From contig JBBQZX010000013.1 of the NCBI GenBank assembly GCA_038207335.1, forward strand, positions 1 through 64,000: 64,000 nucleotides of DNA. Reading direction: 5' to 3'. The translations under genes and the position numbers were made by a program. The notes below the pieces were generated by a model. The model saw nothing but the letters and a program-made list of their open reading frames with translations. It had not been told where the DNA came from and did no database searches. Below, in pieces: positions 1 through 64,000 of this stretch. This stretch comes from Chthoniobacterales bacterium. Its GTDB lineage: Bacteria; Verrucomicrobiota; Verrucomicrobiia; Chthoniobacterales; Chthoniobacteraceae. Numbering within the stretch: position 1 is the stretch's first letter; every line of letters begins with the position of its first letter.

Positions 1-2
1 GC

Positions 3-599
3 GAGGCGCTGCCGCATTTCAACGAGGTGGACGAATGCGCCGGGCTCGACGGGCTGGTCACCTATCGGCTCTGGCGGGAGCTGGGTTTCGCGCCGGAGAA
101 CACGCTGCACGATTTGCGCTGGGGCGCGGAGTTTGACGGCGACTACGTCTGGGTGCTGCTGATCAGCGGCGCGGCGCCGCCGGCGCATTTCATTGGCGGA
201 TGGAAAGGCGCGAGCAGCGAGCGGCAGCCGCCGATGTATTTCCGGCTTGGCGGCGGGACGCTGAAAGGCGTCAGCAAGCCGGGGCACATCGTCTGGAGCC
301 GCATCTTCGTCGCAGGCGGGCAGCTCCACGCGGATGTCGGCACCGCTCGCGTGGCCGCGCTTCCTGAGGAGGAAACCGAACGCCGCTGGCGCGAGACCAC
401 GCCGCAGTGGCCGATCATGCACGCGATTTTCGACGGCATCTCGCGCGACCAGATGATGGCCCGGCATCAGTCCAACCACATCCAAGTCGCCTACACTCCC
501 AACGCCAAGCAGGCCGCCCGTGCCGCTCGCATCAAAGCCGCCGCGCTTGCCGAACTCGGCCTGAACGTCCACATCTGCGGCGCGGTCCCACTCGTCTAG
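3..599 (+). CDS. L-fucose isomerase-like protein, C-terminal part (5' truncated by window edge)
   Basis: Frame is open from base 3 (EALPHFNEVDECAGLD...). TLHDLRWG, RQPPMYF..GGG, TPQWP and SNHIQVAY resemble the fucose/arabinose isomerase C-terminal region. Confidence 0.7.
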   Translation, partial: EALPHFNEVDECAGLDGLVTYRLWRELGFAPENTLHDLRWGAEFDGDYVWVLLISGAAPPAHFIGGWKGASSERQPPMYFRLGGGTLKGVSKPGHIVWSRIFVAGGQLHADVGTARVAALPEEETERRWRETTPQWPIMHAIFDGISRDQMMARHQSNHIQVAYTPNAKQAARAARIKAAALAELGLNVHICGAVPLV

Positions 600-602
600 C
601 CC

Positions 603-1544
603 ATGAGCCTCGCCAAATACACCGGCATCATCCCGCCACTCGTCACGCCGCTCCTCGCTCGCGACCAGCTCGACATCGATGGTCTCGAACGCCAGGTCGA
701 GCGCCTCATCCGCGGAGGCGTGGGCGGCCTTTTTCTCCTCGGCACCACTGGCGAGGGGCCCGCGCTCAGCTACCGCCTCCGCCGCGAGTTCATCGAGCGC
801 GTCTGTCGGCAGGTCGCCCTCCGGGTGCCAGTTCTCGTCTCCATCAGCGACACTTCTTATGTGGAAAGTCTCGCCATGGGGCGGTTCGCGGCCGACGCCG
901 GATGCGATGCTCTCGTCGCAGTCCCGCCCTACTACCTTCCGCCGAGCCAGCCCGAGCTTCGCGACTGGGTCTGCGACCTTGGCCGCGACACCCCTATCCC
1001 GCTGCTCATCTATAACATCCCCGCCATCACCAAGGTCAGCCTCGGCGCCGAAGTCATCGCGGTCGCCCTCGAGCACAGCAATATCATCGGGCTCAAGGAC
1101 AGCTCCGGCGACCTCGACTACTTCCGCAGCTCCTTGCACCTCGCCCGCAGCCGGCCCGATTGGAGCGTCCTCATCGGCCCGGAGGAACTCCTCGCCGAGG
1201 CCACCGAGGCCGGCGGGCATGGCGGTGTCTGTGGCGGCGCGAATATCTTTCCCGAGCTCTACGTCGCCCTCCACGACGCCGCGGCGCGGCGCAAGACCGG
1301 GGAAGCCGAGCGCCTCCAGTTCCTCGTGCGCCAGATCGCCGAGCGTCTTTACGGAGTCGGCCAGCATCCGTCGCGCATCATCAAGGGCATTAAGGGCGCC
1401 CTCTCCTGCCTCGGCGTGTGCGACGCCTTCATGGCTCCGCCGTTCCGCCAGTTCAATTCGCCCGAGCGCAAACGCATCGCGGACGCCGTCGAGGAGTTCA
1501 GCGCCGCCGTCGCCGCAGCGTTGCCAGCCAGCAAGTCCGCCTGA
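603..1544 (+). CDS. DapA/NanA-family class I aldolase (dihydrodipicolinate synthase family)
   Basis: GIIPPLVTP, GTTGE, YNIP and the Schiff-base Lys in GLKDSSGD. Starts 3 bp after the upstream stop. Confidence 0.9.
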   Translation: MSLAKYTGIIPPLVTPLLARDQLDIDGLERQVERLIRGGVGGLFLLGTTGEGPALSYRLRREFIERVCRQVALRVPVLVSISDTSYVESLAMGRFAADAGCDALVAVPPYYLPPSQPELRDWVCDLGRDTPIPLLIYNIPAITKVSLGAEVIAVALEHSNIIGLKDSSGDLDYFRSSLHLARSRPDWSVLIGPEELLAEATEAGGHGGVCGGANIFPELYVALHDAAARRKTGEAERLQFLVRQIAERLYGVGQHPSRIIKGIKGALSCLGVCDAFMAPPFRQFNSPERKRIADAVEEFSAAVAAALPASKSA

Positions 1545-1590
1545 GAGCGGCGGTAGTGGCGAGAGCAGAAGCGGGAGGATCGCTCGTCGC

Positions 1591-1860
1591 CTACTCGCCC
1601 TTCGGGCAGATCGGCGGCGGCTCCAGAGTGCTGATCCGATGCAGGATGTGGCGGCGCAGCACGCGGGAAACGATGGCCTTGGTGAGCTTGACGGCGCGGG
1701 GTATCTGGAAGCCCGGGTGTTTGTGACGGCGCGGTTAGAGCACGCGAGCCACCGTCCTGGTGGAGGGTGGTTCGAGGGAAACATTGGGGTCGCGAGGAAC
1801 GATCGTTGAGCCGGGTGATCTCTTCGGCGCGAAGAAGCTTCACATCTAAGGCGGGTACGC
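1591..1860 (-). pseudogene. Degenerate IS481-family transposase N-terminal fragment
   Basis: Minus strand reads RAEEITRLNDRSSRP (cf. GL.DRSSRP). After a frame change it reads GFQIPRAVKLTKAIVSRVLRRHILHRISTLEPP (cf. the IS481 HTH TVSRILRR.GL.RL..LEP). No DDE domain is present. Confidence 0.6.
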
Positions 1861-2055
1861 GACCGGCGGACTCGGTTACGAGCCCTATGCCGTCGAGAGT
1901 GCATTCCCCGCGCGCTTGCTCATCCAGCGCCTGAATTGAACCCGGTCTCGAGAAATCGGCCCAATGCTCCTCGATCGTTTAACCAGCGATCCGCTTGCGA
2001 AGTCGCGGTTCGCGAAGTAGCGTCTCAACTCCTCTAAACGCAGGCGACTCATGCC

Positions 2056-2770
2056 TCAGTGTTTGAGGGTGGGAGTGCTGGCGATCTCATGTGGAGGGAC
2101 TTGCATCACTCCGAGTGACTTGGCGCTCTCGAAGAACTGCACGATCTGCGCTTTTGCCGTCGGGTTCCACGCGATGAAGGTGCGAGTCTGTTTCGCTTCG
2201 TTGACATAGACCATCGAGGTCGGGCTGTCGCCGTGACATGCCCAGTCCACGCGGCCCAGGTCATTGAGCGCGCTGGCCAGATAGTATGTGACCATCATAC
2301 ACTCGTTGTGCGCGACTTTATCGCCGGGTTCGGCCCAGAGTTTGTCGATCTCAGCGACAGCGCGCGCAGCGTCGGCGTGCATCAGGAAGCCGAGGTGATA
2401 GGCGCCGAGTTCGCCGCCAGCGTTTTGATTTCGATAAGCTTCGGCGTGGTGCCGGGCTTCTTGGCGGCTTCTTTTTCCTCGAAGGTCTTCTGCTCGCGTT
2501 CCACGTCTGCATAGACCTTTTGGATGAACGCCGAATCGCGATCGTAGAAGGCAGCCATTGGATGCCGTAAATCCAAGCCGGGCTCGCCGGTAGATTCCTG
2601 GTTGTTGCCGTCGGGAAAACCTTCACCATCGGCGAAGCTGTGGCCGCGCCAGAGGTCGAAGGTGCGAAAGCGCGGGAAGCGCGGGAAGCGCGCATCCTTG
2701 CGGTCGTAGTTCGCGTAGTTCTTCGCGATGAGGCGCGCCATCTCGCCGTAGCTGACGGCGAAGTCCGCGG
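2056..2770 (-). pseudogene. Glycoside hydrolase family 81 (endo-1,3-beta-glucanase) pseudogene
   Basis: Fragments lie in different frames: YGEMARLIAKNYANYDR..FP.FRTFDLWRGHSFADG..DGNNQESTGE, PAWIYGIQWLP and TYYLASAL..LG.VDW...RTFIAWNPT. Internal segments and the N-terminus are missing. Confidence 0.75.
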
Positions 2771-2972
2771 CGCATCGCCGCCCAATCGGCCATGCCGGTC
2801 TCGATGTCGCAGTGCAGAAACCATAGCCGGCCCGCCTCCCCGGCCAGTCGCCGCGTCACACAGTCCGCGATGCGGCTGGAGCAGGAGTTTTGGCCCTTTT
2901 ATTTGTTCGGTCGCAGGAACGCCGGCGTCGTGCACGCGCACAGGCAAAACTGAAAACATCGCCCTTCCGAAA

Positions 2973-4235
2973 TCACTCGAAGGCCCCGATGCCTGCGTCG
3001 GAGAGTGCGGAGCCTTTTGTGGGGTGGAGAAAGTGGATCACCGGGAGGCTGCCGTCCGCTTGGCGGGGCTCGAAGAGCTCCTTTTCATCCACGCTCTCGA
3101 AGTCTTTGTCCGTGAGCTGCAGATCCATGCCGAAGGTGTTGTTCGTGAGCTTACAATTGGCCTTATCGATGCGAGAAAGGTCGGCCTTGGACTTGTAGCT
3201 GAGGTTGTTGGTCAGGACGTGGCCGAAGCCATCCACGTCGGTACGGTTGTTGGCGAGGCGGCAGAGCATGTTGAAGTTGGTGCCGTTGCGGTAGGCGCTG
3301 TTGTTGAGCCAGTCGCTGCCGTCGGGGTGGTGATTGGAGTAGAACCCGGACGCCTTGTTCCCGACGGAGACGCATTGGCGGACGATGTGGCGCGGGATGG
3401 GGTTGGGGAGGTCGGCGGCGGGCATGCTGCCATAGCCGCCGGCCTTGAAGCCGTTGCCGTCGCCGAGGCGGTCGTGCTTGGGGGAGAGGCCGTTGTAGGC
3501 GGCCCAGCAGTTCTCGAAAGTCACGCTCTCGTGGGCGCCGATGCAGTCGTAGCCGTCGTCGCTGTTGTACCACGCGCGGCAGCCGCGGAAGACGTTGCCG
3601 GTACTGCCTTGTGTGGGGTGGCAGCCGAAGCCATCGACGTTGCCGCCTTTGCCATCCTCGGAGGTGTAATCCCAGTTGTTCCAGGCGTCGCAGTTGAGGA
3701 AAAGGTTGTCGCTGCCGCGGGTGCTGTAGATGCCGATGGCCTGGCCGTCGTGCATGGAAAGGCGCTCGTAGATGTTGTGGCTGCCGTTGTTCTCGAAGCA
3801 GATGCTCTGGGTGTGGCTGAGGTTGGTGACTTGGACTTCGGTGACTTCGAGCCCGATGAGGTGGAGCCAGGAGCCGGTGATGTGGAAAGCATCGACGCGC
3901 AGGCCGTAGGGGGCGACCCGGGTGCAGTCGAAGACGGGCCTCTCGGACTCGTAGTTGCGGTAGGTGATGGGTTTGCCGGGCTGGCCGCTCTTGGTGAGGT
4001 CGGTGAGGTAGGCGAAGCCGCGCTGGCGTTTGGCGATTTGCTCCTGCTGCATCTCATACGTGCCACCGCGGAGGAGGACCGTGTCGCCGGGTTCGGCGCT
4101 GGTCTGGGCGCGCTGGAGGGTGGCGAAAGGTGCGGCCAGGGTGCCTTCGGCGGAGTCGTCTCCGTGCGGGGCGACGTACCAGGAGGCGGCGCGCGCGGTG
4201 GTGGCGAGGGTGCAGAGGAGCGCGAGGAGTTTCAT
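2973..4235 (-). CDS. Secreted polysaccharide lyase family 9-like right-handed beta-helix protein
   Basis: Signal peptide MKLLALL...ARAA; YVAPHGDD..GT...PF.T; GNVDGFG; CRAWYNSDDGYD; GDGNGFK.GG. Start moved to the ATG at 4235. Confidence 0.85.
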   Translation of the reverse strand: MKLLALLCTLATTARAASWYVAPHGDDSAEGTLAAPFATLQRAQTSAEPGDTVLLRGGTYEMQQEQIAKRQRGFAYLTDLTKSGQPGKPITYRNYESERPVFDCTRVAPYGLRVDAFHITGSWLHLIGLEVTEVQVTNLSHTQSICFENNGSHNIYERLSMHDGQAIGIYSTRGSDNLFLNCDAWNNWDYTSEDGKGGNVDGFGCHPTQGSTGNVFRGCRAWYNSDDGYDCIGAHESVTFENCWAAYNGLSPKHDRLGDGNGFKAGGYGSMPAADLPNPIPRHIVRQCVSVGNKASGFYSNHHPDGSDWLNNSAYRNGTNFNMLCRLANNRTDVDGFGHVLTNNLSYKSKADLSRIDKANCKLTNNTFGMDLQLTDKDFESVDEKELFEPRQADGSLPVIHFLHPTKGSALSDAGIGAFE

Positions 4236-4375
4236 GGAAAGGAGGGGCAGGGGGGCAAGGTGGCAGGGGGTGGGGCTTTGCGTCGAGTGTGCGGTGGAGG
4301 GGGTTGCCAGAGGCGATGGGCATGAAAGCGGGTGGGACATTGAGTCGGAGCGGGGGGAATCGGCGGGTCCGGACA

Positions 4376-4480
4376 GGGGTTTCGCGAGTCGGAAAACGAT
4401 TTTACGTGCTTGAAAAATGATTTTCCGGATGAGGGGAGGGGTTTCCCGGGTCAGAGGTGCGACGTTCCGAGACCGGGAAG
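4376..4480. repeat. Degenerate 21-bp-period tandem repeat (about 5 units)
   Basis: Units ggggtttcgcgagtcggaaaa / cgattttacgtgcttgaaaaa / tgattttccggatgaggggag / gggtttcccgggtcagaggtg / cgacgttccgagaccgggaag start at 4376, 4397, 4418, 4439 and 4460. Confidence 0.45.
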
Positions 4481-4494
4481 GGGGGTGCTCAGTT

Positions 4495-4598
4495 TGTAGG
4501 GCGGGCGCTCCGCCTGCCCGCGGCTCGTGCCGGGCAACCGGAGCGGTCGCCCTACAATGCTGGGGCTCGTGTCGGGCAGGCGGGGCGGTCGCCCGACA
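4495..4598. repeat. REP/REPIN-like element (GTAG-headed inverted pair plus a third copy)
   Basis: TGTAGGGCGGGCGCTCCGCCTGCCCG (4495-4520) is the inverted partner of CGGGCAACCGGAGCGGTCGCCCTACA (4531-4556). A third copy, CGGGCAGGCGGGGCGGTCGCCCGACA, lies at 4573-4598. Confidence 0.75.
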
Positions 4599-4610
4599 AT
4601 GTGGGGTGGC

Positions 4611-6968
4611 TCAGCAGCAGCGGGTGATGCCGGTGTAGCGGTGGGCGGTGGCGGTGAGGTAGGTGTTTTGGCGTCCGCGGGGGGTGGCGAGGTGTTCGCA
4701 CGAGGCGAGGGCTTGGGCACGGTCGATGGCAGACTCGCCGGTGATCTCTTTTAATAAGGCGAGGCTGAGGCCGATGGCTCCGAGGGCGCCGATGGCGGAG
4801 GGCTCGGCTTCGAGGGCGCCGGGGGGGAGCCAGACGGGGGCGGTCTCGTGGAGGCGGGCGGGTTTCTGGCGGGTGAGGAGGAGGAGCCATTCGCGGATGG
4901 AGATGGCGACGAGGGCGAGGACGAGGAGGAGGAAGGTGGCGGTGACGGCGGCGTCGAGGCGGTTGTTGAAGAGCTGGGCGCGGGCGGTTTTGAGGGCTTT
5001 GTCGGCGGCGAGGATGGCGGCGAGGATGGCGGCGGGGCCGGCGGGGTCGGTGGTGAGTCGGGCGCTGGCGGCTGTGAGTTCGAGGGATGGGATTTTCGCC
5101 TGGATGGCGGCAGCGGCGGCGAGGAAGCCGATTTTGGGACTGCTGTGGGCGATTTTCTGGACGCCGGCGGTGAGGGTGACGGTGAGGAGCCAGCAGAGGG
5201 GGAGGAGGGTGACCAGGATGATGCGGGGCCGGGGACGCTCGGGGTCTTTGAGGGCGATTTTAATGAGGATGGTGGTGGCGAGGCAGAGGGCGACGGCGGC
5301 GAGGAGCTGATTTGCGATGCCGAAGATGGGCCAGAGGGCTTTGATGCCGCCGTCGGGGTCGTGGACGGCGGCGATGAGGAAGTAGCCCCAGGCGGCGACG
5401 ATGAGGGCGCTGGAGAAGAGGTTTGCCCAGAGGCTGCGGGTGTCGGCGAGGCGGGGGGAGAGGTGGCCGAGGGCGTCCTGGAGGAGGTAGCGTCCGACAC
5501 GGGTGCCGGCATCGAGGGTGGTGAGGATGAAGAGGGCCTCGAACATGAGGGCGAAGTGGTACCAGACGCCAAGGAGGCTGCCGCCGAAGACGCGGGCGAA
5601 TATATTGGCCATGCCGACGGCGAGGGTGGCGGCGCCGCCGGTGCGGCCAAAGAGGGTGTGCTCGCGGACGGTGTCGGCGAGGGTGGTCATCTGGGCGGCG
5701 GTGACGTGGAAGGTGGGGCCGTAGGCGGTGACTTGGGCGACGGTGTTGGCGGCGATGGCGGCGGCGTCGGCACCGGGGACTTTGATGTTCATGCTGAGAT
5801 AGACGCCGGGGTCGAGGGTGCAGGCGGCGATCATGGCCATGATGGCGACGAGGGACTCGAGGCACATGGCGCCGTAGCCGATGGGGCGGGCGTAGCTCTC
5901 GCGGGTGATGATTTTCGGCGTGATTCCGCTGGCGATGAGGGTGTGGAAGCCGCTGATGGCGCCGCAGGCGATGGTGATGAAGCAGAAGGGGAAGACGCCG
6001 CCAGGGACGACGGGGCCGGTGCCGTCGGTGAAGACGGTGAGGGGGGGCATTTTGAGGTCGGGGAGGACGAGGAAGACGCCGAGGGCGAGGGCGAAGATGG
6101 TACCGAGCTTGAGGAAGGTGGAGAGGTAGTCGCGCGGGGCGAGGAGGAGCCAGACGGGGAGAACGCTGGCGGCAAGTGCGTAGAGGAGGATGGTGTAGGC
6201 GAGGGGCGCGGCTTTGACGGTGAAGAAGGGGGCAAGGGTGGCGGAGGCGTGGATGTATTGGCCGCCCCAGACGGCGAGGAGGAGGAGGGTGACGCCAAGG
6301 ATAGAGCCCTCGAGGACTTTGCCGATGCGGACCCAGCGGAGGTAGCCGCCCATGAGGAGGGCGATGGGGACGGTGGCGGCGACGGTAAAGACGCCCCAGG
6401 GGCTCTCGGCGAGGGCGTTCACGACGACGAGCGCGAGGACGGCGAGGAGGATGATCATGATCGCCAGGATGGCGATGACGCCGATGACGCCGGCAGCGGG
6501 GGTGAGTTCGTCGCGGACCATCTGTGCGAGGCTTTTGCCGTCGCGCCGCATGGAGGAGAAGAGGATGACGAAGTCCTGGACTGCGCCGCCGAGGACGACG
6601 CCGATGAGGATCCAGAGGGTGCCGGGGAGGTATCCGAACTGCGCGGCGAGGACGGGGCCGACGAGGGGGCCGGGGCCGGAGATGGCGGCGAAGTGGTGGC
6701 CGAAGACGATCCATTTGTTGGTGCGGACGAAGTCTTTGCCGTCGTCGTGGACTTCGCAGGGGGTGGCGCGGCGCTCGTCGATGAGGAGGATTTTGGTGGC
6801 GATCCACTTCGCGTAGAAGCGGTAGCCGATGGCGTAGGTGCAGAGGGCGGCGGCGAGGATGAAGCCGGAATTGACGGGCTCGCTGCGGTGCGTGGCGATG
6901 ACGGCGTAGGCACCCGCGCCGATGAGGACGACGAGGAGCCAGATGAGGAGGGAGAGGGTTTTCTTCAC
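4611..6968 (-). CDS. cstA: Carbon starvation protein A (peptide/pyruvate transporter) with YbdD/YjiX-like C-terminal extension
   Basis: FGHHFAAISGPGPLVGPVLAAQFGYLPG, APRDYLSTFLK, ITIACGAISGFH and LTTLDAGTRVGR, with many TM helices. GTG start at 6968; the protein ends ...RYTGITRCC. Confidence 0.93.
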   Translation of the reverse strand: MKKTLSLLIWLLVVLIGAGAYAVIATHRSEPVNSGFILAAALCTYAIGYRFYAKWIATKILLIDERRATPCEVHDDGKDFVRTNKWIVFGHHFAAISGPGPLVGPVLAAQFGYLPGTLWILIGVVLGGAVQDFVILFSSMRRDGKSLAQMVRDELTPAAGVIGVIAILAIMIILLAVLALVVVNALAESPWGVFTVAATVPIALLMGGYLRWVRIGKVLEGSILGVTLLLLAVWGGQYIHASATLAPFFTVKAAPLAYTILLYALAASVLPVWLLLAPRDYLSTFLKLGTIFALALGVFLVLPDLKMPPLTVFTDGTGPVVPGGVFPFCFITIACGAISGFHTLIASGITPKIITRESYARPIGYGAMCLESLVAIMAMIAACTLDPGVYLSMNIKVPGADAAAIAANTVAQVTAYGPTFHVTAAQMTTLADTVREHTLFGRTGGAATLAVGMANIFARVFGGSLLGVWYHFALMFEALFILTTLDAGTRVGRYLLQDALGHLSPRLADTRSLWANLFSSALIVAAWGYFLIAAVHDPDGGIKALWPIFGIANQLLAAVALCLATTILIKIALKDPERPRPRIILVTLLPLCWLLTVTLTAGVQKIAHSSPKIGFLAAAAAIQAKIPSLELTAASARLTTDPAGPAAILAAILAADKALKTARAQLFNNRLDAAVTATFLLLVLALVAISIREWLLLLTRQKPARLHETAPVWLPPGALEAEPSAIGALGAIGLSLALLKEITGESAIDRAQALASCEHLATPRGRQNTYLTATAHRYTGITRCC

Positions 6969-7049
6969 ACGGGGTGTGTGAAGGGAGGGCGGGGAAATTT
7001 CAATCTCCAAGGGCCTTGCCTATACGCCGGGGCGGGAGGAGCGTGCGGG

Positions 7050-7787
7050 ATGAATGCGCCTACGGATGCGGGTCGGAAATTCAATCGCTGGCTGGCGGTG
7101 TTGGTTTTCGCGAGCCTGGTGTGGTGTGCGGTGTGGATCGCGGTGCGGGTCGGGATCGATGCGACGCCCTACGAGACGACGGACAGCGCGGGGCGGACGA
7201 TGGGTTTCAACGACCGGCTGAGCCACGAGCATTTCGTGATCATCCTGCGGCATTTCCGTGTGGGGGATTTGCTCGCGCCGGAGCGCGCGTACGAGTGGCT
7301 GCTGCTGGCGATGCACGGAGTCGGTGCGTGGATGCTGCTGTCGCGCACGGATGTATCGGTGCGCCTGACGCGCTGGTTTTTCGTGCTGCAGGCTGCGCTT
7401 TTCCCGCTCGGCTTGCTGCTCTGCTGGCTTCCGCCGCTGGTGCTCTTCGATGCGCTGAGAGGCGGCATGGATCGGGAGAACCTCACGGATTTTCCGTTCG
7501 TGGGAACGATGGGAATGCTCGCGCATTCCGCCTGGGTGATTGCTTCGCTGGCGATTGCGTTCGCGCTGCGCGGTCCAGGCCTCGGGCTCGCGCGGGTCTG
7601 GCGCGCGCTCCGCGAGACGATGAGCGCGGGGAGTCGGGCGTTTGTGGAAACGGTGCGGGCCGAGCGAAGTGGCTCGGGCGCTTACGCGGCGTCGAAAACC
7701 TGGCGGAGGTATTCGATGCTCTTGGTGGCGATGGTCTCCGCGCCTTCCTCGAACTTGAATACCTCGACCGAGACGATGCCGTCGTAG
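7050..7787 (+). CDS. Hypothetical membrane protein (about 4 TM)
   Basis: ATG at 7050 preceded by GGAGGAG; several hydrophobic segments. It is the 3' part of ORF 4848..7787 and overlaps the convergent gene by 106 bp. Confidence 0.6.
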   Translation: MNAPTDAGRKFNRWLAVLVFASLVWCAVWIAVRVGIDATPYETTDSAGRTMGFNDRLSHEHFVIILRHFRVGDLLAPERAYEWLLLAMHGVGAWMLLSRTDVSVRLTRWFFVLQAALFPLGLLLCWLPPLVLFDALRGGMDRENLTDFPFVGTMGMLAHSAWVIASLAIAFALRGPGLGLARVWRALRETMSAGSRAFVETVRAERSGSGAYAASKTWRRYSMLLVAMVSAPSSNLNTSTETMPS

Positions 7788-8500
7788 GCTGCGGCCCGGA
7801 GCGCGGCGGCGATGGGGTGAAAGTCGATTTCACCGAAGCCGGGGCCTTTCAAGTTCGCGTCGTTGGCGTGGAAATAGGCGAACCGACCGGCGCTCTCGGC
7901 GATGATTTGCGGGATCGGCTTTTCCTCCGAGCACATCGCTTTCACGTCGAGGATGATCGACATCGCAGGGCTGCCGAACTGTGCGGCGAAGCGGATTCCC
8001 TCGGCGGCGGTGTTGATGAAATTCGTCTCGGCGGGCGCGAGCGGTTCGAAGCAAATCACCACGCCGCGATCCTCCGCGCGGCGCAAGGCGTCGCGGAAGC
8101 AACCAGCCGCGAAGTCCCATGCCTGCTGGTGCGAGACGCCATCGAGCACGTTCCGCTGCTTCGGCGAGCCGACGATGATCCGCGTGCCGCCGAGGTCGGC
8201 GCAGCACTCGACGAGGTCTTGAAAGTAGCGCGCGGTGCGGGCGCGTACGGCGCCGTCGGGCGAGGTGAGATACATGCCTTCCGCCTGCACGAGCACCCAA
8301 TGCAGTCCCGAGATTCCGATGCCCGCGTGCGCCGCGGCGTCGCGGATGCGCGTGCGCTCGGTTGCGGAGATTTCGGTGACATAGGGCGCGATGGTGAAGG
8401 GCGCGATCTCCACAAAGTCGTAACCCGCGCGCGCTGCGTAGCCGAACGTGTCCTCAAGTTTCCAGTCTTTGAAGATCTCGTTGCAGATTCCGAATTTCAT
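7682..8500 (-). CDS. Sugar phosphate isomerase/epimerase (xylose-isomerase-like TIM barrel, ketose 3-epimerase-like)
   Basis: GYDFVEIAP, FEPL...ETNFIN, LDVK, HANDAN..GPG.G.IDF and VSVEVF metal-ligand pattern. Confidence 0.85.
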   Translation of the reverse strand: MKFGICNEIFKDWKLEDTFGYAARAGYDFVEIAPFTIAPYVTEISATERTRIRDAAAHAGIGISGLHWVLVQAEGMYLTSPDGAVRARTARYFQDLVECCADLGGTRIIVGSPKQRNVLDGVSHQQAWDFAAGCFRDALRRAEDRGVVICFEPLAPAETNFINTAAEGIRFAAQFGSPAMSIILDVKAMCSEEKPIPQIIAESAGRFAYFHANDANLKGPGFGEIDFHPIAAALRAAAYDGIVSVEVFKFEEGAETIATKSIEYLRQVFDAA

Positions 8501-8512
8501 GGGGCGAGTTTC

Positions 8513-10504
8513 CTACTTCACTTCCCACTTCTCGCCAAAGAATCCCGCATCGACGACCTCGCCGGGAGCCTTGTCGCTCGGCGGCGTGTCGAGGCCGATC
8601 AACGCCCAGTCGGGCAGCTTCGGCGTCTGCTGGGAATTGGTCTGCGAGCTGCCCTCGCGGAAGGTGAACGTGCTGTTGAGAACCACGTATTTCTTCGGGT
8701 TCAACGGGTTCGGGAAGATCATCACCGGCGCGTGATTCGCAGCCGAGAGGCTCTTCTTGCCGAGCGTCAGTTTCTGCGCCGTCCACTCGATCGGCAGCTT
8801 CGCGAGAACCTTCGCGAGAACCGCGTTGCTCGACGGATCGCCCCACAGCACGAGGTTGGAATTCGCGATGTCGTCGGCCGTCACTGCCGTGTCATCGCGG
8901 ACGCGCGCGTCGCCGCGGAAAACGGTGCGCCACTGCGGGATCGCGCGCTCCATCTCGGACTTCACCCAGCCGCCAACCTTGTCGTTGAGCGGCTTCCCGG
9001 TCGGTCGGACGAAAATGAAGCTGTCCATGAACGCGTCGTCGATCGGGCCGTTGAGTCCGTGTCTTTTGTGCAAGCCCGTCCCGAAATCTGGCGGCAGTCC
9101 CTGCCACTTTCCGCCGAGTTTGCAAAAGCTTGCCTTCCAGAATGGCTTCACCGGCGGGCCGACGAGCTCCTGCCCGTCGATGATCACCCGCGGCGGGTGC
9201 GTCTTGTCCAGCGGCGCGGGCGCGACCGGCAGCGCGATGGTGAATGCCGCGACGTTCTTCGTGCTCACTTTGAATGTCCCCTCATCCACCAGCTCCGCCT
9301 CGATCTGCGCGCGCTCCCAGTGCTCCTCCATCGCGTCGATTTCGATCCACTCCATCTTGTTGTAGCGCAGCGTGTACGTCGTGAAGCGCACCTTCGGCGG
9401 CATCGGCTCGCGTCCCGCGTCCACGAGCGCGGCGAGGCGGCGATCGAGTTCCTTCTTGGTCGCGGGCTCGTATTTGTGCGCGGTCTTCGGGCCGATCAGG
9501 CGCTCCATTTTGATCCCCTCCACCTCGCACGCTTTCTCCATGAGGTCGGCGGATTGCTTCTGCGGATCGATCTCGCCCGAGTAGGCGATCATGTGCGTGT
9601 TCGCGAGATTTTCGGCACAATCCGTCGCGTTGTAGAGATGCCAAAGTTTCTGTTCGTACCACGGCGGCGGCGTTTTCCCCGTCGCGAAGACCTTGTTGTA
9701 AATCGCCGTCTCCGCGAATCCCGCGCCCGGCGACGCACCGACGAACAGCCCCGCGTGATGCGTGCTGATGTGCCAGCACGACGCCCCGCCCATGGAAAAT
9801 CCCGCGACCACGATGCGGTTCGCATCGATCGGGTACCGCGCGCGGACATCCGCCATCGCCTCGAAAAAATCCGTCTCCCCGGCAAACTTGCTCGCGCAGC
9901 AAAAGCGCCCGTAGAGCGACAGCACGAACGCCCCCGCGGGCGAAAACTCGTCCCCCTTCTTCATGTGCGGCGCGATGAAAGCCATCTCCGTGAGCGTCTC
10001 ATTCCGCCCGTGCAGCCAGTCGTAGAGCGGCCGCGGCGTCTTGTCCCCGGCCTTCCAATCCCTCGGCACCAGCAGACCATATGGCTGCACCGACCCATCG
10101 ACACGCGAGCGGTAGCCGCGCACCACCGGCCCCGTCGCGGAGGCCCACGGCGACTGCCCCGCCTTCAGCGCCTTCGCCCGCGCGGCCCCCTCGGCCAGCA
10201 GCGCGCGCGCATCGCCCACCTGCTTCACATTGAAAAACTCATCGTGCCTCAGCGCCCCATCCACGGCCTTGTGGAAAATCTCGATGTCGGGAATCAGCGC
10301 GGCATTGGCGGGCTTGCTCGCCAGCTCCGCGATGTCGCGCGCCAGAGCAGCGGCACCCTCGGTGAGTTCCTTGCGATCCGCGTCCGGGATTTTCACCCCC
10401 GGCGGCGGAGTCTGTTTGCTCGCAGCCGGGACGGGCGCGGGGAGTTGCGCAAAAGCCGACGCGGCAGACAACGCGACGGCAGTGAGAATCGGGAGAATAT
10501 TCAT
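8513..10504 (-). CDS. Secreted alpha/beta-hydrolase (prolyl oligopeptidase/esterase-like)
   Basis: Signal peptide; DGSVQPYGL, WLHGR, nucleophile elbow GFSMGG, YSGEID and TAHKY. Start at MNILPIL. Confidence 0.8.
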   Translation of the reverse strand: MNILPILTAVALSAASAFAQLPAPVPAASKQTPPPGVKIPDADRKELTEGAAALARDIAELASKPANAALIPDIEIFHKAVDGALRHDEFFNVKQVGDARALLAEGAARAKALKAGQSPWASATGPVVRGYRSRVDGSVQPYGLLVPRDWKAGDKTPRPLYDWLHGRNETLTEMAFIAPHMKKGDEFSPAGAFVLSLYGRFCCASKFAGETDFFEAMADVRARYPIDANRIVVAGFSMGGASCWHISTHHAGLFVGASPGAGFAETAIYNKVFATGKTPPPWYEQKLWHLYNATDCAENLANTHMIAYSGEIDPQKQSADLMEKACEVEGIKMERLIGPKTAHKYEPATKKELDRRLAALVDAGREPMPPKVRFTTYTLRYNKMEWIEIDAMEEHWERAQIEAELVDEGTFKVSTKNVAAFTIALPVAPAPLDKTHPPRVIIDGQELVGPPVKPFWKASFCKLGGKWQGLPPDFGTGLHKRHGLNGPIDDAFMDSFIFVRPTGKPLNDKVGGWVKSEMERAIPQWRTVFRGDARVRDDTAVTADDIANSNLVLWGDPSSNAVLAKVLAKLPIEWTAQKLTLGKKSLSAANHAPVMIFPNPLNPKKYVVLNSTFTFREGSSQTNSQQTPKLPDWALIGLDTPPSDKAPGEVVDAGFFGEKWEVK

Positions 10505-10810
10505 GCGATCACGAGCGAAGCAAAATCCGCCGCGCGATGCACGCCACACGTTCGTTGCCATCCAGCGGTCCGTTTTATAGCACCGCCCATGAAGGCTGAC
10601 TCCTCTCTCGTTACAGGCGGTCTCACGTTACCAGTTTTTATCAGAGCACCAACGCCACCGTCGATCAGATCCTTACCGCGGCCGAATGCGCCGCCGTGAC
10701 CCAAACCCCTCGTTCACGCGGATCGGCCGAGACTGCACGCAGACTCGAACTTCCGCTTGCCCTCGCGCTGCGCGTGTTGAACGCTGGTTGTGCCGTCGGT
10801 TCCCTTTCCC

Positions 10811-12499
10811 ATGCGTCCTATAACTCTCCGCAATCTCCTGCGGCTTCTGTTCATCGGAATCGGGAGTGTCGCGCTCACGTGTGGGCTGGGGGGGTGTCTA
10901 TTTGCCTCACTGGAGGTGCTGAGCGTGTATCCGAGTCTTGCGAGACCCGGTGACACGGAATTGCCCATCGCGGTGAATTCCATTTGGGATGGCGGTGATG
11001 AGCCCGATTTTCTCTCCGTAGTAAATCTGGACAATTCGCCAGCGACGGACGTCATCTTGACCGACGTCAGGCGTGAGCTCATCCCCCAAAGCGGCAACCA
11101 CACGTTTAGTGCCCGCCTAACGGTCACGCCCACGGCGGTGCCGCGTGTGGTCCTGATGAAGGTGACCACGCTGATCCAGGACGACCCCAACCGTCCGATC
11201 TCGGATACCATTCCGTTCACAATCGGCGAGCCACCGCGGATCGACGAAATCGTGACGGCCGGCGGCGCGGGGGCGTCGGCGTTCGCGGCACGAACCTTCG
11301 CAGGAGCGGTGGCGGGATTTGAACGGGGTCGGGCGGTGCCGGTGGAAATCCGTGGGGCGGGCTTCGATGCCACGGCGCAGGTGCTGGCGGAAGATCCGGC
11401 GATGCTTATCACGGGCGTCTCCTTTGATGATAATTCGGGAAGCCTCTTCGCAACCATCACGACGCCGGCCAATGGCCGGACGGGTCGCCTGAGGATTTTC
11501 GTGCAATCGGCGAGAGGGATCAGCAATTTCTTTGAACTGGCCGTGCGCGCGGTCCCCGGCGGGGGTGGGGATGAGCCGCGCATCGATAACATCTTTCCGA
11601 ATTTTGTGTATCCCGGATCGGACCCGAGTGAATTCATCGCAATGGGAGCCAACCTGCAGAATCCCTCCGGCCTCGCGTTTGCGCCGGCAGTGGCCACTGT
11701 TGAGGATGTTGAGGAGTTTTTTCCGAGCCAAGCCCGGCTGGGATCGCAGCTCTACATCAGCTTTGTCCTGCCAAGTCCCGCCCCGACGAACACCCTCGGC
11801 TTGATGGTGTCCACAGAAAACGGGACGCTCATCTCAAACGCGGTGACGCTCGCGGTTTTGGATGCCGCCAATCCCACCGGCCCCGAGATATCGACGCTCG
11901 ATCCCTCCGTGACTGCGGTCGTTTCGGACTCGGTGTTCCAATTCAAGATTTTCGGAAGCCGTTTCGGTTCGACCGGCCCGACGGCGCTCCTTCACTTCGC
12001 ATCCCTTTATGATGATCCGATTCGCGGAGTGCGTCTTTTTCCGCCTTCGTCGCCCCAAGCGGCGGAGAACACGGTGGTCGTGCAACTGGACCTCGCGCTC
12101 ATCGCCGAGCAGGAAAATCAGAATAACGGTTACTTTGCCCTAAATGTGAACGGCTTGATTACGCAAGCGTTCGGTATCGGCTTTGTTGAGCCCCCGATTA
12201 CGGGGCCTTTTGTCTCGCGAACGAGCATCGGCGAGATCGCTCGCGGCCAAACGATCACCGAAACCATCCTTGGTGCCCGGCTCACGAATGTGACCGGGAT
12301 CATCTTCCCCGACACCCCTATCTCAGGCCGGGTCACAGTCTCGAATATCGTCCAGTCCACCGATGGCGGCGCGTCCTTTACCGCCGATTTCACCGCCAGC
12401 TCGACTGCCATCCTTACGGGCGACTCGCTCACGAATTTTCAGGTCGTTACCACCGGCAATGTTCGCAGCAACCGGTCCGGATACATCGTCAAGCCCTGA
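10811..12499 (+). CDS. Exported (possibly lipo-) protein with repeated IPT/TIG-like Ig domains
   Basis: Hydrophobic N-terminus with LGGC. Recurring P.I..(I/L).P ... G.(N/R/G)(F/L) starts (PRIDEIV, PRIDNIFP, PEISTLDP, PFVSRTS); beta-rich composition. Confidence 0.6.
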   Translation: MRPITLRNLLRLLFIGIGSVALTCGLGGCLFASLEVLSVYPSLARPGDTELPIAVNSIWDGGDEPDFLSVVNLDNSPATDVILTDVRRELIPQSGNHTFSARLTVTPTAVPRVVLMKVTTLIQDDPNRPISDTIPFTIGEPPRIDEIVTAGGAGASAFAARTFAGAVAGFERGRAVPVEIRGAGFDATAQVLAEDPAMLITGVSFDDNSGSLFATITTPANGRTGRLRIFVQSARGISNFFELAVRAVPGGGGDEPRIDNIFPNFVYPGSDPSEFIAMGANLQNPSGLAFAPAVATVEDVEEFFPSQARLGSQLYISFVLPSPAPTNTLGLMVSTENGTLISNAVTLAVLDAANPTGPEISTLDPSVTAVVSDSVFQFKIFGSRFGSTGPTALLHFASLYDDPIRGVRLFPPSSPQAAENTVVVQLDLALIAEQENQNNGYFALNVNGLITQAFGIGFVEPPITGPFVSRTSIGEIARGQTITETILGARLTNVTGIIFPDTPISGRVTVSNIVQSTDGGASFTADFTASSTAILTGDSLTNFQVVTTGNVRSNRSGYIVKP

Positions 12500-12521
12500 T
12501 CATTCTCTCTTTGCGACTCCC

Positions 12522-13220
12522 ATGAAAACTTCGCCTGTCCTGCTTCTTCTCTCGGTCGCGCTTTTCGCAGCGCGTCCGGTCACGGCAGACCCGCTGGTCT
12601 CGGGCGTATATCATGTGACGGTTCCGCTCGGCCCGGTTTTGCTGAATGGACGCTATCCCGTAATCGTCAATGAAGGCGTCGATGGGCGCACGGCAAAGGA
12701 GGGACGGCTCGATGTCACGACTTCGGGGACGGGTGCCATCAGCGGAAAGATCGAGATTTACGCTCAAGTGGCCACCGTGACCGGACAGATCAAAACGCGC
12801 AAAAGCGGTGTGACGCTGAAGTTCAAAGGCCGCACGGAGGGCGGGAAGTTGGTCAGGGTGAAATCCACCCTCGACGGCACCGCCTTCACCGGAACGGTGA
12901 AACTCGGGACGGCCAAGGGCCCGGCCCGCATTGATGTCGATGGGGTTGCTCCGGCGCAGCTCGATTACACGCTCACGCTCACCGTGGCGGAAAATGGCAA
13001 GCTCAGCGGCACCGGCACCCTGCGGAGCGACGCGTCAACACAGTCGGTGGAAGTCCAGGGAAAGACCAAATCCTCGAGCGCTACGCTTCGCGTCATCGGG
13101 GATAAGACGATGTTCGAGGGCAGCGGGCCGATCGCCGGTGCTGGATTCACGGCGAAGTGGAAAGCGCAGGCGCTCGGGGCGCTCGTAAACGGCACGAACC
13201 TCCCTGTGACTCGCCAATAA
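12522..13220 (+). CDS. Secreted hypothetical beta-rich basic protein
   Basis: Signal peptide MKTSPVLLLLSVALFAARPVTA; rich in G/T/K; 22 bp after the upstream gene. Confidence 0.65.
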   Translation: MKTSPVLLLLSVALFAARPVTADPLVSGVYHVTVPLGPVLLNGRYPVIVNEGVDGRTAKEGRLDVTTSGTGAISGKIEIYAQVATVTGQIKTRKSGVTLKFKGRTEGGKLVRVKSTLDGTAFTGTVKLGTAKGPARIDVDGVAPAQLDYTLTLTVAENGKLSGTGTLRSDASTQSVEVQGKTKSSSATLRVIGDKTMFEGSGPIAGAGFTAKWKAQALGALVNGTNLPVTRQ

Positions 13221-13398
13221 CGCGGCTGCTGGAAAAGGTCATCCGGCTGGTGCGAACGATGGGAGAACATCGCGACGTGTACCGGAGCCGTCGTGCGCAA
13301 CAGCGCGGCTGGATCCACTGCCGAACACCAAACGGGGTTCGACGACCTGAATTGCGCCGTTCGCGGCAGGGTTCGCTCTTTCCGGCGTACCGCGTCGC

Positions 13399-15516
13399 CT
13401 ATCGCAGTGGTAGGTGCCAAGTCTCGTTAAAAAAGCCTGCATCGACGACCTTGCCCGGCGACTTTGCGTCCGGCGGCGTCGTGATGTCGATAATCGCCCA
13501 GTCCGGCAGCTTCGGCGTCTGGTCGGCGTTGTTGAGCAGCGCCTGCTCGCGGAAGGTCACGCCGCTGTTGAGCACGATGTATTTCCGGGGATTGAGCGGG
13601 TTCGGGAAGATGAGCAGCGGGACGTGAGTCTTCGCGTCGTAGCTCTTGCCGCCAAAAAGCAGTTTGTCCCCGCTCCACTGATACGGCAGCCCGAGCGGGT
13701 CGCCGCTGTGCCCGCCGTCGCGCACGCCGAGCGTGGCCATGCTCTGGAGCACTTTGCTGGAAGCCGGGTCGCCGAAGACGATGAGGTTTTTCTCCGCGAT
13801 GTCCTCCTTCGTCAGTGCCGTGTCATCCTTCACCGGAGCCTCGCCACGGAAGACTTTGCGCCAAAACTCCATCGCGTGCTTCAGTTCCGCATCCGCCCAA
13901 GCACCCACCTCCGGGTTGGCCGCCTTGCCCGTCGAGCGGACAAACAAAAAAGGCGACATGAACGCGTGGTCGATCGGGCCGCAGAGATCCACGTTTTTGC
14001 CGCTCGCTGGGAGGGTCTTAGCCGTGCCGGGAAAGGGGCCGACCAGCTTCCACTTCCCTCCGTCACGCCGGAGTGTGACGCCGCGCGTCCCCGCTTTCTC
14101 GGAAACCACCAAGCCGTCGATCGTGATTCGCCCCACGTCCGGTGCTGCCGGTGGCATGAGGATTTGCAGCCCATCAACGTTGCTCGTTTTTGCGGTGATG
14201 TCACCGCTGCCGCTCAGCTCCGCTTCCACATCCGCACGTTCCCATTCCTTATCCATGCCGGTGACCGTCACCCAATCCTGTCTCGGATAAATGAGCGAGT
14301 AGGTCGTGAGATGCACCTTTTTCGGCATCGCCACGTGTTTCTCCACCGCCGCGCCGACCAGCTTCTCCACCTCCGGTTTTTCCTCCGCGATGACCTTGTG
14401 CGCGGTCTTCGGGGCGATGATGTGGTAGAGCGCGAGGTCCGGCGCGGTGTCGGTGACGCGCGCTTCCTCGGCCTTCGGCGAGCCGTCGCCGGGTGCGACT
14501 TTCCCAGGCTCCGCGACGGGCGGATGCGCGTTGCCCGCCTCCTGCCGCGCGTAGCGGATCATGATGTCGGCGGCTTGCTTCTGCCCGTCGATCTCGCCGG
14601 AGTAGGCGACGGTCGTGGTGTTCGCGAGATTCGAGACGTAGCCGGTGGAGTCGTACCAGCGCCAGAGTGTCTGCTCCCACGGCGGCGGCAGTTTTTCCGG
14701 CGTGTCGAGGTGGAGAAACTCTTTGCTTTCGCCAAAGCCCGCGCCCGGCTGCACCGCCGCCCACATCCCCGCGAAGTGCGTGCCGAACTGCCAAGCGCTC
14801 GCGCCGCCCATCGAGAATCCGCGCACCACGAGCCGTTTGTCGTCGATCGCGTAGTGGGTCTTCGCATTCGCGAGCGCCTCGAAGAGATCGACTTCGCCCG
14901 CGAATTTATTCGCGCAGCAGTAGCGCCCGTAGAGGTGCAGGACGAACGCGCCGGGCGGCGTGTAATCGCCTTTGTTGTGCATCCGGTCCTCGAGGAAGTT
15001 CAGCTCGCTCAGCTTCTCGCCGCGCCCGTGGCACCACAAATCGAGGCGGCGCGGCGCATCGGCGGGCTTCCAGTCGTCGGGAATGACGAGGCCATACGGC
15101 TGCACGGAGCCGTCGATCTTCGAGATGTATCCGCGCACCACGAGCCCGGTCGCAGTGGTCCACGAAGGCTTGCCTTCGCGCAATTCCTTCGCGCGCTGCA
15201 TCCCGAGCGCGAGCTGCGCCTTGGCTTTCGCGATCTCTTTCACGTCGAAAAACTCGCCGTAGCGCAGCGCCCAGTCGGCGGCTTTGTGGAAGATCATCAC
15301 GTCTGGAAGAAGTGCGCTGATCTCGGGCTTGCCCGATTTTCGCAGCGCATCGATCTCGCCGCCGAGTGCCGCGATGCCGGCCTCGAGTTCCTTGCGATCG
15401 GGCTCCGGCACAGCGACTCCGGGCGGCGGGACGGGGCGGACTTCAGCGCGGGCTTGGGTGAAAAATGCGGACGCCGCAGCGAGCGCACAGACGAGGAGGA
15501 GTGGGCGAGGGGACAT
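13399..15516 (-). CDS. Secreted alpha/beta-hydrolase, paralog of 8513..10504
   Basis: Signal peptide; DGSVQPYGL, YGRYCCANKFAGE, GFSMGG and YSGEID. Shares the C-terminus QTPKLPDWA...VVDAGFF with its paralog. Confidence 0.8.
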   Translation of the reverse strand: MSPRPLLLVCALAAASAFFTQARAEVRPVPPPGVAVPEPDRKELEAGIAALGGEIDALRKSGKPEISALLPDVMIFHKAADWALRYGEFFDVKEIAKAKAQLALGMQRAKELREGKPSWTTATGLVVRGYISKIDGSVQPYGLVIPDDWKPADAPRRLDLWCHGRGEKLSELNFLEDRMHNKGDYTPPGAFVLHLYGRYCCANKFAGEVDLFEALANAKTHYAIDDKRLVVRGFSMGGASAWQFGTHFAGMWAAVQPGAGFGESKEFLHLDTPEKLPPPWEQTLWRWYDSTGYVSNLANTTTVAYSGEIDGQKQAADIMIRYARQEAGNAHPPVAEPGKVAPGDGSPKAEEARVTDTAPDLALYHIIAPKTAHKVIAEEKPEVEKLVGAAVEKHVAMPKKVHLTTYSLIYPRQDWVTVTGMDKEWERADVEAELSGSGDITAKTSNVDGLQILMPPAAPDVGRITIDGLVVSEKAGTRGVTLRRDGGKWKLVGPFPGTAKTLPASGKNVDLCGPIDHAFMSPFLFVRSTGKAANPEVGAWADAELKHAMEFWRKVFRGEAPVKDDTALTKEDIAEKNLIVFGDPASSKVLQSMATLGVRDGGHSGDPLGLPYQWSGDKLLFGGKSYDAKTHVPLLIFPNPLNPRKYIVLNSGVTFREQALLNNADQTPKLPDWAIIDITTPPDAKSPGKVVDAGFFNETWHLPLR

Positions 15517-15641
15517 GTGGGAGAAGAGAGCGCGGAGGGGTGCGATTCTTTGGCGGAAATGCGGATCAAAGTAAATGCGCCGCCTGCGACGTGCCCGTTT
15601 TCCCCTTTACCCGCCTCGGCCGCGCCACTTCCCTCCCGCCC

Positions 15642-16388
15642 ATGCACTGGCTCACCGACCCGCAAATCTGGATCAGTCTCCTGACGCTCACGCTGCTCGA
15701 GATCGTGCTCGGCATCGACAACATCATCTTCATCTCGATCCTCGCCGGGAAGCTCCCGACCGAGCAGCAAGGCAAGGCGCGCACCCTCGGACTCGGCCTC
15801 GCGCTGATCACCCGCGTCCTTTTACTCCTCACCATTTCGTGGCTCGCCTCGCTGACCGCGCCGATCCACCCGAGCTTTGCCTTTCAAGATCACGCCTTTT
15901 CCTGGCGCGACATCGTGCTGCTGAGCGGCGGACTTTTCCTGCTCTGGAAAAGCGTGCATGAAATCCACGGCAATCTCGAAGGCGAGGAGCACGCCAAATC
16001 CAGCGGAGTGAAAGGCGCGTTTGCAGCAGTGATCGCGCAGATTGTCGTCGTCGATATCGTCTTCTCCCTCGACTCCGTCATCACTGCCGTCGGCATGACG
16101 AATAACTTGCCGGTCATGGTCACCGCGGTCGTCCTCGCGATGGCAGTGATGATGCTTGCGTCGGGTGCTATCAGTGACTTCGTCAACAGACACCCGACGA
16201 TCAAAATCCTCGCCCTGAGTTTCCTTATTCTGGTCGGCGTGATGCTGGTCGCCGAGGGCTTCGGCCAGCACGTGAGCAAGGGCTACATTTACTTCGCGAT
16301 GTCGTTCTCCTTCGCGGTGGAAATGCTGAACATCAAGATGCGCGCGAAGCGGAAGACGAAGCCGGTGGATCTCCGGTCGGGTTACTGA
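15642..16388 (+). CDS. TerC family integral membrane protein
   Basis: LEIVLGIDNIIFI, DIVFSLDSVITAVG, HPTIKILALSFL and KGYIYFAM.FS..VE. Confidence 0.92.
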   Translation: MHWLTDPQIWISLLTLTLLEIVLGIDNIIFISILAGKLPTEQQGKARTLGLGLALITRVLLLLTISWLASLTAPIHPSFAFQDHAFSWRDIVLLSGGLFLLWKSVHEIHGNLEGEEHAKSSGVKGAFAAVIAQIVVVDIVFSLDSVITAVGMTNNLPVMVTAVVLAMAVMMLASGAISDFVNRHPTIKILALSFLILVGVMLVAEGFGQHVSKGYIYFAMSFSFAVEMLNIKMRAKRKTKPVDLRSGY

Positions 16389-17608
16389 AACCTCGGCGGA
16401 TTTTTGTCCGCGCGCATCTGCGCGAGGAGGGTGTTCGCAGCGGCTTTCGCGAATGCGAGATCGTTGATCCCGCACCCGATCTCGATGGTCGTGATGTCGC
16501 CGCGCAGGTGCGATTTCAACGCCTCGAAAAGTGCCGCATCCGCCGCCGGATCGTAAAACGGCTGACCCTCCGCACTGATGATGCTGACGGCTTTCTGCGG
16601 GATCAGCACGGTCACCGGGCCAGTCGAGGCGTTTACTTTCTCCGCGATGATCTTGCCGAGCTGCGCGCACTCTTCCGCGCTCGTCCGCATGAGTGTCACC
16701 TGTGGATTGTGATGGTAAAACGTGCGGCCCGCGAACCGCGCGGGGACAGTCTCGGGTGCGTGGAAATTCACCATGTCGAGGCAGCCCGGCGCGACTACCG
16801 CGGGCACGCCCATCTTCGCTGCGGCATCGAGACGCGACGGCCCGGCGCCGAGCACGCCGCCGACGAGTTCGTCCGCCCATTCGGTCGTCGTGAGATCGAG
16901 GACACCGGCGACGAGTCCGCTCTCGATGAGCGTCTCCATCGTGCGCCCGCCGATGCCGGTCGCGTGGAAAACGAGCACCTCATACCCCGCGTCCTCGATG
17001 ATCGCTTTCGCCTGCTGCACGCATTCCGTCGTATTGCCAAACATGCTCGCGACGACGATCTGCTTGTCCTCGATCGCGGGCATTTCCGCCTCGACCATGC
17101 CGCAAATCGCGCCTGCAGCGCGCGTCAGGATTTGCCGCGAGATGCGGTTGAGCCCCGCGACATCGACGATGCTCGGCATCATGACGATGTCCCTCACTCC
17201 GACGTATTGCGCGGTGTTGCCGCTGGCCAAAGTGGAGACCATCAGCTTCGGAAAACCGATCGGCAGCGCGCGCATCCCCGCGGTCGCGATAGCCGTGCCG
17301 CCGCCACCGCCGAGTGAGATGACTCCGTCGATTTTTCCGTCCGCAAAAAGCTTCGCAAGGATGACCGGCGCAGCCTTCGAAATCGCAGCCACAGCCTCTC
17401 CACGGTCATTGCGCGCGACGATTTCAGCGAGGTCGATACCAGCGAGCGCGGCGACCTCTTCCCTCGAAACGTCGGGCTGAATGATCGGCGCGCCGACCGT
17501 GCCGACATCGATGATGAGCGTGCGATGGCCGCGCTTGCGAATCTGCTCGGCGACGAAGCCGTGCTCGTCGCCTTTGGTGTCGAGTGTGCCGAGAAGAGCG
17601 ATGGTCAT
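16382..17608 (-). CDS. Tm-1-like ATP-binding domain protein (UPF0261)
   Basis: GTLDTKG.E, GGGGGT, LPIGFPKLMVST, SMFGNTT and PGCLDMVNF. Confidence 0.9.
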   Translation of the reverse strand: MTIALLGTLDTKGDEHGFVAEQIRKRGHRTLIIDVGTVGAPIIQPDVSREEVAALAGIDLAEIVARNDRGEAVAAISKAAPVILAKLFADGKIDGVISLGGGGGTAIATAGMRALPIGFPKLMVSTLASGNTAQYVGVRDIVMMPSIVDVAGLNRISRQILTRAAGAICGMVEAEMPAIEDKQIVVASMFGNTTECVQQAKAIIEDAGYEVLVFHATGIGGRTMETLIESGLVAGVLDLTTTEWADELVGGVLGAGPSRLDAAAKMGVPAVVAPGCLDMVNFHAPETVPARFAGRTFYHHNPQVTLMRTSAEECAQLGKIIAEKVNASTGPVTVLIPQKAVSIISAEGQPFYDPAADAALFEALKSHLRGDITTIEIGCGINDLAFAKAAANTLLAQMRADKNPPRFQ

Positions 17609-17615
17609 TTGGAGA

Positions 17616-17728
17616 GGTTGAGAGTTGAAAGTTGAGAGTTGAGAGCCGGAAAAAGGCAGCGCGCTTGCCAAGCCGCGTGCGGGATGCAACCTCCCCATCT
17701 CTCAACTCTCAACCTTCAACTCTCAACC
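17616..17728. repeat. Two inverted 30-bp blocks of (CTCTCAA)-type heptamer repeats
   Basis: 17616-17645 reverse-complements to CTCTCAACTCTCAACTTTCAACTCTCAACC; 17699-17728 is CTCTCAACTCTCAACCTTCAACTCTCAACC (1 mismatch). Confidence 0.85.
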
Positions 17729-17734
17729 GTCCCA

Positions 17735-18145
17735 ATGACTCCCTGGCACTTTCTCACTTACGCGCAGACCGAGCACGAGCCCGTGCCGCCGGGGCGCGAT
17801 CATCATTGGTTCGTGAAGCCGAATACCGAGCAGAGCGACACGCTGGTTTTCGTCCGCGCGCAGCTCGCACCGGGTGCTTCGCACGCCTTTCACAATCATC
17901 CCGAGATGGATGAAATCATCTACGTGCTCTCGGGCGAAGCGGAGCAATGGTACGAGCGCGAAAAGCGTACGCTGCGGGCCGGCGATGCTGTGTACATCCC
18001 GCGCGGCGTGATTCACGGGACCTACAACTCAAGCGACGCGGAACTGGATTTTCTCGCGATCCTCACGCCCGCGAAAATCGACGGCCCGATGACCGTGGAG
18101 GTCGTCGATCAGGAGCCGTGGAAGTCGCTGCGCCCGGAGCGCTGA
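17735..18145 (+). CDS. Cupin domain protein
   Basis: HAFHNHPEMDEIIYVLSG ... L.AGD.VYIPRGV.HGTYN cupin motifs. Confidence 0.88.
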   Translation: MTPWHFLTYAQTEHEPVPPGRDHHWFVKPNTEQSDTLVFVRAQLAPGASHAFHNHPEMDEIIYVLSGEAEQWYEREKRTLRAGDAVYIPRGVIHGTYNSSDAELDFLAILTPAKIDGPMTVEVVDQEPWKSLRPER

Positions 18146-19245
18146 GCTTTCTCCGCACGCAGTTGGCCGCACCCGGCGGCGACGTCGATGCCGCGGCGCT
18201 GGCGGAAAGTCGCGGGAATTCCCGCGTGCTGAAGGATGCGCTGGAATTCGACGCCTGCGGCGGTGGCCGAGGATTCGCCGCTGAAGCCCGCGGTGGGATT
18301 GAGCGGGATGAGATTCACATGCGAGTCGATGCCACGCAGAAGCTCTGCGAGTTGAGCGGCTTGTGCGGGTGAGTCGTTGCTCCCGGCGATGAGCGTCCAC
18401 TCGAAAAAGATGCGTCGGCGCGTGGCGGAGACGTACGTGCGGCAGGCGTCGATGAGTTCGGCCAGCGGCCATCGGCGGCTGATGGGCACTAGCTTTGCCC
18501 GCTCCTCCTCCGTCGCGCCATGCAGGCTCACGGCGAGATTGTAGGGCGACTTTTCCTCCGCCATGCGGAGGATGCCGGGCACGACTCCGACGGTGCTGAT
18601 CGTGATGCGCGACGGACCGACATTGATCCCGCGTGTGTCGCTGATGATCTCCAGCGCGGTCATCACGGCGTCGTAATTGTGCAACGGCTCGCCCATTCCC
18701 ATGAGCACGAGATTTCGCAAAACATGGCCGCCTGCACGGAGCTCGCGCACTACGTGAAGCACCTGCGCGACGATCTCGCCGGGGCGCAGATGCCGCGCGA
18801 ATCCCATCTGCCCCGTCGCGCAAAAAACGCACCCCATCGCGCAGCCCGCCTGCGTGCTGACGCAAGCGGTGAAGCGGCTCCGATAAGCCATGAGCACAGT
18901 TTCGATCGTCTGCCCGTCCGCGAGCCGAAGCAGGTATTTCCGCGTGAGTCCGTCGCTGCTCGCGTGCTCTTCGGCGAGTGTCGGCACGTCGGTGAAATAG
19001 CGGCCTTCGCGCCCGCTGTGCGTCTCGCTCCAACGCCGGAGCGGTGGCTCGAATTCCGGGCGCGCGGCGAGGTCGGTCGCCGCGTCGCGATGCAGCGCGC
19101 GCCAGAGGCGGCGGGCATGGATGGGCCGAACGCCATCCGCGCGCAGTGCGTCTTCCATCGCGGAAAATGGCAAGTCGTGGAGCGAGCGCGGCGATGTGTT
19201 TTGCGAAATGGAATTAGCACTCACTAGCCATTCAGCATTGCTCAA
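18109..19245 (-). CDS. rlmN: RlmN-family radical SAM RNA methyltransferase
   Basis: CVSTQAGCAMGCVFCATG, MGMGEP, SLH, VNLIPLNP and DVAAGCGQL. Start codon uncertain. Confidence 0.88.
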   Translation of the reverse strand: MSNAEWLVSANSISQNTSPRSLHDLPFSAMEDALRADGVRPIHARRLWRALHRDAATDLAARPEFEPPLRRWSETHSGREGRYFTDVPTLAEEHASSDGLTRKYLLRLADGQTIETVLMAYRSRFTACVSTQAGCAMGCVFCATGQMGFARHLRPGEIVAQVLHVVRELRAGGHVLRNLVLMGMGEPLHNYDAVMTALEIISDTRGINVGPSRITISTVGVVPGILRMAEEKSPYNLAVSLHGATEEERAKLVPISRRWPLAELIDACRTYVSATRRRIFFEWTLIAGSNDSPAQAAQLAELLRGIDSHVNLIPLNPTAGFSGESSATAAGVEFQRILQHAGIPATFRQRRGIDVAAGCGQLRAEKAQRSGRSDFHGS

Positions 19246-19272
19246 ATCTCGCGAAACAGCGAGCTGCGCCGC

Positions 19273-22200
19273 TCACTGCTGCGGCGTAACGATGCGGTAG
19301 AATCGTTGCGGGCCGCCCGTAGTGTCGGTCTGCTCGACGAGGTGCGCGGCGGGTTGCGCAGGAATGTCGGTGAGCTTCAGCCACTGCGGGTCGGTGAGCG
19401 CGTTTTTGTAGAGGATCGAGTAGGCGCGATCGGCGGCGGCGGTGAAGCGGATCACGTAACCTGCGCCGCTTTGGTTCTGCGCGATGTCGGCTTTGAAAAC
19501 ATCAGCCGCGCTCGTGGGATCAGTGCCGGCGATGTATTCGGCGAGATTGCTCTGGCCGTCTCCGTCGGTATCGGCGGCGGCATCGGCGTTGTTGAATTTG
19601 TCTAGGCCGTGCGCGTCTTCCCACACGTTCGGCAGGCCGTCTCCGTCGTTGTCCGTGATCGCGGATTGAGCGGCATTCGTGCCTCCAGGTGTCGGTGCGG
19701 CGGCGCTCCAATTCGCGGGATCGTTTCCGATCTTTGCGCGGTCGAACCGTTGGAGCGAGGAGCCCGTGCCATCGGCTGCGGCGGGCCACGGTGAGGAGTC
19801 GGCGTATTCCACTTTGTCGGAAAGAATGTAGGGTGTGACTCCCGCGACCTGAGCGCCGGGCCGGGCGAGTTCGATTCGCTGCGCGCTGTTGGAGAGCTTC
19901 GGCGACGATGGGCCGAAAAGCGGGGTTGCCGCGGTGAGGCCGTACGCTGCGCGGAAAGCGTTGCGCGCCGAGGTGTCTGTGAGCGGGTTGAAATGCACGA
20001 CGAGGATGAAGTCGCCGGGTCGAATCGTCGTGACCTCAGGGAATGTGAAACTGGAGTCGCCGCGGATTTTCCAGCCGCCGATCGACTGCGGATTCGTGGT
20101 GATGTTGTGGAGTTCGATGAATTCGTCGCGCGCGTTGGCCACCGAACCGGGGAGGTCCGGCGGGTGATACATCACCTCGTTGATGACCACGGGATCGGTG
20201 CGCGGCGGAGCATTGACCAGGCCCGTGCCGGTGCGAAAAGCCGAGACGGTCTGCGCCGCATCCTGCCCGAAGGTGCGCTGGAGCAGCGGCCAGAATTCGT
20301 CCGGCTGCGACCCCGCGGGATTGCCGGTGAGCACGCGGCCAAACGCGACTCCATCCGCCGATGCACCAAAGCTGACGCGCGAGCGGTAGCCGGTCGGCGC
20401 ACTAGCGCCATCGACCGCGGAGAGGATGATTTGCTCGCCGCTGGAGCTGAGTGAAAACGCGCTCGCGCCGCTGTTGAACTGATTTTCATACACGACCAGA
20501 TACCCGCCAGCAGGGATGCTCGTGCCCGCCGGAAACTGATACTTTTGCAAACTTACATCGTCGTCGCTCAGCCACCAACCGCCGATATTCACGCCGGAGG
20601 CGGTGGGATTGAAAAGCTCGATGGCGTCCTCCAGTGGGAGCGCGGAGGCGGTGAGCGCTTCATTGATGACGATGCTCGCGGGCAGGTAGTTGCTGCTCGC
20701 AGGCGTTGCATTTTGCGGGAATGCGACGACTGCCGCCGCGCCGTCCGGCAGCCGCCCGGATGAGGCATCCAATGCCTGTGCTCCGAATGTAATCGTGTCG
20801 ATGGTCGCGGTGCCGGCGGAGATGAGGAGGTTCTCGCCTGAGGCGGCGAGCTTGAAATTCGCGTGATTGCCGCCCGCGCTACTGCCATCGGCCTCGAAGC
20901 GCGTGAAGCCGCGCCCTGCGATGAACGACAACTCGGGAATCTGCGTGATCCGCGGCGTGCCGGGCGTGTCGCTCAGATACAGGCCGGCGAGCGCGACTGG
21001 ATTTGCGTCCGGATTGTAGAGCTCGAACCAATCCTCGTCATTCGCGGGGTTCGCCATCCATTCGTTGACTTTCAGCGTGGTCGCCGAGCCGAGCGTCACC
21101 GCGACGTTCGCGAATCCCGGCGACGGCGTGATCAGAGCCCACGCACCGACGCCGGTGCCGACGCGGCCAATCGCGAGGTCGGGCGCCTGGGGGCCGAAAG
21201 TCACGAAATCCTTTACCGTAGAGCCTTCGATGAGCGCGACTGTCTGCCCGCCTGCCGCAAGCTTGAAGCCTGTGTGCAGTCCCGGCGCGGCGAAATCGCT
21301 GTCGCAGAAGACGACGAGGTAGCCGCCCGTAGCGATGCTCGTGCCTGCGGGAAAGTGGAATTTATCCGGCACGAGCACGTCATCCGTGAGCGTCCAGGCG
21401 CTGAGGTCCACCTCCGCGGCGGTGGCGTTGTAGAGTTCCAGATAGTCGGGATTCGCGCCGCCGTTGCTGACGCTGGCGCGGTTCTCGGCGAGTGCTTCAT
21501 TGATCACGACATCGCCGGATGCCTGAGGGACGTCCGCATCGAGCCCGAGCGCAAAGACGATGTCGCTGCTCGAATTTGAGCCCTGATGCACCTCGACCGC
21601 GATGGTGTTTGTGCCCTGCACGAAATATTTCGGCGGCACGTCAATCGGCCCTTCTTGCGCCGCGGTGCCGACGGTTTGATTCGCCAGATCACTGTACGCG
21701 GGGGTCCCCGAGTTCATCGCGCGGCGCAGTTCCGGCACTTCCACTCCATTGATGAAAACGACGCATCCGTCATCGATCCAGCGCGTCGCGCGGATCGAGG
21801 AGCCGGTCGGCGAGCCGGGGAAACTGAACGTCCGGCGGAAGTAGTAAGTTGTGCGACCGATCGTGAGTGTCGTGCGGATATTCTGCGGAAGTGCGGTGCC
21901 GGTGCTGCCGCCAAGCAAAGGATCGCCAGACGACCAACCGTTGACGGTGTCGTTGTAAGTCGTCGAGGCCCACCAAGTCGGGTCATTCGGCGCGGGCGCT
22001 GGGCTCGGGTAGCTAAAGGCTGTCGTCTGATTGTAGCGCCACGGCGAACCCGAGCCGATGCTCACGAGCGGGCCGCTGATTGGCGCGACTCCGAACAAGA
22101 AAGCCGTCTCCGCGGACGGGTCGGAGGGATGGTCATCGGCATCGTAGAAAGTCGCGCGCCAGCGGTAGGCCGTGCCAAATCTCAACAACTGAAACGGGAC

Positions 22201-24790
22201 GGGAAGCGAGGTGAGATTGCTTGTGCTGACGACATTGTAGATCGGCGCTTCGTAAGTCCCGTAAGTCGCGCGAATCTCCCACCGCGTCTTCACATGCGCG
22301 ACAAGTGTGGGATTGCTGTGCGAGTAGGCGGAGATGCTCAGAGTCGCACCGGGAAGCACGCTCGCGTTGTTAGCGGGCGCGGCATTCACGGGCTGGTTCG
22401 GCTGATACCATGTGCCGAGGCCTAGCTGAGTGTTTACACTATTGAAGCGTGAGGTCAGCCAGTTGGTATCCGGCACCGAGATGCCGATCGAGGAGGCAAA
22501 GGCGATGACATTCGCGGGCTTCAGCAGCGTGTTGTTGAGGACGAAGAACTTCTTTCGGAAGTCGTTGTTGGTGTTCGGCCCGACGTTGTCCTCGTAGGCG
22601 CGCAACACCGAGTCCTTCCACCAGTTCGGGCCGCGCCCGTTGTTCGAGTAGGTGCCATTCACGTCATCTTTCTTGCCGGCAAAGATCGAGTTCGTCGGGG
22701 CAGATGAGTTTGGGTCAGTTCCTTGCATTTCGCCGTCGAAATCCCACGGCACCATTGTCCACTTTCCATCGCCTTGAAGATAGACGTGATGGTTGTGAAA
22801 CTTGTCGTCCCACGGCGACATCCAGTTTCTCAACGCCATGTAGGTCAAAATCTTGTCCTTGTCCCAATTCGCATCGAAATAGGCGCGCAGCGCATCTTGA
22901 TTGAGGTAGCTTGTCGGATCGCCGCTGTAGTTGTTGGAGTACCCAATGCGGGCAAGGTCTCCGCGCGCCGCCCAGAGCGCGTCGATCATTCCGCGGAAAG
23001 GTGTGTGCCCGCGCCAGCCGCTATTTTGGATCGGAAAACTCCAGATGTAGCGGTCGAGCTGAGTCCAGACGTTCACGGCTGGGATCTTCTGCCCATTTGC
23101 CCATCCGAAAGGCCCCTCGTCGCCGTCAAGACCTTTGGCTTTGTAGATGACTCCATCGCCCGCAAAGGCTGGTGGTGACTGGGGATTTCGAGCTTTCTCG
23201 GCGTTCTGAAAGCGCTTGATCATTTCCTCGTCGTTGTCGGAAATCTCGCAGCGCGTCGTGCCGTTCGTGTCGGTGTTTTTGTAGAAGTTCACGAACTGCG
23301 AGTAAGCCGCAGGAAGCCCAGCGGCGTGGAAGAGTCCGTAGGCCAAGACGTTGTCGTTCCCTTTCTCCGTCACAAGCATCCGCTGCTTGACCCCGTCGAG
23401 CAGGCGGTAGCTCGGGAAGATGAACTTCCACGAGTTCTTGCCAGCGCTCCGTTGGTAGCGACTGCCGTGATAGCGCGACTGCACATCATGCACTACGCCA
23501 TCCTTTACGAAGATGCCGGGCACAGTCCCATTCCATTGCGCGTCCGCCGCCGTCTGCGGTTTCGTCGCGGGATTGTAGATGGGATAGTTGATCGGATTGT
23601 ATTGAGGAAAGGACGAGGGGTTGGCGGTGAAGTATCCGTAAAATGGATCGTCGCGAGGGTAGTTCGGAGAGTTGGGAAGGACGCGCCTCGGGTTTTGCGC
23701 GCCGTTGTTGTCGAGCACCGCGATGTTATCGGCGGAGATGAAGAAGTCGTAGTCCGCGCGGCCATTCGCGGTGCGGACGGGTTGGATGAAGTAGCCGTGC
23801 CAGCCTTCCCGCGTGGTGGCCGAGACTGGGGTGAGCTGCGGGTCGTCGGCGCGCGGTGAGACGACCTCCACGCCGTCGCCGCGATTTGCGCGGATGCGGT
23901 AGCGCACGACTGAGCGAATCGCCTGCGACGGGATGGCAGTCTGCACGGTGTACTGCCCGTTGCCGCTCGTTTGCATCGGGATCGTGGTGATTGCCTCGCC
24001 GAAAGCATTGATGTCATCCACCCACCATTGCAGTTCGACGCCGCTCAGCGTCGCGGTGCTGGAGAAAGTCGCATTCCACGCGGACTGCATGAGCGGTGCG
24101 AATGACCGGCGACTCGTCGTCGTTTTGAAAGATACTCAGCGCCACCACGACGGGCTTTGGGATTGCGCGAGTCACCGTATTCGCAGTGCCCGGGGTCGGA
24201 TTGCCGGGGAATGGTGATGCCAGCCAGTTTGCCGCGTCATTCGAAGTTGCCGTCGGGCTGACGCGCTGGAGTGAGCGGCCTTTGTATTGGTAGGGCGTGA
24301 GGCTGATCCCGAGGAAGTCGGGATTCGCTCCGAGCCCTGCCGCGCTCTGCGCCCATGGGAAGCCGGAGGAGTAGCTCACGGCATCCACGATCACGCCGCC
24401 GGAGTCCTTGAGCCGCACGGTATCGCCGCTGTTGCTGAGCTTTCCCATCCACGGGCCGAGGACGCCGGTGATGCCATAGACTGTCTGAATCCGCGCGACA
24501 TTTTTCGCGATCATCACAAAGCCGCCCGCCGCGACGTTAGTCCCCGCAGGGAATGTGTAGCTGACGCCGTCGGTCAGCTTCCAGCCGCTCATGTCCACCG
24601 CTGACGCGCCCGCATTTCTCAGCTCGATGAATTCGTGCACGTCCTCCGTGAGATCGAGCACTGGGGTGCCGTCTGGATTGAAGGCGTCGAGTTCGACCGG
24701 CTTGTATTGGATTTCATTGACGACGACCTGTGCGTGCGCGCTCGAGAGGAGGAAAAGCGCGATGACGAAGTAAATGGAAATAAGGTGCAT
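19273..24790 (-). pseudogene. Giant secreted lamin-tail-domain + CotH-kinase protein, split by a +1 frameshift near 24075
   Basis: ORF 24014..24790 (signal peptide + LTD) and ORF 19273..24090 join if one base is removed. CotH motifs RYHGS..R, KNSWK, DDKFHNH and WTMVPWDFD; five INE/VNE lamin-tail starts; DxDGDG Ca-binding repeats; RFYRIV C-terminus. May be a sequencing error. Confidence 0.75.
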
Positions 24791-24944
24791 GAGTGGGGGT
24801 GAACTCGCGACGGAAAGTGTCGCTAGGGCGAGCGGGGGTTAAGGCGCAGCGTAAATGCAATTTTCACCACCGCCACCGCCGATTGCCCATCGGGCTTCGA
24901 CTTTGATTTGGGGCCTTTGTAAAGTCCCCGCCTCCCGCCACGCC

Positions 24945-27035
24945 ATGATCCCGTTTTCCCGCATCCTTTTCCTCGCCCTCCTCGCCGCTCTTGCCAGCTC
25001 CAGCGCGCTCGCGGAGAGCAAGCGGCCGAACATCATTTTCATCCTCACCGACGATCTCGGCTACGGCGATGTTGGCGTCTTTTTTCAGAATCAGCGCCGC
25101 GACAAAAGCGACCGCGCGGAGCCGTGGCATCTCACGCCGCAACTCGATGCAATGGCCGCGCAGGGGATGCAGCTCCGCGAGCACTACTGCCCGGCGCCGG
25201 TCTGCGCGCCATCGCGCGCGTCGCTCATGCTCGGCGTGCATCAGGGGCACGCGAATGTGCGCGACAACCAATTCGACAAGGCGCTGGAGAATAACCACAC
25301 GATCGCGAGCGTGCTGAAGGCCGCGGGCTACTCGACTGGCGCGATCGGCAAATGGGGGCTGCAAGGCGGCCCTCCCGAGCGCAGCGCGGCGGCTGCGAAA
25401 GCAACTCCCGCGGACTGGCCAGCCTTTCCGACGAAGCGCGGCTTTGACGACTACTTCGGATACGTGAGTCACTACGATGGGCACTTTCACTACCCGAAAG
25501 AAGACGGCCGCCGCGTGTGGGAAAATGACAAGGAAGTCTCCGCAGATCTCGCGGGCTGCTACACGACCGATCTTTTCACGGCGCGGGCGAAAATGTGGAT
25601 CACGGCGCGACACGAAGCGCAGCCGGAGAAGCCGTTTTTTCTCTACCTCGCCTACGATACGCCGCACGCGAAACTTCAGCTCCCGCCGGGCGAATTCCCC
25701 TCCGGCGGCGGCGCGAAGGGCGGCCTCCAATGGCTCGGAAAACCGGGCGCGATGATCAACACCGCCAGCGGCACGACCGATAGCTACACGCACCCCGACT
25801 ACGCCGCCGCGACGTGGGATCACGACCACGACCCGGCGACGCCCGAGCGGCCTTGGCCCGATGTTTACAAGCGATACGCGACCGACGTGCGCCGCATCGA
25901 CGACTGCGTCGGCGACCTCCTCCAGCTCCTGCGCGACCTCGCCATCGACCAGGATACGCTCGTCATTTTCACCTCCGACAACGGCCCGAGCCAGGAGTCG
26001 TATCTGAAGGAGCCCTACGAGGCCGATTTCTTCAACGCGTTCGGCCCCTTCGACGGCATCAAGCGCGACTGCTGGGAGGGCGGTATCCGCGTCGGTGCGC
26101 TGGCCCGCTGGCCCGGCACGGTGCCAGCCGAGCGCGTCTCCGCATCGCCGAGCCAATTCCACGACTGGCTTCCGACGTTTTGCGAACTCGCCGGCGTCCC
26201 CGCGCCCGCACGCAGCGATGGAGTCTCCCTCGCCGCTACGCTCCGCGGCATTGGGGAGCAGGAGCGATCGCGCATTTACGTCGAGTATTTTGTAAAAGGG
26301 AAAACGCCCGGGTATTCCGACTTCAGCGGGGAACATCGCGGCCGTCCGCGGCAGCAGATGCAGGCGCTGCGGCTCGGCGATTTCATCGGCGTCCGCTACA
26401 ACATCCAGAATCACGCGGATCCGTTCGAGATTTACCAAATCGAAAAAGATCCGCAGCAGCGGCAGGATCTCGGGCAGCGCCCGAAATTTGCAAACATGCA
26501 GAAAGAAATGCACGACACAGTGCTCCGCGTCCGGCGTCCATCACCGGACGCTCCACGGCCGTATGACAAAGAATTCGTCCCGCCCGTCGTGGAGGAAAAG
26601 CTCGAGCCCGGCGTGGAATGGCGCGCTTACAAAGTCGCCGCGCCGTGGGTCGCGCGTCTCGACAAAATGCCTTGGGATGATCGTGGCTTTGAGCCTCAGA
26701 TCGATCTGGCGCACGCCTTGGAGCAGCCGAATTTCGCCATCTATTTCTTTGGTTCCATCACCGTTCCCGAAGATGGCGAATATACCTTTCGACTCGCCAG
26801 CGACACAGGCGCGCTTCTCCGAATCCACGAGGCAACCGTCTTAGATTTCGACCGCAGTTTTTCATCGAATCAGCCAGTGACGGGCACGATTCGTCTCGCA
26901 AAAGGCACACACCCATTTCGCCTCTATTACCGGCACCACGGAGCCGAGGCTCCCACGCTCGACCTCCGCTGGAGCCGCCCCGGCGGGCCTCTCGAGAAGA
27001 TTCCTGCAAGCGTGTTTTCACATCGGCCGTCCTGA
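24945..27035 (+). CDS. Secreted formylglycine-dependent sulfatase (family S1) with C-terminal PA14-like domain
   Basis: PNIIFILTDDLGYGD, CAPSRASL (CxPxR), GKWG, SDNGP and WEGGIRV. C-terminal G.ITVPEDGEYTFRLASD. Confidence 0.9.
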   Translation: MIPFSRILFLALLAALASSSALAESKRPNIIFILTDDLGYGDVGVFFQNQRRDKSDRAEPWHLTPQLDAMAAQGMQLREHYCPAPVCAPSRASLMLGVHQGHANVRDNQFDKALENNHTIASVLKAAGYSTGAIGKWGLQGGPPERSAAAAKATPADWPAFPTKRGFDDYFGYVSHYDGHFHYPKEDGRRVWENDKEVSADLAGCYTTDLFTARAKMWITARHEAQPEKPFFLYLAYDTPHAKLQLPPGEFPSGGGAKGGLQWLGKPGAMINTASGTTDSYTHPDYAAATWDHDHDPATPERPWPDVYKRYATDVRRIDDCVGDLLQLLRDLAIDQDTLVIFTSDNGPSQESYLKEPYEADFFNAFGPFDGIKRDCWEGGIRVGALARWPGTVPAERVSASPSQFHDWLPTFCELAGVPAPARSDGVSLAATLRGIGEQERSRIYVEYFVKGKTPGYSDFSGEHRGRPRQQMQALRLGDFIGVRYNIQNHADPFEIYQIEKDPQQRQDLGQRPKFANMQKEMHDTVLRVRRPSPDAPRPYDKEFVPPVVEEKLEPGVEWRAYKVAAPWVARLDKMPWDDRGFEPQIDLAHALEQPNFAIYFFGSITVPEDGEYTFRLASDTGALLRIHEATVLDFDRSFSSNQPVTGTIRLAKGTHPFRLYYRHHGAEAPTLDLRWSRPGGPLEKIPASVFSHRPS

Positions 27036-27094
27036 TTTTGGTACCCGGCTCAACGCTGCGGTTGCCCGGCTGCTCAGGCTTGTTTTCAGGCCTT

Positions 27095-27466
27095 TCAGTC
27101 CCGGTCCGCGCTGGTTCCCTTCTCCCACTTCAATCCCCAATCGCGCATTGCTTTCACCACGGGGCGCAGTGCCATCCCCTTGTCTGTGAGCCGATAGGCG
27201 AGACGCTTGGTTCCATCTTCCGCAGGCATCTGTTCGAGGACTCCGCTGCGCTGGAGGCGTCCGAGTCGGTCGCTCAAAATGTTGGTGGGGATGCCCTCGG
27301 GGGATGCCGCGAAATCCTTGAAACGGCTGTGGCCGAGGACCAGGTCGCGCACGAGCAGCAAAGTCCATCGATCACCGAAAAGATCGAGTGCGCATGCGAC
27401 GGGGCACGCTGATCGGCGCGTCGCGTGTATCGCTTTTTGAGGAGGTGATGTCTTCGGGGCCGGCAT
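27095..27466 (-). CDS. HxlR/DUF24-family winged-helix transcriptional regulator
   Basis: RSACPVACALDLFGDRWTLLLVRDL, RF.DF, ILSDRL and YRLTDKG. Confidence 0.9.
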   Translation of the reverse strand: MPAPKTSPPQKAIHATRRSACPVACALDLFGDRWTLLLVRDLVLGHSRFKDFAASPEGIPTNILSDRLGRLQRSGVLEQMPAEDGTKRLAYRLTDKGMALRPVVKAMRDWGLKWEKGTSADRD

Positions 27467-27484
27467 TGCATCAGCCTCGCACGA

Positions 27485-27517
27485 TATTACTTGCATTCAA
27501 AAAGTATATTACTTGCA
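27485..27517. promoter_or_regulatory. Candidate operator between divergent hxlR-like and dinB-like genes
   Basis: TATTACTTGCA direct repeat at 27485 and 27507 (22-bp spacing). The first copy forms the imperfect palindrome TACTT-N9-AAGTA. AT-rich island in GC-rich DNA. Confidence 0.6.
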
Positions 27518-27548
27518 AAACGAAAGCGAAACGAGAGATTTGCGGATT

Positions 27549-28160
27549 ATGGATTCCACCATCGGACCCAAATTCGCACCACCTGGCGCCGGCCTGCCAG
27601 CATTTGAACTTTTCATCGCGCGGCTTCTCTTTGGCCTTCGGCGCCTCACTGCGGCACCGGAGGAGTGCGATGCGAATTTTCGCAAGGAGCGAAATGCGAT
27701 CCGCGAACTCCTGAGGGAAATGAGCGAGACAGCGGGAGCGCGGCGAGTGCTCGTGAGGCGTCCGCGCGGGCTGGAGGATAGCAGCCGATTTTGGTCGGTC
27801 TGGATGACTCTCGATCACCTGCGCATCGTGAATCTTGCCATCGCGGGAGTGATCGAAAAGCTGTCGCGAGACGAGGTGTCCGAAGGAGTTGCAAGCACCG
27901 CGGCCGTGAAACCGAGTCCTGAGTCCAGAAGAGCCGTCGAGGCAGATTACGAGGATTCTTGCGAAGCGGTGCTAGCGGCGGCGCACGACTTGCCGGGTTT
28001 GCGGACGAAGCTCAAATACACGCACCCGTGGTTTGGCTCGATGGACGCCGCGGGCTGGCACGCGCTGGCGGGAACGCACATGGCGATCCACCGCTTGCAG
28101 CTCGAGCGGATCTGCGCCGGGCTGGAAACGGCTCGCGTCCTGAAGCACCGGGGGAGTTGA
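27549..28160 (+). CDS. DinB-family protein
   Basis: WSVWMTLDHL ... HPWFG.M....W......HMAIH His triad. Confidence 0.8.
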   Translation: MDSTIGPKFAPPGAGLPAFELFIARLLFGLRRLTAAPEECDANFRKERNAIRELLREMSETAGARRVLVRRPRGLEDSSRFWSVWMTLDHLRIVNLAIAGVIEKLSRDEVSEGVASTAAVKPSPESRRAVEADYEDSCEAVLAAAHDLPGLRTKLKYTHPWFGSMDAAGWHALAGTHMAIHRLQLERICAGLETARVLKHRGS

Positions 28161-28167
28161 TGAGTCG

Positions 28168-29505
28168 ATGAGCCGCCCGCTTTTACTCACGACCGACGCG
28201 ATCCCCCAGCTTACTTGGCGGATCGCATTGCCCGCCAGCGTGGGGATGTTTTTCAACACGATGTATAACTTCGTGGACACCTACTACGCGGGGCGGTTGA
28301 GCACGGATGCGATCGCGGCACTGGCGCTCTCGTTCCCGGTGTTCTTTGTGGTGATCGCGATCGGCAGCGGCCTGAGCCAGGGGGCGACTGCGCTGATGGC
28401 GAATGCTCTCGGCAAGGGCGATCGCGACGATGCGCGCCTGATATTCGCGCAATCGATGCTCTCCACGGTGGCTCTCGGCGTGGTGCTGTCGATTGGCGGA
28501 TTACTGGCTTCGCCGTGGCTTTTTCGGCAACTCGGGGCCGAAGGCGCTTACCTCAGCGTCGCGCTCAACTACATGAACGTCATCATGGCGAGTGGCGTGT
28601 TTTTTCTCCTGCCGATGGCGCTGAATGCGACCCTCGTGGCGCAGGGCGATACGCGTGTGTATCGCAATTTTCTGATCGCCGGATTCTTTGGAAATTGCGT
28701 GCTGAATCCGCTGCTCATGCGCGGATGGCTGTGGCTCCCGCCTCTCGGCGTGGCGGGGATCGCGCTGGCGACCGTGCTCATCCAGATGGGCGGCACCGTC
28801 TGGCTGCTGCGGCATGTGGTTTCCACCGACCTCTGCCGCGAAATGCCGCGCGCGCTTTTCCGTCCGAACTCCGAGGCTCTCCGCAGAATCATGGGACAGT
28901 CCGTGCCCGCCGCCCTCAATATGCTGACCGTCGCGGCGGGCGTGTTTGTGATCACCTGGTTCGTGAAGTTTTTCGGAAAGGAAGCGATCGCGGCATCGGG
29001 CATCGCGACGCGCATCGAGCAAGTCGTGCTGATGCCGGTGATCGGACTGAACTACGCCGTGCTGAGCATCGTCGGGCAAAATCACGGCGCGGGCCTGGCG
29101 CATCGCGTGCGCGAGGCGTGGACAACAAACCTCAAATACGGCGCGGGTCTCATGGTCGCCGGCGGTGTGCTCGTCTGGCTGCTCCGGGCGCCCGCGATGC
29201 GCCTCTTCACCAGCGACCCCTCGGTCATCGGCCACGGCACGGACTATCTGCTCACCTCCGCATTCACGCTGGCGGCCTACCCGATTCTTTTCGTCACGGT
29301 CTTCATGATGCAGGGCGTGAAGCGCCCGACCTATGGACTTTGGATCGGACTTTACCGCCAAGTCGCCGCCCCTGCCGTCGTCTTTAACACGCTCGCCTTT
29401 ACGCTTGGGATGGGCACTTGGGGCATTTGGTGGGGCATCTTCATCGTGACTTGGAGCGCTGCTCTTTTTGCGCTCTGGTGGGGCTGGCGGACCGTGCGCG
29501 CCTAG
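28168..29505 (+). CDS. MATE family efflux transporter
   Basis: YNFVDT, AQGDT, N.VLNP, GVAGIALAT and VGQNHGA; about 12 TM. Confidence 0.9.
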   Translation: MSRPLLLTTDAIPQLTWRIALPASVGMFFNTMYNFVDTYYAGRLSTDAIAALALSFPVFFVVIAIGSGLSQGATALMANALGKGDRDDARLIFAQSMLSTVALGVVLSIGGLLASPWLFRQLGAEGAYLSVALNYMNVIMASGVFFLLPMALNATLVAQGDTRVYRNFLIAGFFGNCVLNPLLMRGWLWLPPLGVAGIALATVLIQMGGTVWLLRHVVSTDLCREMPRALFRPNSEALRRIMGQSVPAALNMLTVAAGVFVITWFVKFFGKEAIAASGIATRIEQVVLMPVIGLNYAVLSIVGQNHGAGLAHRVREAWTTNLKYGAGLMVAGGVLVWLLRAPAMRLFTSDPSVIGHGTDYLLTSAFTLAAYPILFVTVFMMQGVKRPTYGLWIGLYRQVAAPAVVFNTLAFTLGMGTWGIWWGIFIVTWSAALFALWWGWRTVRA

Positions 29506-30122
29506 TTCTCCGATTCCTGCCGTGTGTCGCCGGTTGGCAGTTTGAAATCTCGGCAATAGCTGTGCGATTCCCCGACGGGACGCGGATGCTCGAGGTTCAC
29601 GTCATTCATGGTATGACCGGAACCCCATGAGAAAAGCTTCTCGAAAAACGGCAGCAGCCGGCTCGACTTGATCTGATCGAGGAAATGGACCTCGTGCTCT
29701 TTTTCCTTGAGCCCCATTTCGTAGAGCATCTCGTCGTGCTCGCGGATTCCGAGCGAGTGGAAATAGCGCATCATCAGGAAATATTCGCAGACGTTTCCGC
29801 TCTCGAGTTTGCCCGCGAAAAAGTACGGCATGAACCATCCGATGACGTGGCAGCTCATCGAGATCAGCTTGCCGATCACGTAAAAGTGCACCTCGTTGTA
29901 GCGCGAAATCGGCACATCGTAGCGCTGCATCATGCCGAGGACGTTCGCGCGATGATTCCATTCGTCCTGCTCGATCTGTTTCACCGCCGCCTTCGCTTCC
30001 GCGTGCTTGAGCGAAGCCGCGTGGCCGATATAAGCAAACGCCGCAGCCATCTCAGCCGAGTAAGCCCGCTGCAATAGCGCCGCGAGGGCGGGATGGCCGA
30101 GGTTCATCGTCGATTTTGGCAT
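29502..30122 (-). CDS. Ferritin-like (di-iron carboxylate) domain protein
   Basis: AYSAE.AAAFAY.GH, DEWNH, KLESGN and EKEHE ExxH pattern. Confidence 0.75.
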   Translation of the reverse strand: MPKSTMNLGHPALAALLQRAYSAEMAAAFAYIGHAASLKHAEAKAAVKQIEQDEWNHRANVLGMMQRYDVPISRYNEVHFYVIGKLISMSCHVIGWFMPYFFAGKLESGNVCEYFLMMRYFHSLGIREHDEMLYEMGLKEKEHEVHFLDQIKSSRLLPFFEKLFSWGSGHTMNDVNLEHPRPVGESHSYCRDFKLPTGDTRQESEN

Positions 30123-30259
30123 TGGTGGAAGATGCGCTGTAACCGGCCGAATGGTGAACGGAATTGGGCCTGCGCGGCGGAATGAGTTGCGCTCTTGAAG
30201 CCGCAAAGTTCGGACAGCTTGTGGGTGTAGGAGTTGCGGCCACAATCCACGTCGTTCCG

Positions 30260-31363
30260 TTATCGTGGGGCGGCGCTTCGGAGCGGTTCTCGGAGGGCTG
30301 TTTTGCGCGAGTCGGGCGCGTGGGGGGCGGGTGCGGCCGAGGTGGGAGTGGGTTCGGGTGCAGAGCCTGCGCGCTGGACTGTGTACCCGGCGGCTTTCAG
30401 GAGGCTGGGGAGATTTTGGGGCTCCCCGACGAGGTGCTCGGCACCTACGACGATGAGGGCCGATCTACCAGAGGCAAAGATCGAGCCGATTTTGCGAACC
30501 CAGTTCTGGTTTCGCTTGGTGAGGAGATTGAAGTGCATCTCGTCGGCGATGAGGGCGCCGCCGCCGTTGAGCGTTCTTTTGAGTTCTGCCTCGTTGCCAC
30601 TGCGCCACGCGCGGCGAATCGGAATTGTGCCGAAATCTGGCTTGCCGAAGTTGAGGAGAGCGGAGCGAAGATTGGCCTCCTGGTCGGGGAGGTTGCTGTC
30701 GGCCATGGCATAGACTTGGTCCTGAGGCTGCTCGAGACCACCAACGGGCTTTTTATCCATGCGAGCACGCTGTTCGAGGAAATATTCCAAGGAGAAATCG
30801 CGGGCGAGCCCGGCGCGAGTGTAGCCTTCGCGAGTGATGGTGAGCGCGGCGAACCACGGCTCCATCGCCGTGATTTTCTCGAGTAACGCGGGGCTGTCTC
30901 GGAGGGCGATTTTGGTTTCACTCCATGCGCCGGGGGTTACGCGGGAGGAGAGGTGGCTGCGGTCGGGCGCGTAGCCGCGGCGGCTGAGGATGGTGCTGAT
31001 CTCGGCGGTCTCCCAGCCACCAGGCATGACCTCGAAGTAGAGGGTCTCGGCGCGCTCGTAGTAGGGGGAGTAGGCGGGGAAGAGATTCTGGTCGGGGTCC
31101 GCGCCGAGGTGGAGACAACCGGCGAGCCAAATGCGATTCTTGCCCTTGGAGACTTCCCAAATCCACGGGCGGTGGGCTGCGACCGCGGAGAGCTCGGCGC
31201 GGTGCTGCCGAGTGTAATTTTGGGCTGCGACGCCTTCGGACTCGAGTCGCGAACCGGCATCCTCGGCGGCACGGCTAGGAATCAGGGCGAGCGCGAGGAA
31301 GGAAACTAGGAATGCGGGGAGAAGTGCCCGGCGGGCAGGCAGGCGATGGGTTTGTGCGGACAC
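30260..31363 (-). CDS. TraB/GumN (Tiki-like) family protein
   Basis: WEVSKG..RIWLAGCLH, PVGGLE, RNQNW and VVGAEHL; N-terminal signal. Start uncertain (GTG at 31363 chosen). Confidence 0.8.
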   Translation of the reverse strand: MSAQTHRLPARRALLPAFLVSFLALALIPSRAAEDAGSRLESEGVAAQNYTRQHRAELSAVAAHRPWIWEVSKGKNRIWLAGCLHLGADPDQNLFPAYSPYYERAETLYFEVMPGGWETAEISTILSRRGYAPDRSHLSSRVTPGAWSETKIALRDSPALLEKITAMEPWFAALTITREGYTRAGLARDFSLEYFLEQRARMDKKPVGGLEQPQDQVYAMADSNLPDQEANLRSALLNFGKPDFGTIPIRRAWRSGNEAELKRTLNGGGALIADEMHFNLLTKRNQNWVRKIGSIFASGRSALIVVGAEHLVGEPQNLPSLLKAAGYTVQRAGSAPEPTPTSAAPAPHAPDSRKTALREPLRSAAPR

Positions 31364-31564
31364 GGTTGCGAACTTTAACAGCCTTTTGAAAATCGATCCG
31401 CCCGTGGCGGGACCGCGGGCTCGTAGTTTAAGCAGAAAACAGGAAACCAAGAAACATCGGGCTTGGGCGCGGATCGCGCGTTCCCGCTTTTCTAGTTTCC
31501 TACGTCAATTTCCACTCCCGCACAACCGCTGTGGAGGCACCTATTTGCGAACAATGCGAAACGC

Positions 31565-31807
31565 TCAGGGATTGAGTGTGACGGAGTGATAGCCAGCTCT
31601 GCTGACGTGTGCGCCGGTGCCGCTGCCGCGCTCGACCGAGCCCTGCATGTCGGTGGAATGGACAGTGCCATCGGCATCGACGACGCGGCTGCCCGGGAGC
31701 GGCCGTCCGGTGCGGCCATCGACGACGGTGGTGGTGGTGGATTCGCAGGCGGTGAGAAGGAAGCCGCTGAGGAGTGAAATGGTAAGGGTGAGCGTTGTTT
31801 TGTTCAT
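31565..31807 (-). CDS. Small lipoprotein
   Basis: MNKTTLTLTISLLSGFLLTAC with lipobox LTAC. Confidence 0.65.
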   Translation of the reverse strand: MNKTTLTLTISLLSGFLLTACESTTTTVVDGRTGRPLPGSRVVDADGTVHSTDMQGSVERGSGTGAHVSRAGYHSVTLNP

Positions 31808-31892
31808 GATGGGTTATGGATGCGGTGACTCGGGCGAAAGGGAGGCAAGCCGGTGAAGATTCTGTGCGATCGGTGGATGAAAGGAGCATTTC

Positions 31893-32333
31893 CTAATGTT
31901 CGCGTCGTATGCCTGCCGCTGCCGGACGGACGGGATAAAAGGGGAGGCAAACGAATGCAAGCACAAAGAGGTAGCTCGCACACAGGGTTAGGGCACCCGA
32001 TTTCCATTGGATTGATTTGGCGAGGGCACCGGCGCCGAACGCGTTAAGGAGTTCGAGCTTTTCGGCGCGCCACTGCCAGCCAGAGACGCCGACATCAATG
32101 AGCAAGCCTAGGCAGACGCCGGCGAGGAGTATCGAAAGCCGCGGATGGCGGTAGAGGATGGCAGCGGCGGCGATGACTGCCGCCGCTGCCCAAAGGCGTC
32201 CCCCGCCGCCCCAAGTAGTTTCGCCCAGACGGAGGGTGCCTGCGATGGGGACTGTGGCAAACGGTAGGAAGTGCGCGCCGAGGATGGCGACGGTGGCAAG
32301 AAGACCAGCGAGCAGTGGAATGAGACGGTTCAT
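31893..32333 (-). CDS. Hypothetical membrane protein
   Basis: About four hydrophobic segments; its start overlaps the ABC gene stop (ATGA). Confidence 0.7.
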   Translation of the reverse strand: MNRLIPLLAGLLATVAILGAHFLPFATVPIAGTLRLGETTWGGGGRLWAAAAVIAAAAILYRHPRLSILLAGVCLGLLIDVGVSGWQWRAEKLELLNAFGAGALAKSIQWKSGALTLCASYLFVLAFVCLPFYPVRPAAAGIRREH

Positions 32334-35300
32334 GAGCCGGCTTGTCGTTTGGAGAGGTTGACGAGCAATAAGATGTAACAGCCAGCGATCCAACCGCCGA
32401 GGACAGCCCAGCTCGTAATCGCGGGGACGGTCAGTTTGTAGGAGACTCCTTGCGGGAATAGGACATCACGGCGCGATTCAATGGTATCTCGAGCCGGAGC
32501 TTTGATTCGCGCGCCAACGGTGTGGCCGCGCACGATGAGGTTTTGCCAGGACTTGCTGACTTCGGAGAGCTTGTCGTAGCTCTCGGTTTCGGGAGCATCG
32601 TTCTCGGTGAAACGGACGGTCTCTTTTTCGTAAGGCGGGGAGGAAAGGAACGCCGGGATCTTGGTCTTGTTCGTAATGAGTGGCGTGATGCGCCCGTAAA
32701 GGTTTGCGGTATCCATGAGACGCTGCAAATTGAAGCTCGGAAGGACGGAGCTAAACCACAGGACTGGGCGCGCCATTTCGGGGGAGGTGACGACGAAACC
32801 GCCGAAAAGGATTTGCGGAATCAGGATCAATGGAACCCACATGACGGCTTGGGTAACTGTATTGACCGAGGCGGAAACCAGCAGACCGAGAGCGACTCCG
32901 CAAACCGCCGCGGCAAGCAAAGCGCCGACTCGGAGACTCAGGAGAGTGGCGAGGAAGCCAATCCAAGAGCGTTGGTCGTTGAAGTTGAAGGGGGTGGAGT
33001 AATTGTCTTCGCGTTTGACTCCGAGTTCGTCGAGGACGTTGTCTTTCACACGAAAGAACCACGCGATGTTTTCGAGAACCTTGAACTCTCGGTCGGACGC
33101 GACGAGGCCGGTGGGATTGGAGTAATGTGCGGTGTTTTCGACGATCGGTGGCTTGTAGTTATCAGCATCGACGATGAGAAAGTCGTCGGCAGGAGCGGCC
33201 ACGGGCTCGGTGCTGGAGTCGGCGGTTGTCTTTACCGCCGCGGGCTTCATGAATTCCGGCTGATCGGCAAAGAAGAGCTGCGCAAAGACGGCGTGTTCGG
33301 CTGCGTTATCGTGTTTCTCGAGATTCGGAAGGATTTCGGGATTGAATAAGTGGTGCGTACAAAGGACCGCGAGGAAAAGGATGATCGCTTGGACGGAGGT
33401 GATCGCGGACTGGAAGATCAGCTTGCTGACGACATAGACGTTCAGACCGACTCCGGCGAGGCGCTCGCGGCGGAAGATGGGAAGTTCCGCAACGATTTGT
33501 TGCGCGCCATTGCTGCACCCAAACCACAGGGTTGCGATGACGGTGATGAACATCTGAAAGACGAGATTTTCGCTCACCCATCCAACGAGAATCCCGATGA
33601 CCATGGCCTGCGCGAGGAGGAAGATGTAATTGAGCGGGTCGGCGATGAGGATGCGCCATTGGCGGGCGAGGAGGACGCTGAGGACCTTGATCGCCCCGGG
33701 GCGACGCGGTCCTGCTTGGGCCACCGCGTCGGGATCTTCGGCCTCGTGAACGGGCAGGAATTGCCGGCCTTTGAACGCGGCGAAGGCGTCAGCCATCTCC
33801 GCGGCGACTTTGGCGTCGAGATGGCGCTTGTTTAAGGTGGTGCCTTCGGGGGTGGCGCGGATTTGTTCGGCCCGGCGAGCGACGCTGCGCCCGACTTCGC
33901 CGTACACTTTTGGCAATTTGCTGAGAAGCTCGTCGTCGGAAATGCGTAGGGGTGCACCCGAGGAGCCGTAGCTGGAGCCGGCGGAGGCCGGGGTCGGGGT
34001 TGCGCCGTGGCTACCGGAGGCGGAGGAGGAGCTGTTGGGATTGCGACGGTCGCCGACGAGGAAGTAACGGACGGCTTCGGCGGAACGTCCGAGGAAAATG
34101 ATGCGACCGCCGTGGACCCAGACGATGGCTTTGAAAAGGTGGCTGTTCTGCAGGACGTGGGTGGTGCAGAGGATGCCCATGCGTTTGTTGCGCGCGAGGA
34201 CGGAGAGCTCGGTCATGAGTTCGCTTTCGGTCTGCGGGTCGAGGCCGGAGGTCGGCTCGTCGAGGAAGAGAAAACGCGGGTTCATGATGAGCTCGGAGGC
34301 GATGCTCACGCGCTTGCATTGACCACCGGAAAGGACGCGCACGGGTTTTGCTTGGTGCTCAGTGAGGGAGAGTGTGGCGAGGACCGTGTCCACGGCTTCC
34401 TCGACCTGCCGTTTTGGCAGTAAGACGCGCAAATTCGCCCCATAGACGAGCGCTTGGCGGACGGTGAGTTCTTTGTGGACGATGTCTTCCTGTGGGACGT
34501 ATCCGATCCCGGTCTTCGCCATATCCGCCGGGCCGGTGATGCGGCGTCCATCGATCCAGACGGCACCTGCCTGCGCGGGAGCCATGCCGCAGACGGCCTT
34601 CATCAGTGTGGATTTTCCCTGACCGCTGCCGCCGAGGACACCGACGAAATCTCCGCATTCGAGGTCGAGATCGACATCGGCGAGGATTTTGAATCCATCG
34701 TCTGCGACGCGCGCGAGCCCACGGGCCTGGATCGCGCCGCCTTGGCCGATGTGCGAGAGGGAGGTGCCGTTGAATTGGAATGTGTAGTAGTCGTAATCGG
34801 GAATCTGGATGCAATCGCCGAAGACGAGCCTCTCCCGCGTGAAGCCTTGGTCGCCGTTGAGCTTCGTGCGGTATTTGGAGTGGTCGTGGTGGTTGATCAG
34901 GTAGATGCCATCATTCTCGCGGACGAGTTCCGCCTGTTTGCTTGAGATGCTGAAAATCTCGGTGTCGAGAGCGAGGCGCGGGGTTGCTTCGCCGGCGCGA
35001 TTTTCGCTCCCACGTCCGATGATGAGGCCACCCGGAGGGATCGTGAGCTCGGAGCACGGCTTGCCTCCGTAGAGCGGTGCGGCGGGTGTGCGCTCGAGGA
35101 GAAAGGAAAGGTCGAGGCAATTGATGACACAACTGGAGACGGAGAGGATGCGCGACTCGGTGGGTCGCAGTGGGACGTTATTTACGGAGACTGTGTCCTC
35201 GGGACCGCGGCTCGAGAGCGCCCACGAGCAGGCGCGCGCCATCCAAGTCAGGCAGAGGTGGCCATTGGCGAGGCCGATTGTCTCGACGACTACCATGGAG

Positions 35301-35419
35301 CCGGGGCCGCCGATGGTGACTGGAGTGCCCTCGCCGCGCGTGCGGCCCGAGAGGTCGTCGAGGTCGAACGTCGCGGCGATTGCGTGATTGGCGTCGAGGA
35401 GGGAGAATCTGGAAATCAT
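32330..35419 (-). CDS. FHA-domain ABC transporter, NBD-permease fusion (Rv1747-like)
   Basis: Two FHA-like N-terminal regions; Walker A GGSGQGKST, LSGGQ, FLDEPTSGLD and TTH; ABC-2 membrane part with ELPIFRRER and IPQILFGG. Confidence 0.88.
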   Translation of the reverse strand: MISRFSLLDANHAIAATFDLDDLSGRTRGEGTPVTIGGPGSMVVVETIGLANGHLCLTWMARACSWALSSRGPEDTVSVNNVPLRPTESRILSVSSCVINCLDLSFLLERTPAAPLYGGKPCSELTIPPGGLIIGRGSENRAGEATPRLALDTEIFSISSKQAELVRENDGIYLINHHDHSKYRTKLNGDQGFTRERLVFGDCIQIPDYDYYTFQFNGTSLSHIGQGGAIQARGLARVADDGFKILADVDLDLECGDFVGVLGGSGQGKSTLMKAVCGMAPAQAGAVWIDGRRITGPADMAKTGIGYVPQEDIVHKELTVRQALVYGANLRVLLPKRQVEEAVDTVLATLSLTEHQAKPVRVLSGGQCKRVSIASELIMNPRFLFLDEPTSGLDPQTESELMTELSVLARNKRMGILCTTHVLQNSHLFKAIVWVHGGRIIFLGRSAEAVRYFLVGDRRNPNSSSSASGSHGATPTPASAGSSYGSSGAPLRISDDELLSKLPKVYGEVGRSVARRAEQIRATPEGTTLNKRHLDAKVAAEMADAFAAFKGRQFLPVHEAEDPDAVAQAGPRRPGAIKVLSVLLARQWRILIADPLNYIFLLAQAMVIGILVGWVSENLVFQMFITVIATLWFGCSNGAQQIVAELPIFRRERLAGVGLNVYVVSKLIFQSAITSVQAIILFLAVLCTHHLFNPEILPNLEKHDNAAEHAVFAQLFFADQPEFMKPAAVKTTADSSTEPVAAPADDFLIVDADNYKPPIVENTAHYSNPTGLVASDREFKVLENIAWFFRVKDNVLDELGVKREDNYSTPFNFNDQRSWIGFLATLLSLRVGALLAAAVCGVALGLLVSASVNTVTQAVMWVPLILIPQILFGGFVVTSPEMARPVLWFSSVLPSFNLQRLMDTANLYGRITPLITNKTKIPAFLSSPPYEKETVRFTENDAPETESYDKLSEVSKSWQNLIVRGHTVGARIKAPARDTIESRRDVLFPQGVSYKLTVPAITSWAVLGGWIAGCYILLLVNLSKRQAGS

Positions 35420-35456
35420 TGCCGCGCTTCCCGTGGACCCTCAGCCGCAAGCGCGA

Positions 35457-35978
35457 TCATTTCGGCACTGGGCCCCAATCCATGTCGATGTGTTTGCGTC
35501 CGTCGGAGGAGCGCACGTCGCCGGAGCCGCCACGGGTGCGGACGCCTTCGGGTTGTTTGGCCTGAGGGGGAGGAGTGTCGGAGAGCTTGAAGTCGCCGTT
35601 TGTTGTGGCCGGATCGTCACGGCGCGCCGCCTCCGCGCGAGCTGCGCCAAGTAGAGGCGCCAGTTCTTTTGCCAGTGCCTGCACATCCACCTTCGCCTTT
35701 GAGCGCGCTTCATCGAGCTCCGCTTGCATGGCCTGCATCTTTCCCTGCGCTTCGCTGAGCTGCGCGCGCAGGGTGCCCTCCGAGAGCTGTACGCGAGAGA
35801 GTTCCCGCTCTTTTTCGTCGATGCGTTTTTGAAAGGACTCGGAAAGTGCGCCGATTTGTCTGCTCTGGCTGTCGCAAGCGGAGAACAAACTGAGCGTCGC
35901 GACGGCGAGCACCGCGCTCCAGCGCATGCCACGGTTAGTTGAAGGTGGAGGATTCGTGGAAAGGGTGAGCGATTTCAT
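35457..35978 (-). CDS. Coiled-coil lipoprotein
   Basis: RWSAVLAVATLSLFSAC lipobox followed by a heptad-rich segment. Start is 35978 or 35927. Confidence 0.65.
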   Translation of the reverse strand: MKSLTLSTNPPPSTNRGMRWSAVLAVATLSLFSACDSQSRQIGALSESFQKRIDEKERELSRVQLSEGTLRAQLSEAQGKMQAMQAELDEARSKAKVDVQALAKELAPLLGAARAEAARRDDPATTNGDFKLSDTPPPQAKQPEGVRTRGGSGDVRSSDGRKHIDMDWGPVPK

Positions 35979-36084
35979 GCAAGGTCGGAAACTAGACTGG
36001 CGAACGCCGCCGTCCGGCAGGATCGGAAAAACGCAAATGATTCTTGACCGGCACACGACTGCAAGCCTTTTCTTTTTGTGTCCT

Positions 36085-36948
36085 ATGATCTCCAAAATTG
36101 TCCGGCTTCCGGTGCTCTTCCTCTTCGCCACGGTGTTAGTGATTCCGGGAAGCGCGCTTCGTGGACAGGATGCGCCGAAGGACCGCCAGAATGTTGGCCT
36201 TCCACAAATCAGCGTCATCGACAAGCTGCTTGCGGCAGAGATCAGCCTCGGGCCGAGCATGAAGCTGCGCGATGAAGAGGCGTGGGCTTCGCAATACAAG
36301 GCGCTTTACGGAAAATACAAGGAAGAGGCGAATCCGGGGAACATGTCCAAGAGTCGCACCGTGCTGGCGATGGCGCTCGGGATCAAAGCCTCGGATGGGG
36401 TGATAGCCTTGAAAGCGCGAGACATGGAAGCCCTGAACGACTGCGCCGAGCAGATCGAAAAGCTCGCGGCAAAGCTAGAGGTGCCCGGCAAAAATCTCGA
36501 GCGCGCCAGCATCGTCAAACACCACGCGAAACAGCAACACTGGGTAGAGGCATTCATGGAACTCGGATATTTGCAGTACCAGATCATGAGGACGCTGGAG
36601 AATAACCCCGAGCAGCGCGACGACGCGATGCTAGTCATCATCGGAGGCTGGCTCCAAGGCGGGCGCTGCGTTACTGGCCTTCTCTCCGAGCATTACACGC
36701 CAGAGGCCTCGAACATCCTGCGCGAGCCAAAACTCGTGGCGCTAATGATCAAGGAACTCGATAAGCTCAAACCAGAATACAAGCAGGATCCTGTGGTCGC
36801 GGCCGTGTTGAAGTTTCTCCCCGACGTGCAGCATAAGATCGATGTGGGGCTGCACGATCCCATCCCGCTCGAAGTGTTGAAATCGCTGAACGAAGGCTTC
36901 GAGCGGCTCGTCAAGCTGATCATGAAGCCGTCGGCTGCCGCTCCTTGA
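36085..36948 (+). CDS. Secreted all-alpha hypothetical protein
   Basis: Signal peptide MISKIVRLPVLFLFATVLVIPGSALRG; normal codon pattern; helical composition. Confidence 0.75.
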   Translation: MISKIVRLPVLFLFATVLVIPGSALRGQDAPKDRQNVGLPQISVIDKLLAAEISLGPSMKLRDEEAWASQYKALYGKYKEEANPGNMSKSRTVLAMALGIKASDGVIALKARDMEALNDCAEQIEKLAAKLEVPGKNLERASIVKHHAKQQHWVEAFMELGYLQYQIMRTLENNPEQRDDAMLVIIGGWLQGGRCVTGLLSEHYTPEASNILREPKLVALMIKELDKLKPEYKQDPVVAAVLKFLPDVQHKIDVGLHDPIPLEVLKSLNEGFERLVKLIMKPSAAAP

Positions 36949-37050
36949 GCTGAATTTTTTTAATGGAGGAGAGTCGAGGAGACGCTTCTTAGCACGCAAA
37001 GCCAAGTTTCATTGCTCGCAGGATCAAAAACCGATAACGCTGCTTTTGAT

Positions 37051-40000
37051 ATGGAAAGTCCAACGCTCAATTACGAACACTTTCAGATCGAGACCGATAT
37101 CACGGGTGCCCCGGTCGAGCTGGATTCCAACGGGCAGGGAGTGACTTATCGCGCTTACGATACGCGGCTCAGAAAAACCGTTGCACTCAAGATTGTCCGG
37201 CGCGAATTGCTCCAGGACGACAACAATCGAAAACGGTTTCTCAACGAGGCGCGCGCGGCTGCCGCGCTCGACCACCCGAATATAGCGCGGGTGATCCACC
37301 TTTGCCCGGCGGACGCCGATGAGTTTTACTACGCGATGGAGATCGTGGATGGGGAGCCGCTCACGCAATACATCGAGCGGGAGGGGCCTATGCCACTGGA
37401 TCAGGCACTCCGCACGCTCCAGCCGATTGCCGAGGCGTTGATCGCGCTGGGCAATCAGCGGTTCGTCCACCGCGACATCCAGCCGGGAAACATTATGCTT
37501 ACGACTGGCGCGCAGGGGACGCCGACCGTGAAGCTCATCGATTTCGGCCTCGCGAAATCTATCGGCACGCAGGCGGGATTGCTCGAAGTCGTCAACACGG
37601 CGGAACTGCGCGCCAGCAGTGTCTATAATCTGAGCCCGGAGCAGATTCATGGAAATATCGCGATCGACTCCCGCGCGGATTTTTATGCGCTCGGCATCAC
37701 ACTCTGGACCTTGCTGACGGGCCATCCGCCGTTTGTCGGCAGTCCATTCGAGGTCAATGAAGGCCACCTCCACCGGGAGTTGCCGTGGGCGGAACTGCCC
37801 AACCTGCCGCCTCCGGCGCGCGGGTTGCTCGAGTCGATTTTGGCAAAAAGCGCGAGCGATCGACCCGCCGATGCGCACGCGCTGTGCAAGATGTGGGAGG
37901 CGGCGATTGCGAGCGCCGGGACCGGAGTGATGCCAATGCCGCGATCCGCGGGCCGAAAAAAAGAGGCGTCGAAGGAGCCGGCTGAGGAGACTGAAAGTGC
38001 GACAGCGGTTGGTAATCTGCGGCCCCTACACGAGGCTCCCGAGGGATGTTCCGAGCCGTCGCCTGCCGGAGTGCTCGCGGAAAAAGAGCGCGGTGGCGCG
38101 CTTTTCGTCGTCCGCACCATCCCCGAGCAACTCTCGGAATCCGTGCGCGACGAGCTTTTGCAAGCAACAAAGGCATCGCTCGATCACCCGCATCCGGCGC
38201 TGCTGAATGCTCGCGAAATTCGCGGCGCGCAGATCGTCAGCGACTGGAGGAAAGGGATCACGGCGGCGAAGCTGATCGCGATTCGGCGCGCGGACATTCC
38301 GCACGAGGTGATTCGCGGGTGGCTGCCGGCGGTCGCGCAAGCCGTCGATTGGGCGCGCGAAAACGGAGTGCAGCGGGCGACTTATCTGCCGACGAACTGG
38401 CTCGTGGAATTCCTCGATGCCGAGGTGGAGGAAACGCCGCTCGATCGTGCGCTGCGCGAGCCCGGCGTGTGGGGGCGCACCGCGGTGCGCGTCGATCCGC
38501 TGGCCGGTTTCGATTCGCTGCTGCTGGTCGCGGAGTCCGATCCGAATCAAACTTTGCTTCCCGGGGGCGGAGATCCGTTGACCTTTCCCTCCGCCTACAT
38601 TTCCGCGTTTGCACGCGGAGTGCGGGAGGCATTAGGCGGGCACTACCGGCAGGAAGAAGCGCCGCTGGCCACGATCAGCGAAGCGGCGAATGCTCTGCTC
38701 CTGGGTGCCATCAAGGGCCGCTCGGGATACGAAACCGCGGAGGCGTGGGCCGCTGCGTTTCTCGCCAGCGACGAGTCGAATGTTCCGGTAGCGCCTGTAC
38801 CCGCCGCGGCAATCACGCCGGGGATTCACGTGGCCGTGCGTGGGCTCGAAGGAGCAATGCGACGCGCTCCGGCGGCTGCCAAGAGTGGTGCTGCGGTTGG
38901 TGGATTTGCACAATTTTGGCGCTCAATGCCGGTCGCCGCGCGCTGGGCTGCGATCGTGGTCGCGCTGTTCCTGGTCGGTGGGCTCGCGTGGGGTTTCCTC
39001 GCTTCCCGCGCCAGAGCGCAGCGGGATGCCGTGACCGTCGCGCCGGTTGTGCCGCCTGCCTCGCCGGCGCGGCAGGATCTCGAGCGGGCAGAGGGCGCGT
39101 TTGCGAATGGCAATCGCGAACTCGCAAAAGGTCTGCTGCAGGACGTGCGGTCGAACATGCAGGGCAACGATGCGCAGGATCTGGAGCCGCGGATTGCCCA
39201 ACTCGAACAGCGAATGGAGGCGACAGCTCCGAAACCTCCGCGTGTGACGAGCATGGCGGAGAGAATCGAAGCTGCAACGAAGGATGAGTCTTTTGAGAAT
39301 GCGCTTGCGATGAAGTTCGTCCCGGTGCCGATCACGGGCGGGGAAACGGATGGGAGCCGCGTGCTTTTCGCGAGTACGGAGACGACCGTGGGTGTCTTCG
39401 AGAAATTCGCGAACAAGGAGTTATGGAAGCGTCAGCCGGGCCAGCAGGAGAACGATCCGGCTGTTTATCTCGTGCCGACGGACGCAGAGGCCTTCTGCCG
39501 TTGGATGAACAAGAAGTACAAGCTGCCGGGCAAATGGGAATATCGGCTGCCGACCGATCACGAGTGGAGCTGCGCGGCAGGGATCGGCGACAAGGAAGAT
39601 GCGGCGCTGCCAGCCAAGCAGCAGCAACCGGAGCGGAAAGAATATGCGTGGGGCGCATGGCCGCCAAAGCCCGCGAGTGGCAATTTTGCGGATGAAAGTT
39701 TCCGCAGCCTCCCGGGCGTGGACCCCACCGCGAGCGTGGTGAGCGGTTACAACGATGGATTCGCCGGCACTTCGCCGGTCGGAACCTTTGCGGTAAACCG
39801 GTTCGGGCTCTTCGACCTCGCGGGAAATGCGGCGGAGTGGTGCTACGATTCAACCGGATACGTTCTCCGCGGCGGCTCGTACTACAGCTCGAAGAAAGCG
39901 GAACTGGACCTTGCTGCGCGCCGTATCGGCGAAACGGACTCCCGTCAACCAATGAACGGCTTCCGCGTGGTGATCTCGGACCGGATCCCGCCGCGTCCTG

Positions 40001-40209
40001 TGGGCGGCACAGCGGCGGGTGCCACCACGGGCACCGCTCCCTCCTCGCGAGCGAATCAGGCGATTTCAGGCTCATTCCCCGGTTCGACTTATTCCGGATC
40101 CGTGCAAACGCCGCAGATCGTTCGCCCGCAGCCGGCGACCAATCCAGGCACCGTTACCACAATCACCCCACTCCCCCAAGCGCCCCTACCGTCAAACATT
40201 GGGCGTTAG
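37051..40209 (+). CDS. Ser/Thr kinase - degenerate kinase-like domain - TM - TPR-like - FGE-sulfatase-like domain (kinase 1)
   Basis: VALK, RFLNEARAAA, HRDIQPGN, DFGLAK and SPEQ; TM near 38945-39000; RLPTDHEW, GLFDLAGNAAEW, RGGS and NGFRVV. Confidence 0.88.
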   Translation: MESPTLNYEHFQIETDITGAPVELDSNGQGVTYRAYDTRLRKTVALKIVRRELLQDDNNRKRFLNEARAAAALDHPNIARVIHLCPADADEFYYAMEIVDGEPLTQYIEREGPMPLDQALRTLQPIAEALIALGNQRFVHRDIQPGNIMLTTGAQGTPTVKLIDFGLAKSIGTQAGLLEVVNTAELRASSVYNLSPEQIHGNIAIDSRADFYALGITLWTLLTGHPPFVGSPFEVNEGHLHRELPWAELPNLPPPARGLLESILAKSASDRPADAHALCKMWEAAIASAGTGVMPMPRSAGRKKEASKEPAEETESATAVGNLRPLHEAPEGCSEPSPAGVLAEKERGGALFVVRTIPEQLSESVRDELLQATKASLDHPHPALLNAREIRGAQIVSDWRKGITAAKLIAIRRADIPHEVIRGWLPAVAQAVDWARENGVQRATYLPTNWLVEFLDAEVEETPLDRALREPGVWGRTAVRVDPLAGFDSLLLVAESDPNQTLLPGGGDPLTFPSAYISAFARGVREALGGHYRQEEAPLATISEAANALLLGAIKGRSGYETAEAWAAAFLASDESNVPVAPVPAAAITPGIHVAVRGLEGAMRRAPAAAKSGAAVGGFAQFWRSMPVAARWAAIVVALFLVGGLAWGFLASRARAQRDAVTVAPVVPPASPARQDLERAEGAFANGNRELAKGLLQDVRSNMQGNDAQDLEPRIAQLEQRMEATAPKPPRVTSMAERIEAATKDESFENALAMKFVPVPITGGETDGSRVLFASTETTVGVFEKFANKELWKRQPGQQENDPAVYLVPTDAEAFCRWMNKKYKLPGKWEYRLPTDHEWSCAAGIGDKEDAALPAKQQQPERKEYAWGAWPPKPASGNFADESFRSLPGVDPTASVVSGYNDGFAGTSPVGTFAVNRFGLFDLAGNAAEWCYDSTGYVLRGGSYYSSKKAELDLAARRIGETDSRQPMNGFRVVISDRIPPRPVGGTAAGATTGTAPSSRANQAISGSFPGSTYSGSVQTPQIVRPQPATNPGTVTTITPLPQAPLPSNIGR

Positions 40210-40222
40210 GCGTTTTCGGGAC

Positions 40223-41098
40223 TCAGCGGAGCGTGTGCAGCCCAGTCACAGGTGGGAATCCTTTCACCGCGTGGCTCCCCGGCACCGGATCGAGAATAAT
40301 GTCACTTTTCAAACGCTCCGCCGCCGCCGCGCTCATCAGAAATGGCAGACGGAGCCCGGCCGCGACTTTCTCCAGCCGAAAGCCGAGGGATAGATCGTCA
40401 CTCATCAGGCTCTCCTCGCCGAGCGAAGGCGCGCCGCCAATCGCGACATTTCCCCAATGCAGCGCGACCCGGTACGCGACTTTCGACTTCTCATGCAGCT
40501 CGCGAAATTCCCTCACCGCAGCCGCGACCCGCTTCGCCACGCCCTCGCCTTCGCGCCAGAACGCGAGAAATCCGTCGCCGGTGTATTTGTTGATTCGCCC
40601 GCCGTTTTTGCTCACGAGCTCGGAAGTCGCGGCGAGCCAGCCGCCGACGCGGATCGCGAGTTCGGCGGGCGGCATCGTTTTGCTCAGGGCCGAATATCCT
40701 TCGAGGTCGGCGATCAAAATCCAGCGCTCCTCGACGCGCACATCATGCGCGGTGGAGATGAGCAGTGACTGCGCGCGGATGAGCGCGGCGGTCGTCGTCT
40801 GGCGAAAAGTGAGTTCGACGCCATGTCCGAGATTCACAGAGTCCCCATCCTGCAGGCAGACCGGAGCGACGACTCGCTCCCTGTTGACGTATGTGCCGTT
40901 CGTGCTGCCGAGATCGACGATCCAAAACTCGCCGCTGTCCTGCGAGTGGATGAGCACATGGCGGCGCGAGACTTTATCGTGTGCAAAGCCGTATCGATTG
41001 ATCGTGCTGGCGCGGCCGAGCGACGAGGTGCCATTGAGCGGATACCGCTGGCCGGCGGTGTCCTCGAGCCACGGCGATTCAACCATTTCGGGAGGCAT
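40223..41098 (-). CDS. FHA domain + class III adenylate/guanylate cyclase
   Basis: FHA: LGR, VSRRH and DLGSTNGTYVN. Cyclase: IADLEGYS, KYTGDGFLAF, RVALHWG.V and FRLE. Confidence 0.88.
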   Translation of the reverse strand: MPPEMVESPWLEDTAGQRYPLNGTSSLGRASTINRYGFAHDKVSRRHVLIHSQDSGEFWIVDLGSTNGTYVNRERVVAPVCLQDGDSVNLGHGVELTFRQTTTAALIRAQSLLISTAHDVRVEERWILIADLEGYSALSKTMPPAELAIRVGGWLAATSELVSKNGGRINKYTGDGFLAFWREGEGVAKRVAAAVREFRELHEKSKVAYRVALHWGNVAIGGAPSLGEESLMSDDLSLGFRLEKVAAGLRLPFLMSAAAAERLKSDIILDPVPGSHAVKGFPPVTGLHTLR

Positions 41099-41188
41099 CG
41101 CGCATTCGATAGTGAGTGTGGGCAGGGAACGCAAGCGCGGCCTCGTGCGAGGCGCATCGCGGCGGAACGCCATCAGCTGCTGACTCCG

Positions 41189-43948
41189 ATGGCTTCGCTC
41201 AGGTACGGACACTTTCAGGTGGAGACGGATGCGGCGGGGCTGCCGGTCCGGCTAGGCCCCGGCAGCATGGGGACGACGTATCGCGCCCTCGATACGCATC
41301 TGCGGAAAACCGTGGCGCTAAAGGTGATCGACGAGCGGTTCCTCGCGAACCCCACAAGCCGCCGCCGCTTTTTCAACGAAGCGCGCACTGCCGCGCAGCT
41401 TGAGCATCCGAATATCGCGCGCGTTCTCTACCTCTGTCCGGAGGACGCGAAAACGTGCTTTTTCGCGATGGAGCTGGTCGATGGCGAGACGCTGGGTGAG
41501 CGCGTCGCGCGGCTTGGTCCGTGCTCGGCTTCCGAGGCGCTGGCGCTGCTGCGGCCAGTCGCGGATGCCCTGGCTTGCCTCGGCCGGCACAAGCTCGTGC
41601 ACCGGGATGTGAAGCCCGAAAATATCATGCTCGGGAAAGACCCGCGCGGGAATGTGCGCGTGAAGCTCATCGATTTCGGACTTGCGAAATCGGTCGATGC
41701 GCGAGCGAGCAGCATGGAGCCGGTGGAGAGCGGTGAGACATTTTTTGGAAGTTCGTATTTTGCGAGTCCCGAACAGGTGCGGTCCCGCGAGACGTTGGAT
41801 CACCGGAGCGACTTCTACTCGCTCGGAGCCACACTTTGGCACGCCCTCACGGGAGCTCCGCCGTTCACTGGAGCAACTTTCGAGGTTCATGAAGGGCACG
41901 TGAATCGCCAGCCGCCGTGGGAGAAAATCGGCACTCAGCCGGAGGCTGTGCGCGATCTTTTGAAAGCGCTGCTGGCCAAGGATGCCGCGGCGCGTCCGCG
42001 CGATGCGGCTGAACTCGCACGCCTATGGGATGCAGCCACGGTCGCCGTGGCCGTTGCAGTGCCCGCACCATCTCCAAAGCCTGCGGCGAAGCCAGTGCTG
42101 ACTTCACCGAGCGTCGGCAGTCGGCTGCGATGGAAGCGCGCGGAGGCCGTGCCGCACGGCTGCTCAGCTCCACCATTCTCCGGCTTCCTGGCGCGCGATG
42201 CCGAGACGAATGGGTGGTACTTCATCCGCCCGCTGCCGCCCGCGTTGCCAGAGTCGATTCGCGCGGAGATCGTAGATGGCGCAAGGCGCGCGCTCGACGC
42301 GCCACTGGAGGGGGCGCGACCGGTGCTGGAGGTGCTCGACGAGTGCATCGTCAGCGAATGGCGTCGCGGAGTGAGCCTCGCGCATTTTCTGGCGGTGGCA
42401 GGAAAAGGGCTGACGCTCGAACTCGTCCTTCCGTGGCTGCCGCCGATCGCGGAGGTTTTGGATTTTGCGACCGAGCACAGCCTCGGAGGCATCAGCCTCC
42501 AGCTCTCGAATGTCTGGCTGGAATTCGAGCAGAGTGCCGACGGCCGCGCGCCGCTGGAGATCGCCATGCTGCCGCCGGCGGAGTGGGGGAGGCATAGTGC
42601 GCGCATCGGCCTGCTGGGTGCATTCGATCCGATGCTTGAGTCGCTGGCCGTGCGGGGGATCGTGCCGGAAGCCGCGCCATCCGCCGCGGTCGCAGCCGAG
42701 CCGCTGCCGCATTTTGCGGCTCTTATTTATCGCGTGCTCGGCGGCGACGAATCGCCAACCGGCTCAGCGCTGGAGCCGATTCACGACCTCGACGGCGCGC
42801 GCAATCGCCTCCTCATCGAGACGATCGAAGGCCGTTCACAAATCACCACGGCGCGCGAATGGGTCGCCGCATTTTGCGAGGGGCGGCAACCTCAGCCTAT
42901 CGCAGCCGATCTCGTGCCTACGCCTTTGGAAAAGCGCGTAGCTCCGAGTCGCTGGCCGATTTTGGCGGGCGTCTGCGCGCTGGCTGTGACTTTGTTTTTC
43001 ATGCTGCGCGGCTCGGATGAAAAGCCCGCGCCCGCACCCGACCCCGAGCCCACCCCGCACGCGGACTGGAGAAGTGCAAAGCCGAGCGTGCCGACGCTCG
43101 ACGGTGGTACGCGCGTCGTGGAAAAAAAGCCCGCCGCGCCTGAGCAAGTCGAGATTCTACCCGCTCCAAAAGTCCTTACGCCCGAGTCCGCGCGCCCACC
43201 CGCCGACTTTGTGAACACGCTGGGGATGCGCTTTAAAAGCTGCCGCATCGTCGCCTCCGTCGAAAACGAAGCCATCCTCGTATCCGTCTGGGAAACGCGC
43301 CGCGCCGACTACGCGCCATTCGCGCGCGCCACCGGTCGCCCAATGCCCGCCACTTCCAACACTGGGCCCGCAGCCGGGCTCGATCCCGTCGCGGCGGTCT
43401 CGTGGAATGACTCGCGCGATTTCTGCGCGTGGCTCACTAACGACGAGATCGCCGCCGGGAAACTGGACGCTCACTGGCGCTACCGCCTGCCGACCGACCA
43501 CGAGTGGAGCAGTCTGATAGGCATTGCCGGGATGAACGACGAATGGCCCGGAATCCCGCTCTGGCAAAAGCATTTAAAGCTTCTCGGACGCTACATGTGG
43601 GGCTCCGACTGGCCGCCTCGCGCGCTTATCGGCAACATCGCGGATGTCTCTGCCGCTCGCGCGCACTCCGACTGGAAAACCGTGGGCGGATACGACGATG
43701 GCTTTCCGGAAGTCGCGTCCGTCGGCAGCTTTGCGCCGGATAAAAATGGCATCTTCGACCTCGTTGGAAACGTCATGGAATGGTGTGCGGACACGCCCGA
43801 ATTCGACCCGGGTAACAAAGTGCTCCGCGGCGGTTCGTTCGCGCGCGGAGACCGGCAAACGCTGCTCGCGTGCTTCCGCGTCGCCATGCTTCAAAACGCA
43901 AAGGCGACCGACGCCGGCTTCCGCATCGTCTTGGTGCAGCGAAAATAA
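41189..43948 (+). CDS. Ser/Thr kinase - degenerate kinase-like domain - TM - FGE-sulfatase-like domain (kinase 2)
   Basis: GPGSMG, VALK, HRDVKPEN, DFGLAK and SPEQ; TM WPILAGVCALAVTLFFML; RLPTDHEW, GNVMEW, RGGS and GFRIV. Confidence 0.9.
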   Translation: MASLRYGHFQVETDAAGLPVRLGPGSMGTTYRALDTHLRKTVALKVIDERFLANPTSRRRFFNEARTAAQLEHPNIARVLYLCPEDAKTCFFAMELVDGETLGERVARLGPCSASEALALLRPVADALACLGRHKLVHRDVKPENIMLGKDPRGNVRVKLIDFGLAKSVDARASSMEPVESGETFFGSSYFASPEQVRSRETLDHRSDFYSLGATLWHALTGAPPFTGATFEVHEGHVNRQPPWEKIGTQPEAVRDLLKALLAKDAAARPRDAAELARLWDAATVAVAVAVPAPSPKPAAKPVLTSPSVGSRLRWKRAEAVPHGCSAPPFSGFLARDAETNGWYFIRPLPPALPESIRAEIVDGARRALDAPLEGARPVLEVLDECIVSEWRRGVSLAHFLAVAGKGLTLELVLPWLPPIAEVLDFATEHSLGGISLQLSNVWLEFEQSADGRAPLEIAMLPPAEWGRHSARIGLLGAFDPMLESLAVRGIVPEAAPSAAVAAEPLPHFAALIYRVLGGDESPTGSALEPIHDLDGARNRLLIETIEGRSQITTAREWVAAFCEGRQPQPIAADLVPTPLEKRVAPSRWPILAGVCALAVTLFFMLRGSDEKPAPAPDPEPTPHADWRSAKPSVPTLDGGTRVVEKKPAAPEQVEILPAPKVLTPESARPPADFVNTLGMRFKSCRIVASVENEAILVSVWETRRADYAPFARATGRPMPATSNTGPAAGLDPVAAVSWNDSRDFCAWLTNDEIAAGKLDAHWRYRLPTDHEWSSLIGIAGMNDEWPGIPLWQKHLKLLGRYMWGSDWPPRALIGNIADVSAARAHSDWKTVGGYDDGFPEVASVGSFAPDKNGIFDLVGNVMEWCADTPEFDPGNKVLRGGSFARGDRQTLLACFRVAMLQNAKATDAGFRIVLVQRK

Positions 43949-44045
43949 CCGGCCCGACCGTCAAGCGCTTCTCGTCTTTTACGGCACCGCCTCCACATTC
44001 GGGATTGCCGCAAGGGTCCGAGGAAAGATAGCGTCCGCGTTCGCT

Positions 44046-47042
44046 ATGGGAGCCAAAGTTTCTCGGTTCGAACATTTCGAGATCCTAAAGGACGATAAGG
44101 GCGAACTTGTGAAGCTCGGTCCGGGCGGGATGGGCACCACTTATCGCGCTTACGACCTGCATCTTCGCAAGCTCGTCGCCCTCAAGATCATTAACGACCG
44201 CACGCTCCCCGACCCGTCTGCGCGCCGCCGTTTTTTTAATGAAGCGCGCGCCGCCGCCTCCATCGATCATCCGAACGTCGCGCGTGTCATTTACCTCTGT
44301 CCCGAAGACGCGGCGGAGTGCTCTTTCGCCATGGAACTCGTCGAGGGCGAAACCCTCGCCCGGCGCATCACAGATCACGGCCCGCTGGCCCCCGGCGAAG
44401 CACTCGTGCTGCTGCGCCCCATCGCCGATGCGCTTATCGCTCTCGGTGCGCGGGCGCTCGTCCATCGAGACATCAAGCCGGAAAACATCATGTCCACGAA
44501 GTCGGCGGAAGGGCAGGGGGAACTGAAGCTCATCGATTTCGGCCTCGCGAAAACGGTCGCCGAAAACTCCAGCATCTTTGAGTCCGTCCACACCGGCGAG
44601 CGCTTCGTTGGGAGCGTTTATTTCGCAAGCCCGGAGCAGATTCGGCCAAAGGAAGGCATCGATTGCCGGAGCGATTTCTATTCGCTCGGCGCCACGCTTT
44701 GGTACGTCGTCACCGGCGCGCCGCCCTTTACGGGCACCGCGTTCGAGGTCCAGGAGGCTCACATTTACAAGGAGCCGCCTTGGGAGAAAATCGCGGATTT
44801 TCCCGAGCCCATCATCGACATCCTCCGCACGCTCCTCGCCAAAGAAGCGGCGGACCGACCGGCCACCGCCACCGCCCTCGTTGCACAGTGGGACGGCGCG
44901 ATCGCCGGCATCGAGAGCTTTCCCACCCGCATCGAGCCCTCGCGCAAAGCTACCTCACCTCCCGCTCCCGTCCCCGCCTCCCCCACCATCCTCTCCAGCG
45001 CACTCCTGCCCGACGAAGCCGCGCTCCCTCCGCACTCCGGCAGCCTCTCGCGCGACCCGACGACCGGCGCGATGCAGTTCGTCCGCCCCATACCGTCCGG
45101 CATCGGTGCCGAGCTGCTCTCCACCCTCACCCGCGCCGCGCAAACCGCCCAGTCCTCACCGCACCCCGGCCTCCTCTCCATCCGCTCTGTCAGCGACACC
45201 TGCATCGTCAGCGACTGGCCCGCCGCCGTCACCGCCGCGCAAATCGCCAAGTGGCACCGCGGAGCCCCCTTCTCGAAGCTCGTATTCCGCTGGCTGCCCG
45301 CCATCGCCGCCGCCATCGACTTCGGACGCGCCCGCGGCCTCGCCCACCTCGGCCTCCAGCCCGAGCGCATCCTCGTCGGTATCGACTTCAGCGCCGGCGG
45401 CTCCCTCCAGGCCATCGACCTCGCCGCGTGGGAAAATGCGCGCGTCTGGCTAGACCCGCTCGCCGGCTTCGATGTCGGGCTCGTCGCCGCAGCCAAGGGT
45501 ACCGAAGCGGGCGGCATCGGACGGCGCGTCCCCGCCTGCACCACCGTGCGCGAATACATCGCCGCACTCGCCCGCTGCATTCGCGACTTCGCGGGCGGCG
45601 GCACCGAGGGCCGGCCCCTCCCTTCCAACGCCTTCAACGAAACCCGCTCCCGGATGCTCTCCGAGGCCATCAACTACCGGTCCAGCGCCTCCTCCGTCGC
45701 CGAATGGGCCGCCGCATTCGCCTCCACCCCTCAACCCGCCAGCGAGCACCCCGCCTCCGCCATCGTCACCCCCGTCATCGCTACTTCCGCGGCCAAGGCC
45801 CCGCCGACTCCCGGCACCCCCGCCGTCCCGAGCCCCGCACCCGCGACTGCTCCTACCTCTTCTCCTGCGGCATCGTCACCTCGGGCGAAAGTCGCGCGGC
45901 GTGGCAATCGCAAATCCCGCAAAATCGGCATCGCCCTCGCCACACTCACCGTTTTGGGGATGCTAGTCGGGGCCGTCTGGATCTTTGTCTTCTCCCCTGA
46001 CCACGAGAGCGAGGAATTCCGCGCCGTCATGGCCTCCGCTGAGACCGCCCTCGCCGCCGGCGACCACGACCGCGCCACCACCCGGGCCAATTCCGCCGCC
46101 CGCATCAACCCCAAGAACAAGCGCCTCCTCGCCCTCATGGAGCGCCTCAAGCCTGCCCCCCCACCTGCCCCGACGCCCCAGCCCATCATCGCGAAAACCG
46201 CCACACCCGCGCCCGTCCGCCCCGCCACCCCCGCCGACGCCACCCTGGCAGCCCCCTTCACCAATGAACTCGGCATGAGATTCGTCCCAGTGAAGATCAC
46301 CGGCCCGGCTGCGGGCGGGCACCCAGTCCTCTTCTCCATCTACGAGACCCGCCTCAAGGAATTCGAGCACTTTGCAAAGAAAGACGCCTGGCAGCGCCAG
46401 TCTTTCCAGATCAGCGGCGACGAACCGGCCGTCAATCTCGTTCCCGCCGACGCCGAGGCCTTCTGCCGCTGGCTGAATAAGCACTACCCACTCCCCGCCA
46501 AATGGGAATACCGCCTCCCCACCGACCACGAGTGGAGCTGCGCCGCCGGCATCGGCACCGATGAAGACACCGAGGCCGCCAACGGCACCCGTCCCCCGGC
46601 GGCGAAGCGCTTCACTTGGGGCGCCACTTGGCCCCCCGACCGCCCCGTCGGCAACTTCGCCGACCAGACCTTCGCCCGCACCGCCGCCGGACGTGAGCAC
46701 CTCGCTGGCTACGACGACGGCTTCGCCGGCACCTCCCCCGCAGGCACATTCCCCCCCAACGACCTCGGCCTCTTCGACCTCCAGGGCAACGCCGCCGAGT
46801 GGTGCTTCGACTCCACCCAATACCGTCTCCGCGGCGGCTCCTACCTCAGCGCCACGAAATCCGAGATCGACCTCACCTCTCGCGGCTTCGGCGAATCCGA
46901 CGCCCGCAAATCCATGAACGGCTTCCGCGTCGTCATCGCCGAAAGCAACGCCGCCTCCCAGCGAGACGGACGCTCCACCAAAATCCAGGGCGCCTTCCCG
47001 CCCACCTCCGCCCCCATGCCACCCTGGATCCTCACGAGGTAA
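44046..47042 (+). CDS. Ser/Thr kinase - degenerate kinase-like domain - TM - TPR-like - FGE-sulfatase-like domain (kinase 3)
   Basis: GPGGMG, VALK, HRDIKPEN, DFGLAK and SPEQ; TM IGIALATLTVLGMLVGAVWIFVF; RLPTDHEW, GNAAEW, RGGS and NGFRVV. Confidence 0.9.
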   Translation: MGAKVSRFEHFEILKDDKGELVKLGPGGMGTTYRAYDLHLRKLVALKIINDRTLPDPSARRRFFNEARAAASIDHPNVARVIYLCPEDAAECSFAMELVEGETLARRITDHGPLAPGEALVLLRPIADALIALGARALVHRDIKPENIMSTKSAEGQGELKLIDFGLAKTVAENSSIFESVHTGERFVGSVYFASPEQIRPKEGIDCRSDFYSLGATLWYVVTGAPPFTGTAFEVQEAHIYKEPPWEKIADFPEPIIDILRTLLAKEAADRPATATALVAQWDGAIAGIESFPTRIEPSRKATSPPAPVPASPTILSSALLPDEAALPPHSGSLSRDPTTGAMQFVRPIPSGIGAELLSTLTRAAQTAQSSPHPGLLSIRSVSDTCIVSDWPAAVTAAQIAKWHRGAPFSKLVFRWLPAIAAAIDFGRARGLAHLGLQPERILVGIDFSAGGSLQAIDLAAWENARVWLDPLAGFDVGLVAAAKGTEAGGIGRRVPACTTVREYIAALARCIRDFAGGGTEGRPLPSNAFNETRSRMLSEAINYRSSASSVAEWAAAFASTPQPASEHPASAIVTPVIATSAAKAPPTPGTPAVPSPAPATAPTSSPAASSPRAKVARRGNRKSRKIGIALATLTVLGMLVGAVWIFVFSPDHESEEFRAVMASAETALAAGDHDRATTRANSAARINPKNKRLLALMERLKPAPPPAPTPQPIIAKTATPAPVRPATPADATLAAPFTNELGMRFVPVKITGPAAGGHPVLFSIYETRLKEFEHFAKKDAWQRQSFQISGDEPAVNLVPADAEAFCRWLNKHYPLPAKWEYRLPTDHEWSCAAGIGTDEDTEAANGTRPPAAKRFTWGATWPPDRPVGNFADQTFARTAAGREHLAGYDDGFAGTSPAGTFPPNDLGLFDLQGNAAEWCFDSTQYRLRGGSYLSATKSEIDLTSRGFGESDARKSMNGFRVVIAESNAASQRDGRSTKIQGAFPPTSAPMPPWILTR

Positions 47043-47170
47043 AATCGCACATCTTCTCCCTTGGATGACAGCGTGAAAATCGCGCCTAACACCGGCTGCG
47101 CTGAGCTTGATATCTCTGGCTGTCGGGGCCAGAGTCGGGCAGAGCGGAGCACTCAGAGACGAACGAACTC

Positions 47171-47869
47171 ATGAATAACCATTCCTTACCGACGCGGATA
47201 ATGTTTGCGGCGGCTATGGCTGTCGTGTTTGTCGGGTTCGGTCGAGTGTCGGTGGCGGCGCAGCCTATGGGCGCGCAGCCGTCGAAGACGGCGGCGGATG
47301 AGAAGTGGCGGACTCAATTTCAAGCCCCGAAGACGCCGCCGGGGCAGGGTACGCCTGCGGCGACACCCTCACCGGAGACGGGGAAGGTGACTTACACGCT
47401 GCAAATGCCGAAAGAGCCAACGGAGGAGGAGCGGAAGTTGTTCGACCAGATCGATCATTCGATGCAGGCGGCGATCGGCTTCTACAATCACTACACAAAG
47501 CTGCGGAAGCACCTGACGGTCACCTACAATGCCGGCGTGCCGACGGCGGATGGGAATATCAACGGCTCGATCCGGGTCGGTGGGCAGCGCAATACGCGGG
47601 TGCTGCTCCACGAGATGGGCCACTGCATGGGGGTGGGGCAGCACCACAACTGGGGCAAGCTAATGGTCAATGGCCTCTGGCAGGGAGACCGCGCGAACAA
47701 GCTCCTGCAGGAGCTGACAAACGACCCGAACGCACAGCTCCACGGCGACCGGATGCACTTCTGGCCGTATGGGCTGAACTTCGACAACGAGGTGAAGTCG
47801 GACGAGGACATGATCCGCCATGCAAAGCTCGTGGAGGCGATGGTGAAGGACATGGACGCCGCGAGGTGA
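47171..47869 (+). CDS. Secreted protein with zincin-like HExxH motif (putative metalloprotease)
   Basis: Signal peptide; GVPTADG, LLHEMGHCMGVG and HFWPYGLN. Confidence 0.7.
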   Translation: MNNHSLPTRIMFAAAMAVVFVGFGRVSVAAQPMGAQPSKTAADEKWRTQFQAPKTPPGQGTPAATPSPETGKVTYTLQMPKEPTEEERKLFDQIDHSMQAAIGFYNHYTKLRKHLTVTYNAGVPTADGNINGSIRVGGQRNTRVLLHEMGHCMGVGQHHNWGKLMVNGLWQGDRANKLLQELTNDPNAQLHGDRMHFWPYGLNFDNEVKSDEDMIRHAKLVEAMVKDMDAAR

Positions 47870-48103
47870 GGGATGGTCGCGGTCTCAAGCCTCGTCTTAC
47901 AGCGTCGGGTTGGGCTTCCACGGCGCAGGAGCAGCCGATAGCGGCAATACCGTCACGCGAGCTGACACGGATTACCAAGTGTCCGGCAGCTCTGTGACTG
48001 GCGGCCACGGGAACATCCCTTAAATCGCCATACTAGGTCGGTAGTTTTGAAAATAGAGGTGGTCGCCCTAAGGGGGAGGTCAATTGATCGCGCGGAGAGG
48101 CAG

Positions 48104-48304
48104 TTATTTCGTCGGAGATCCCATCTGTGCCGTGCGAGGAGGGTGCTGTACCGACAAAGAACCCCGCTGTACCGTCCGAGGAGGCCGTTGTACCGGGTAC
48201 AGCAGCCTTCTTTGACGGTATAGATGAGATTTTCCCGGTACAGCACCCTTCTCGGACGGTACAGGAGGGTATTTTTACGGTACAGATAAGAGTAAATCGC
48301 GCAG
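48104..48304. repeat. Inverted array of 21-bp-period repeats with CTGTACCG core
   Basis: Core at 48125, 48146, 48167 and 48188, then reverse-complement core (CGGTACAG) at 48195, 48216, 48236, 48257 and 48278. Confidence 0.85.
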
Positions 48305-48541
48305 AGTGCCACTTTGGCACGCCCCCGTGCCTGCCGCTCCGACGGGTCGGCCTCCGTGTGATGTCCGACCGCGTTCTCTCGCGAAAAACGTGCTCTCACG
48401 ACCCATCGTGGAGAGGCGCTGCCGCGCTTTGGCAGGCATGGCGCGCTGAGCGACACCATCCACCCTAGTCCCGATAGAAAAATGCACGCGAGGCTCACGG
48501 CGCTGTAGCTATTCGTCGGCGTTTAGGCGATAAGCTCGCTC

Positions 48542-51500
48542 ATGATCTCGCGCATCTTTGTCTGGGTGGTGGTTCTCATGATGGTCATTGGATCGTCCAA
48601 GGGGGCGGAGCTCATGGTGCAGGGGGATGTTTTCGATCCGACGAAGACGCTGGAGGTGCGTTTTAGCACGGACATGGTGTCGCGGGATGCGCTGGGCGTG
48701 GCGGTGAAGGAGTCTCCGCTGGTGGTGTCGCCGGAGCTGCCGGGGAAGTGGACCTGGCTGAGCCGGCGGAGCGGGGTTTTCGTGCCGAGTGAGGCGCCGA
48801 GGCTGGGGACGGCGTATCGGCTGGCGCTGCGCGAGGGGCTGGCGGATGCGGCGGGGGAACGGCTGACGCAGAAGATCGATCGGACGCTGAAGACGCCCGC
48901 TTTTGAGATGACGACGGTGCTGCCGGGGGCGAGTCCGGAGGGGAGCATCGGGGCGCAGCAGGAGGTGCGGATGGCGTTCGATGCGGAGGTGAAGCTGGAG
49001 ACGGCGAAGTTCACATTTATCGGCGGCGATGGGCGGTCGGTGCCGGGGGAGGTGCGTTATGCGGTGAAAAGGGACTATTTTAATGTGAAGCCGGAGCAGG
49101 GCGACTGGACGGCGCGGTGGACGGGCGCGAAGCCGGTGGTGGTGGAGCCGGATGACGACGATGACGACGCGCCGGACCCGAAGGCGCAGGCGCCGCTGAA
49201 GGATCGCATCGTGGTGACGCCGCGTGGGGTTTTGACGCCGGGGCTGCCTTGGCGGCTGGAGATGGCGGCGGGGCTGGAGTCGCTGGCAGGCGGATACCGC
49301 ATCGAGAAGCCGCGGACGTTTGGGCTCGGGACGGTGCTGGCTTTCACGCTGAAAAGTGTGGCGACGGCAAGCTACGTGAATGAGGGGCGGAGTGTGACGC
49401 TGGCATTCGAGGGGCGGCTGGCGCCGGATGTGGATGCGGGGACGTTTGAGCGGTTTCTGAAGATCACGCCGGCGGTGCCGGAGCTAAGGTTGGAGGCGGA
49501 TTGGGACAGCACGGTGCTGAAGGGGAAATTCGAGCGGGGGGTGGAGTACACATTGAGGCTGGACCCGTCGCTGTTGTCGTCGGCGGGGCTGCCGGTGAGC
49601 GGGGAGCTGGCGCACAAGTTCACGTTTCAGCCGGTGGTGCCGCGGGTTTATCTGCCGAAGTTCACGGGGCATCAGATCGCGGAGGGACGTCGGGTTTTCG
49701 ATGTGGATTCGGTGAACCTCTCAGCGCTGAAGGTGACGGCGCTGCTGGTGGAGTCGGCGGCGGTGGCGGATGCGATAGAGGCGTTTAAGAAGTATGACCG
49801 GGAGTCGGGGGATGACGGTGCGCAGGATGAGCCGTATCAGGCGCTCGCGCCGGGTGCGTTGAAGGGACGGGTGATTTTCGAGAAGAAGATGGCGCTGCCG
49901 GATGCGGCAATGGATGTGGAGCAGAGGACTTCGCTGGACTGGAATGAGATCCTGGGGGCGCGTCGGACGGGCTGTGTGCTGCTGACGGTGGAGGGGGTGC
50001 CGATGGCGATAGAGGGGGCGCGGACTCCGGCGGCGCAGACGCTGATGCAGCTCACGGACCTGGGTGTGATATGGAAAGTGACGGAAGCCGGGCTGCGGGT
50101 GAATGTCTTCTCGATGGCGACGGGGAAGGCTCTAGCGGGGACGAAGACGGTGCTGCTGGATGAGGATCGGGCGCCGCTGGCAAATGGCGCTTCGGACGCC
50201 GCGGGGGCGGTGGTGCTGCCGGTCGCGGAGAAGATGGCGTGGCTCCGGGTGAGCAGTGGCGCGGATGCGTTCACGATGCGGATGGGGCAGGGGGAAGAGC
50301 TGCCGATGGAGGGCTTTGGCCTGCGCATCTGGTATAATGGCTGGGGCGGGAATGCGGCGGATGCGAAGGATCTGGAGGGGCTGATTTTCACGGATCGACC
50401 GCTGTACCGGCCGGGGGAGAAGGTTCACGTAAAGGGGATGGTGCGTCGGGTGGATGCGGACGGACTGGCGGTGGAGCCGGGCATGGCGGGCGTGGTGAGG
50501 CTGCTGTGGCCGCGGGGGGATCGCTCGACGACGGTGGACATCCGGACGGATGCGCACGGGGCGTTCGATGCGACGCTGGAGTTGGACTCGACTTCGGTGG
50601 GAAGGTTCTCGATGTCGTCGAAAATGGAGGGTTCTCGCGCGGTGTACTCGACATCTTTCCAGGTGGCGGAGTTTCAGCCGAACGCGTTTGAGGTGGCGGT
50701 GGAGATCCCGCCGCGTCTCGCGCCGGGCGATGCGGTGAGCGCGGCGGTGTCGGGGAAGTATTTCTTCGGCTCACCGATCGCGGGCGCGGATGTGAAGTGG
50801 ACGCTGCAAGGCGGGCCGACGTCGTTTGCGCGGGAGGATTACGAGGGGTTCACTTTTATCTCAGATTTGTACAACGGGCTGAAGACTCTGACGCTCCGGG
50901 GGGAGGGGAAGCTGGACGGGAGCACGAAGATTTCGCCGAGACTGCCGGAGGCGGATCACGCGCCGCAACGCGGGACGCTGACGGTAGAGGTGACGGACGT
51001 GAACCAGCAGACGGTGTCGGCACGGAGGGATTTCGTGCGGGATGCGTCGGCGTTTTATCTGGGGCTGGCGATGGGTGATTCGAATGTGCTGCGAGTCGGG
51101 GAGGCGATCACGGGGACTGCGATTGCGGTGACGCCGGAGGGCGAGCCGATGGAGAAGCCGGTGAAGATCAAGGCCGCGCTGGTGCGGGTGGTGGAGCGGA
51201 CGGTGCGGGTGCAAGGGGCGGGCGGCGCGGTGTCGTTCTCATCGAGCACGGAGGAGGTGCCTGTGGAGACGGTGGAGGGGGCGACATTGATGCCGGAGCG
51301 GGTTGGCGAGACGTGGAAGGCGCCGAAGGGCGCGTCTTTTACGATGAAGCCGGTGAAGGCGGGGTCGTATCGGCTGAGCATCTCGTCAGTCGATGCGGGC
51401 GGGCACGCGGTGGCGACGGAGCGCGGATTTTACGTGTCGGGCGAGGCGCAACTGGCGTGGGATTTTCGCAATCCGGCGCAGGTTGATCTGATTGCGGACA

Positions 51501-54151
51501 AGGCGAAATACCATGTTGGCGAGACGGCGCGGGTGCTGGTGAAGTCGCCGTTCACGGGCGAGGCGACGGTGAGCGTGGAGCGCGCGGGGGCGATCCGTCG
51601 GCAGTGGCAGGTGAAGCTGGAGGGGAACGCGCCGGTGATCGAGGTGCCGATCGAGAAGGGAGACGCGCCGAATGTTTTCGTATCGATGATGCTCGTGCGC
51701 GGGTCGGAGGCGAGCACGCGGAAATTCAAGACGCCGGAGTATCGATACGGCGTGTGCGACTTGAAGGTGGAGAACCCGGACGCGGCACTCGCGGTGACGA
51801 TCGCGCCGGAAAAAGCGGACGTGCAGCCGGGCGAAGAGGTCGTGTCGGTGGTGACGGTAAAGGGCGCGGATGGCAGGCCGGCGGTGGATGCGGATGTGAC
51901 GTTTTATGCTGTGGATGACGGCGTGCTGGCGCTGACGGGCTTCGAGCGGCCCGATCCGCTGGCGACGTTCAGCGAGCCTTTTCCGCTGAGCATCCGGACG
52001 GGGATTTCGTTGATGGAGTTGCTGGCGGAGGACCCGGCTGATCTCGGCTTTGCGAACAAAGGATACTTGATCGGAGGCGGTGGGACGGAGGGCCCGGGGC
52101 TGTCGTTGCGCACGAATTTCCCAGGCACGGCGGTGTGGCTGCCGTCGCTGCGGACGGGCGCGGATGGGACGGTGACGGCGCGCTTCAAGGCGCCAGATGC
52201 GCTGACGCGATACCGGCTCGTGGCGGTGGTGAGCGAGGGCGCGGGGCGTTTCGGCGCGGCTGAATCGGCGGTGGCGATCAAGAAGCCGCTGATGGTGCTG
52301 TCGGCGCTGGGACCCGTGGCGCACGTCAGGGATCGGCTCATCGCGCGGGCGGTCGTGCGGAATGAAAGCGGCGCGGATGGGACCGTAAAACTCACGCTGA
52401 AGCTGGACAACACGGCGACTGCGGCGGAGGAGCTGGCGTCTGCGTTCGCGCTGAAGAAAGGCGAGTCGCGGATGGTGGATTTTCCGGTGGAAATCCGCGC
52501 GATTGGGGATGGGCACTGGGTTTGGGAGGGGAAACTGGAGGCGGACGGGCAGACTTTTCACGATGCCGTGGAGGCGGTGGTGCGTGTCGATTCGCCCGCG
52601 CCGGTGCTGCGGGAGATTTACTTCACGGAGCTGCTGCAGCCGCGCAATGACTTGCTCGCGGGAGTGAATCCGCAACTGCTGGAAGGCACTGGCGCGATGA
52701 CCGTGACGCTCTCGAACACGCGCCTCGCATCGCTGCGGAGCGCCGCGGAGGAGCTGCTGAATTACCCGTACGGTTGCGCGGAGCAACTCGTGTCGAGCAT
52801 CGCGCCGTGGCTCACAGTCGCGGAGCTGGAGCCGGTGCTGCCGGGGGCGCTAAAGAATCGCGACGTGCAGAAAACGGTGCAGGCGGGCATCGAGAAGATC
52901 ATGACGCTGCAAACGAAATCCGGCGGCCTCGCCTACTGGCCGGGCAAGTCGGAGGCTGAGCTTTTCCCGACAGCATGGGCGGTGATCGTCCTCTCGCGTG
53001 CCGAGCGCGCGGGCGCGGCGCAGCCTGCCGGCTGGAAAGCAATGCTCGATTTTCTCACGAACTCGCTGCGCGGCGCGGCGAATGAACGGCCCGGGATGTC
53101 GCTGGAGGATCGTGTCTTCGCGGCCTACGCGCTCGCGCTCGCGGGCACGCCGGAGCCGGCGTATCACGCGGTGCTGCTGCGGCGGCGGGCGGAGCTTTCG
53201 CACGAGTCGCGCGCGCTCCTCGCGATGGCGATGATGCTCGGCGGCGAGAGGGGGAATGTAATCGCGACGCTGCTCGACCGGCGCGCGGAGGCAGGCGAAA
53301 GCTGGTCGTGGTTTGGCAGCCAGTCACGCTCGCTCGCGATCGAGCTGATGGCGTGGAGCCTTTACCAGCCGAAGGATCCCGAGGTGTCGCGGCTCGTCGC
53401 GGAGCTGCTCCAGGCGCGGCAAAATGGGAGCTGGCGCACGACGCAGGGCAACGCGTGGGCGCTGCTCGCGCTGTCAGAATACTTCACGCGGGTGGAGGGG
53501 AAGCTGATGCCGGTGAACGCGACGATGAGTCGCGCGGGCGTCGAGATTCCGGTCGCGCTGACGACCGAAAAACTGAGCCAGGCGTGGCCGTTCGAGTTCA
53601 CTGAAAATGCGCCGCTGGGGCCGCTGGAAGTCGCGAATCCGCAGAAGCGCAATCTCTTCGGCGAGACGAAATTCGTCGTGCGCCCGCCGGTCGCAGATCA
53701 GCCGCGGCAGGATCGCGGATACTCGGTGACGAGGCTTTACCAGAAACTCGGCGCGGACGGTGCGCTGGCCGATGCGGACGATCTCCGAGTCGGCGACCGC
53801 GTGCTCGTGACGCTGCACATCGAGACGCAGGTGCCCGGACATTTCGTCGCGATCGACGATCCGCTGCCGGCAAATCTCGAAGCCGTGAATCCCGAATTCA
53901 AAACGCAGCAAGTCGGCGGTGCGGGCGGACTCGCAGCAGCGTGGGACGCGGATTTCCGCGAAACGCGAACGGATCGCGTCGTCTATTTCTGCGACCACTT
54001 GCAAGCGGGCGCCTACACGTTCCGATACCTCGCGCGCGTCCGCTCGGCGGGTGAAGTCATCGCGCCCGCGACGAAAGCCGAAGAGATGTATCGCCCCGAG
54101 CGCCTCGGCCTCAGCGCCACCGCGCGGCTGAAAAGCGCACCGCCGAAATGA
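48542..54151 (+). CDS. Bacterial alpha-2-macroglobulin family protein
   Basis: FTDRPLYRPGEKV, VDDGVLALTG, PDALTRYR, thioester motif YPYGCAEQ, TTQGNAWAL and AEEMYRPE. Confidence 0.93.
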   Translation: MISRIFVWVVVLMMVIGSSKGAELMVQGDVFDPTKTLEVRFSTDMVSRDALGVAVKESPLVVSPELPGKWTWLSRRSGVFVPSEAPRLGTAYRLALREGLADAAGERLTQKIDRTLKTPAFEMTTVLPGASPEGSIGAQQEVRMAFDAEVKLETAKFTFIGGDGRSVPGEVRYAVKRDYFNVKPEQGDWTARWTGAKPVVVEPDDDDDDAPDPKAQAPLKDRIVVTPRGVLTPGLPWRLEMAAGLESLAGGYRIEKPRTFGLGTVLAFTLKSVATASYVNEGRSVTLAFEGRLAPDVDAGTFERFLKITPAVPELRLEADWDSTVLKGKFERGVEYTLRLDPSLLSSAGLPVSGELAHKFTFQPVVPRVYLPKFTGHQIAEGRRVFDVDSVNLSALKVTALLVESAAVADAIEAFKKYDRESGDDGAQDEPYQALAPGALKGRVIFEKKMALPDAAMDVEQRTSLDWNEILGARRTGCVLLTVEGVPMAIEGARTPAAQTLMQLTDLGVIWKVTEAGLRVNVFSMATGKALAGTKTVLLDEDRAPLANGASDAAGAVVLPVAEKMAWLRVSSGADAFTMRMGQGEELPMEGFGLRIWYNGWGGNAADAKDLEGLIFTDRPLYRPGEKVHVKGMVRRVDADGLAVEPGMAGVVRLLWPRGDRSTTVDIRTDAHGAFDATLELDSTSVGRFSMSSKMEGSRAVYSTSFQVAEFQPNAFEVAVEIPPRLAPGDAVSAAVSGKYFFGSPIAGADVKWTLQGGPTSFAREDYEGFTFISDLYNGLKTLTLRGEGKLDGSTKISPRLPEADHAPQRGTLTVEVTDVNQQTVSARRDFVRDASAFYLGLAMGDSNVLRVGEAITGTAIAVTPEGEPMEKPVKIKAALVRVVERTVRVQGAGGAVSFSSSTEEVPVETVEGATLMPERVGETWKAPKGASFTMKPVKAGSYRLSISSVDAGGHAVATERGFYVSGEAQLAWDFRNPAQVDLIADKAKYHVGETARVLVKSPFTGEATVSVERAGAIRRQWQVKLEGNAPVIEVPIEKGDAPNVFVSMMLVRGSEASTRKFKTPEYRYGVCDLKVENPDAALAVTIAPEKADVQPGEEVVSVVTVKGADGRPAVDADVTFYAVDDGVLALTGFERPDPLATFSEPFPLSIRTGISLMELLAEDPADLGFANKGYLIGGGGTEGPGLSLRTNFPGTAVWLPSLRTGADGTVTARFKAPDALTRYRLVAVVSEGAGRFGAAESAVAIKKPLMVLSALGPVAHVRDRLIARAVVRNESGADGTVKLTLKLDNTATAAEELASAFALKKGESRMVDFPVEIRAIGDGHWVWEGKLEADGQTFHDAVEAVVRVDSPAPVLREIYFTELLQPRNDLLAGVNPQLLEGTGAMTVTLSNTRLASLRSAAEELLNYPYGCAEQLVSSIAPWLTVAELEPVLPGALKNRDVQKTVQAGIEKIMTLQTKSGGLAYWPGKSEAELFPTAWAVIVLSRAERAGAAQPAGWKAMLDFLTNSLRGAANERPGMSLEDRVFAAYALALAGTPEPAYHAVLLRRRAELSHESRALLAMAMMLGGERGNVIATLLDRRAEAGESWSWFGSQSRSLAIELMAWSLYQPKDPEVSRLVAELLQARQNGSWRTTQGNAWALLALSEYFTRVEGKLMPVNATMSRAGVEIPVALTTEKLSQAWPFEFTENAPLGPLEVANPQKRNLFGETKFVVRPPVADQPRQDRGYSVTRLYQKLGADGALADADDLRVGDRVLVTLHIETQVPGHFVAIDDPLPANLEAVNPEFKTQQVGGAGGLAAAWDADFRETRTDRVVYFCDHLQAGAYTFRYLARVRSAGEVIAPATKAEEMYRPERLGLSATARLKSAPPK

Positions 54152-56373
54152 AGCGACGGCTTGCGAAAATCGCGCTCGCGCTCGCGCTGCTTGCGGTGGC
54201 GGTCGAGGTCGCGATTCTCTGCACGCCGCTGCCGCGCTCGCTAACGGACGGGCTCCCGCCGAGCGTGGAATTCCTCGACCGCGACGGCCATCCGCTGCGG
54301 CTCCTACTCGCGGATGAGTGCCGATTTTCGCGCCAGATCGCAACGCCCGATCTCGCCCCCGCGATCATCGATGCCACGCTCAGCGCCGAGGACAAGCGCT
54401 TCTTTTCGCACCACGGCATCGACCCGTTGGCGACCGCGCGCGCTGTGTGGCAGAGGATTCGCGGGGCATCGGTGGCCTCGGGCGCATCGACGATCACGCA
54501 GCAAGTCATCAAGCTCGCCGTCCCCGGCCAGCGCACCATCGCGCGCAAGCTGCGCGAAATTTGGCTCGCGCTGGCGCTCGAGCAGACGTGGAGCAAAGAG
54601 CGCATCCTGACGGAATATCTGAACCGTCTCGAATACGGGAATCTCTGCACAGGCATCGCCGCCGCGAGCCGCTTCTACTTTCAAAAACCGCCCGCCGATC
54701 TCAGCCCTGCGGAGGCTGCATTCCTAGCCGGAATTCCCCGCGCTCCGAGCCGCCTGAATCCCCGCACCGACCCCTCCGCCGCGCGAGCCCGTCAGCAGTG
54801 GGTGCTCGCGCGCATGGCTGCGAACCGCCGCATTGACGCCGCCACATTCTCCCGCGCGCTCGACGAGCCGCTGCACATCGCGCCGTCCGGCCGTCAATTC
54901 GAGGCCCCGCATTTCGTCGATCTTCTCCTCCACCGCAGTGGTCTCACGCCCGCCGCCGACGGCACTGTGCGCACGACCCTCGACCTCGCGCTCACGCATT
55001 TCGCAGAGGAGAGCATCGCGAAAAACGTCGCGCTCCTAGCCGACAAAAACGCCGGCAGCGGCGCCGCCGTCGTCATCGACAACGCCACCGGTGACGTCCT
55101 CGCGCTCGCCGGCTCCGGCGATTATTTCCAGACCGGTGACGGCCAGATCGACGGCGCGTGGATGGTGCGCTCGCCCGGCTCCGCGGTGAAACCCTTCACC
55201 TACCTCCTCGCGCTCGAGGCCGGCGCGGAGCCCGCGACTATCGTGCCCGACGTGCCGACCGAATTCGCCACGGACACCGGAATCTACCGCCCCAACAACT
55301 ACAACCACCGCTTTTACGGCCCCGTCAGCCTCCGCTTTGCGCTCGGCAATTCCCTCAACGTCGGCGCCATCCGCGCGCTCCAGATCGGCGGCGGCACGGA
55401 GGCGCTACATCGCTTCCTGCGAAAGTGCGGCATCACGACCCTCGGCCACCCCGCCGACTACTACGGCCTCGGTCTCACGCTCGGAAACGGCGAAGTCCGC
55501 CTGCTCGAACTCACCAACGCCGTCGCCGCGCTCGCGCGCCTCGGCACCTACCGCCCGTATCGCCTTCTCGCGCGCGCCGACATCGCGCCCGGCACTCGCA
55601 TTTCCAGTCGCGAGAGCGCATGGCAGCTCGCCGACATGCTCAGCGACAACGCCGCACGCCTTGCCTCATTCGGCTCGAATTCCTACCTCCACTTCGACTT
55701 CCCCGTCGCCTGTAAAACCGGCACCAGCAGCGACTACCGCGACAACTGGACAGTCGCCTACACCCCCGAGTTCAGCGTCGGCGTATGGGTCGGGAACCCT
55801 GATAACAGCAAGATGCGCGGCACCACGGGCGTCAGCGGTGCGGCGCCGATCATGCACGAAATCATGGCCCACCTGCACCAGCGCTTCGGCACCTCGTGGT
55901 TCGAACGGCCCGCGGTTTTGGGAAAATATCCGATTGATCCGCTGACCGGTCATCTCGTGGAAAGCACGCGGCCCGGCGCGCTCTCCGAGTGGTTTCGCAC
56001 GCCGCCGCGCGCGGATCCCAGCGATTACGCTGCAAGTGGAAAAGTGCGACTTTCACCAGCCTACCGCGAATGGATCACAGGCCCGCAAAACACGCTCGGC
56101 GCACTCGCCACCATCGCCGACACCGCGCCCGCGCTGCGCATCATCGAGCCCGAACCGGGGAGCATCTATTACATCGACTCCGACCTCCCCGCGGAGAGCC
56201 AGTGGATCCCACTACGAGCCGAGGGCGGAGGCGAAATCGCATGGACCGCCGACACAGCATCGCGACTTGAAACCGCGCGCCTCTACCTCGGCGAAGGCCG
56301 CCACGACTTGATCGCCAGTGATTCCGCCACCGGCGCAAAAGCGCAGACATGGATCGAAGTGCGGGTGTGGTGA
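54148..56373 (+). CDS. pbpC: Penicillin-binding protein 1C
   Basis: Transglycosylase EDKRFFSHHGID, GASTITQQ and RKLRE; transpeptidase SAVK, SLN and KTGT. ATGA overlap with the macroglobulin gene. Confidence 0.9.
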   Translation: MKRRLAKIALALALLAVAVEVAILCTPLPRSLTDGLPPSVEFLDRDGHPLRLLLADECRFSRQIATPDLAPAIIDATLSAEDKRFFSHHGIDPLATARAVWQRIRGASVASGASTITQQVIKLAVPGQRTIARKLREIWLALALEQTWSKERILTEYLNRLEYGNLCTGIAAASRFYFQKPPADLSPAEAAFLAGIPRAPSRLNPRTDPSAARARQQWVLARMAANRRIDAATFSRALDEPLHIAPSGRQFEAPHFVDLLLHRSGLTPAADGTVRTTLDLALTHFAEESIAKNVALLADKNAGSGAAVVIDNATGDVLALAGSGDYFQTGDGQIDGAWMVRSPGSAVKPFTYLLALEAGAEPATIVPDVPTEFATDTGIYRPNNYNHRFYGPVSLRFALGNSLNVGAIRALQIGGGTEALHRFLRKCGITTLGHPADYYGLGLTLGNGEVRLLELTNAVAALARLGTYRPYRLLARADIAPGTRISSRESAWQLADMLSDNAARLASFGSNSYLHFDFPVACKTGTSSDYRDNWTVAYTPEFSVGVWVGNPDNSKMRGTTGVSGAAPIMHEIMAHLHQRFGTSWFERPAVLGKYPIDPLTGHLVESTRPGALSEWFRTPPRADPSDYAASGKVRLSPAYREWITGPQNTLGALATIADTAPALRIIEPEPGSIYYIDSDLPAESQWIPLRAEGGGEIAWTADTASRLETARLYLGEGRHDLIASDSATGAKAQTWIEVRVW

Positions 56374-56417
56374 TTGGAAGACGAGCGACTTTCGGGCGCG
56401 GGCGTGCACCCCTCAGA

Positions 56418-56813
56418 TCACACTCGGACCCGATCAAGGACCGCGCGTTTCCAGATCGGCACGTGGCGCTTCATTCGATCGATCGCGGCGGAACAGAATG
56501 CGAGTGCTTCGCTGCGATGGGCGGAGAAGATGCGGATGAATAGCGACGCCTCGCCGACGGGGACGACTCCGAGACGATGGATGAATACGATGGCGCGGAC
56601 GGGGTGTGGGGCGGATAAATCGTCGAAGATTCGTGCGAGCTGTTGGGATGCCATCGGCTCGTAAACGCTGTATTCAAGCGCCTTCAGCGGCTGTTCATTC
56701 TCTAGCTCGCGGACGATTCCGTAGAATTCCACGCACGCGCCGATCTCGCGCGACGGCAGCGTGATGGGCGGTGGGACGATCTCGGTTTCGATGAAAAGTA
56801 TGCTCGTTTCCAT
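56418..56813 (-). CDS. moaE: Molybdopterin synthase large subunit
   Basis: GACVEFYGIVRE, LEYSVYEPMA, HRLG, SAHR and PIWK. Confidence 0.92.
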   Translation of the reverse strand: METSILFIETEIVPPPITLPSREIGACVEFYGIVRELENEQPLKALEYSVYEPMASQQLARIFDDLSAPHPVRAIVFIHRLGVVPVGEASLFIRIFSAHRSEALAFCSAAIDRMKRHVPIWKRAVLDRVRV

Positions 56814-56817
56814 GAGT

Positions 56818-57048
56818 CTAGCCGCCGCTGACCGGTGGAATGAGCGCAAGTTCGCGGGCGGTGCCGATCGGAGTGTCCCAGTCGTGATATTCACAATCGA
56901 CGGCGACGCGCATGGACGTGGGATCGAGCGTGGGCGCGATGCGGGCGAGGATGGCGCGGGGCGTTTCGGTGGTGTTGCACTCGATCTCGCGCTCGCGGAA
57001 GCCGAGTTGGTCCTGCGCTATTGAGAAGGCGAGAAGGGTGAGCAGCAT
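56818..57048 (-). CDS. moaD: Molybdopterin synthase sulfur carrier subunit
   Basis: Small ubiquitin-like protein ending PPVSGG, directly upstream of moaE. Confidence 0.9.
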   Translation of the reverse strand: MLLTLLAFSIAQDQLGFREREIECNTTETPRAILARIAPTLDPTSMRVAVDCEYHDWDTPIGTARELALIPPVSGG

Positions 57049-57052
57049 AGAT

Positions 57053-57154
57053 GCCTGAAGGTTGAAAGACGCGGGTTGTGGGCTTGGAAACGAGAATCGC
57101 GGAGGCGGGGAATGCGGATCAACTCCCGTCTGCGATTTTGAACTCGATTCAGGC
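57053..57154 (+). ncRNA. Candidate structured RNA element upstream of moeA
   Basis: Nested stems gcctgaa/ttcaggc, cgggtt/aactcg, aatcgc/gcgatt and ggcggg/cccgtc, plus two GAAA-capped hairpins. Confidence 0.35.
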
Positions 57155-57196
57155 TTTGCGCTTCGCCGGTGAGTGGTGCGCGGATAAATTGCCGGC

Positions 57197-58390
57197 ATGA
57201 TTTCTCTCGCGGATGCGCGCGCTTTGATTGCCGAAAATGTCACTCATCTCGACGCAGAGGAGGCAAGTTTGAATGAAGCGCGGGGGCGGGTTCTTCGGGC
57301 GGATGTTGTGGCGGCGGAGGATTTTCCGGCGTTCGATCGATCGGCGATGGATGGGTATGCGGTGAGTTTTGAGGATGGCTCGGAGAGCTTTGCCGTCGTC
57401 GGCGAAATTCGTCCGGGTGAGGCAACGGATTTGCGGCTCGGGGTGGGGGAATGCGCGCGGATTTTCACGGGCGCACCGATGCCGGTGGGCGCGTCGCAGG
57501 TGCTGATGCAGGAGCATGTGAAGTGCGAGGGCTCGACGATGACGCCGCTTTCGCGGGACAACACACGGCATGTGCGGCGGCGTGGCGAGGATGCGCGGGT
57601 GGGCGATGTTTTGCTGCGCGCGGGTATGCGGCTCGGGGCAGCGGAGATGTCGTTGCTGGCTCAGGTCGGGGCGATCGCGCCGCGCGTTTCGCAGCAGTCA
57701 CGGGTCGTGCATTTTGTGACGGGAGATGAGCTTGTGCCGCCGTATGCGACGCCGGGGGAGGGGCAGATTCGGGATTCAAATTCGACGCTCGTGGCGGGTT
57801 TGCTCGCGGAGGTGGGCGCGCTGCTCGTGCAGCAGCGGCATTGCCACGACGATCTCTCGGCGCTCGTCGGCGAGGTGCGCGCGATCCCGGAAACCGCGTG
57901 GGATGTGCTGCTGATCTCGGGCGGCGCGAGCGTCGGCGATTACGACTTCGGCGCGGCAGCGCTGACTCAGCTCGGCTTCGTGATTCATTTTCGCTCGGTG
58001 AATTTGCGGCCCGGGAAGCCGCTGGTTTTTGCGACGCGCGGACGGCAGGCGGCGTTCGTGATCCCGGGAAATCCCGTGTCGCATTTCGTCGTGTTTCACG
58101 TTGCGATCCGACACGCGCTGGAGCGGCTCGAAGGCGCGGAAGCCGCATGGGAGCTCGTTTCTGTGGCGCTGGATGCGGAACTGAGCGCAGCGACTGGGGA
58201 TCGCGAGGCATTTCTGCCCGCGCACGTTTTTGCGAGCGGCGGGGAGTTGAAAGTGCGTCCGCTTGGGTGGCGCAGTTCGGGGGATTTGTGCGGGTTGGTT
58301 TCGGCCAATGCGCTGATCCATTCGCTGCCGGGCGAGGCGGCGCGGGCGGCCGGCGCGCACGTGAATTGCCTGTTGCTCGATCGGCGCTGA
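57197..58390 (+). CDS. moeA: Molybdopterin molybdotransferase
   Basis: FDRSAMDGYA, RIFTGAP, TGDEL, IRDSN, SGGASVGDYD, RPGKP and PGNPVS. Confidence 0.95.
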   Translation: MISLADARALIAENVTHLDAEEASLNEARGRVLRADVVAAEDFPAFDRSAMDGYAVSFEDGSESFAVVGEIRPGEATDLRLGVGECARIFTGAPMPVGASQVLMQEHVKCEGSTMTPLSRDNTRHVRRRGEDARVGDVLLRAGMRLGAAEMSLLAQVGAIAPRVSQQSRVVHFVTGDELVPPYATPGEGQIRDSNSTLVAGLLAEVGALLVQQRHCHDDLSALVGEVRAIPETAWDVLLISGGASVGDYDFGAAALTQLGFVIHFRSVNLRPGKPLVFATRGRQAAFVIPGNPVSHFVVFHVAIRHALERLEGAEAAWELVSVALDAELSAATGDREAFLPAHVFASGGELKVRPLGWRSSGDLCGLVSANALIHSLPGEAARAAGAHVNCLLLDRR

Positions 58391-58408
58391 GCGCGCTTTT
58401 CTCGACTC

Positions 58409-58873
58409 ATGAGCGCAACCGATCCGACTCCGAAATTCTCGCATCTCGATGAAACGGGAGGCGCTCGAATGGTCGATGTCGGGCACAAGCCGGAGCAGCG
58501 GCGGACGGCGGGTGCGGAGGGTGAGGTGCGGTGCCGCGCGGAGACGATCGCACTTTTGCGCGAGCAGGCGCTGCCGAAAGGCGACGTGCTGACGGTGGCG
58601 AAGATCGCCGCAATCCAAGCTGCGAAGCGGACGGACGAGTTGATCCCGCTCTGCCATTCGCTGCCGCTGAACGCGGTCGAAGTCACATTTTCGATCGAAC
58701 CGGAGGCGGTCCGCATTTTCTCCGAAGTGACGACGACGGCGAAAACCGGCGTGGAAATGGAGGCACTTACGGCGGTGAGCGTGGCGGCGCTGACGATCTA
58801 CGACATGTGCAAGGCGGTGGACAAAACGATGACGATCGGCGGCATCCGCGTGACGGAGAAACGCAAGGAATGA
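58409..58873 (+). CDS. moaC: Cyclic pyranopterin monophosphate synthase
   Basis: [25 protein letters not shown] and IYDMCKAVD. Confidence 0.96.
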
Positions 58874-59340
58874 AGGCGGCGCGCATCACGCTGAGCGACC
58901 GGGCGAGTGCAGGGATTTACGAGGACCGGAGCGGGCCGGAGATCGAGCGCGTGTTCGCGGAATGCTGTGTTGAAGCGGTTTCGTGGGCGGTCGTGCTGAT
59001 CCCCGACGAGCGCGCGCGCATCGAGGCGGAGCTGCGCCGACTCGCCGATGTGGAGCACTGCGACCTCATCGTGACGACTGGCGGAACCGGCCCCGCGCCG
59101 CGCGATGTGACGCCGGAGGCGACGCGCGCGGTTCTGGAACGTGAGCTGCCGGGCTTCGGTGAAATCATGCGCTCGCAGTCCTTTGCCAAAGTTCCGACGG
59201 CGATCCTCTCGCGCGCAACAGCGGGCACGCGCGGGCGGACGCTGATCGTGAACCTGCCGGGAAATCCGCGCGCCATCGGTGAGTGCCTGCCGCTGGTGAT
59301 GCCCGCGATCCTGGAGGCGCTGCGGCATTTGGGGGAGTAG
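58870..59340 (+). CDS. mog: Molybdopterin adenylyltransferase
   Basis: [36 protein letters not shown] and NLPG. ATGA overlap with moaC. Confidence 0.92.
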
Positions 59341-59380
59341 CGGACCCGCCGGAACGCCGTTCCCACCGCCGGTTTCGGCA

Positions 59381-60406
59381 TCACCGCCGCGGGGGTTGGA
59401 TCAGGAGTTCGTCCAGAGTCCGCTCGATGTAGCGGTCGTTTGGCTGTCCCTCGACCTGGCGCTTGAGAAGGTAGGCTTGGCCGGATTCCGCGCCCGGTTT
59501 CCACTCGAAAGTCATGTCGCTTCGCAGATCCATTCGACCTTTCGTCTCGATGTCCCAATAGTCGCGCAGCCCTCGCACCGCGTAGAGCACCGTCGCCAGG
59601 TCCGCGACGTGCCGGCTTTTCTGCGCGCCGAAATAGTGGAAATACGCCATCCGCACCGGGTTCCCCGGCGGCGTCCTGGAGAGGCTTGCTCCGATTTGCA
59701 GGCCGCTCGGCACGGAGCCAATCTCACGTCCGACGAAGATCACCGAACCCGGCCAGTCGCGTATCGTCTCGTAGGCGGCTGGCGCTTCGCGCTGAAAGTT
59801 CACGTTGCCGAGTTTCAAATCGTCCTTCGGCGGACTGCCGATGAAATTGCCGCCCATGCAGACCCATTGCCTGGCCTTTTGCCGAATCAGTTCGCGCCCG
59901 GCGGGGTGCCTGCCGTCTGACGGCAGGCGCAGGAGATTCCGCAGGTTCGTCAGGTAGCCGACGGTGACGATGACGACCGACCGATCCGGCTGCTTTTCCA
60001 GCACATCGCGGTAGATCAATGTGGCATCCGGCACCTCGGCTCCCGCTTTGAAATCATTCGAAAAGTCCTCGCCGATGCGCTGGCTGAACTTCGATTTTTC
60101 CAATACACCGCCGTGCTTCACCATGCCTACGGGCAGGTCCGGCCGCCCGTAGTATGTATTGATCGCGTCCACCGCAGCCGCCGACCATGGATCGTCCGAA
60201 CTGGCGACCGTTGCGAGGATTTCGCACTCGCCATCGTCCGCCAAAGCATGGAGGACAGCCAGCGCGCCAGCATCGTCGCAGTCCGTCATCATATCCGTGT
60301 CAAAAAAGATTTTGACCGGTGCCGCCGTCACGACGCCGAGCGACAGCGCGAGCGCACCGATCACCGTTGCCATTCGAAATCCGCGGTTCGTCGCTGATTC
60401 AAACAT
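59381..60406 (-). CDS. Nucleoside hydrolase-family protein, probably exported
   Basis: DTDMMTDCDDAGAL aspartate cluster, VGYLTNL, CMGG and HVAD; signal-like N-terminus. Start is 60406 or 60373. Confidence 0.8.
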   Translation of the reverse strand: MFESATNRGFRMATVIGALALSLGVVTAAPVKIFFDTDMMTDCDDAGALAVLHALADDGECEILATVASSDDPWSAAAVDAINTYYGRPDLPVGMVKHGGVLEKSKFSQRIGEDFSNDFKAGAEVPDATLIYRDVLEKQPDRSVVIVTVGYLTNLRNLLRLPSDGRHPAGRELIRQKARQWVCMGGNFIGSPPKDDLKLGNVNFQREAPAAYETIRDWPGSVIFVGREIGSVPSGLQIGASLSRTPPGNPVRMAYFHYFGAQKSRHVADLATVLYAVRGLRDYWDIETKGRMDLRSDMTFEWKPGAESGQAYLLKRQVEGQPNDRYIERTLDELLIQPPRR

Positions 60407-60424
60407 TTCGGGGTGGCAGCGCGA

Positions 60425-61438
60425 TCAACCGCCGAGAAGCGACATTTCCGCTTTTGGGGCGGCGGAGGTTTGGGAGGAGCGGAGTTCGGAGTAGCGGTCG
60501 CTGCGCTCGATCCATGTGCCCGCGATGATCGCCGTGAGTTGGGCTTCTGTGGCGCCGTCGCGGAGCGGTGCGCGGAGGTCGCGGCCTTCGCTGGCGAAAA
60601 GGCAGGTGTAAAGTCGGCCGTCGGCGGAAAGACGGGCGCGGGTACAGTCGCCGCAAAAGGGCTGCGTGACCGAGGAGATCACCCCGATCTCACCGCCGCC
60701 GTCGCGATGCCGGAAGCGCCGGGCCACCTCGCCGCGATAGCTCGCTGGCATGGCATCCAGCGGCATCTCCGCCGAGATGCGGTCGATGATCTCCGCCGCG
60801 GAAACGACGTCGTCGAGGCGCCAACCATTGGTCGAGCCGACGTCCATATATTCGATGAACCGTAGGACAAAATCTGTGCCGGAGAAGCGTCTCGCCATCG
60901 GGACGATGTCGCCGTCGTTCACGCCGCGCTGCACGACCATGTTGATCTTGATCGGAGAAAATCCGGCGGCGAGCGCGGCGTCGATGCCTCGCAGTACGCG
61001 GGCGACTGGGAACTTCACGTCGTTCATTTTTGCGAACCGCGTCTCGTCGAGGGAATCGAGGCTGACTGTGAGGCGCTGCAACCCGGCGTCGTGGAGAGAG
61101 AGCGCTTTATCCGCGAGCAGCGAGCCATTCGTGGTGAGCGTGAGGTCGCGGACGCCGTCGATGCTGGCGAGCATTTCGATGAGGCGCTCGAGGTCCTTTC
61201 GAAGCAAAGGCTCGCCGCCGGTGACGCGCAGCTTTTCCGCGCCGAGGCCGACGAAGATTCGGGCAAGGCGCGCGATTTCCTCGAAGCTGAGGATTTCGCC
61301 GCGAGGCAGAAACGCGTAATCGCGGCCGAAGATTTCCTTCGGCATGCAATACGTGCAGCGGAAGTTGCAGCGATCGGTGACGGAAAGGCGCAGGTCGCGC
61401 AACGGGCGTCCGAGGCTGTCTGGCAAAGGATGCGGCAC
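60425..61438 (-). CDS. moaA: GTP 3',8-cyclase
   Basis: [37 protein letters not shown]...LYTCLF and C-terminal GG. Confidence 0.96.
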
Positions 61439-61512
61439 GGGGCGGAGAGATACGACGGGATGAGGTGCGGCGCAAGCGCAGCAGCGTGCGACTGGGTGAA
61501 GCAGAGGAGCTC

Positions 61513-63798
61513 CTACTTCTTCTTTTGCAGCGCCTGGCTGAACCAGTCGTTGCCGGCGGGAGTAGGCGCGGGTTTAACGGCGAATCGGGAAGCGTCACGG
61601 GGAGTGGCTTTGGATTTCCTATCGGTGGGCGCGACGAGCTCCGGTTTGCTCTTCATAGAAAGCGCGATGCGTTTTCTCGGCAGGTCGATCTCGACCACCG
61701 TGACCGTCACGCGCTGCGAGACTTTCACGACATCCGCGGCGGTTTTGACGAACGAATCGGAAAGCTGGCTAACGTGGACGAGGCCGTCCTGATGCACACC
61801 GATGTCCACGAACGCGCCGAATGCGGTGACGTTCGTGACGAGGCCGGGGAGCTTCATGCCGGGCTGGAGGTCTTCCATTTTCGAGACGGCGTCGTTGAAT
61901 GCGAATGCCTCGAATTGCTTTCGCGGGTCGCGGCCAGGCTTTGCGAGCTCGGCGACGATGTCTTTTAAAGTGGGCAGCCCGACATCGGTCGTGACGTATT
62001 TTTGCGCGTTGATTTTCGCGCGTCGCGCGGAGTCTCGGAGAAGGTCGAGCACGGTGCAGCCGAGGTCGGCGGCGATGCGATCGACGAGTTCGTAGCGCTC
62101 CGGATGCACCGCGCTGGCATCGAGCGGATGTGCGCTGCCTCGGATGCGGAGGAAACCCGCGGCTTGCTCGAAAGCCTTCGGACCGAGCCCGGCGACGGTG
62201 AGCAATTCTGCACGGGATTTGAACGGGCCGTGTTCGTCGCGGTGCGCGACGATGTTTCCGGCGGTGCGCGCGTTCAGGCCGGAGACGTAGCTCAGGAGCT
62301 GTTTGGAGGCTGTGTTGAGTTCGACGCCGACGCCATTGACGCAGCTCATCACGACGTCGTCGAGCGAGCGCTTGAGCGCGTTTTGATCGACGTCATGCTG
62401 GTATTGGCCGACGCCGATCGACTTGGGATCGAGCTTCACGAGTTCCGCAAGCGGGTCCATGAGACGGCGTCCGATTGAGACCGCGCCGCGAACAGTGAGG
62501 TCGTGATTCGGGAATTCCTCGCGCGCGACTTCGCTCGCGGAATAGATCGATGCGCCGCTCTCATTGACGGAGACGATGGGGATGGACGCCGGCAGTCCAA
62601 GGCGGCGGATGAAGGTCTCGGTTTCGCGCCCGCCGGTGCCGTTGCCGATGGCGATGGCCTCGATCTCGAATTTCTTCACGACGGCTTTGATGACCTCCGC
62701 GGCCTCGGTCGCGCGACGGTCGCCCTGTTCGGGAAAGATGACGTCGTTGCCGAGCAGTTTTCCCTGCCGGTCGAGCACGACGACTTTGCAGCCGGTGCGA
62801 AATCCGGGGTCGATCGCGAGCATGTTTTTCTGGCCGAGCGGCGAGGCGAGGAGGAGTTCGCGGAGGTTGTCGGCGAAGACGCGGATGGCTTCTTCATCGG
62901 CGCGTTTTTTGACGGTGATGCGCGCTTCGCCTTCCATCGCGAAGCCGAGCAGGCGCTTAAAACTGTCTTGAGCGGCGAGGCGGACCTGCTCGGCGGCGGC
63001 GGATTTGTTTTTGACGAATGCGTGCTCGATCAAGGCCAGCGCATGTTCTTCGGGCGGCGTGAGGCGGGAGAAGAGCACTCCTTCGTTTTCTCCGCGGCGG
63101 ATGGCGAGGACTCGGTGTGATGGTGCGGCGGAGGCGGGTTCACTCCAGTCGAAGTAGTCTTTGAACTTCGCGCCTTCCTCTTCCTTCCCGCTGACGACTT
63201 TGGATTTGATGACGCCGTCGGCGAGGTAGAGCGCGCGCATTTTCGCGCGGACCGCGGCGTCGTCGCTGATGCGCTCGGCGAGGATGTCGCGCGCTCCGGC
63301 GAGTGCTTCGGAGTGGTCCTTGATCGTGGCTTTCCCATCATCGACGGCGAACTCGCGGCCCGCGTATTCCTGCGCGGCGGCGACTGGATTGGCGGCGGAA
63401 TCTTGCGCCCACAAAAGCTCTGCAAGGGGCTCGAGGCCTTTCTCTTTTGCGATGATTGCGCGGGTGCGTTTTTTCGGACGGAATGGGAGATAGATGTCTT
63501 CCAGCGCGGTGATCGTTTCCGCGGAGTCGATGCGCCCCTTGAGAGAATCAGTCATCAGTTTGCGTTCGTTCAGCGAGGTGACGATCGCGTCGCGTCGCTT
63601 GTCGAGTTCGCCGAGTTGCTCGAGTCGGTCGCGGATTGCAGTGATCTGGACTTCGTCGAGTTCGCCGGTCTTTTCTTTGCGATACCGCGCGATGAACGGG
63701 ACGGTCGCGCCTTCCTCGATCAGGAGCGCAGTGGCCGCGACTTGGCGTGGCTGGAGGTTGAGTTCTCGGGTGATTTTGAGGACGTGATTTTCGAGCAT
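61513..63798 (-). CDS. tex: Tex-family RNA-binding transcriptional accessory protein
   Basis: [37 protein letters not shown] and a C-terminal S1 domain ([20 protein letters not shown]). Confidence 0.95.
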
Positions 63799-64000
63799 GG
63801 CAGCGGAAGAGCGCGGGATGATGCGGGGCGTTTTCGGTGTGTCAATTTCGCACCGGAATGGGAGAGATATTTTACGGCGAAGGCGCTCATGCGAGAAGAG
63901 GATGGGAGGAGAAGTTGGAGGGTCGCGCAGTGTTCACAATGCTGGTAGGGAGTGCGCGATGCCTCGATTTTTTCTGCCGCCTCGTGAGTGGAATGATGAG

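Follow-up and report, generated by a model that had tools for sequence, protein, structure and literature searches.

A conserved FHA-ABC transporter and kinase-pseudokinase receptor locus in soil-type Verrucomicrobia

Described systems and the locus in the window

Rv1747 of Mycobacterium tuberculosis is an FHA-FHA-NBD-ABC2 transporter encoded with the membrane Hanks kinase PknF. According to the accessible part of PMC3138270, phosphorylation by PknF positively regulates Rv1747, which requires Ser47 of its FHA-1. Membrane pseudokinases beside FHA-bearing partners are found in T7SSb (EssB/YukC with EssC/YukB), where the portion of PMC9600267 that was available describes the YukC pseudokinase as bound by degenerate YukB FHAs, and in MviN, whose pseudokinase, once phosphorylated, recruits FhaA (available excerpt of PMC12599244). 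In the TagQRST-PpkA-Fha1 pathway of Pseudomonas a lipoprotein, an FGE protein, an ABC ATPase, a membrane Ser/Thr kinase and an FHA protein are clustered, with TagR as a free periplasmic FGE protein bridging lipoprotein and kinase. This pathway responds to membrane damage and has the H1-T6SS as its output. Active and dead kinase domains are joined in one chain in plant WTK1/Yr15 and in the JAK-type proteins, which are kinase/pseudokinase pairs.

The cluster described here has no description in the literature searched. It lies in the window, the 64,000-nucleotide stretch of DNA that was analysed, and is most likely a module for envelope export under receptor control, a more elaborate unit of the Rv1747/PknF type. 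As in that system, an FHA-FHA-NBD-ABC2 transporter with intact ATPase motifs is encoded with membrane Hanks kinases, a linkage seen in 15 of 20 genomes, and its FHA2 retains the phosphate-binding Arg/Ser. Differences from Rv1747 are a degenerate FHA1, which lacks the pThr-binding Arg/Ser, a short linker between the FHA domains in which no Thr reaches 60% conservation, and long loops in the membrane domain. The receptor has an extra pseudokinase compared with PknF, and HEL, LipB and a PPC-like protein are dedicated partners on the periplasmic side.

The original prediction compared the locus with TagQRST-PpkA-Fha1. The parts list is shared, with a Gly-zipper lipoprotein in 7/20 relatives, but the analogy is loose with respect to T6SS markers, TagQ, ABC class and a free FGE protein. 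VipB (PF05943) and Hcp (PF05638) were not found in the genome of the window (G000, 94.7% complete); the original prediction had seen no T6SS core gene in the window. No phosphatase domain was matched among the proteins of the locus either, as predicted. LipA and LipB had no match to TagQ (NF041250), and the Gly-zipper lipoprotein of one relative gave E 0.012, far below the cut-off. TagST are of a different ABC class from the ABC2-type. Unlike TagR, the FGE domain is here fused to the kinases K1-K3 and absent from most versions, and the FHA domains are on the ABC protein.

The likeness to T7SSb and MviN includes an FHA domain without phosphate-binding residues. Here, however, the pseudokinase follows a kinase domain within the same receptor chain, an ABC exporter takes the place of the T7SSb ATPase, and no secretion substrates were seen. 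Likeness to WTK1/Yr15 and JAK is analogy only; the domains here are PknB-like and bacterial, with a C-terminal TM and a periplasmic ectodomain.

A four-gene core and its variable additions

The envelope-linked Ser/Thr-kinase/FHA locus of the original prediction is real, and the cluster is conserved in soil-type Verrucomicrobia. The gene-neighbourhood comparison that had been proposed was run and finds the genes together in other genomes as well. The entire gene order of the window's cluster recurs in another genus (G092) and on a metagenome contig (L086), therefore the clustering is beyond chance. The core, a broader set than had been proposed and a different one, consists of the FHA-FHA-ABC exporter, a coiled-coil lipoprotein, HEL and a kinase-pseudokinase receptor. 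All four genes are together in 15/20 genomes chosen by the transporter alone (8 genera, 5 families), one of which, G366, is counted on the pseudokinase part only; the genomes are related, so these neighbourhood counts are not independent. The four are also together in 2/3 additional genomes that do not belong to the order. In a second, separate lineage (G000 C22 and G006), a kinase-pseudokinase is again joined to an FHA-ABC protein and an FHA-cyclase. Three genomes count against the export-module reading. In G032 the HEL-LipB-ABC-membrane-TraB genes are kept with the kinase on another contig, no recognised partner was seen on the 19-kb contig of G318, and in G833 the partners are limited to the S41 and Gly-zipper genes.

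It is hardly credible that signalling genes without a shared function have simply come to lie near one another here. The window's genome does have approximately 25 kinase-like ORFs and 11 FHA matches, and the HExxH gene is truly a bystander, but the four core genes are found together again, differently arranged, in 5 families and also in genomes that are not of this taxonomic order. The neighbourhood table therefore largely refutes this explanation. Contrary to the original prediction, the locus is nonetheless not self-contained: other sites of the genome encode PP2C phosphatases, cNMP-binding proteins, additional FHA-cyclases and a further FHA-ABC/kinase locus.

HEL (36085..36948, + strand) is a secreted all-alpha protein that matched no Pfam or NCBIfam family. 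Its AF2 model has a pLDDT of 93.7, with no Foldseek match at E<=0.001; a VIA-wide structure search found generic helical bundles only (best Z 6.5), a sequence search of the PDB gave no match, and an Atlas search led to unnamed Verrucomicrobiota clusters. Scanning the genomes with one HEL sequence as query gave no locus, and an alignment was used as query instead. The family is nearly universal in the order (59/61 genomes), and HEL is beside the ABC gene in 15/20 transporter-picked genomes; all 33 ABC-linked HEL rows fall in a single clade with support 100 in a quick tree. If the proposed module is correct, it would give this family its first functional context.

LipB (35457..35927, - strand; the ORF at 35441-35932 is in the wrong frame and was rejected) is a lipoprotein that contains a coiled coil and a low-complexity linker; at its C-terminus is a short hydrophobic strand with F/W as the last residue. 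This tail motif is present in 20/31 sequences, using a pattern that was fixed after the sequences were inspected. A LipB-type gene is found in 17/20 transporter-picked genomes, with homology to the longer relatives limited to the N-terminal 41 columns (hhalign 88%) and to gene position.

The remaining secreted proteins of the original prediction, although all present in the window, are not core. LipA (31565..31807, - strand), an 80-aa lipoprotein with an LLTAC lipobox, is an accessory found in 4/33 loci, with a 62% identical ortholog in the equivalent place in G092. The accessory TraB/PrgY/GumN (Tiki-like) protein, a predicted secreted metalloprotease (30260..31363, - strand, with a GTG start at 31363 from the sequence; Pfam PF01963, E 3e-40), is next to the transporter in 5/33 loci, each belonging to the window's subtype, and in 0/20 transporter-picked genomes. 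The secreted HExxH protein (HEMGH; 47171..47869, + strand) had been listed as a locus member. It is a neighbouring bystander outside the module, found in 0/33 loci; the genes after K3 differ in G092 and G090, and homologs are present in 4/61 genomes, G000 among them. The FGE sensor had likewise been taken as a core part, yet an FGE-kinase is beside the transporter in 1/20 transporter-picked genomes. The FGE sensor domain, the FHA-cyclase and TraB belong to the version of the module found in one lineage. Relatives have other additions: an S41/PDZ protease with the Gly-zipper lipoprotein (7/20 transporter-picked genomes), a putative beta-barrel gene (5/33 loci), small lipoproteins and, in most, the PPC-like secreted partner.

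Receptors with a second, dead kinase domain

K1 (37051..40209), K2 (41189..43948) and K3 (44046..47042), all on the + strand, are the three predicted membrane FGE kinases, paralogs with 34-41% mutual identity that have a Pkinase domain, a single TM and an FGE-sulfatase domain. The original prediction missed a second, catalytically dead kinase domain of approximately 270 aa between kinase and membrane in each (37996-38805, 42116-42916 and 44946-45764), found by profile, AlphaFold and Foldseek. In K1 and K3 a short helical segment lies between TM and FGE-like domain. The middle domain matches PknB (E 3e-18) and aligns with the N-terminal kinases (hhalign 96.7%), and its AF2 model (pLDDT 92.8) finds PknI/PknB in Foldseek (E ~1e-6, TM 0.55-0.61). 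These profile and model matches indicate a protein-kinase fold. Plain BLAST of the K1 kinase against the K1 middle domain is insignificant, therefore profiles and structure are needed to see the pseudokinase. Its VAIK Lys is changed to Arg, HRD is replaced by RAT, GIS and HLG in K1, K2 and K3 respectively, and DFG is absent. A candidate phosphorylation site, the Thr at K1 T501, is kept in 17/23 pseudokinase rows of a column scan.

The architecture of kinase, pseudokinase, TM and variable ectodomain is present in 130 of the best 150 representatives at 50% identity, and did not turn up in term searches of two recent papers that survey kinases and pseudokinases of bacteria. In these 130, an HRD-like motif is kept in the pseudokinase of only 5, while the first kinase domain has HRDxK in 123. 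This brings to light a bacterial receptor architecture that, if the proposed mechanism is true, would be a bacterial model of a pseudokinase regulating its fused kinase.

One of the three predicted kinases is probably dead. K2 (HRDVKPEN) and K3 (HRDIKPEN) are intact, each with DFG. The first kinase domain of K1 has HRDIQP and eroded glycine and P+1 loops; HRDxK is missing in 6/6 members of its clade and DFG in 5/6, although K1 of the window retains DFG. K1 is probably a co-receptor that is dead in both kinase domains. K2 and K3 each have their own ortholog clade, K1/K2/K3 being stable orthologous clades across genera, and the 12 ABC-linked non-FGE receptors group in one clade; the kinase tree is FastTree only. 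The outer domain varies, being FGE-like in the window and another beta-rich domain in most relatives, some of which add giant receptors of 1,500-2,700 aa.

The diversified FGE (C-lectin-fold) ectodomains could instead recognise phage or competitor in a conflict or immune system with kinase and cyclic-nucleotide signalling. Ectodomain swapping, receptor triplication and patchy distribution (23/401 genomes of the order and 0/7 of the same genus in the locus search) are consistent with this, as is the likeness to plant tandem kinase-pseudokinases, which are resistance proteins. FGS domains are also known in conflict systems (available part of PMC7159879). However, PADLOC matches (PD-T4-6 / MADS / Pycsar) are limited to kinase, ATPase or cyclase domains; HEL, LipA, TraB, HExxH and the membrane protein gave none. 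The locus has no conserved effector gene, the receptor clades are stable, and the GC content of the locus is that of the genome (63.0 vs 62.3%). An immune role is therefore quite improbable.

The FHA-ABC transporter, the FHA-cyclase and a proposed control of export

The transporter gene (32330..35419, - strand; Pfam ABC_tran, ABC2_membrane and weak FHA) overlaps by 4 nt the gene of a small multi-TM membrane protein (31893..32333, - strand) to which it is translationally coupled, as predicted. The latter matched no Pfam or NCBIfam family and has a homolog near the ABC gene in 17/33 loci and 5/20 transporter-picked genomes. The ATPase motifs (Walker A K, Q-loop, signature S, Walker B DE and H-loop) are present in 31/31 homologs. 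FHA2 has Arg in 30/31 and Ser in 28/31, while the phosphate-binding Arg/Ser of FHA1 are gone, with the GR Arg missing in nearly all of the 31 rows. That both FHA domains are dead was considered and dropped after this 31-sequence count, with canonical controls, found FHA2 intact. Binding of pThr by FHA2 is still uncertain because the window's subtype has His changed to Gln (14/31) and a Ser following the conserved Ser. In a column scan of the short FHA1-FHA2 linker, Thr does not reach 60% of rows at any position, unlike the phosphorylated Thr sites between the FHA domains of Rv1747. Two long, conserved loops between TM segments are predicted to be periplasmic. Complex prediction of the ABC membrane domain with LipB and HEL gave a score of 0.00 (mark 0.32) with its controls not folded, and thus speaks neither for nor against a complex.

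From the observed domain anatomy, residue states and gene linkage, we infer the signal, binding, phosphorylation and substrate as follows. There is about an even chance that a periplasmic cue clusters the single-pass kinase-pseudokinase receptors, which then recruit the FHA-FHA-ABC transporter and activate it. HEL and LipB, with the PPC-like protein in most relatives, would form a periplasmic input or accessory layer, and a ligand at the variable outer domain, FGE-like here, would pair receptors. K2 and K3 would autophosphorylate with K1 as co-receptor, and FHA2 would dock the transporter on phosphothreonine; FHA1 may dock on the pseudokinase, like the YukB FHA on YukC. The ATPase-competent exporter would then move an envelope lipid or small molecule. 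A more elaborate form can be put forward tentatively. Tandem receptors, among them a doubly dead K1 paired with its active paralogs, would physically gate the exporter by a two-key dock (FHA1-pseudokinase and FHA2-phosphothreonine). HEL and the C-terminal strand peptide of LipB would be the trigger in the periplasm, and an interchangeable protease (TraB/Tiki here, S41/PDZ in relatives) would trim it. Receptor control of export would make the locus a second handle on the role and switching of FHA-ABC exporters, in a compact, testable signalling-export unit from an abundant, poorly studied phylum.

Gene linkage is compatible with control in either direction, from kinase to ABC or from ABC to kinase. 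It is rather unlikely that the ABC acts upstream, sensing or modulating in the way TagST does for PpkA. In that case lipoprotein, HEL and ABC would detect envelope damage and activate the kinases, and the FHA-cyclases and other FHA proteins that these target would be encoded elsewhere. The ABC is linked most tightly to LipB and HEL, has the long conserved loops, and is accompanied by the Gly-zipper lipoprotein and S41/PDZ protease in 7/20 genomes, all of which suit a sensor. A pThr-type FHA2 is, however, better suited to a downstream reader, the transporter is ABC2-type, and the locus has no further FHA output that is conserved.

Less probable still is a standing membrane machine for export or surface-structure assembly, in which the pseudokinase would be the central scaffold that holds the FHA-ATPase, in the manner of EssB/YukC-EssC/YukB, and phosphorylation would only tune the machine. 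A pseudokinase and an ATPase with degenerate FHA do occur together as in T7SSb (PMC9600267, accessible part), and the beta-barrel gene, small lipoproteins and giant receptors of relatives point the same way. Against it, no channel and no conserved secreted substrate were seen, the ATPase belongs to an ABC2 exporter and is not FtsK-like, and retention of HRDxK in the first kinase domain argues for signalling.

Export through the FHA-ABC protein and a cyclic nucleotide had both been proposed as outputs of the two FHA proteins, both of which are present. Of the two, export is the conserved candidate; the cyclase is not core, being found in 2/33 other loci and 0/20 transporter-picked genomes. This protein (40223..41098, - strand) has a canonical FHA domain (Pfam FHA, E 2e-16) and no Pfam cyclase match, and its C-terminal half aligns with the class III cyclase bPAC (E 2e-7). 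Like the class IIIb cyclases bPAC, CyaB and Rv1900c it keeps two metal Asp (D131 and D175), substrate K171 and S230, and transition-state R241. It differs from them in a predicted regulatory N-terminal FHA and in S237 at the transition-state Asn position, which is also Ser in the G092 ortholog. The Asn is dispensable in Rv1900c (PMC4886424, available part), therefore the FHA-cyclase may yet be active. It would be an optional second reader of receptor phosphosites.

A promoter scan was at chance level (2 seen vs 2.3 expected), and 29 terminator-like sites were seen where 17.5 +/- 4.3 were expected.

Gene content and conservation of the locus

The eleven genes described in the original prediction were all found within 30260–47869. 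Pfam identifies the leftmost gene as TraB/PrgY/GumN, the transporter gene (32330–35419) as ABC_tran and ABC2_membrane with a weak FHA match, and a further FHA match at 40223–41098, in the FHA-cyclase. The three paralogs K1, K2 and K3 each match Pkinase and FGE-sulfatase, with a single transmembrane segment. No Pfam family was matched by the membrane protein, the lipoproteins (LipA and LipB) or the secreted helical protein, HEL (36085–36948). The GC content of the locus is that of the 5.17-Mb genome (94.7% complete), of which the window is contig C13.

Co-occurrence across relatives was borne out, in that the TraB-to-K3 order recurs in a genome of another genus (G092, 47–71% identity) and on a metagenome contig (L086). 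The same order lacks the cyclase in stretch L097, is split over two contigs without K2 and cyclase in G090, and in G032 is reduced to TraB, membrane protein, transporter, LipB and HEL together, with a K1-like kinase elsewhere.

Directly beyond the locus (48542–56373) are bacterial alpha-2-macroglobulin and then PBP1C, a known envelope-protection pair. The HExxH protein (47171–47869) is a stand-alone version of a domain embedded elsewhere in open frames of ~1,150–1,200 aa (L146, L147, L149). A 247-aa ORF at 29502–30245 has no Pfam match; its ExxH-type motifs suggest a ferritin-like di-iron protein. The region 19273–27035 encodes a Lamin-tail-domain/CotH-kinase protein (1605 aa), another LTD protein and a sulfatase-PA14 fusion.

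Neighbourhoods of the transporter and HEL genes

Genomes were chosen by the FHA region of the transporter alone, which matches 23 of the 401 genomes of the order, G000 (the window's own) included; the surrounding stretches were examined in 20 of the other 22. HEL, a kinase-pseudokinase (in G366 counted by its pseudokinase part) and a small secreted PPC-like protein are each near the transporter in 15 of these 20, a LipB-type lipoprotein in 17 (by a profile derived partly from the same loci), an S41/PDZ protease with a Gly-zipper lipoprotein in 7, the membrane protein in 5 and an FGE-kinase in 1. The FHA-cyclase, TraB and HExxH genes were each found near it in none of the 20. The 15 full cases, from related and hence not independent genomes, span 8 genera, 5 families and several gene orders. 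That the genes are gathered by chance is scarcely credible. One of the five incomplete cases (G318) has no recognised partner within 19 kb, three others (G300, G178, G348) stop at or near a contig edge, and in G015 HEL copies sit on other contigs. The remaining two of the 22 genomes, on 3–4-kb contigs, carry HEL, PPC-like and LipB-type genes (G470) and the transporter start only (G342). Class-wide, 6 of 301 genomes match, three of them new and outside the order: G789 and G861 have HEL, LipB-type and kinase-pseudokinase genes, and the 25.6 kb available for G833 contain S41 and Gly-zipper genes alone.

Over all 33 loci outside the window, a biased set since 13 were reached via HEL, HEL and LipB-type genes are present in 28 and kinase-pseudokinase genes in 19; TraB is there in 5 and the FHA-cyclase in 2, and HExxH is absent from all. 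A sub-operon of a Gly-zipper lipoprotein and an S41/PDZ C-terminal protease, frequently with a tiny lipoprotein as well, recurs by the transporter (L102, L103, L108, L110, L113, L114, L116, L039, L077, L134). It is found together with TraB in none of the 33, which suggests that the two proteases are exchangeable.

Of 61 relatives, 59 have a HEL homolog, but phylum-wide only 14 of 201 genomes do, and the closest ortholog is recorded under Chthoniobacter sp. In a quick tree all 33 transporter-linked rows and 9 others form one clade (support 100), outside which 25 housekeeping-type copies fall. The HEL model is confident (pLDDT 93.7), and fold searches with it gave no clear match. A short strand of alternating hydrophobic character closes the LipB-type proteins, with F/W in 20 of 31, a pattern set after seeing the sequences. 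Housekeeping-type HEL copies have a small secreted PPC-like gene immediately downstream, often followed by an ACT-domain gene (L032:9227–10497, L125:9130–10440, and many relatives, such as L044, L045, L049, L123, L127 and L131); this secreted pair is uncharacterised and widespread in the order. Two HEL paralogs flank the membrane-protein gene downstream of the transporter, in one operon, in L078, L081, L083 and L091. Distant single homologs (L119:9227–10177, L120:9782–10732), with the other module genes absent nearby, come from small genomes (2.3–3.2 Mb) of one genus in another order.

Kinase-pseudokinase receptors

K1, K2 and K3 (37051–47042) each have a ~270-residue domain between kinase and transmembrane segment that was absent from the original prediction. 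An alignment of 23 such domains matches the N-terminal kinases (hhalign 96.7%) and PknB/StkP (E 3e-18); Pkinase is matched by 12 of the 23, the K1 member not among them. The AlphaFold model (pLDDT 92.8) leads in Foldseek to PknI/PknB (E ~1e-6, TM 0.55–0.61). The domain is a pseudokinase, because the catalytic Lys is Arg, HRD is replaced by RAT, GIS and HLG in K1, K2 and K3, and DFG is missing. In a whole-library search, 130 of the 150 top-ranking representatives combine a kinase with a pseudokinase behind it; HRDxK is present in the first domain of 123 of these, an HRD-like motif in the second of 5, and FGE in only 13. The first kinase domain of K1 is also degenerate, with HRDIQP and eroded glycine and P+1 loops. 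In its clade HRDxK is absent from 6 of 6 members and DFG from 5 of 6; the window's K1 retains DFG. Each paralog has its own ortholog clade spanning genera (FastTree), so the trio is old and, from these sequences, probably specialised.

Giant kinase-pseudokinase proteins of 1,500–2,700 aa (L133:7751–17094 on G000 contig C1; L087, L095, L137, L138) have a long C-terminal part, without Pfam match in the two scanned (L087, L095), and a putative beta-barrel gene adjoins some of them.

Transporter, cyclase and proposed mode of action

All ATPase motifs are invariant across 31 transporter homologs. Checked against four canonical FHA-ABCs, FHA2 retains, of its phosphate-binding residues, the Arg in 30 of the 31 and the Ser in 28, with His to Gln in 14. 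In FHA1 the GR Arg is gone from nearly all, and Ser is present in 3. Two long loops, both predicted to be periplasmic and bearing conserved motifs, lie in the membrane domain. The likeliest reading, at about an even chance, is that the locus is a receptor-controlled export unit leading from cue through receptors to transporter. A periplasmic cue would be passed on by HEL and LipB to receptors paired through exchangeable ectodomains; K2 and K3 would autophosphorylate, and K1 would be a dead co-receptor beside them. The transporter would dock by FHA2 on phosphothreonine, and perhaps by FHA1 on a pseudokinase, and would be activated for export, the cargo being an envelope lipid or a small molecule. 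As precedents, Rv1747 is positively regulated by PknF phosphorylation and requires FHA-1 (PMC3138270), YukC pseudokinase is bound by YukB FHAs without phosphate-binding residues (PMC9600267), and FhaA is recruited by the MviN pseudokinase once phosphorylated (PMC12599244).

The locus can be seen as an elaborated unit of the Rv1747/PknF kind. The likeness originally drawn to the TagQRST-PpkA module is loose: the membership features tested were lacking, and VipB and Hcp were not found in the 94.7% complete genome. That the transporter is an upstream sensor like TagST, as outlined in PMC13713981, is unlikely. A scaffolded export machine is a decidedly doubtful reading. A conflict system, of the sort sketched in PMC7159879, is very improbable, and PADLOC matched generic domains only.

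In the export unit the FHA-cyclase would be an optional second reader. Its C-terminal half aligns with class III cyclases (bPAC, E 2e-7) and retains both metal Asp, Lys171, Ser230 and Arg241, with the transition-state Asn changed to Ser. This Asn is dispensable in Rv1900c, according to PMC4886424, so cyclase activity is plausible.

In full-text literature, with most subscription papers outside that scope, no description of the locus was found, nor any paper on Chthoniobacter kinase with forkhead-associated proteins or on kinase-pseudokinase membrane proteins of Verrucomicrobiota. What was found on Verrucomicrobia FHA/kinase/formylglycine neighbourhoods treats other systems, and nothing relevant was among the matches listed for FGE-sulfatase more broadly. 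The terms 'tandem' and 'Verrucomicrob' are absent from the accessible text of two kinase/pseudokinase surveys (bioRxiv 10.1101/2025.01.12.632604, PMC12599244), whose supplements may well include such proteins. Fusions of kinase and FGE are in themselves already known. The locus is a real and conserved variant that has apparently not been described before; its receptors are unusual in architecture, its partners have no known family, and its mechanism is one that we infer.

Contrary to what had been proposed, the locus is not self-contained: the genome has, elsewhere or additional, 2 PP2C, 11 FHA, 8 Pfam cyclase and 10 cNMP-binding matches. A separate lineage on contig C22 (~10,000–17,400; L031:6047–13406), repeated in G006 (L066:4526–12489) and so common to two species of the genus, has a kinase-pseudokinase (with Sel1 repeats in G000), an FHA-cyclase with Asn intact, a canonical two-FHA ABC and OmpA-domain protein(s). 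It ties this receptor type independently to both FHA outputs. A further signalling group on contig C4 (~50,000–71,000; L071:15440–17917 and L072:1–7750) brings together, within ~20 kb, a PP2C phosphatase, two FHA-kinase fusions, a protein weakly matching the pseudokinase and a paralog of the FHA-cyclase that is 44% identical and retains Asn.
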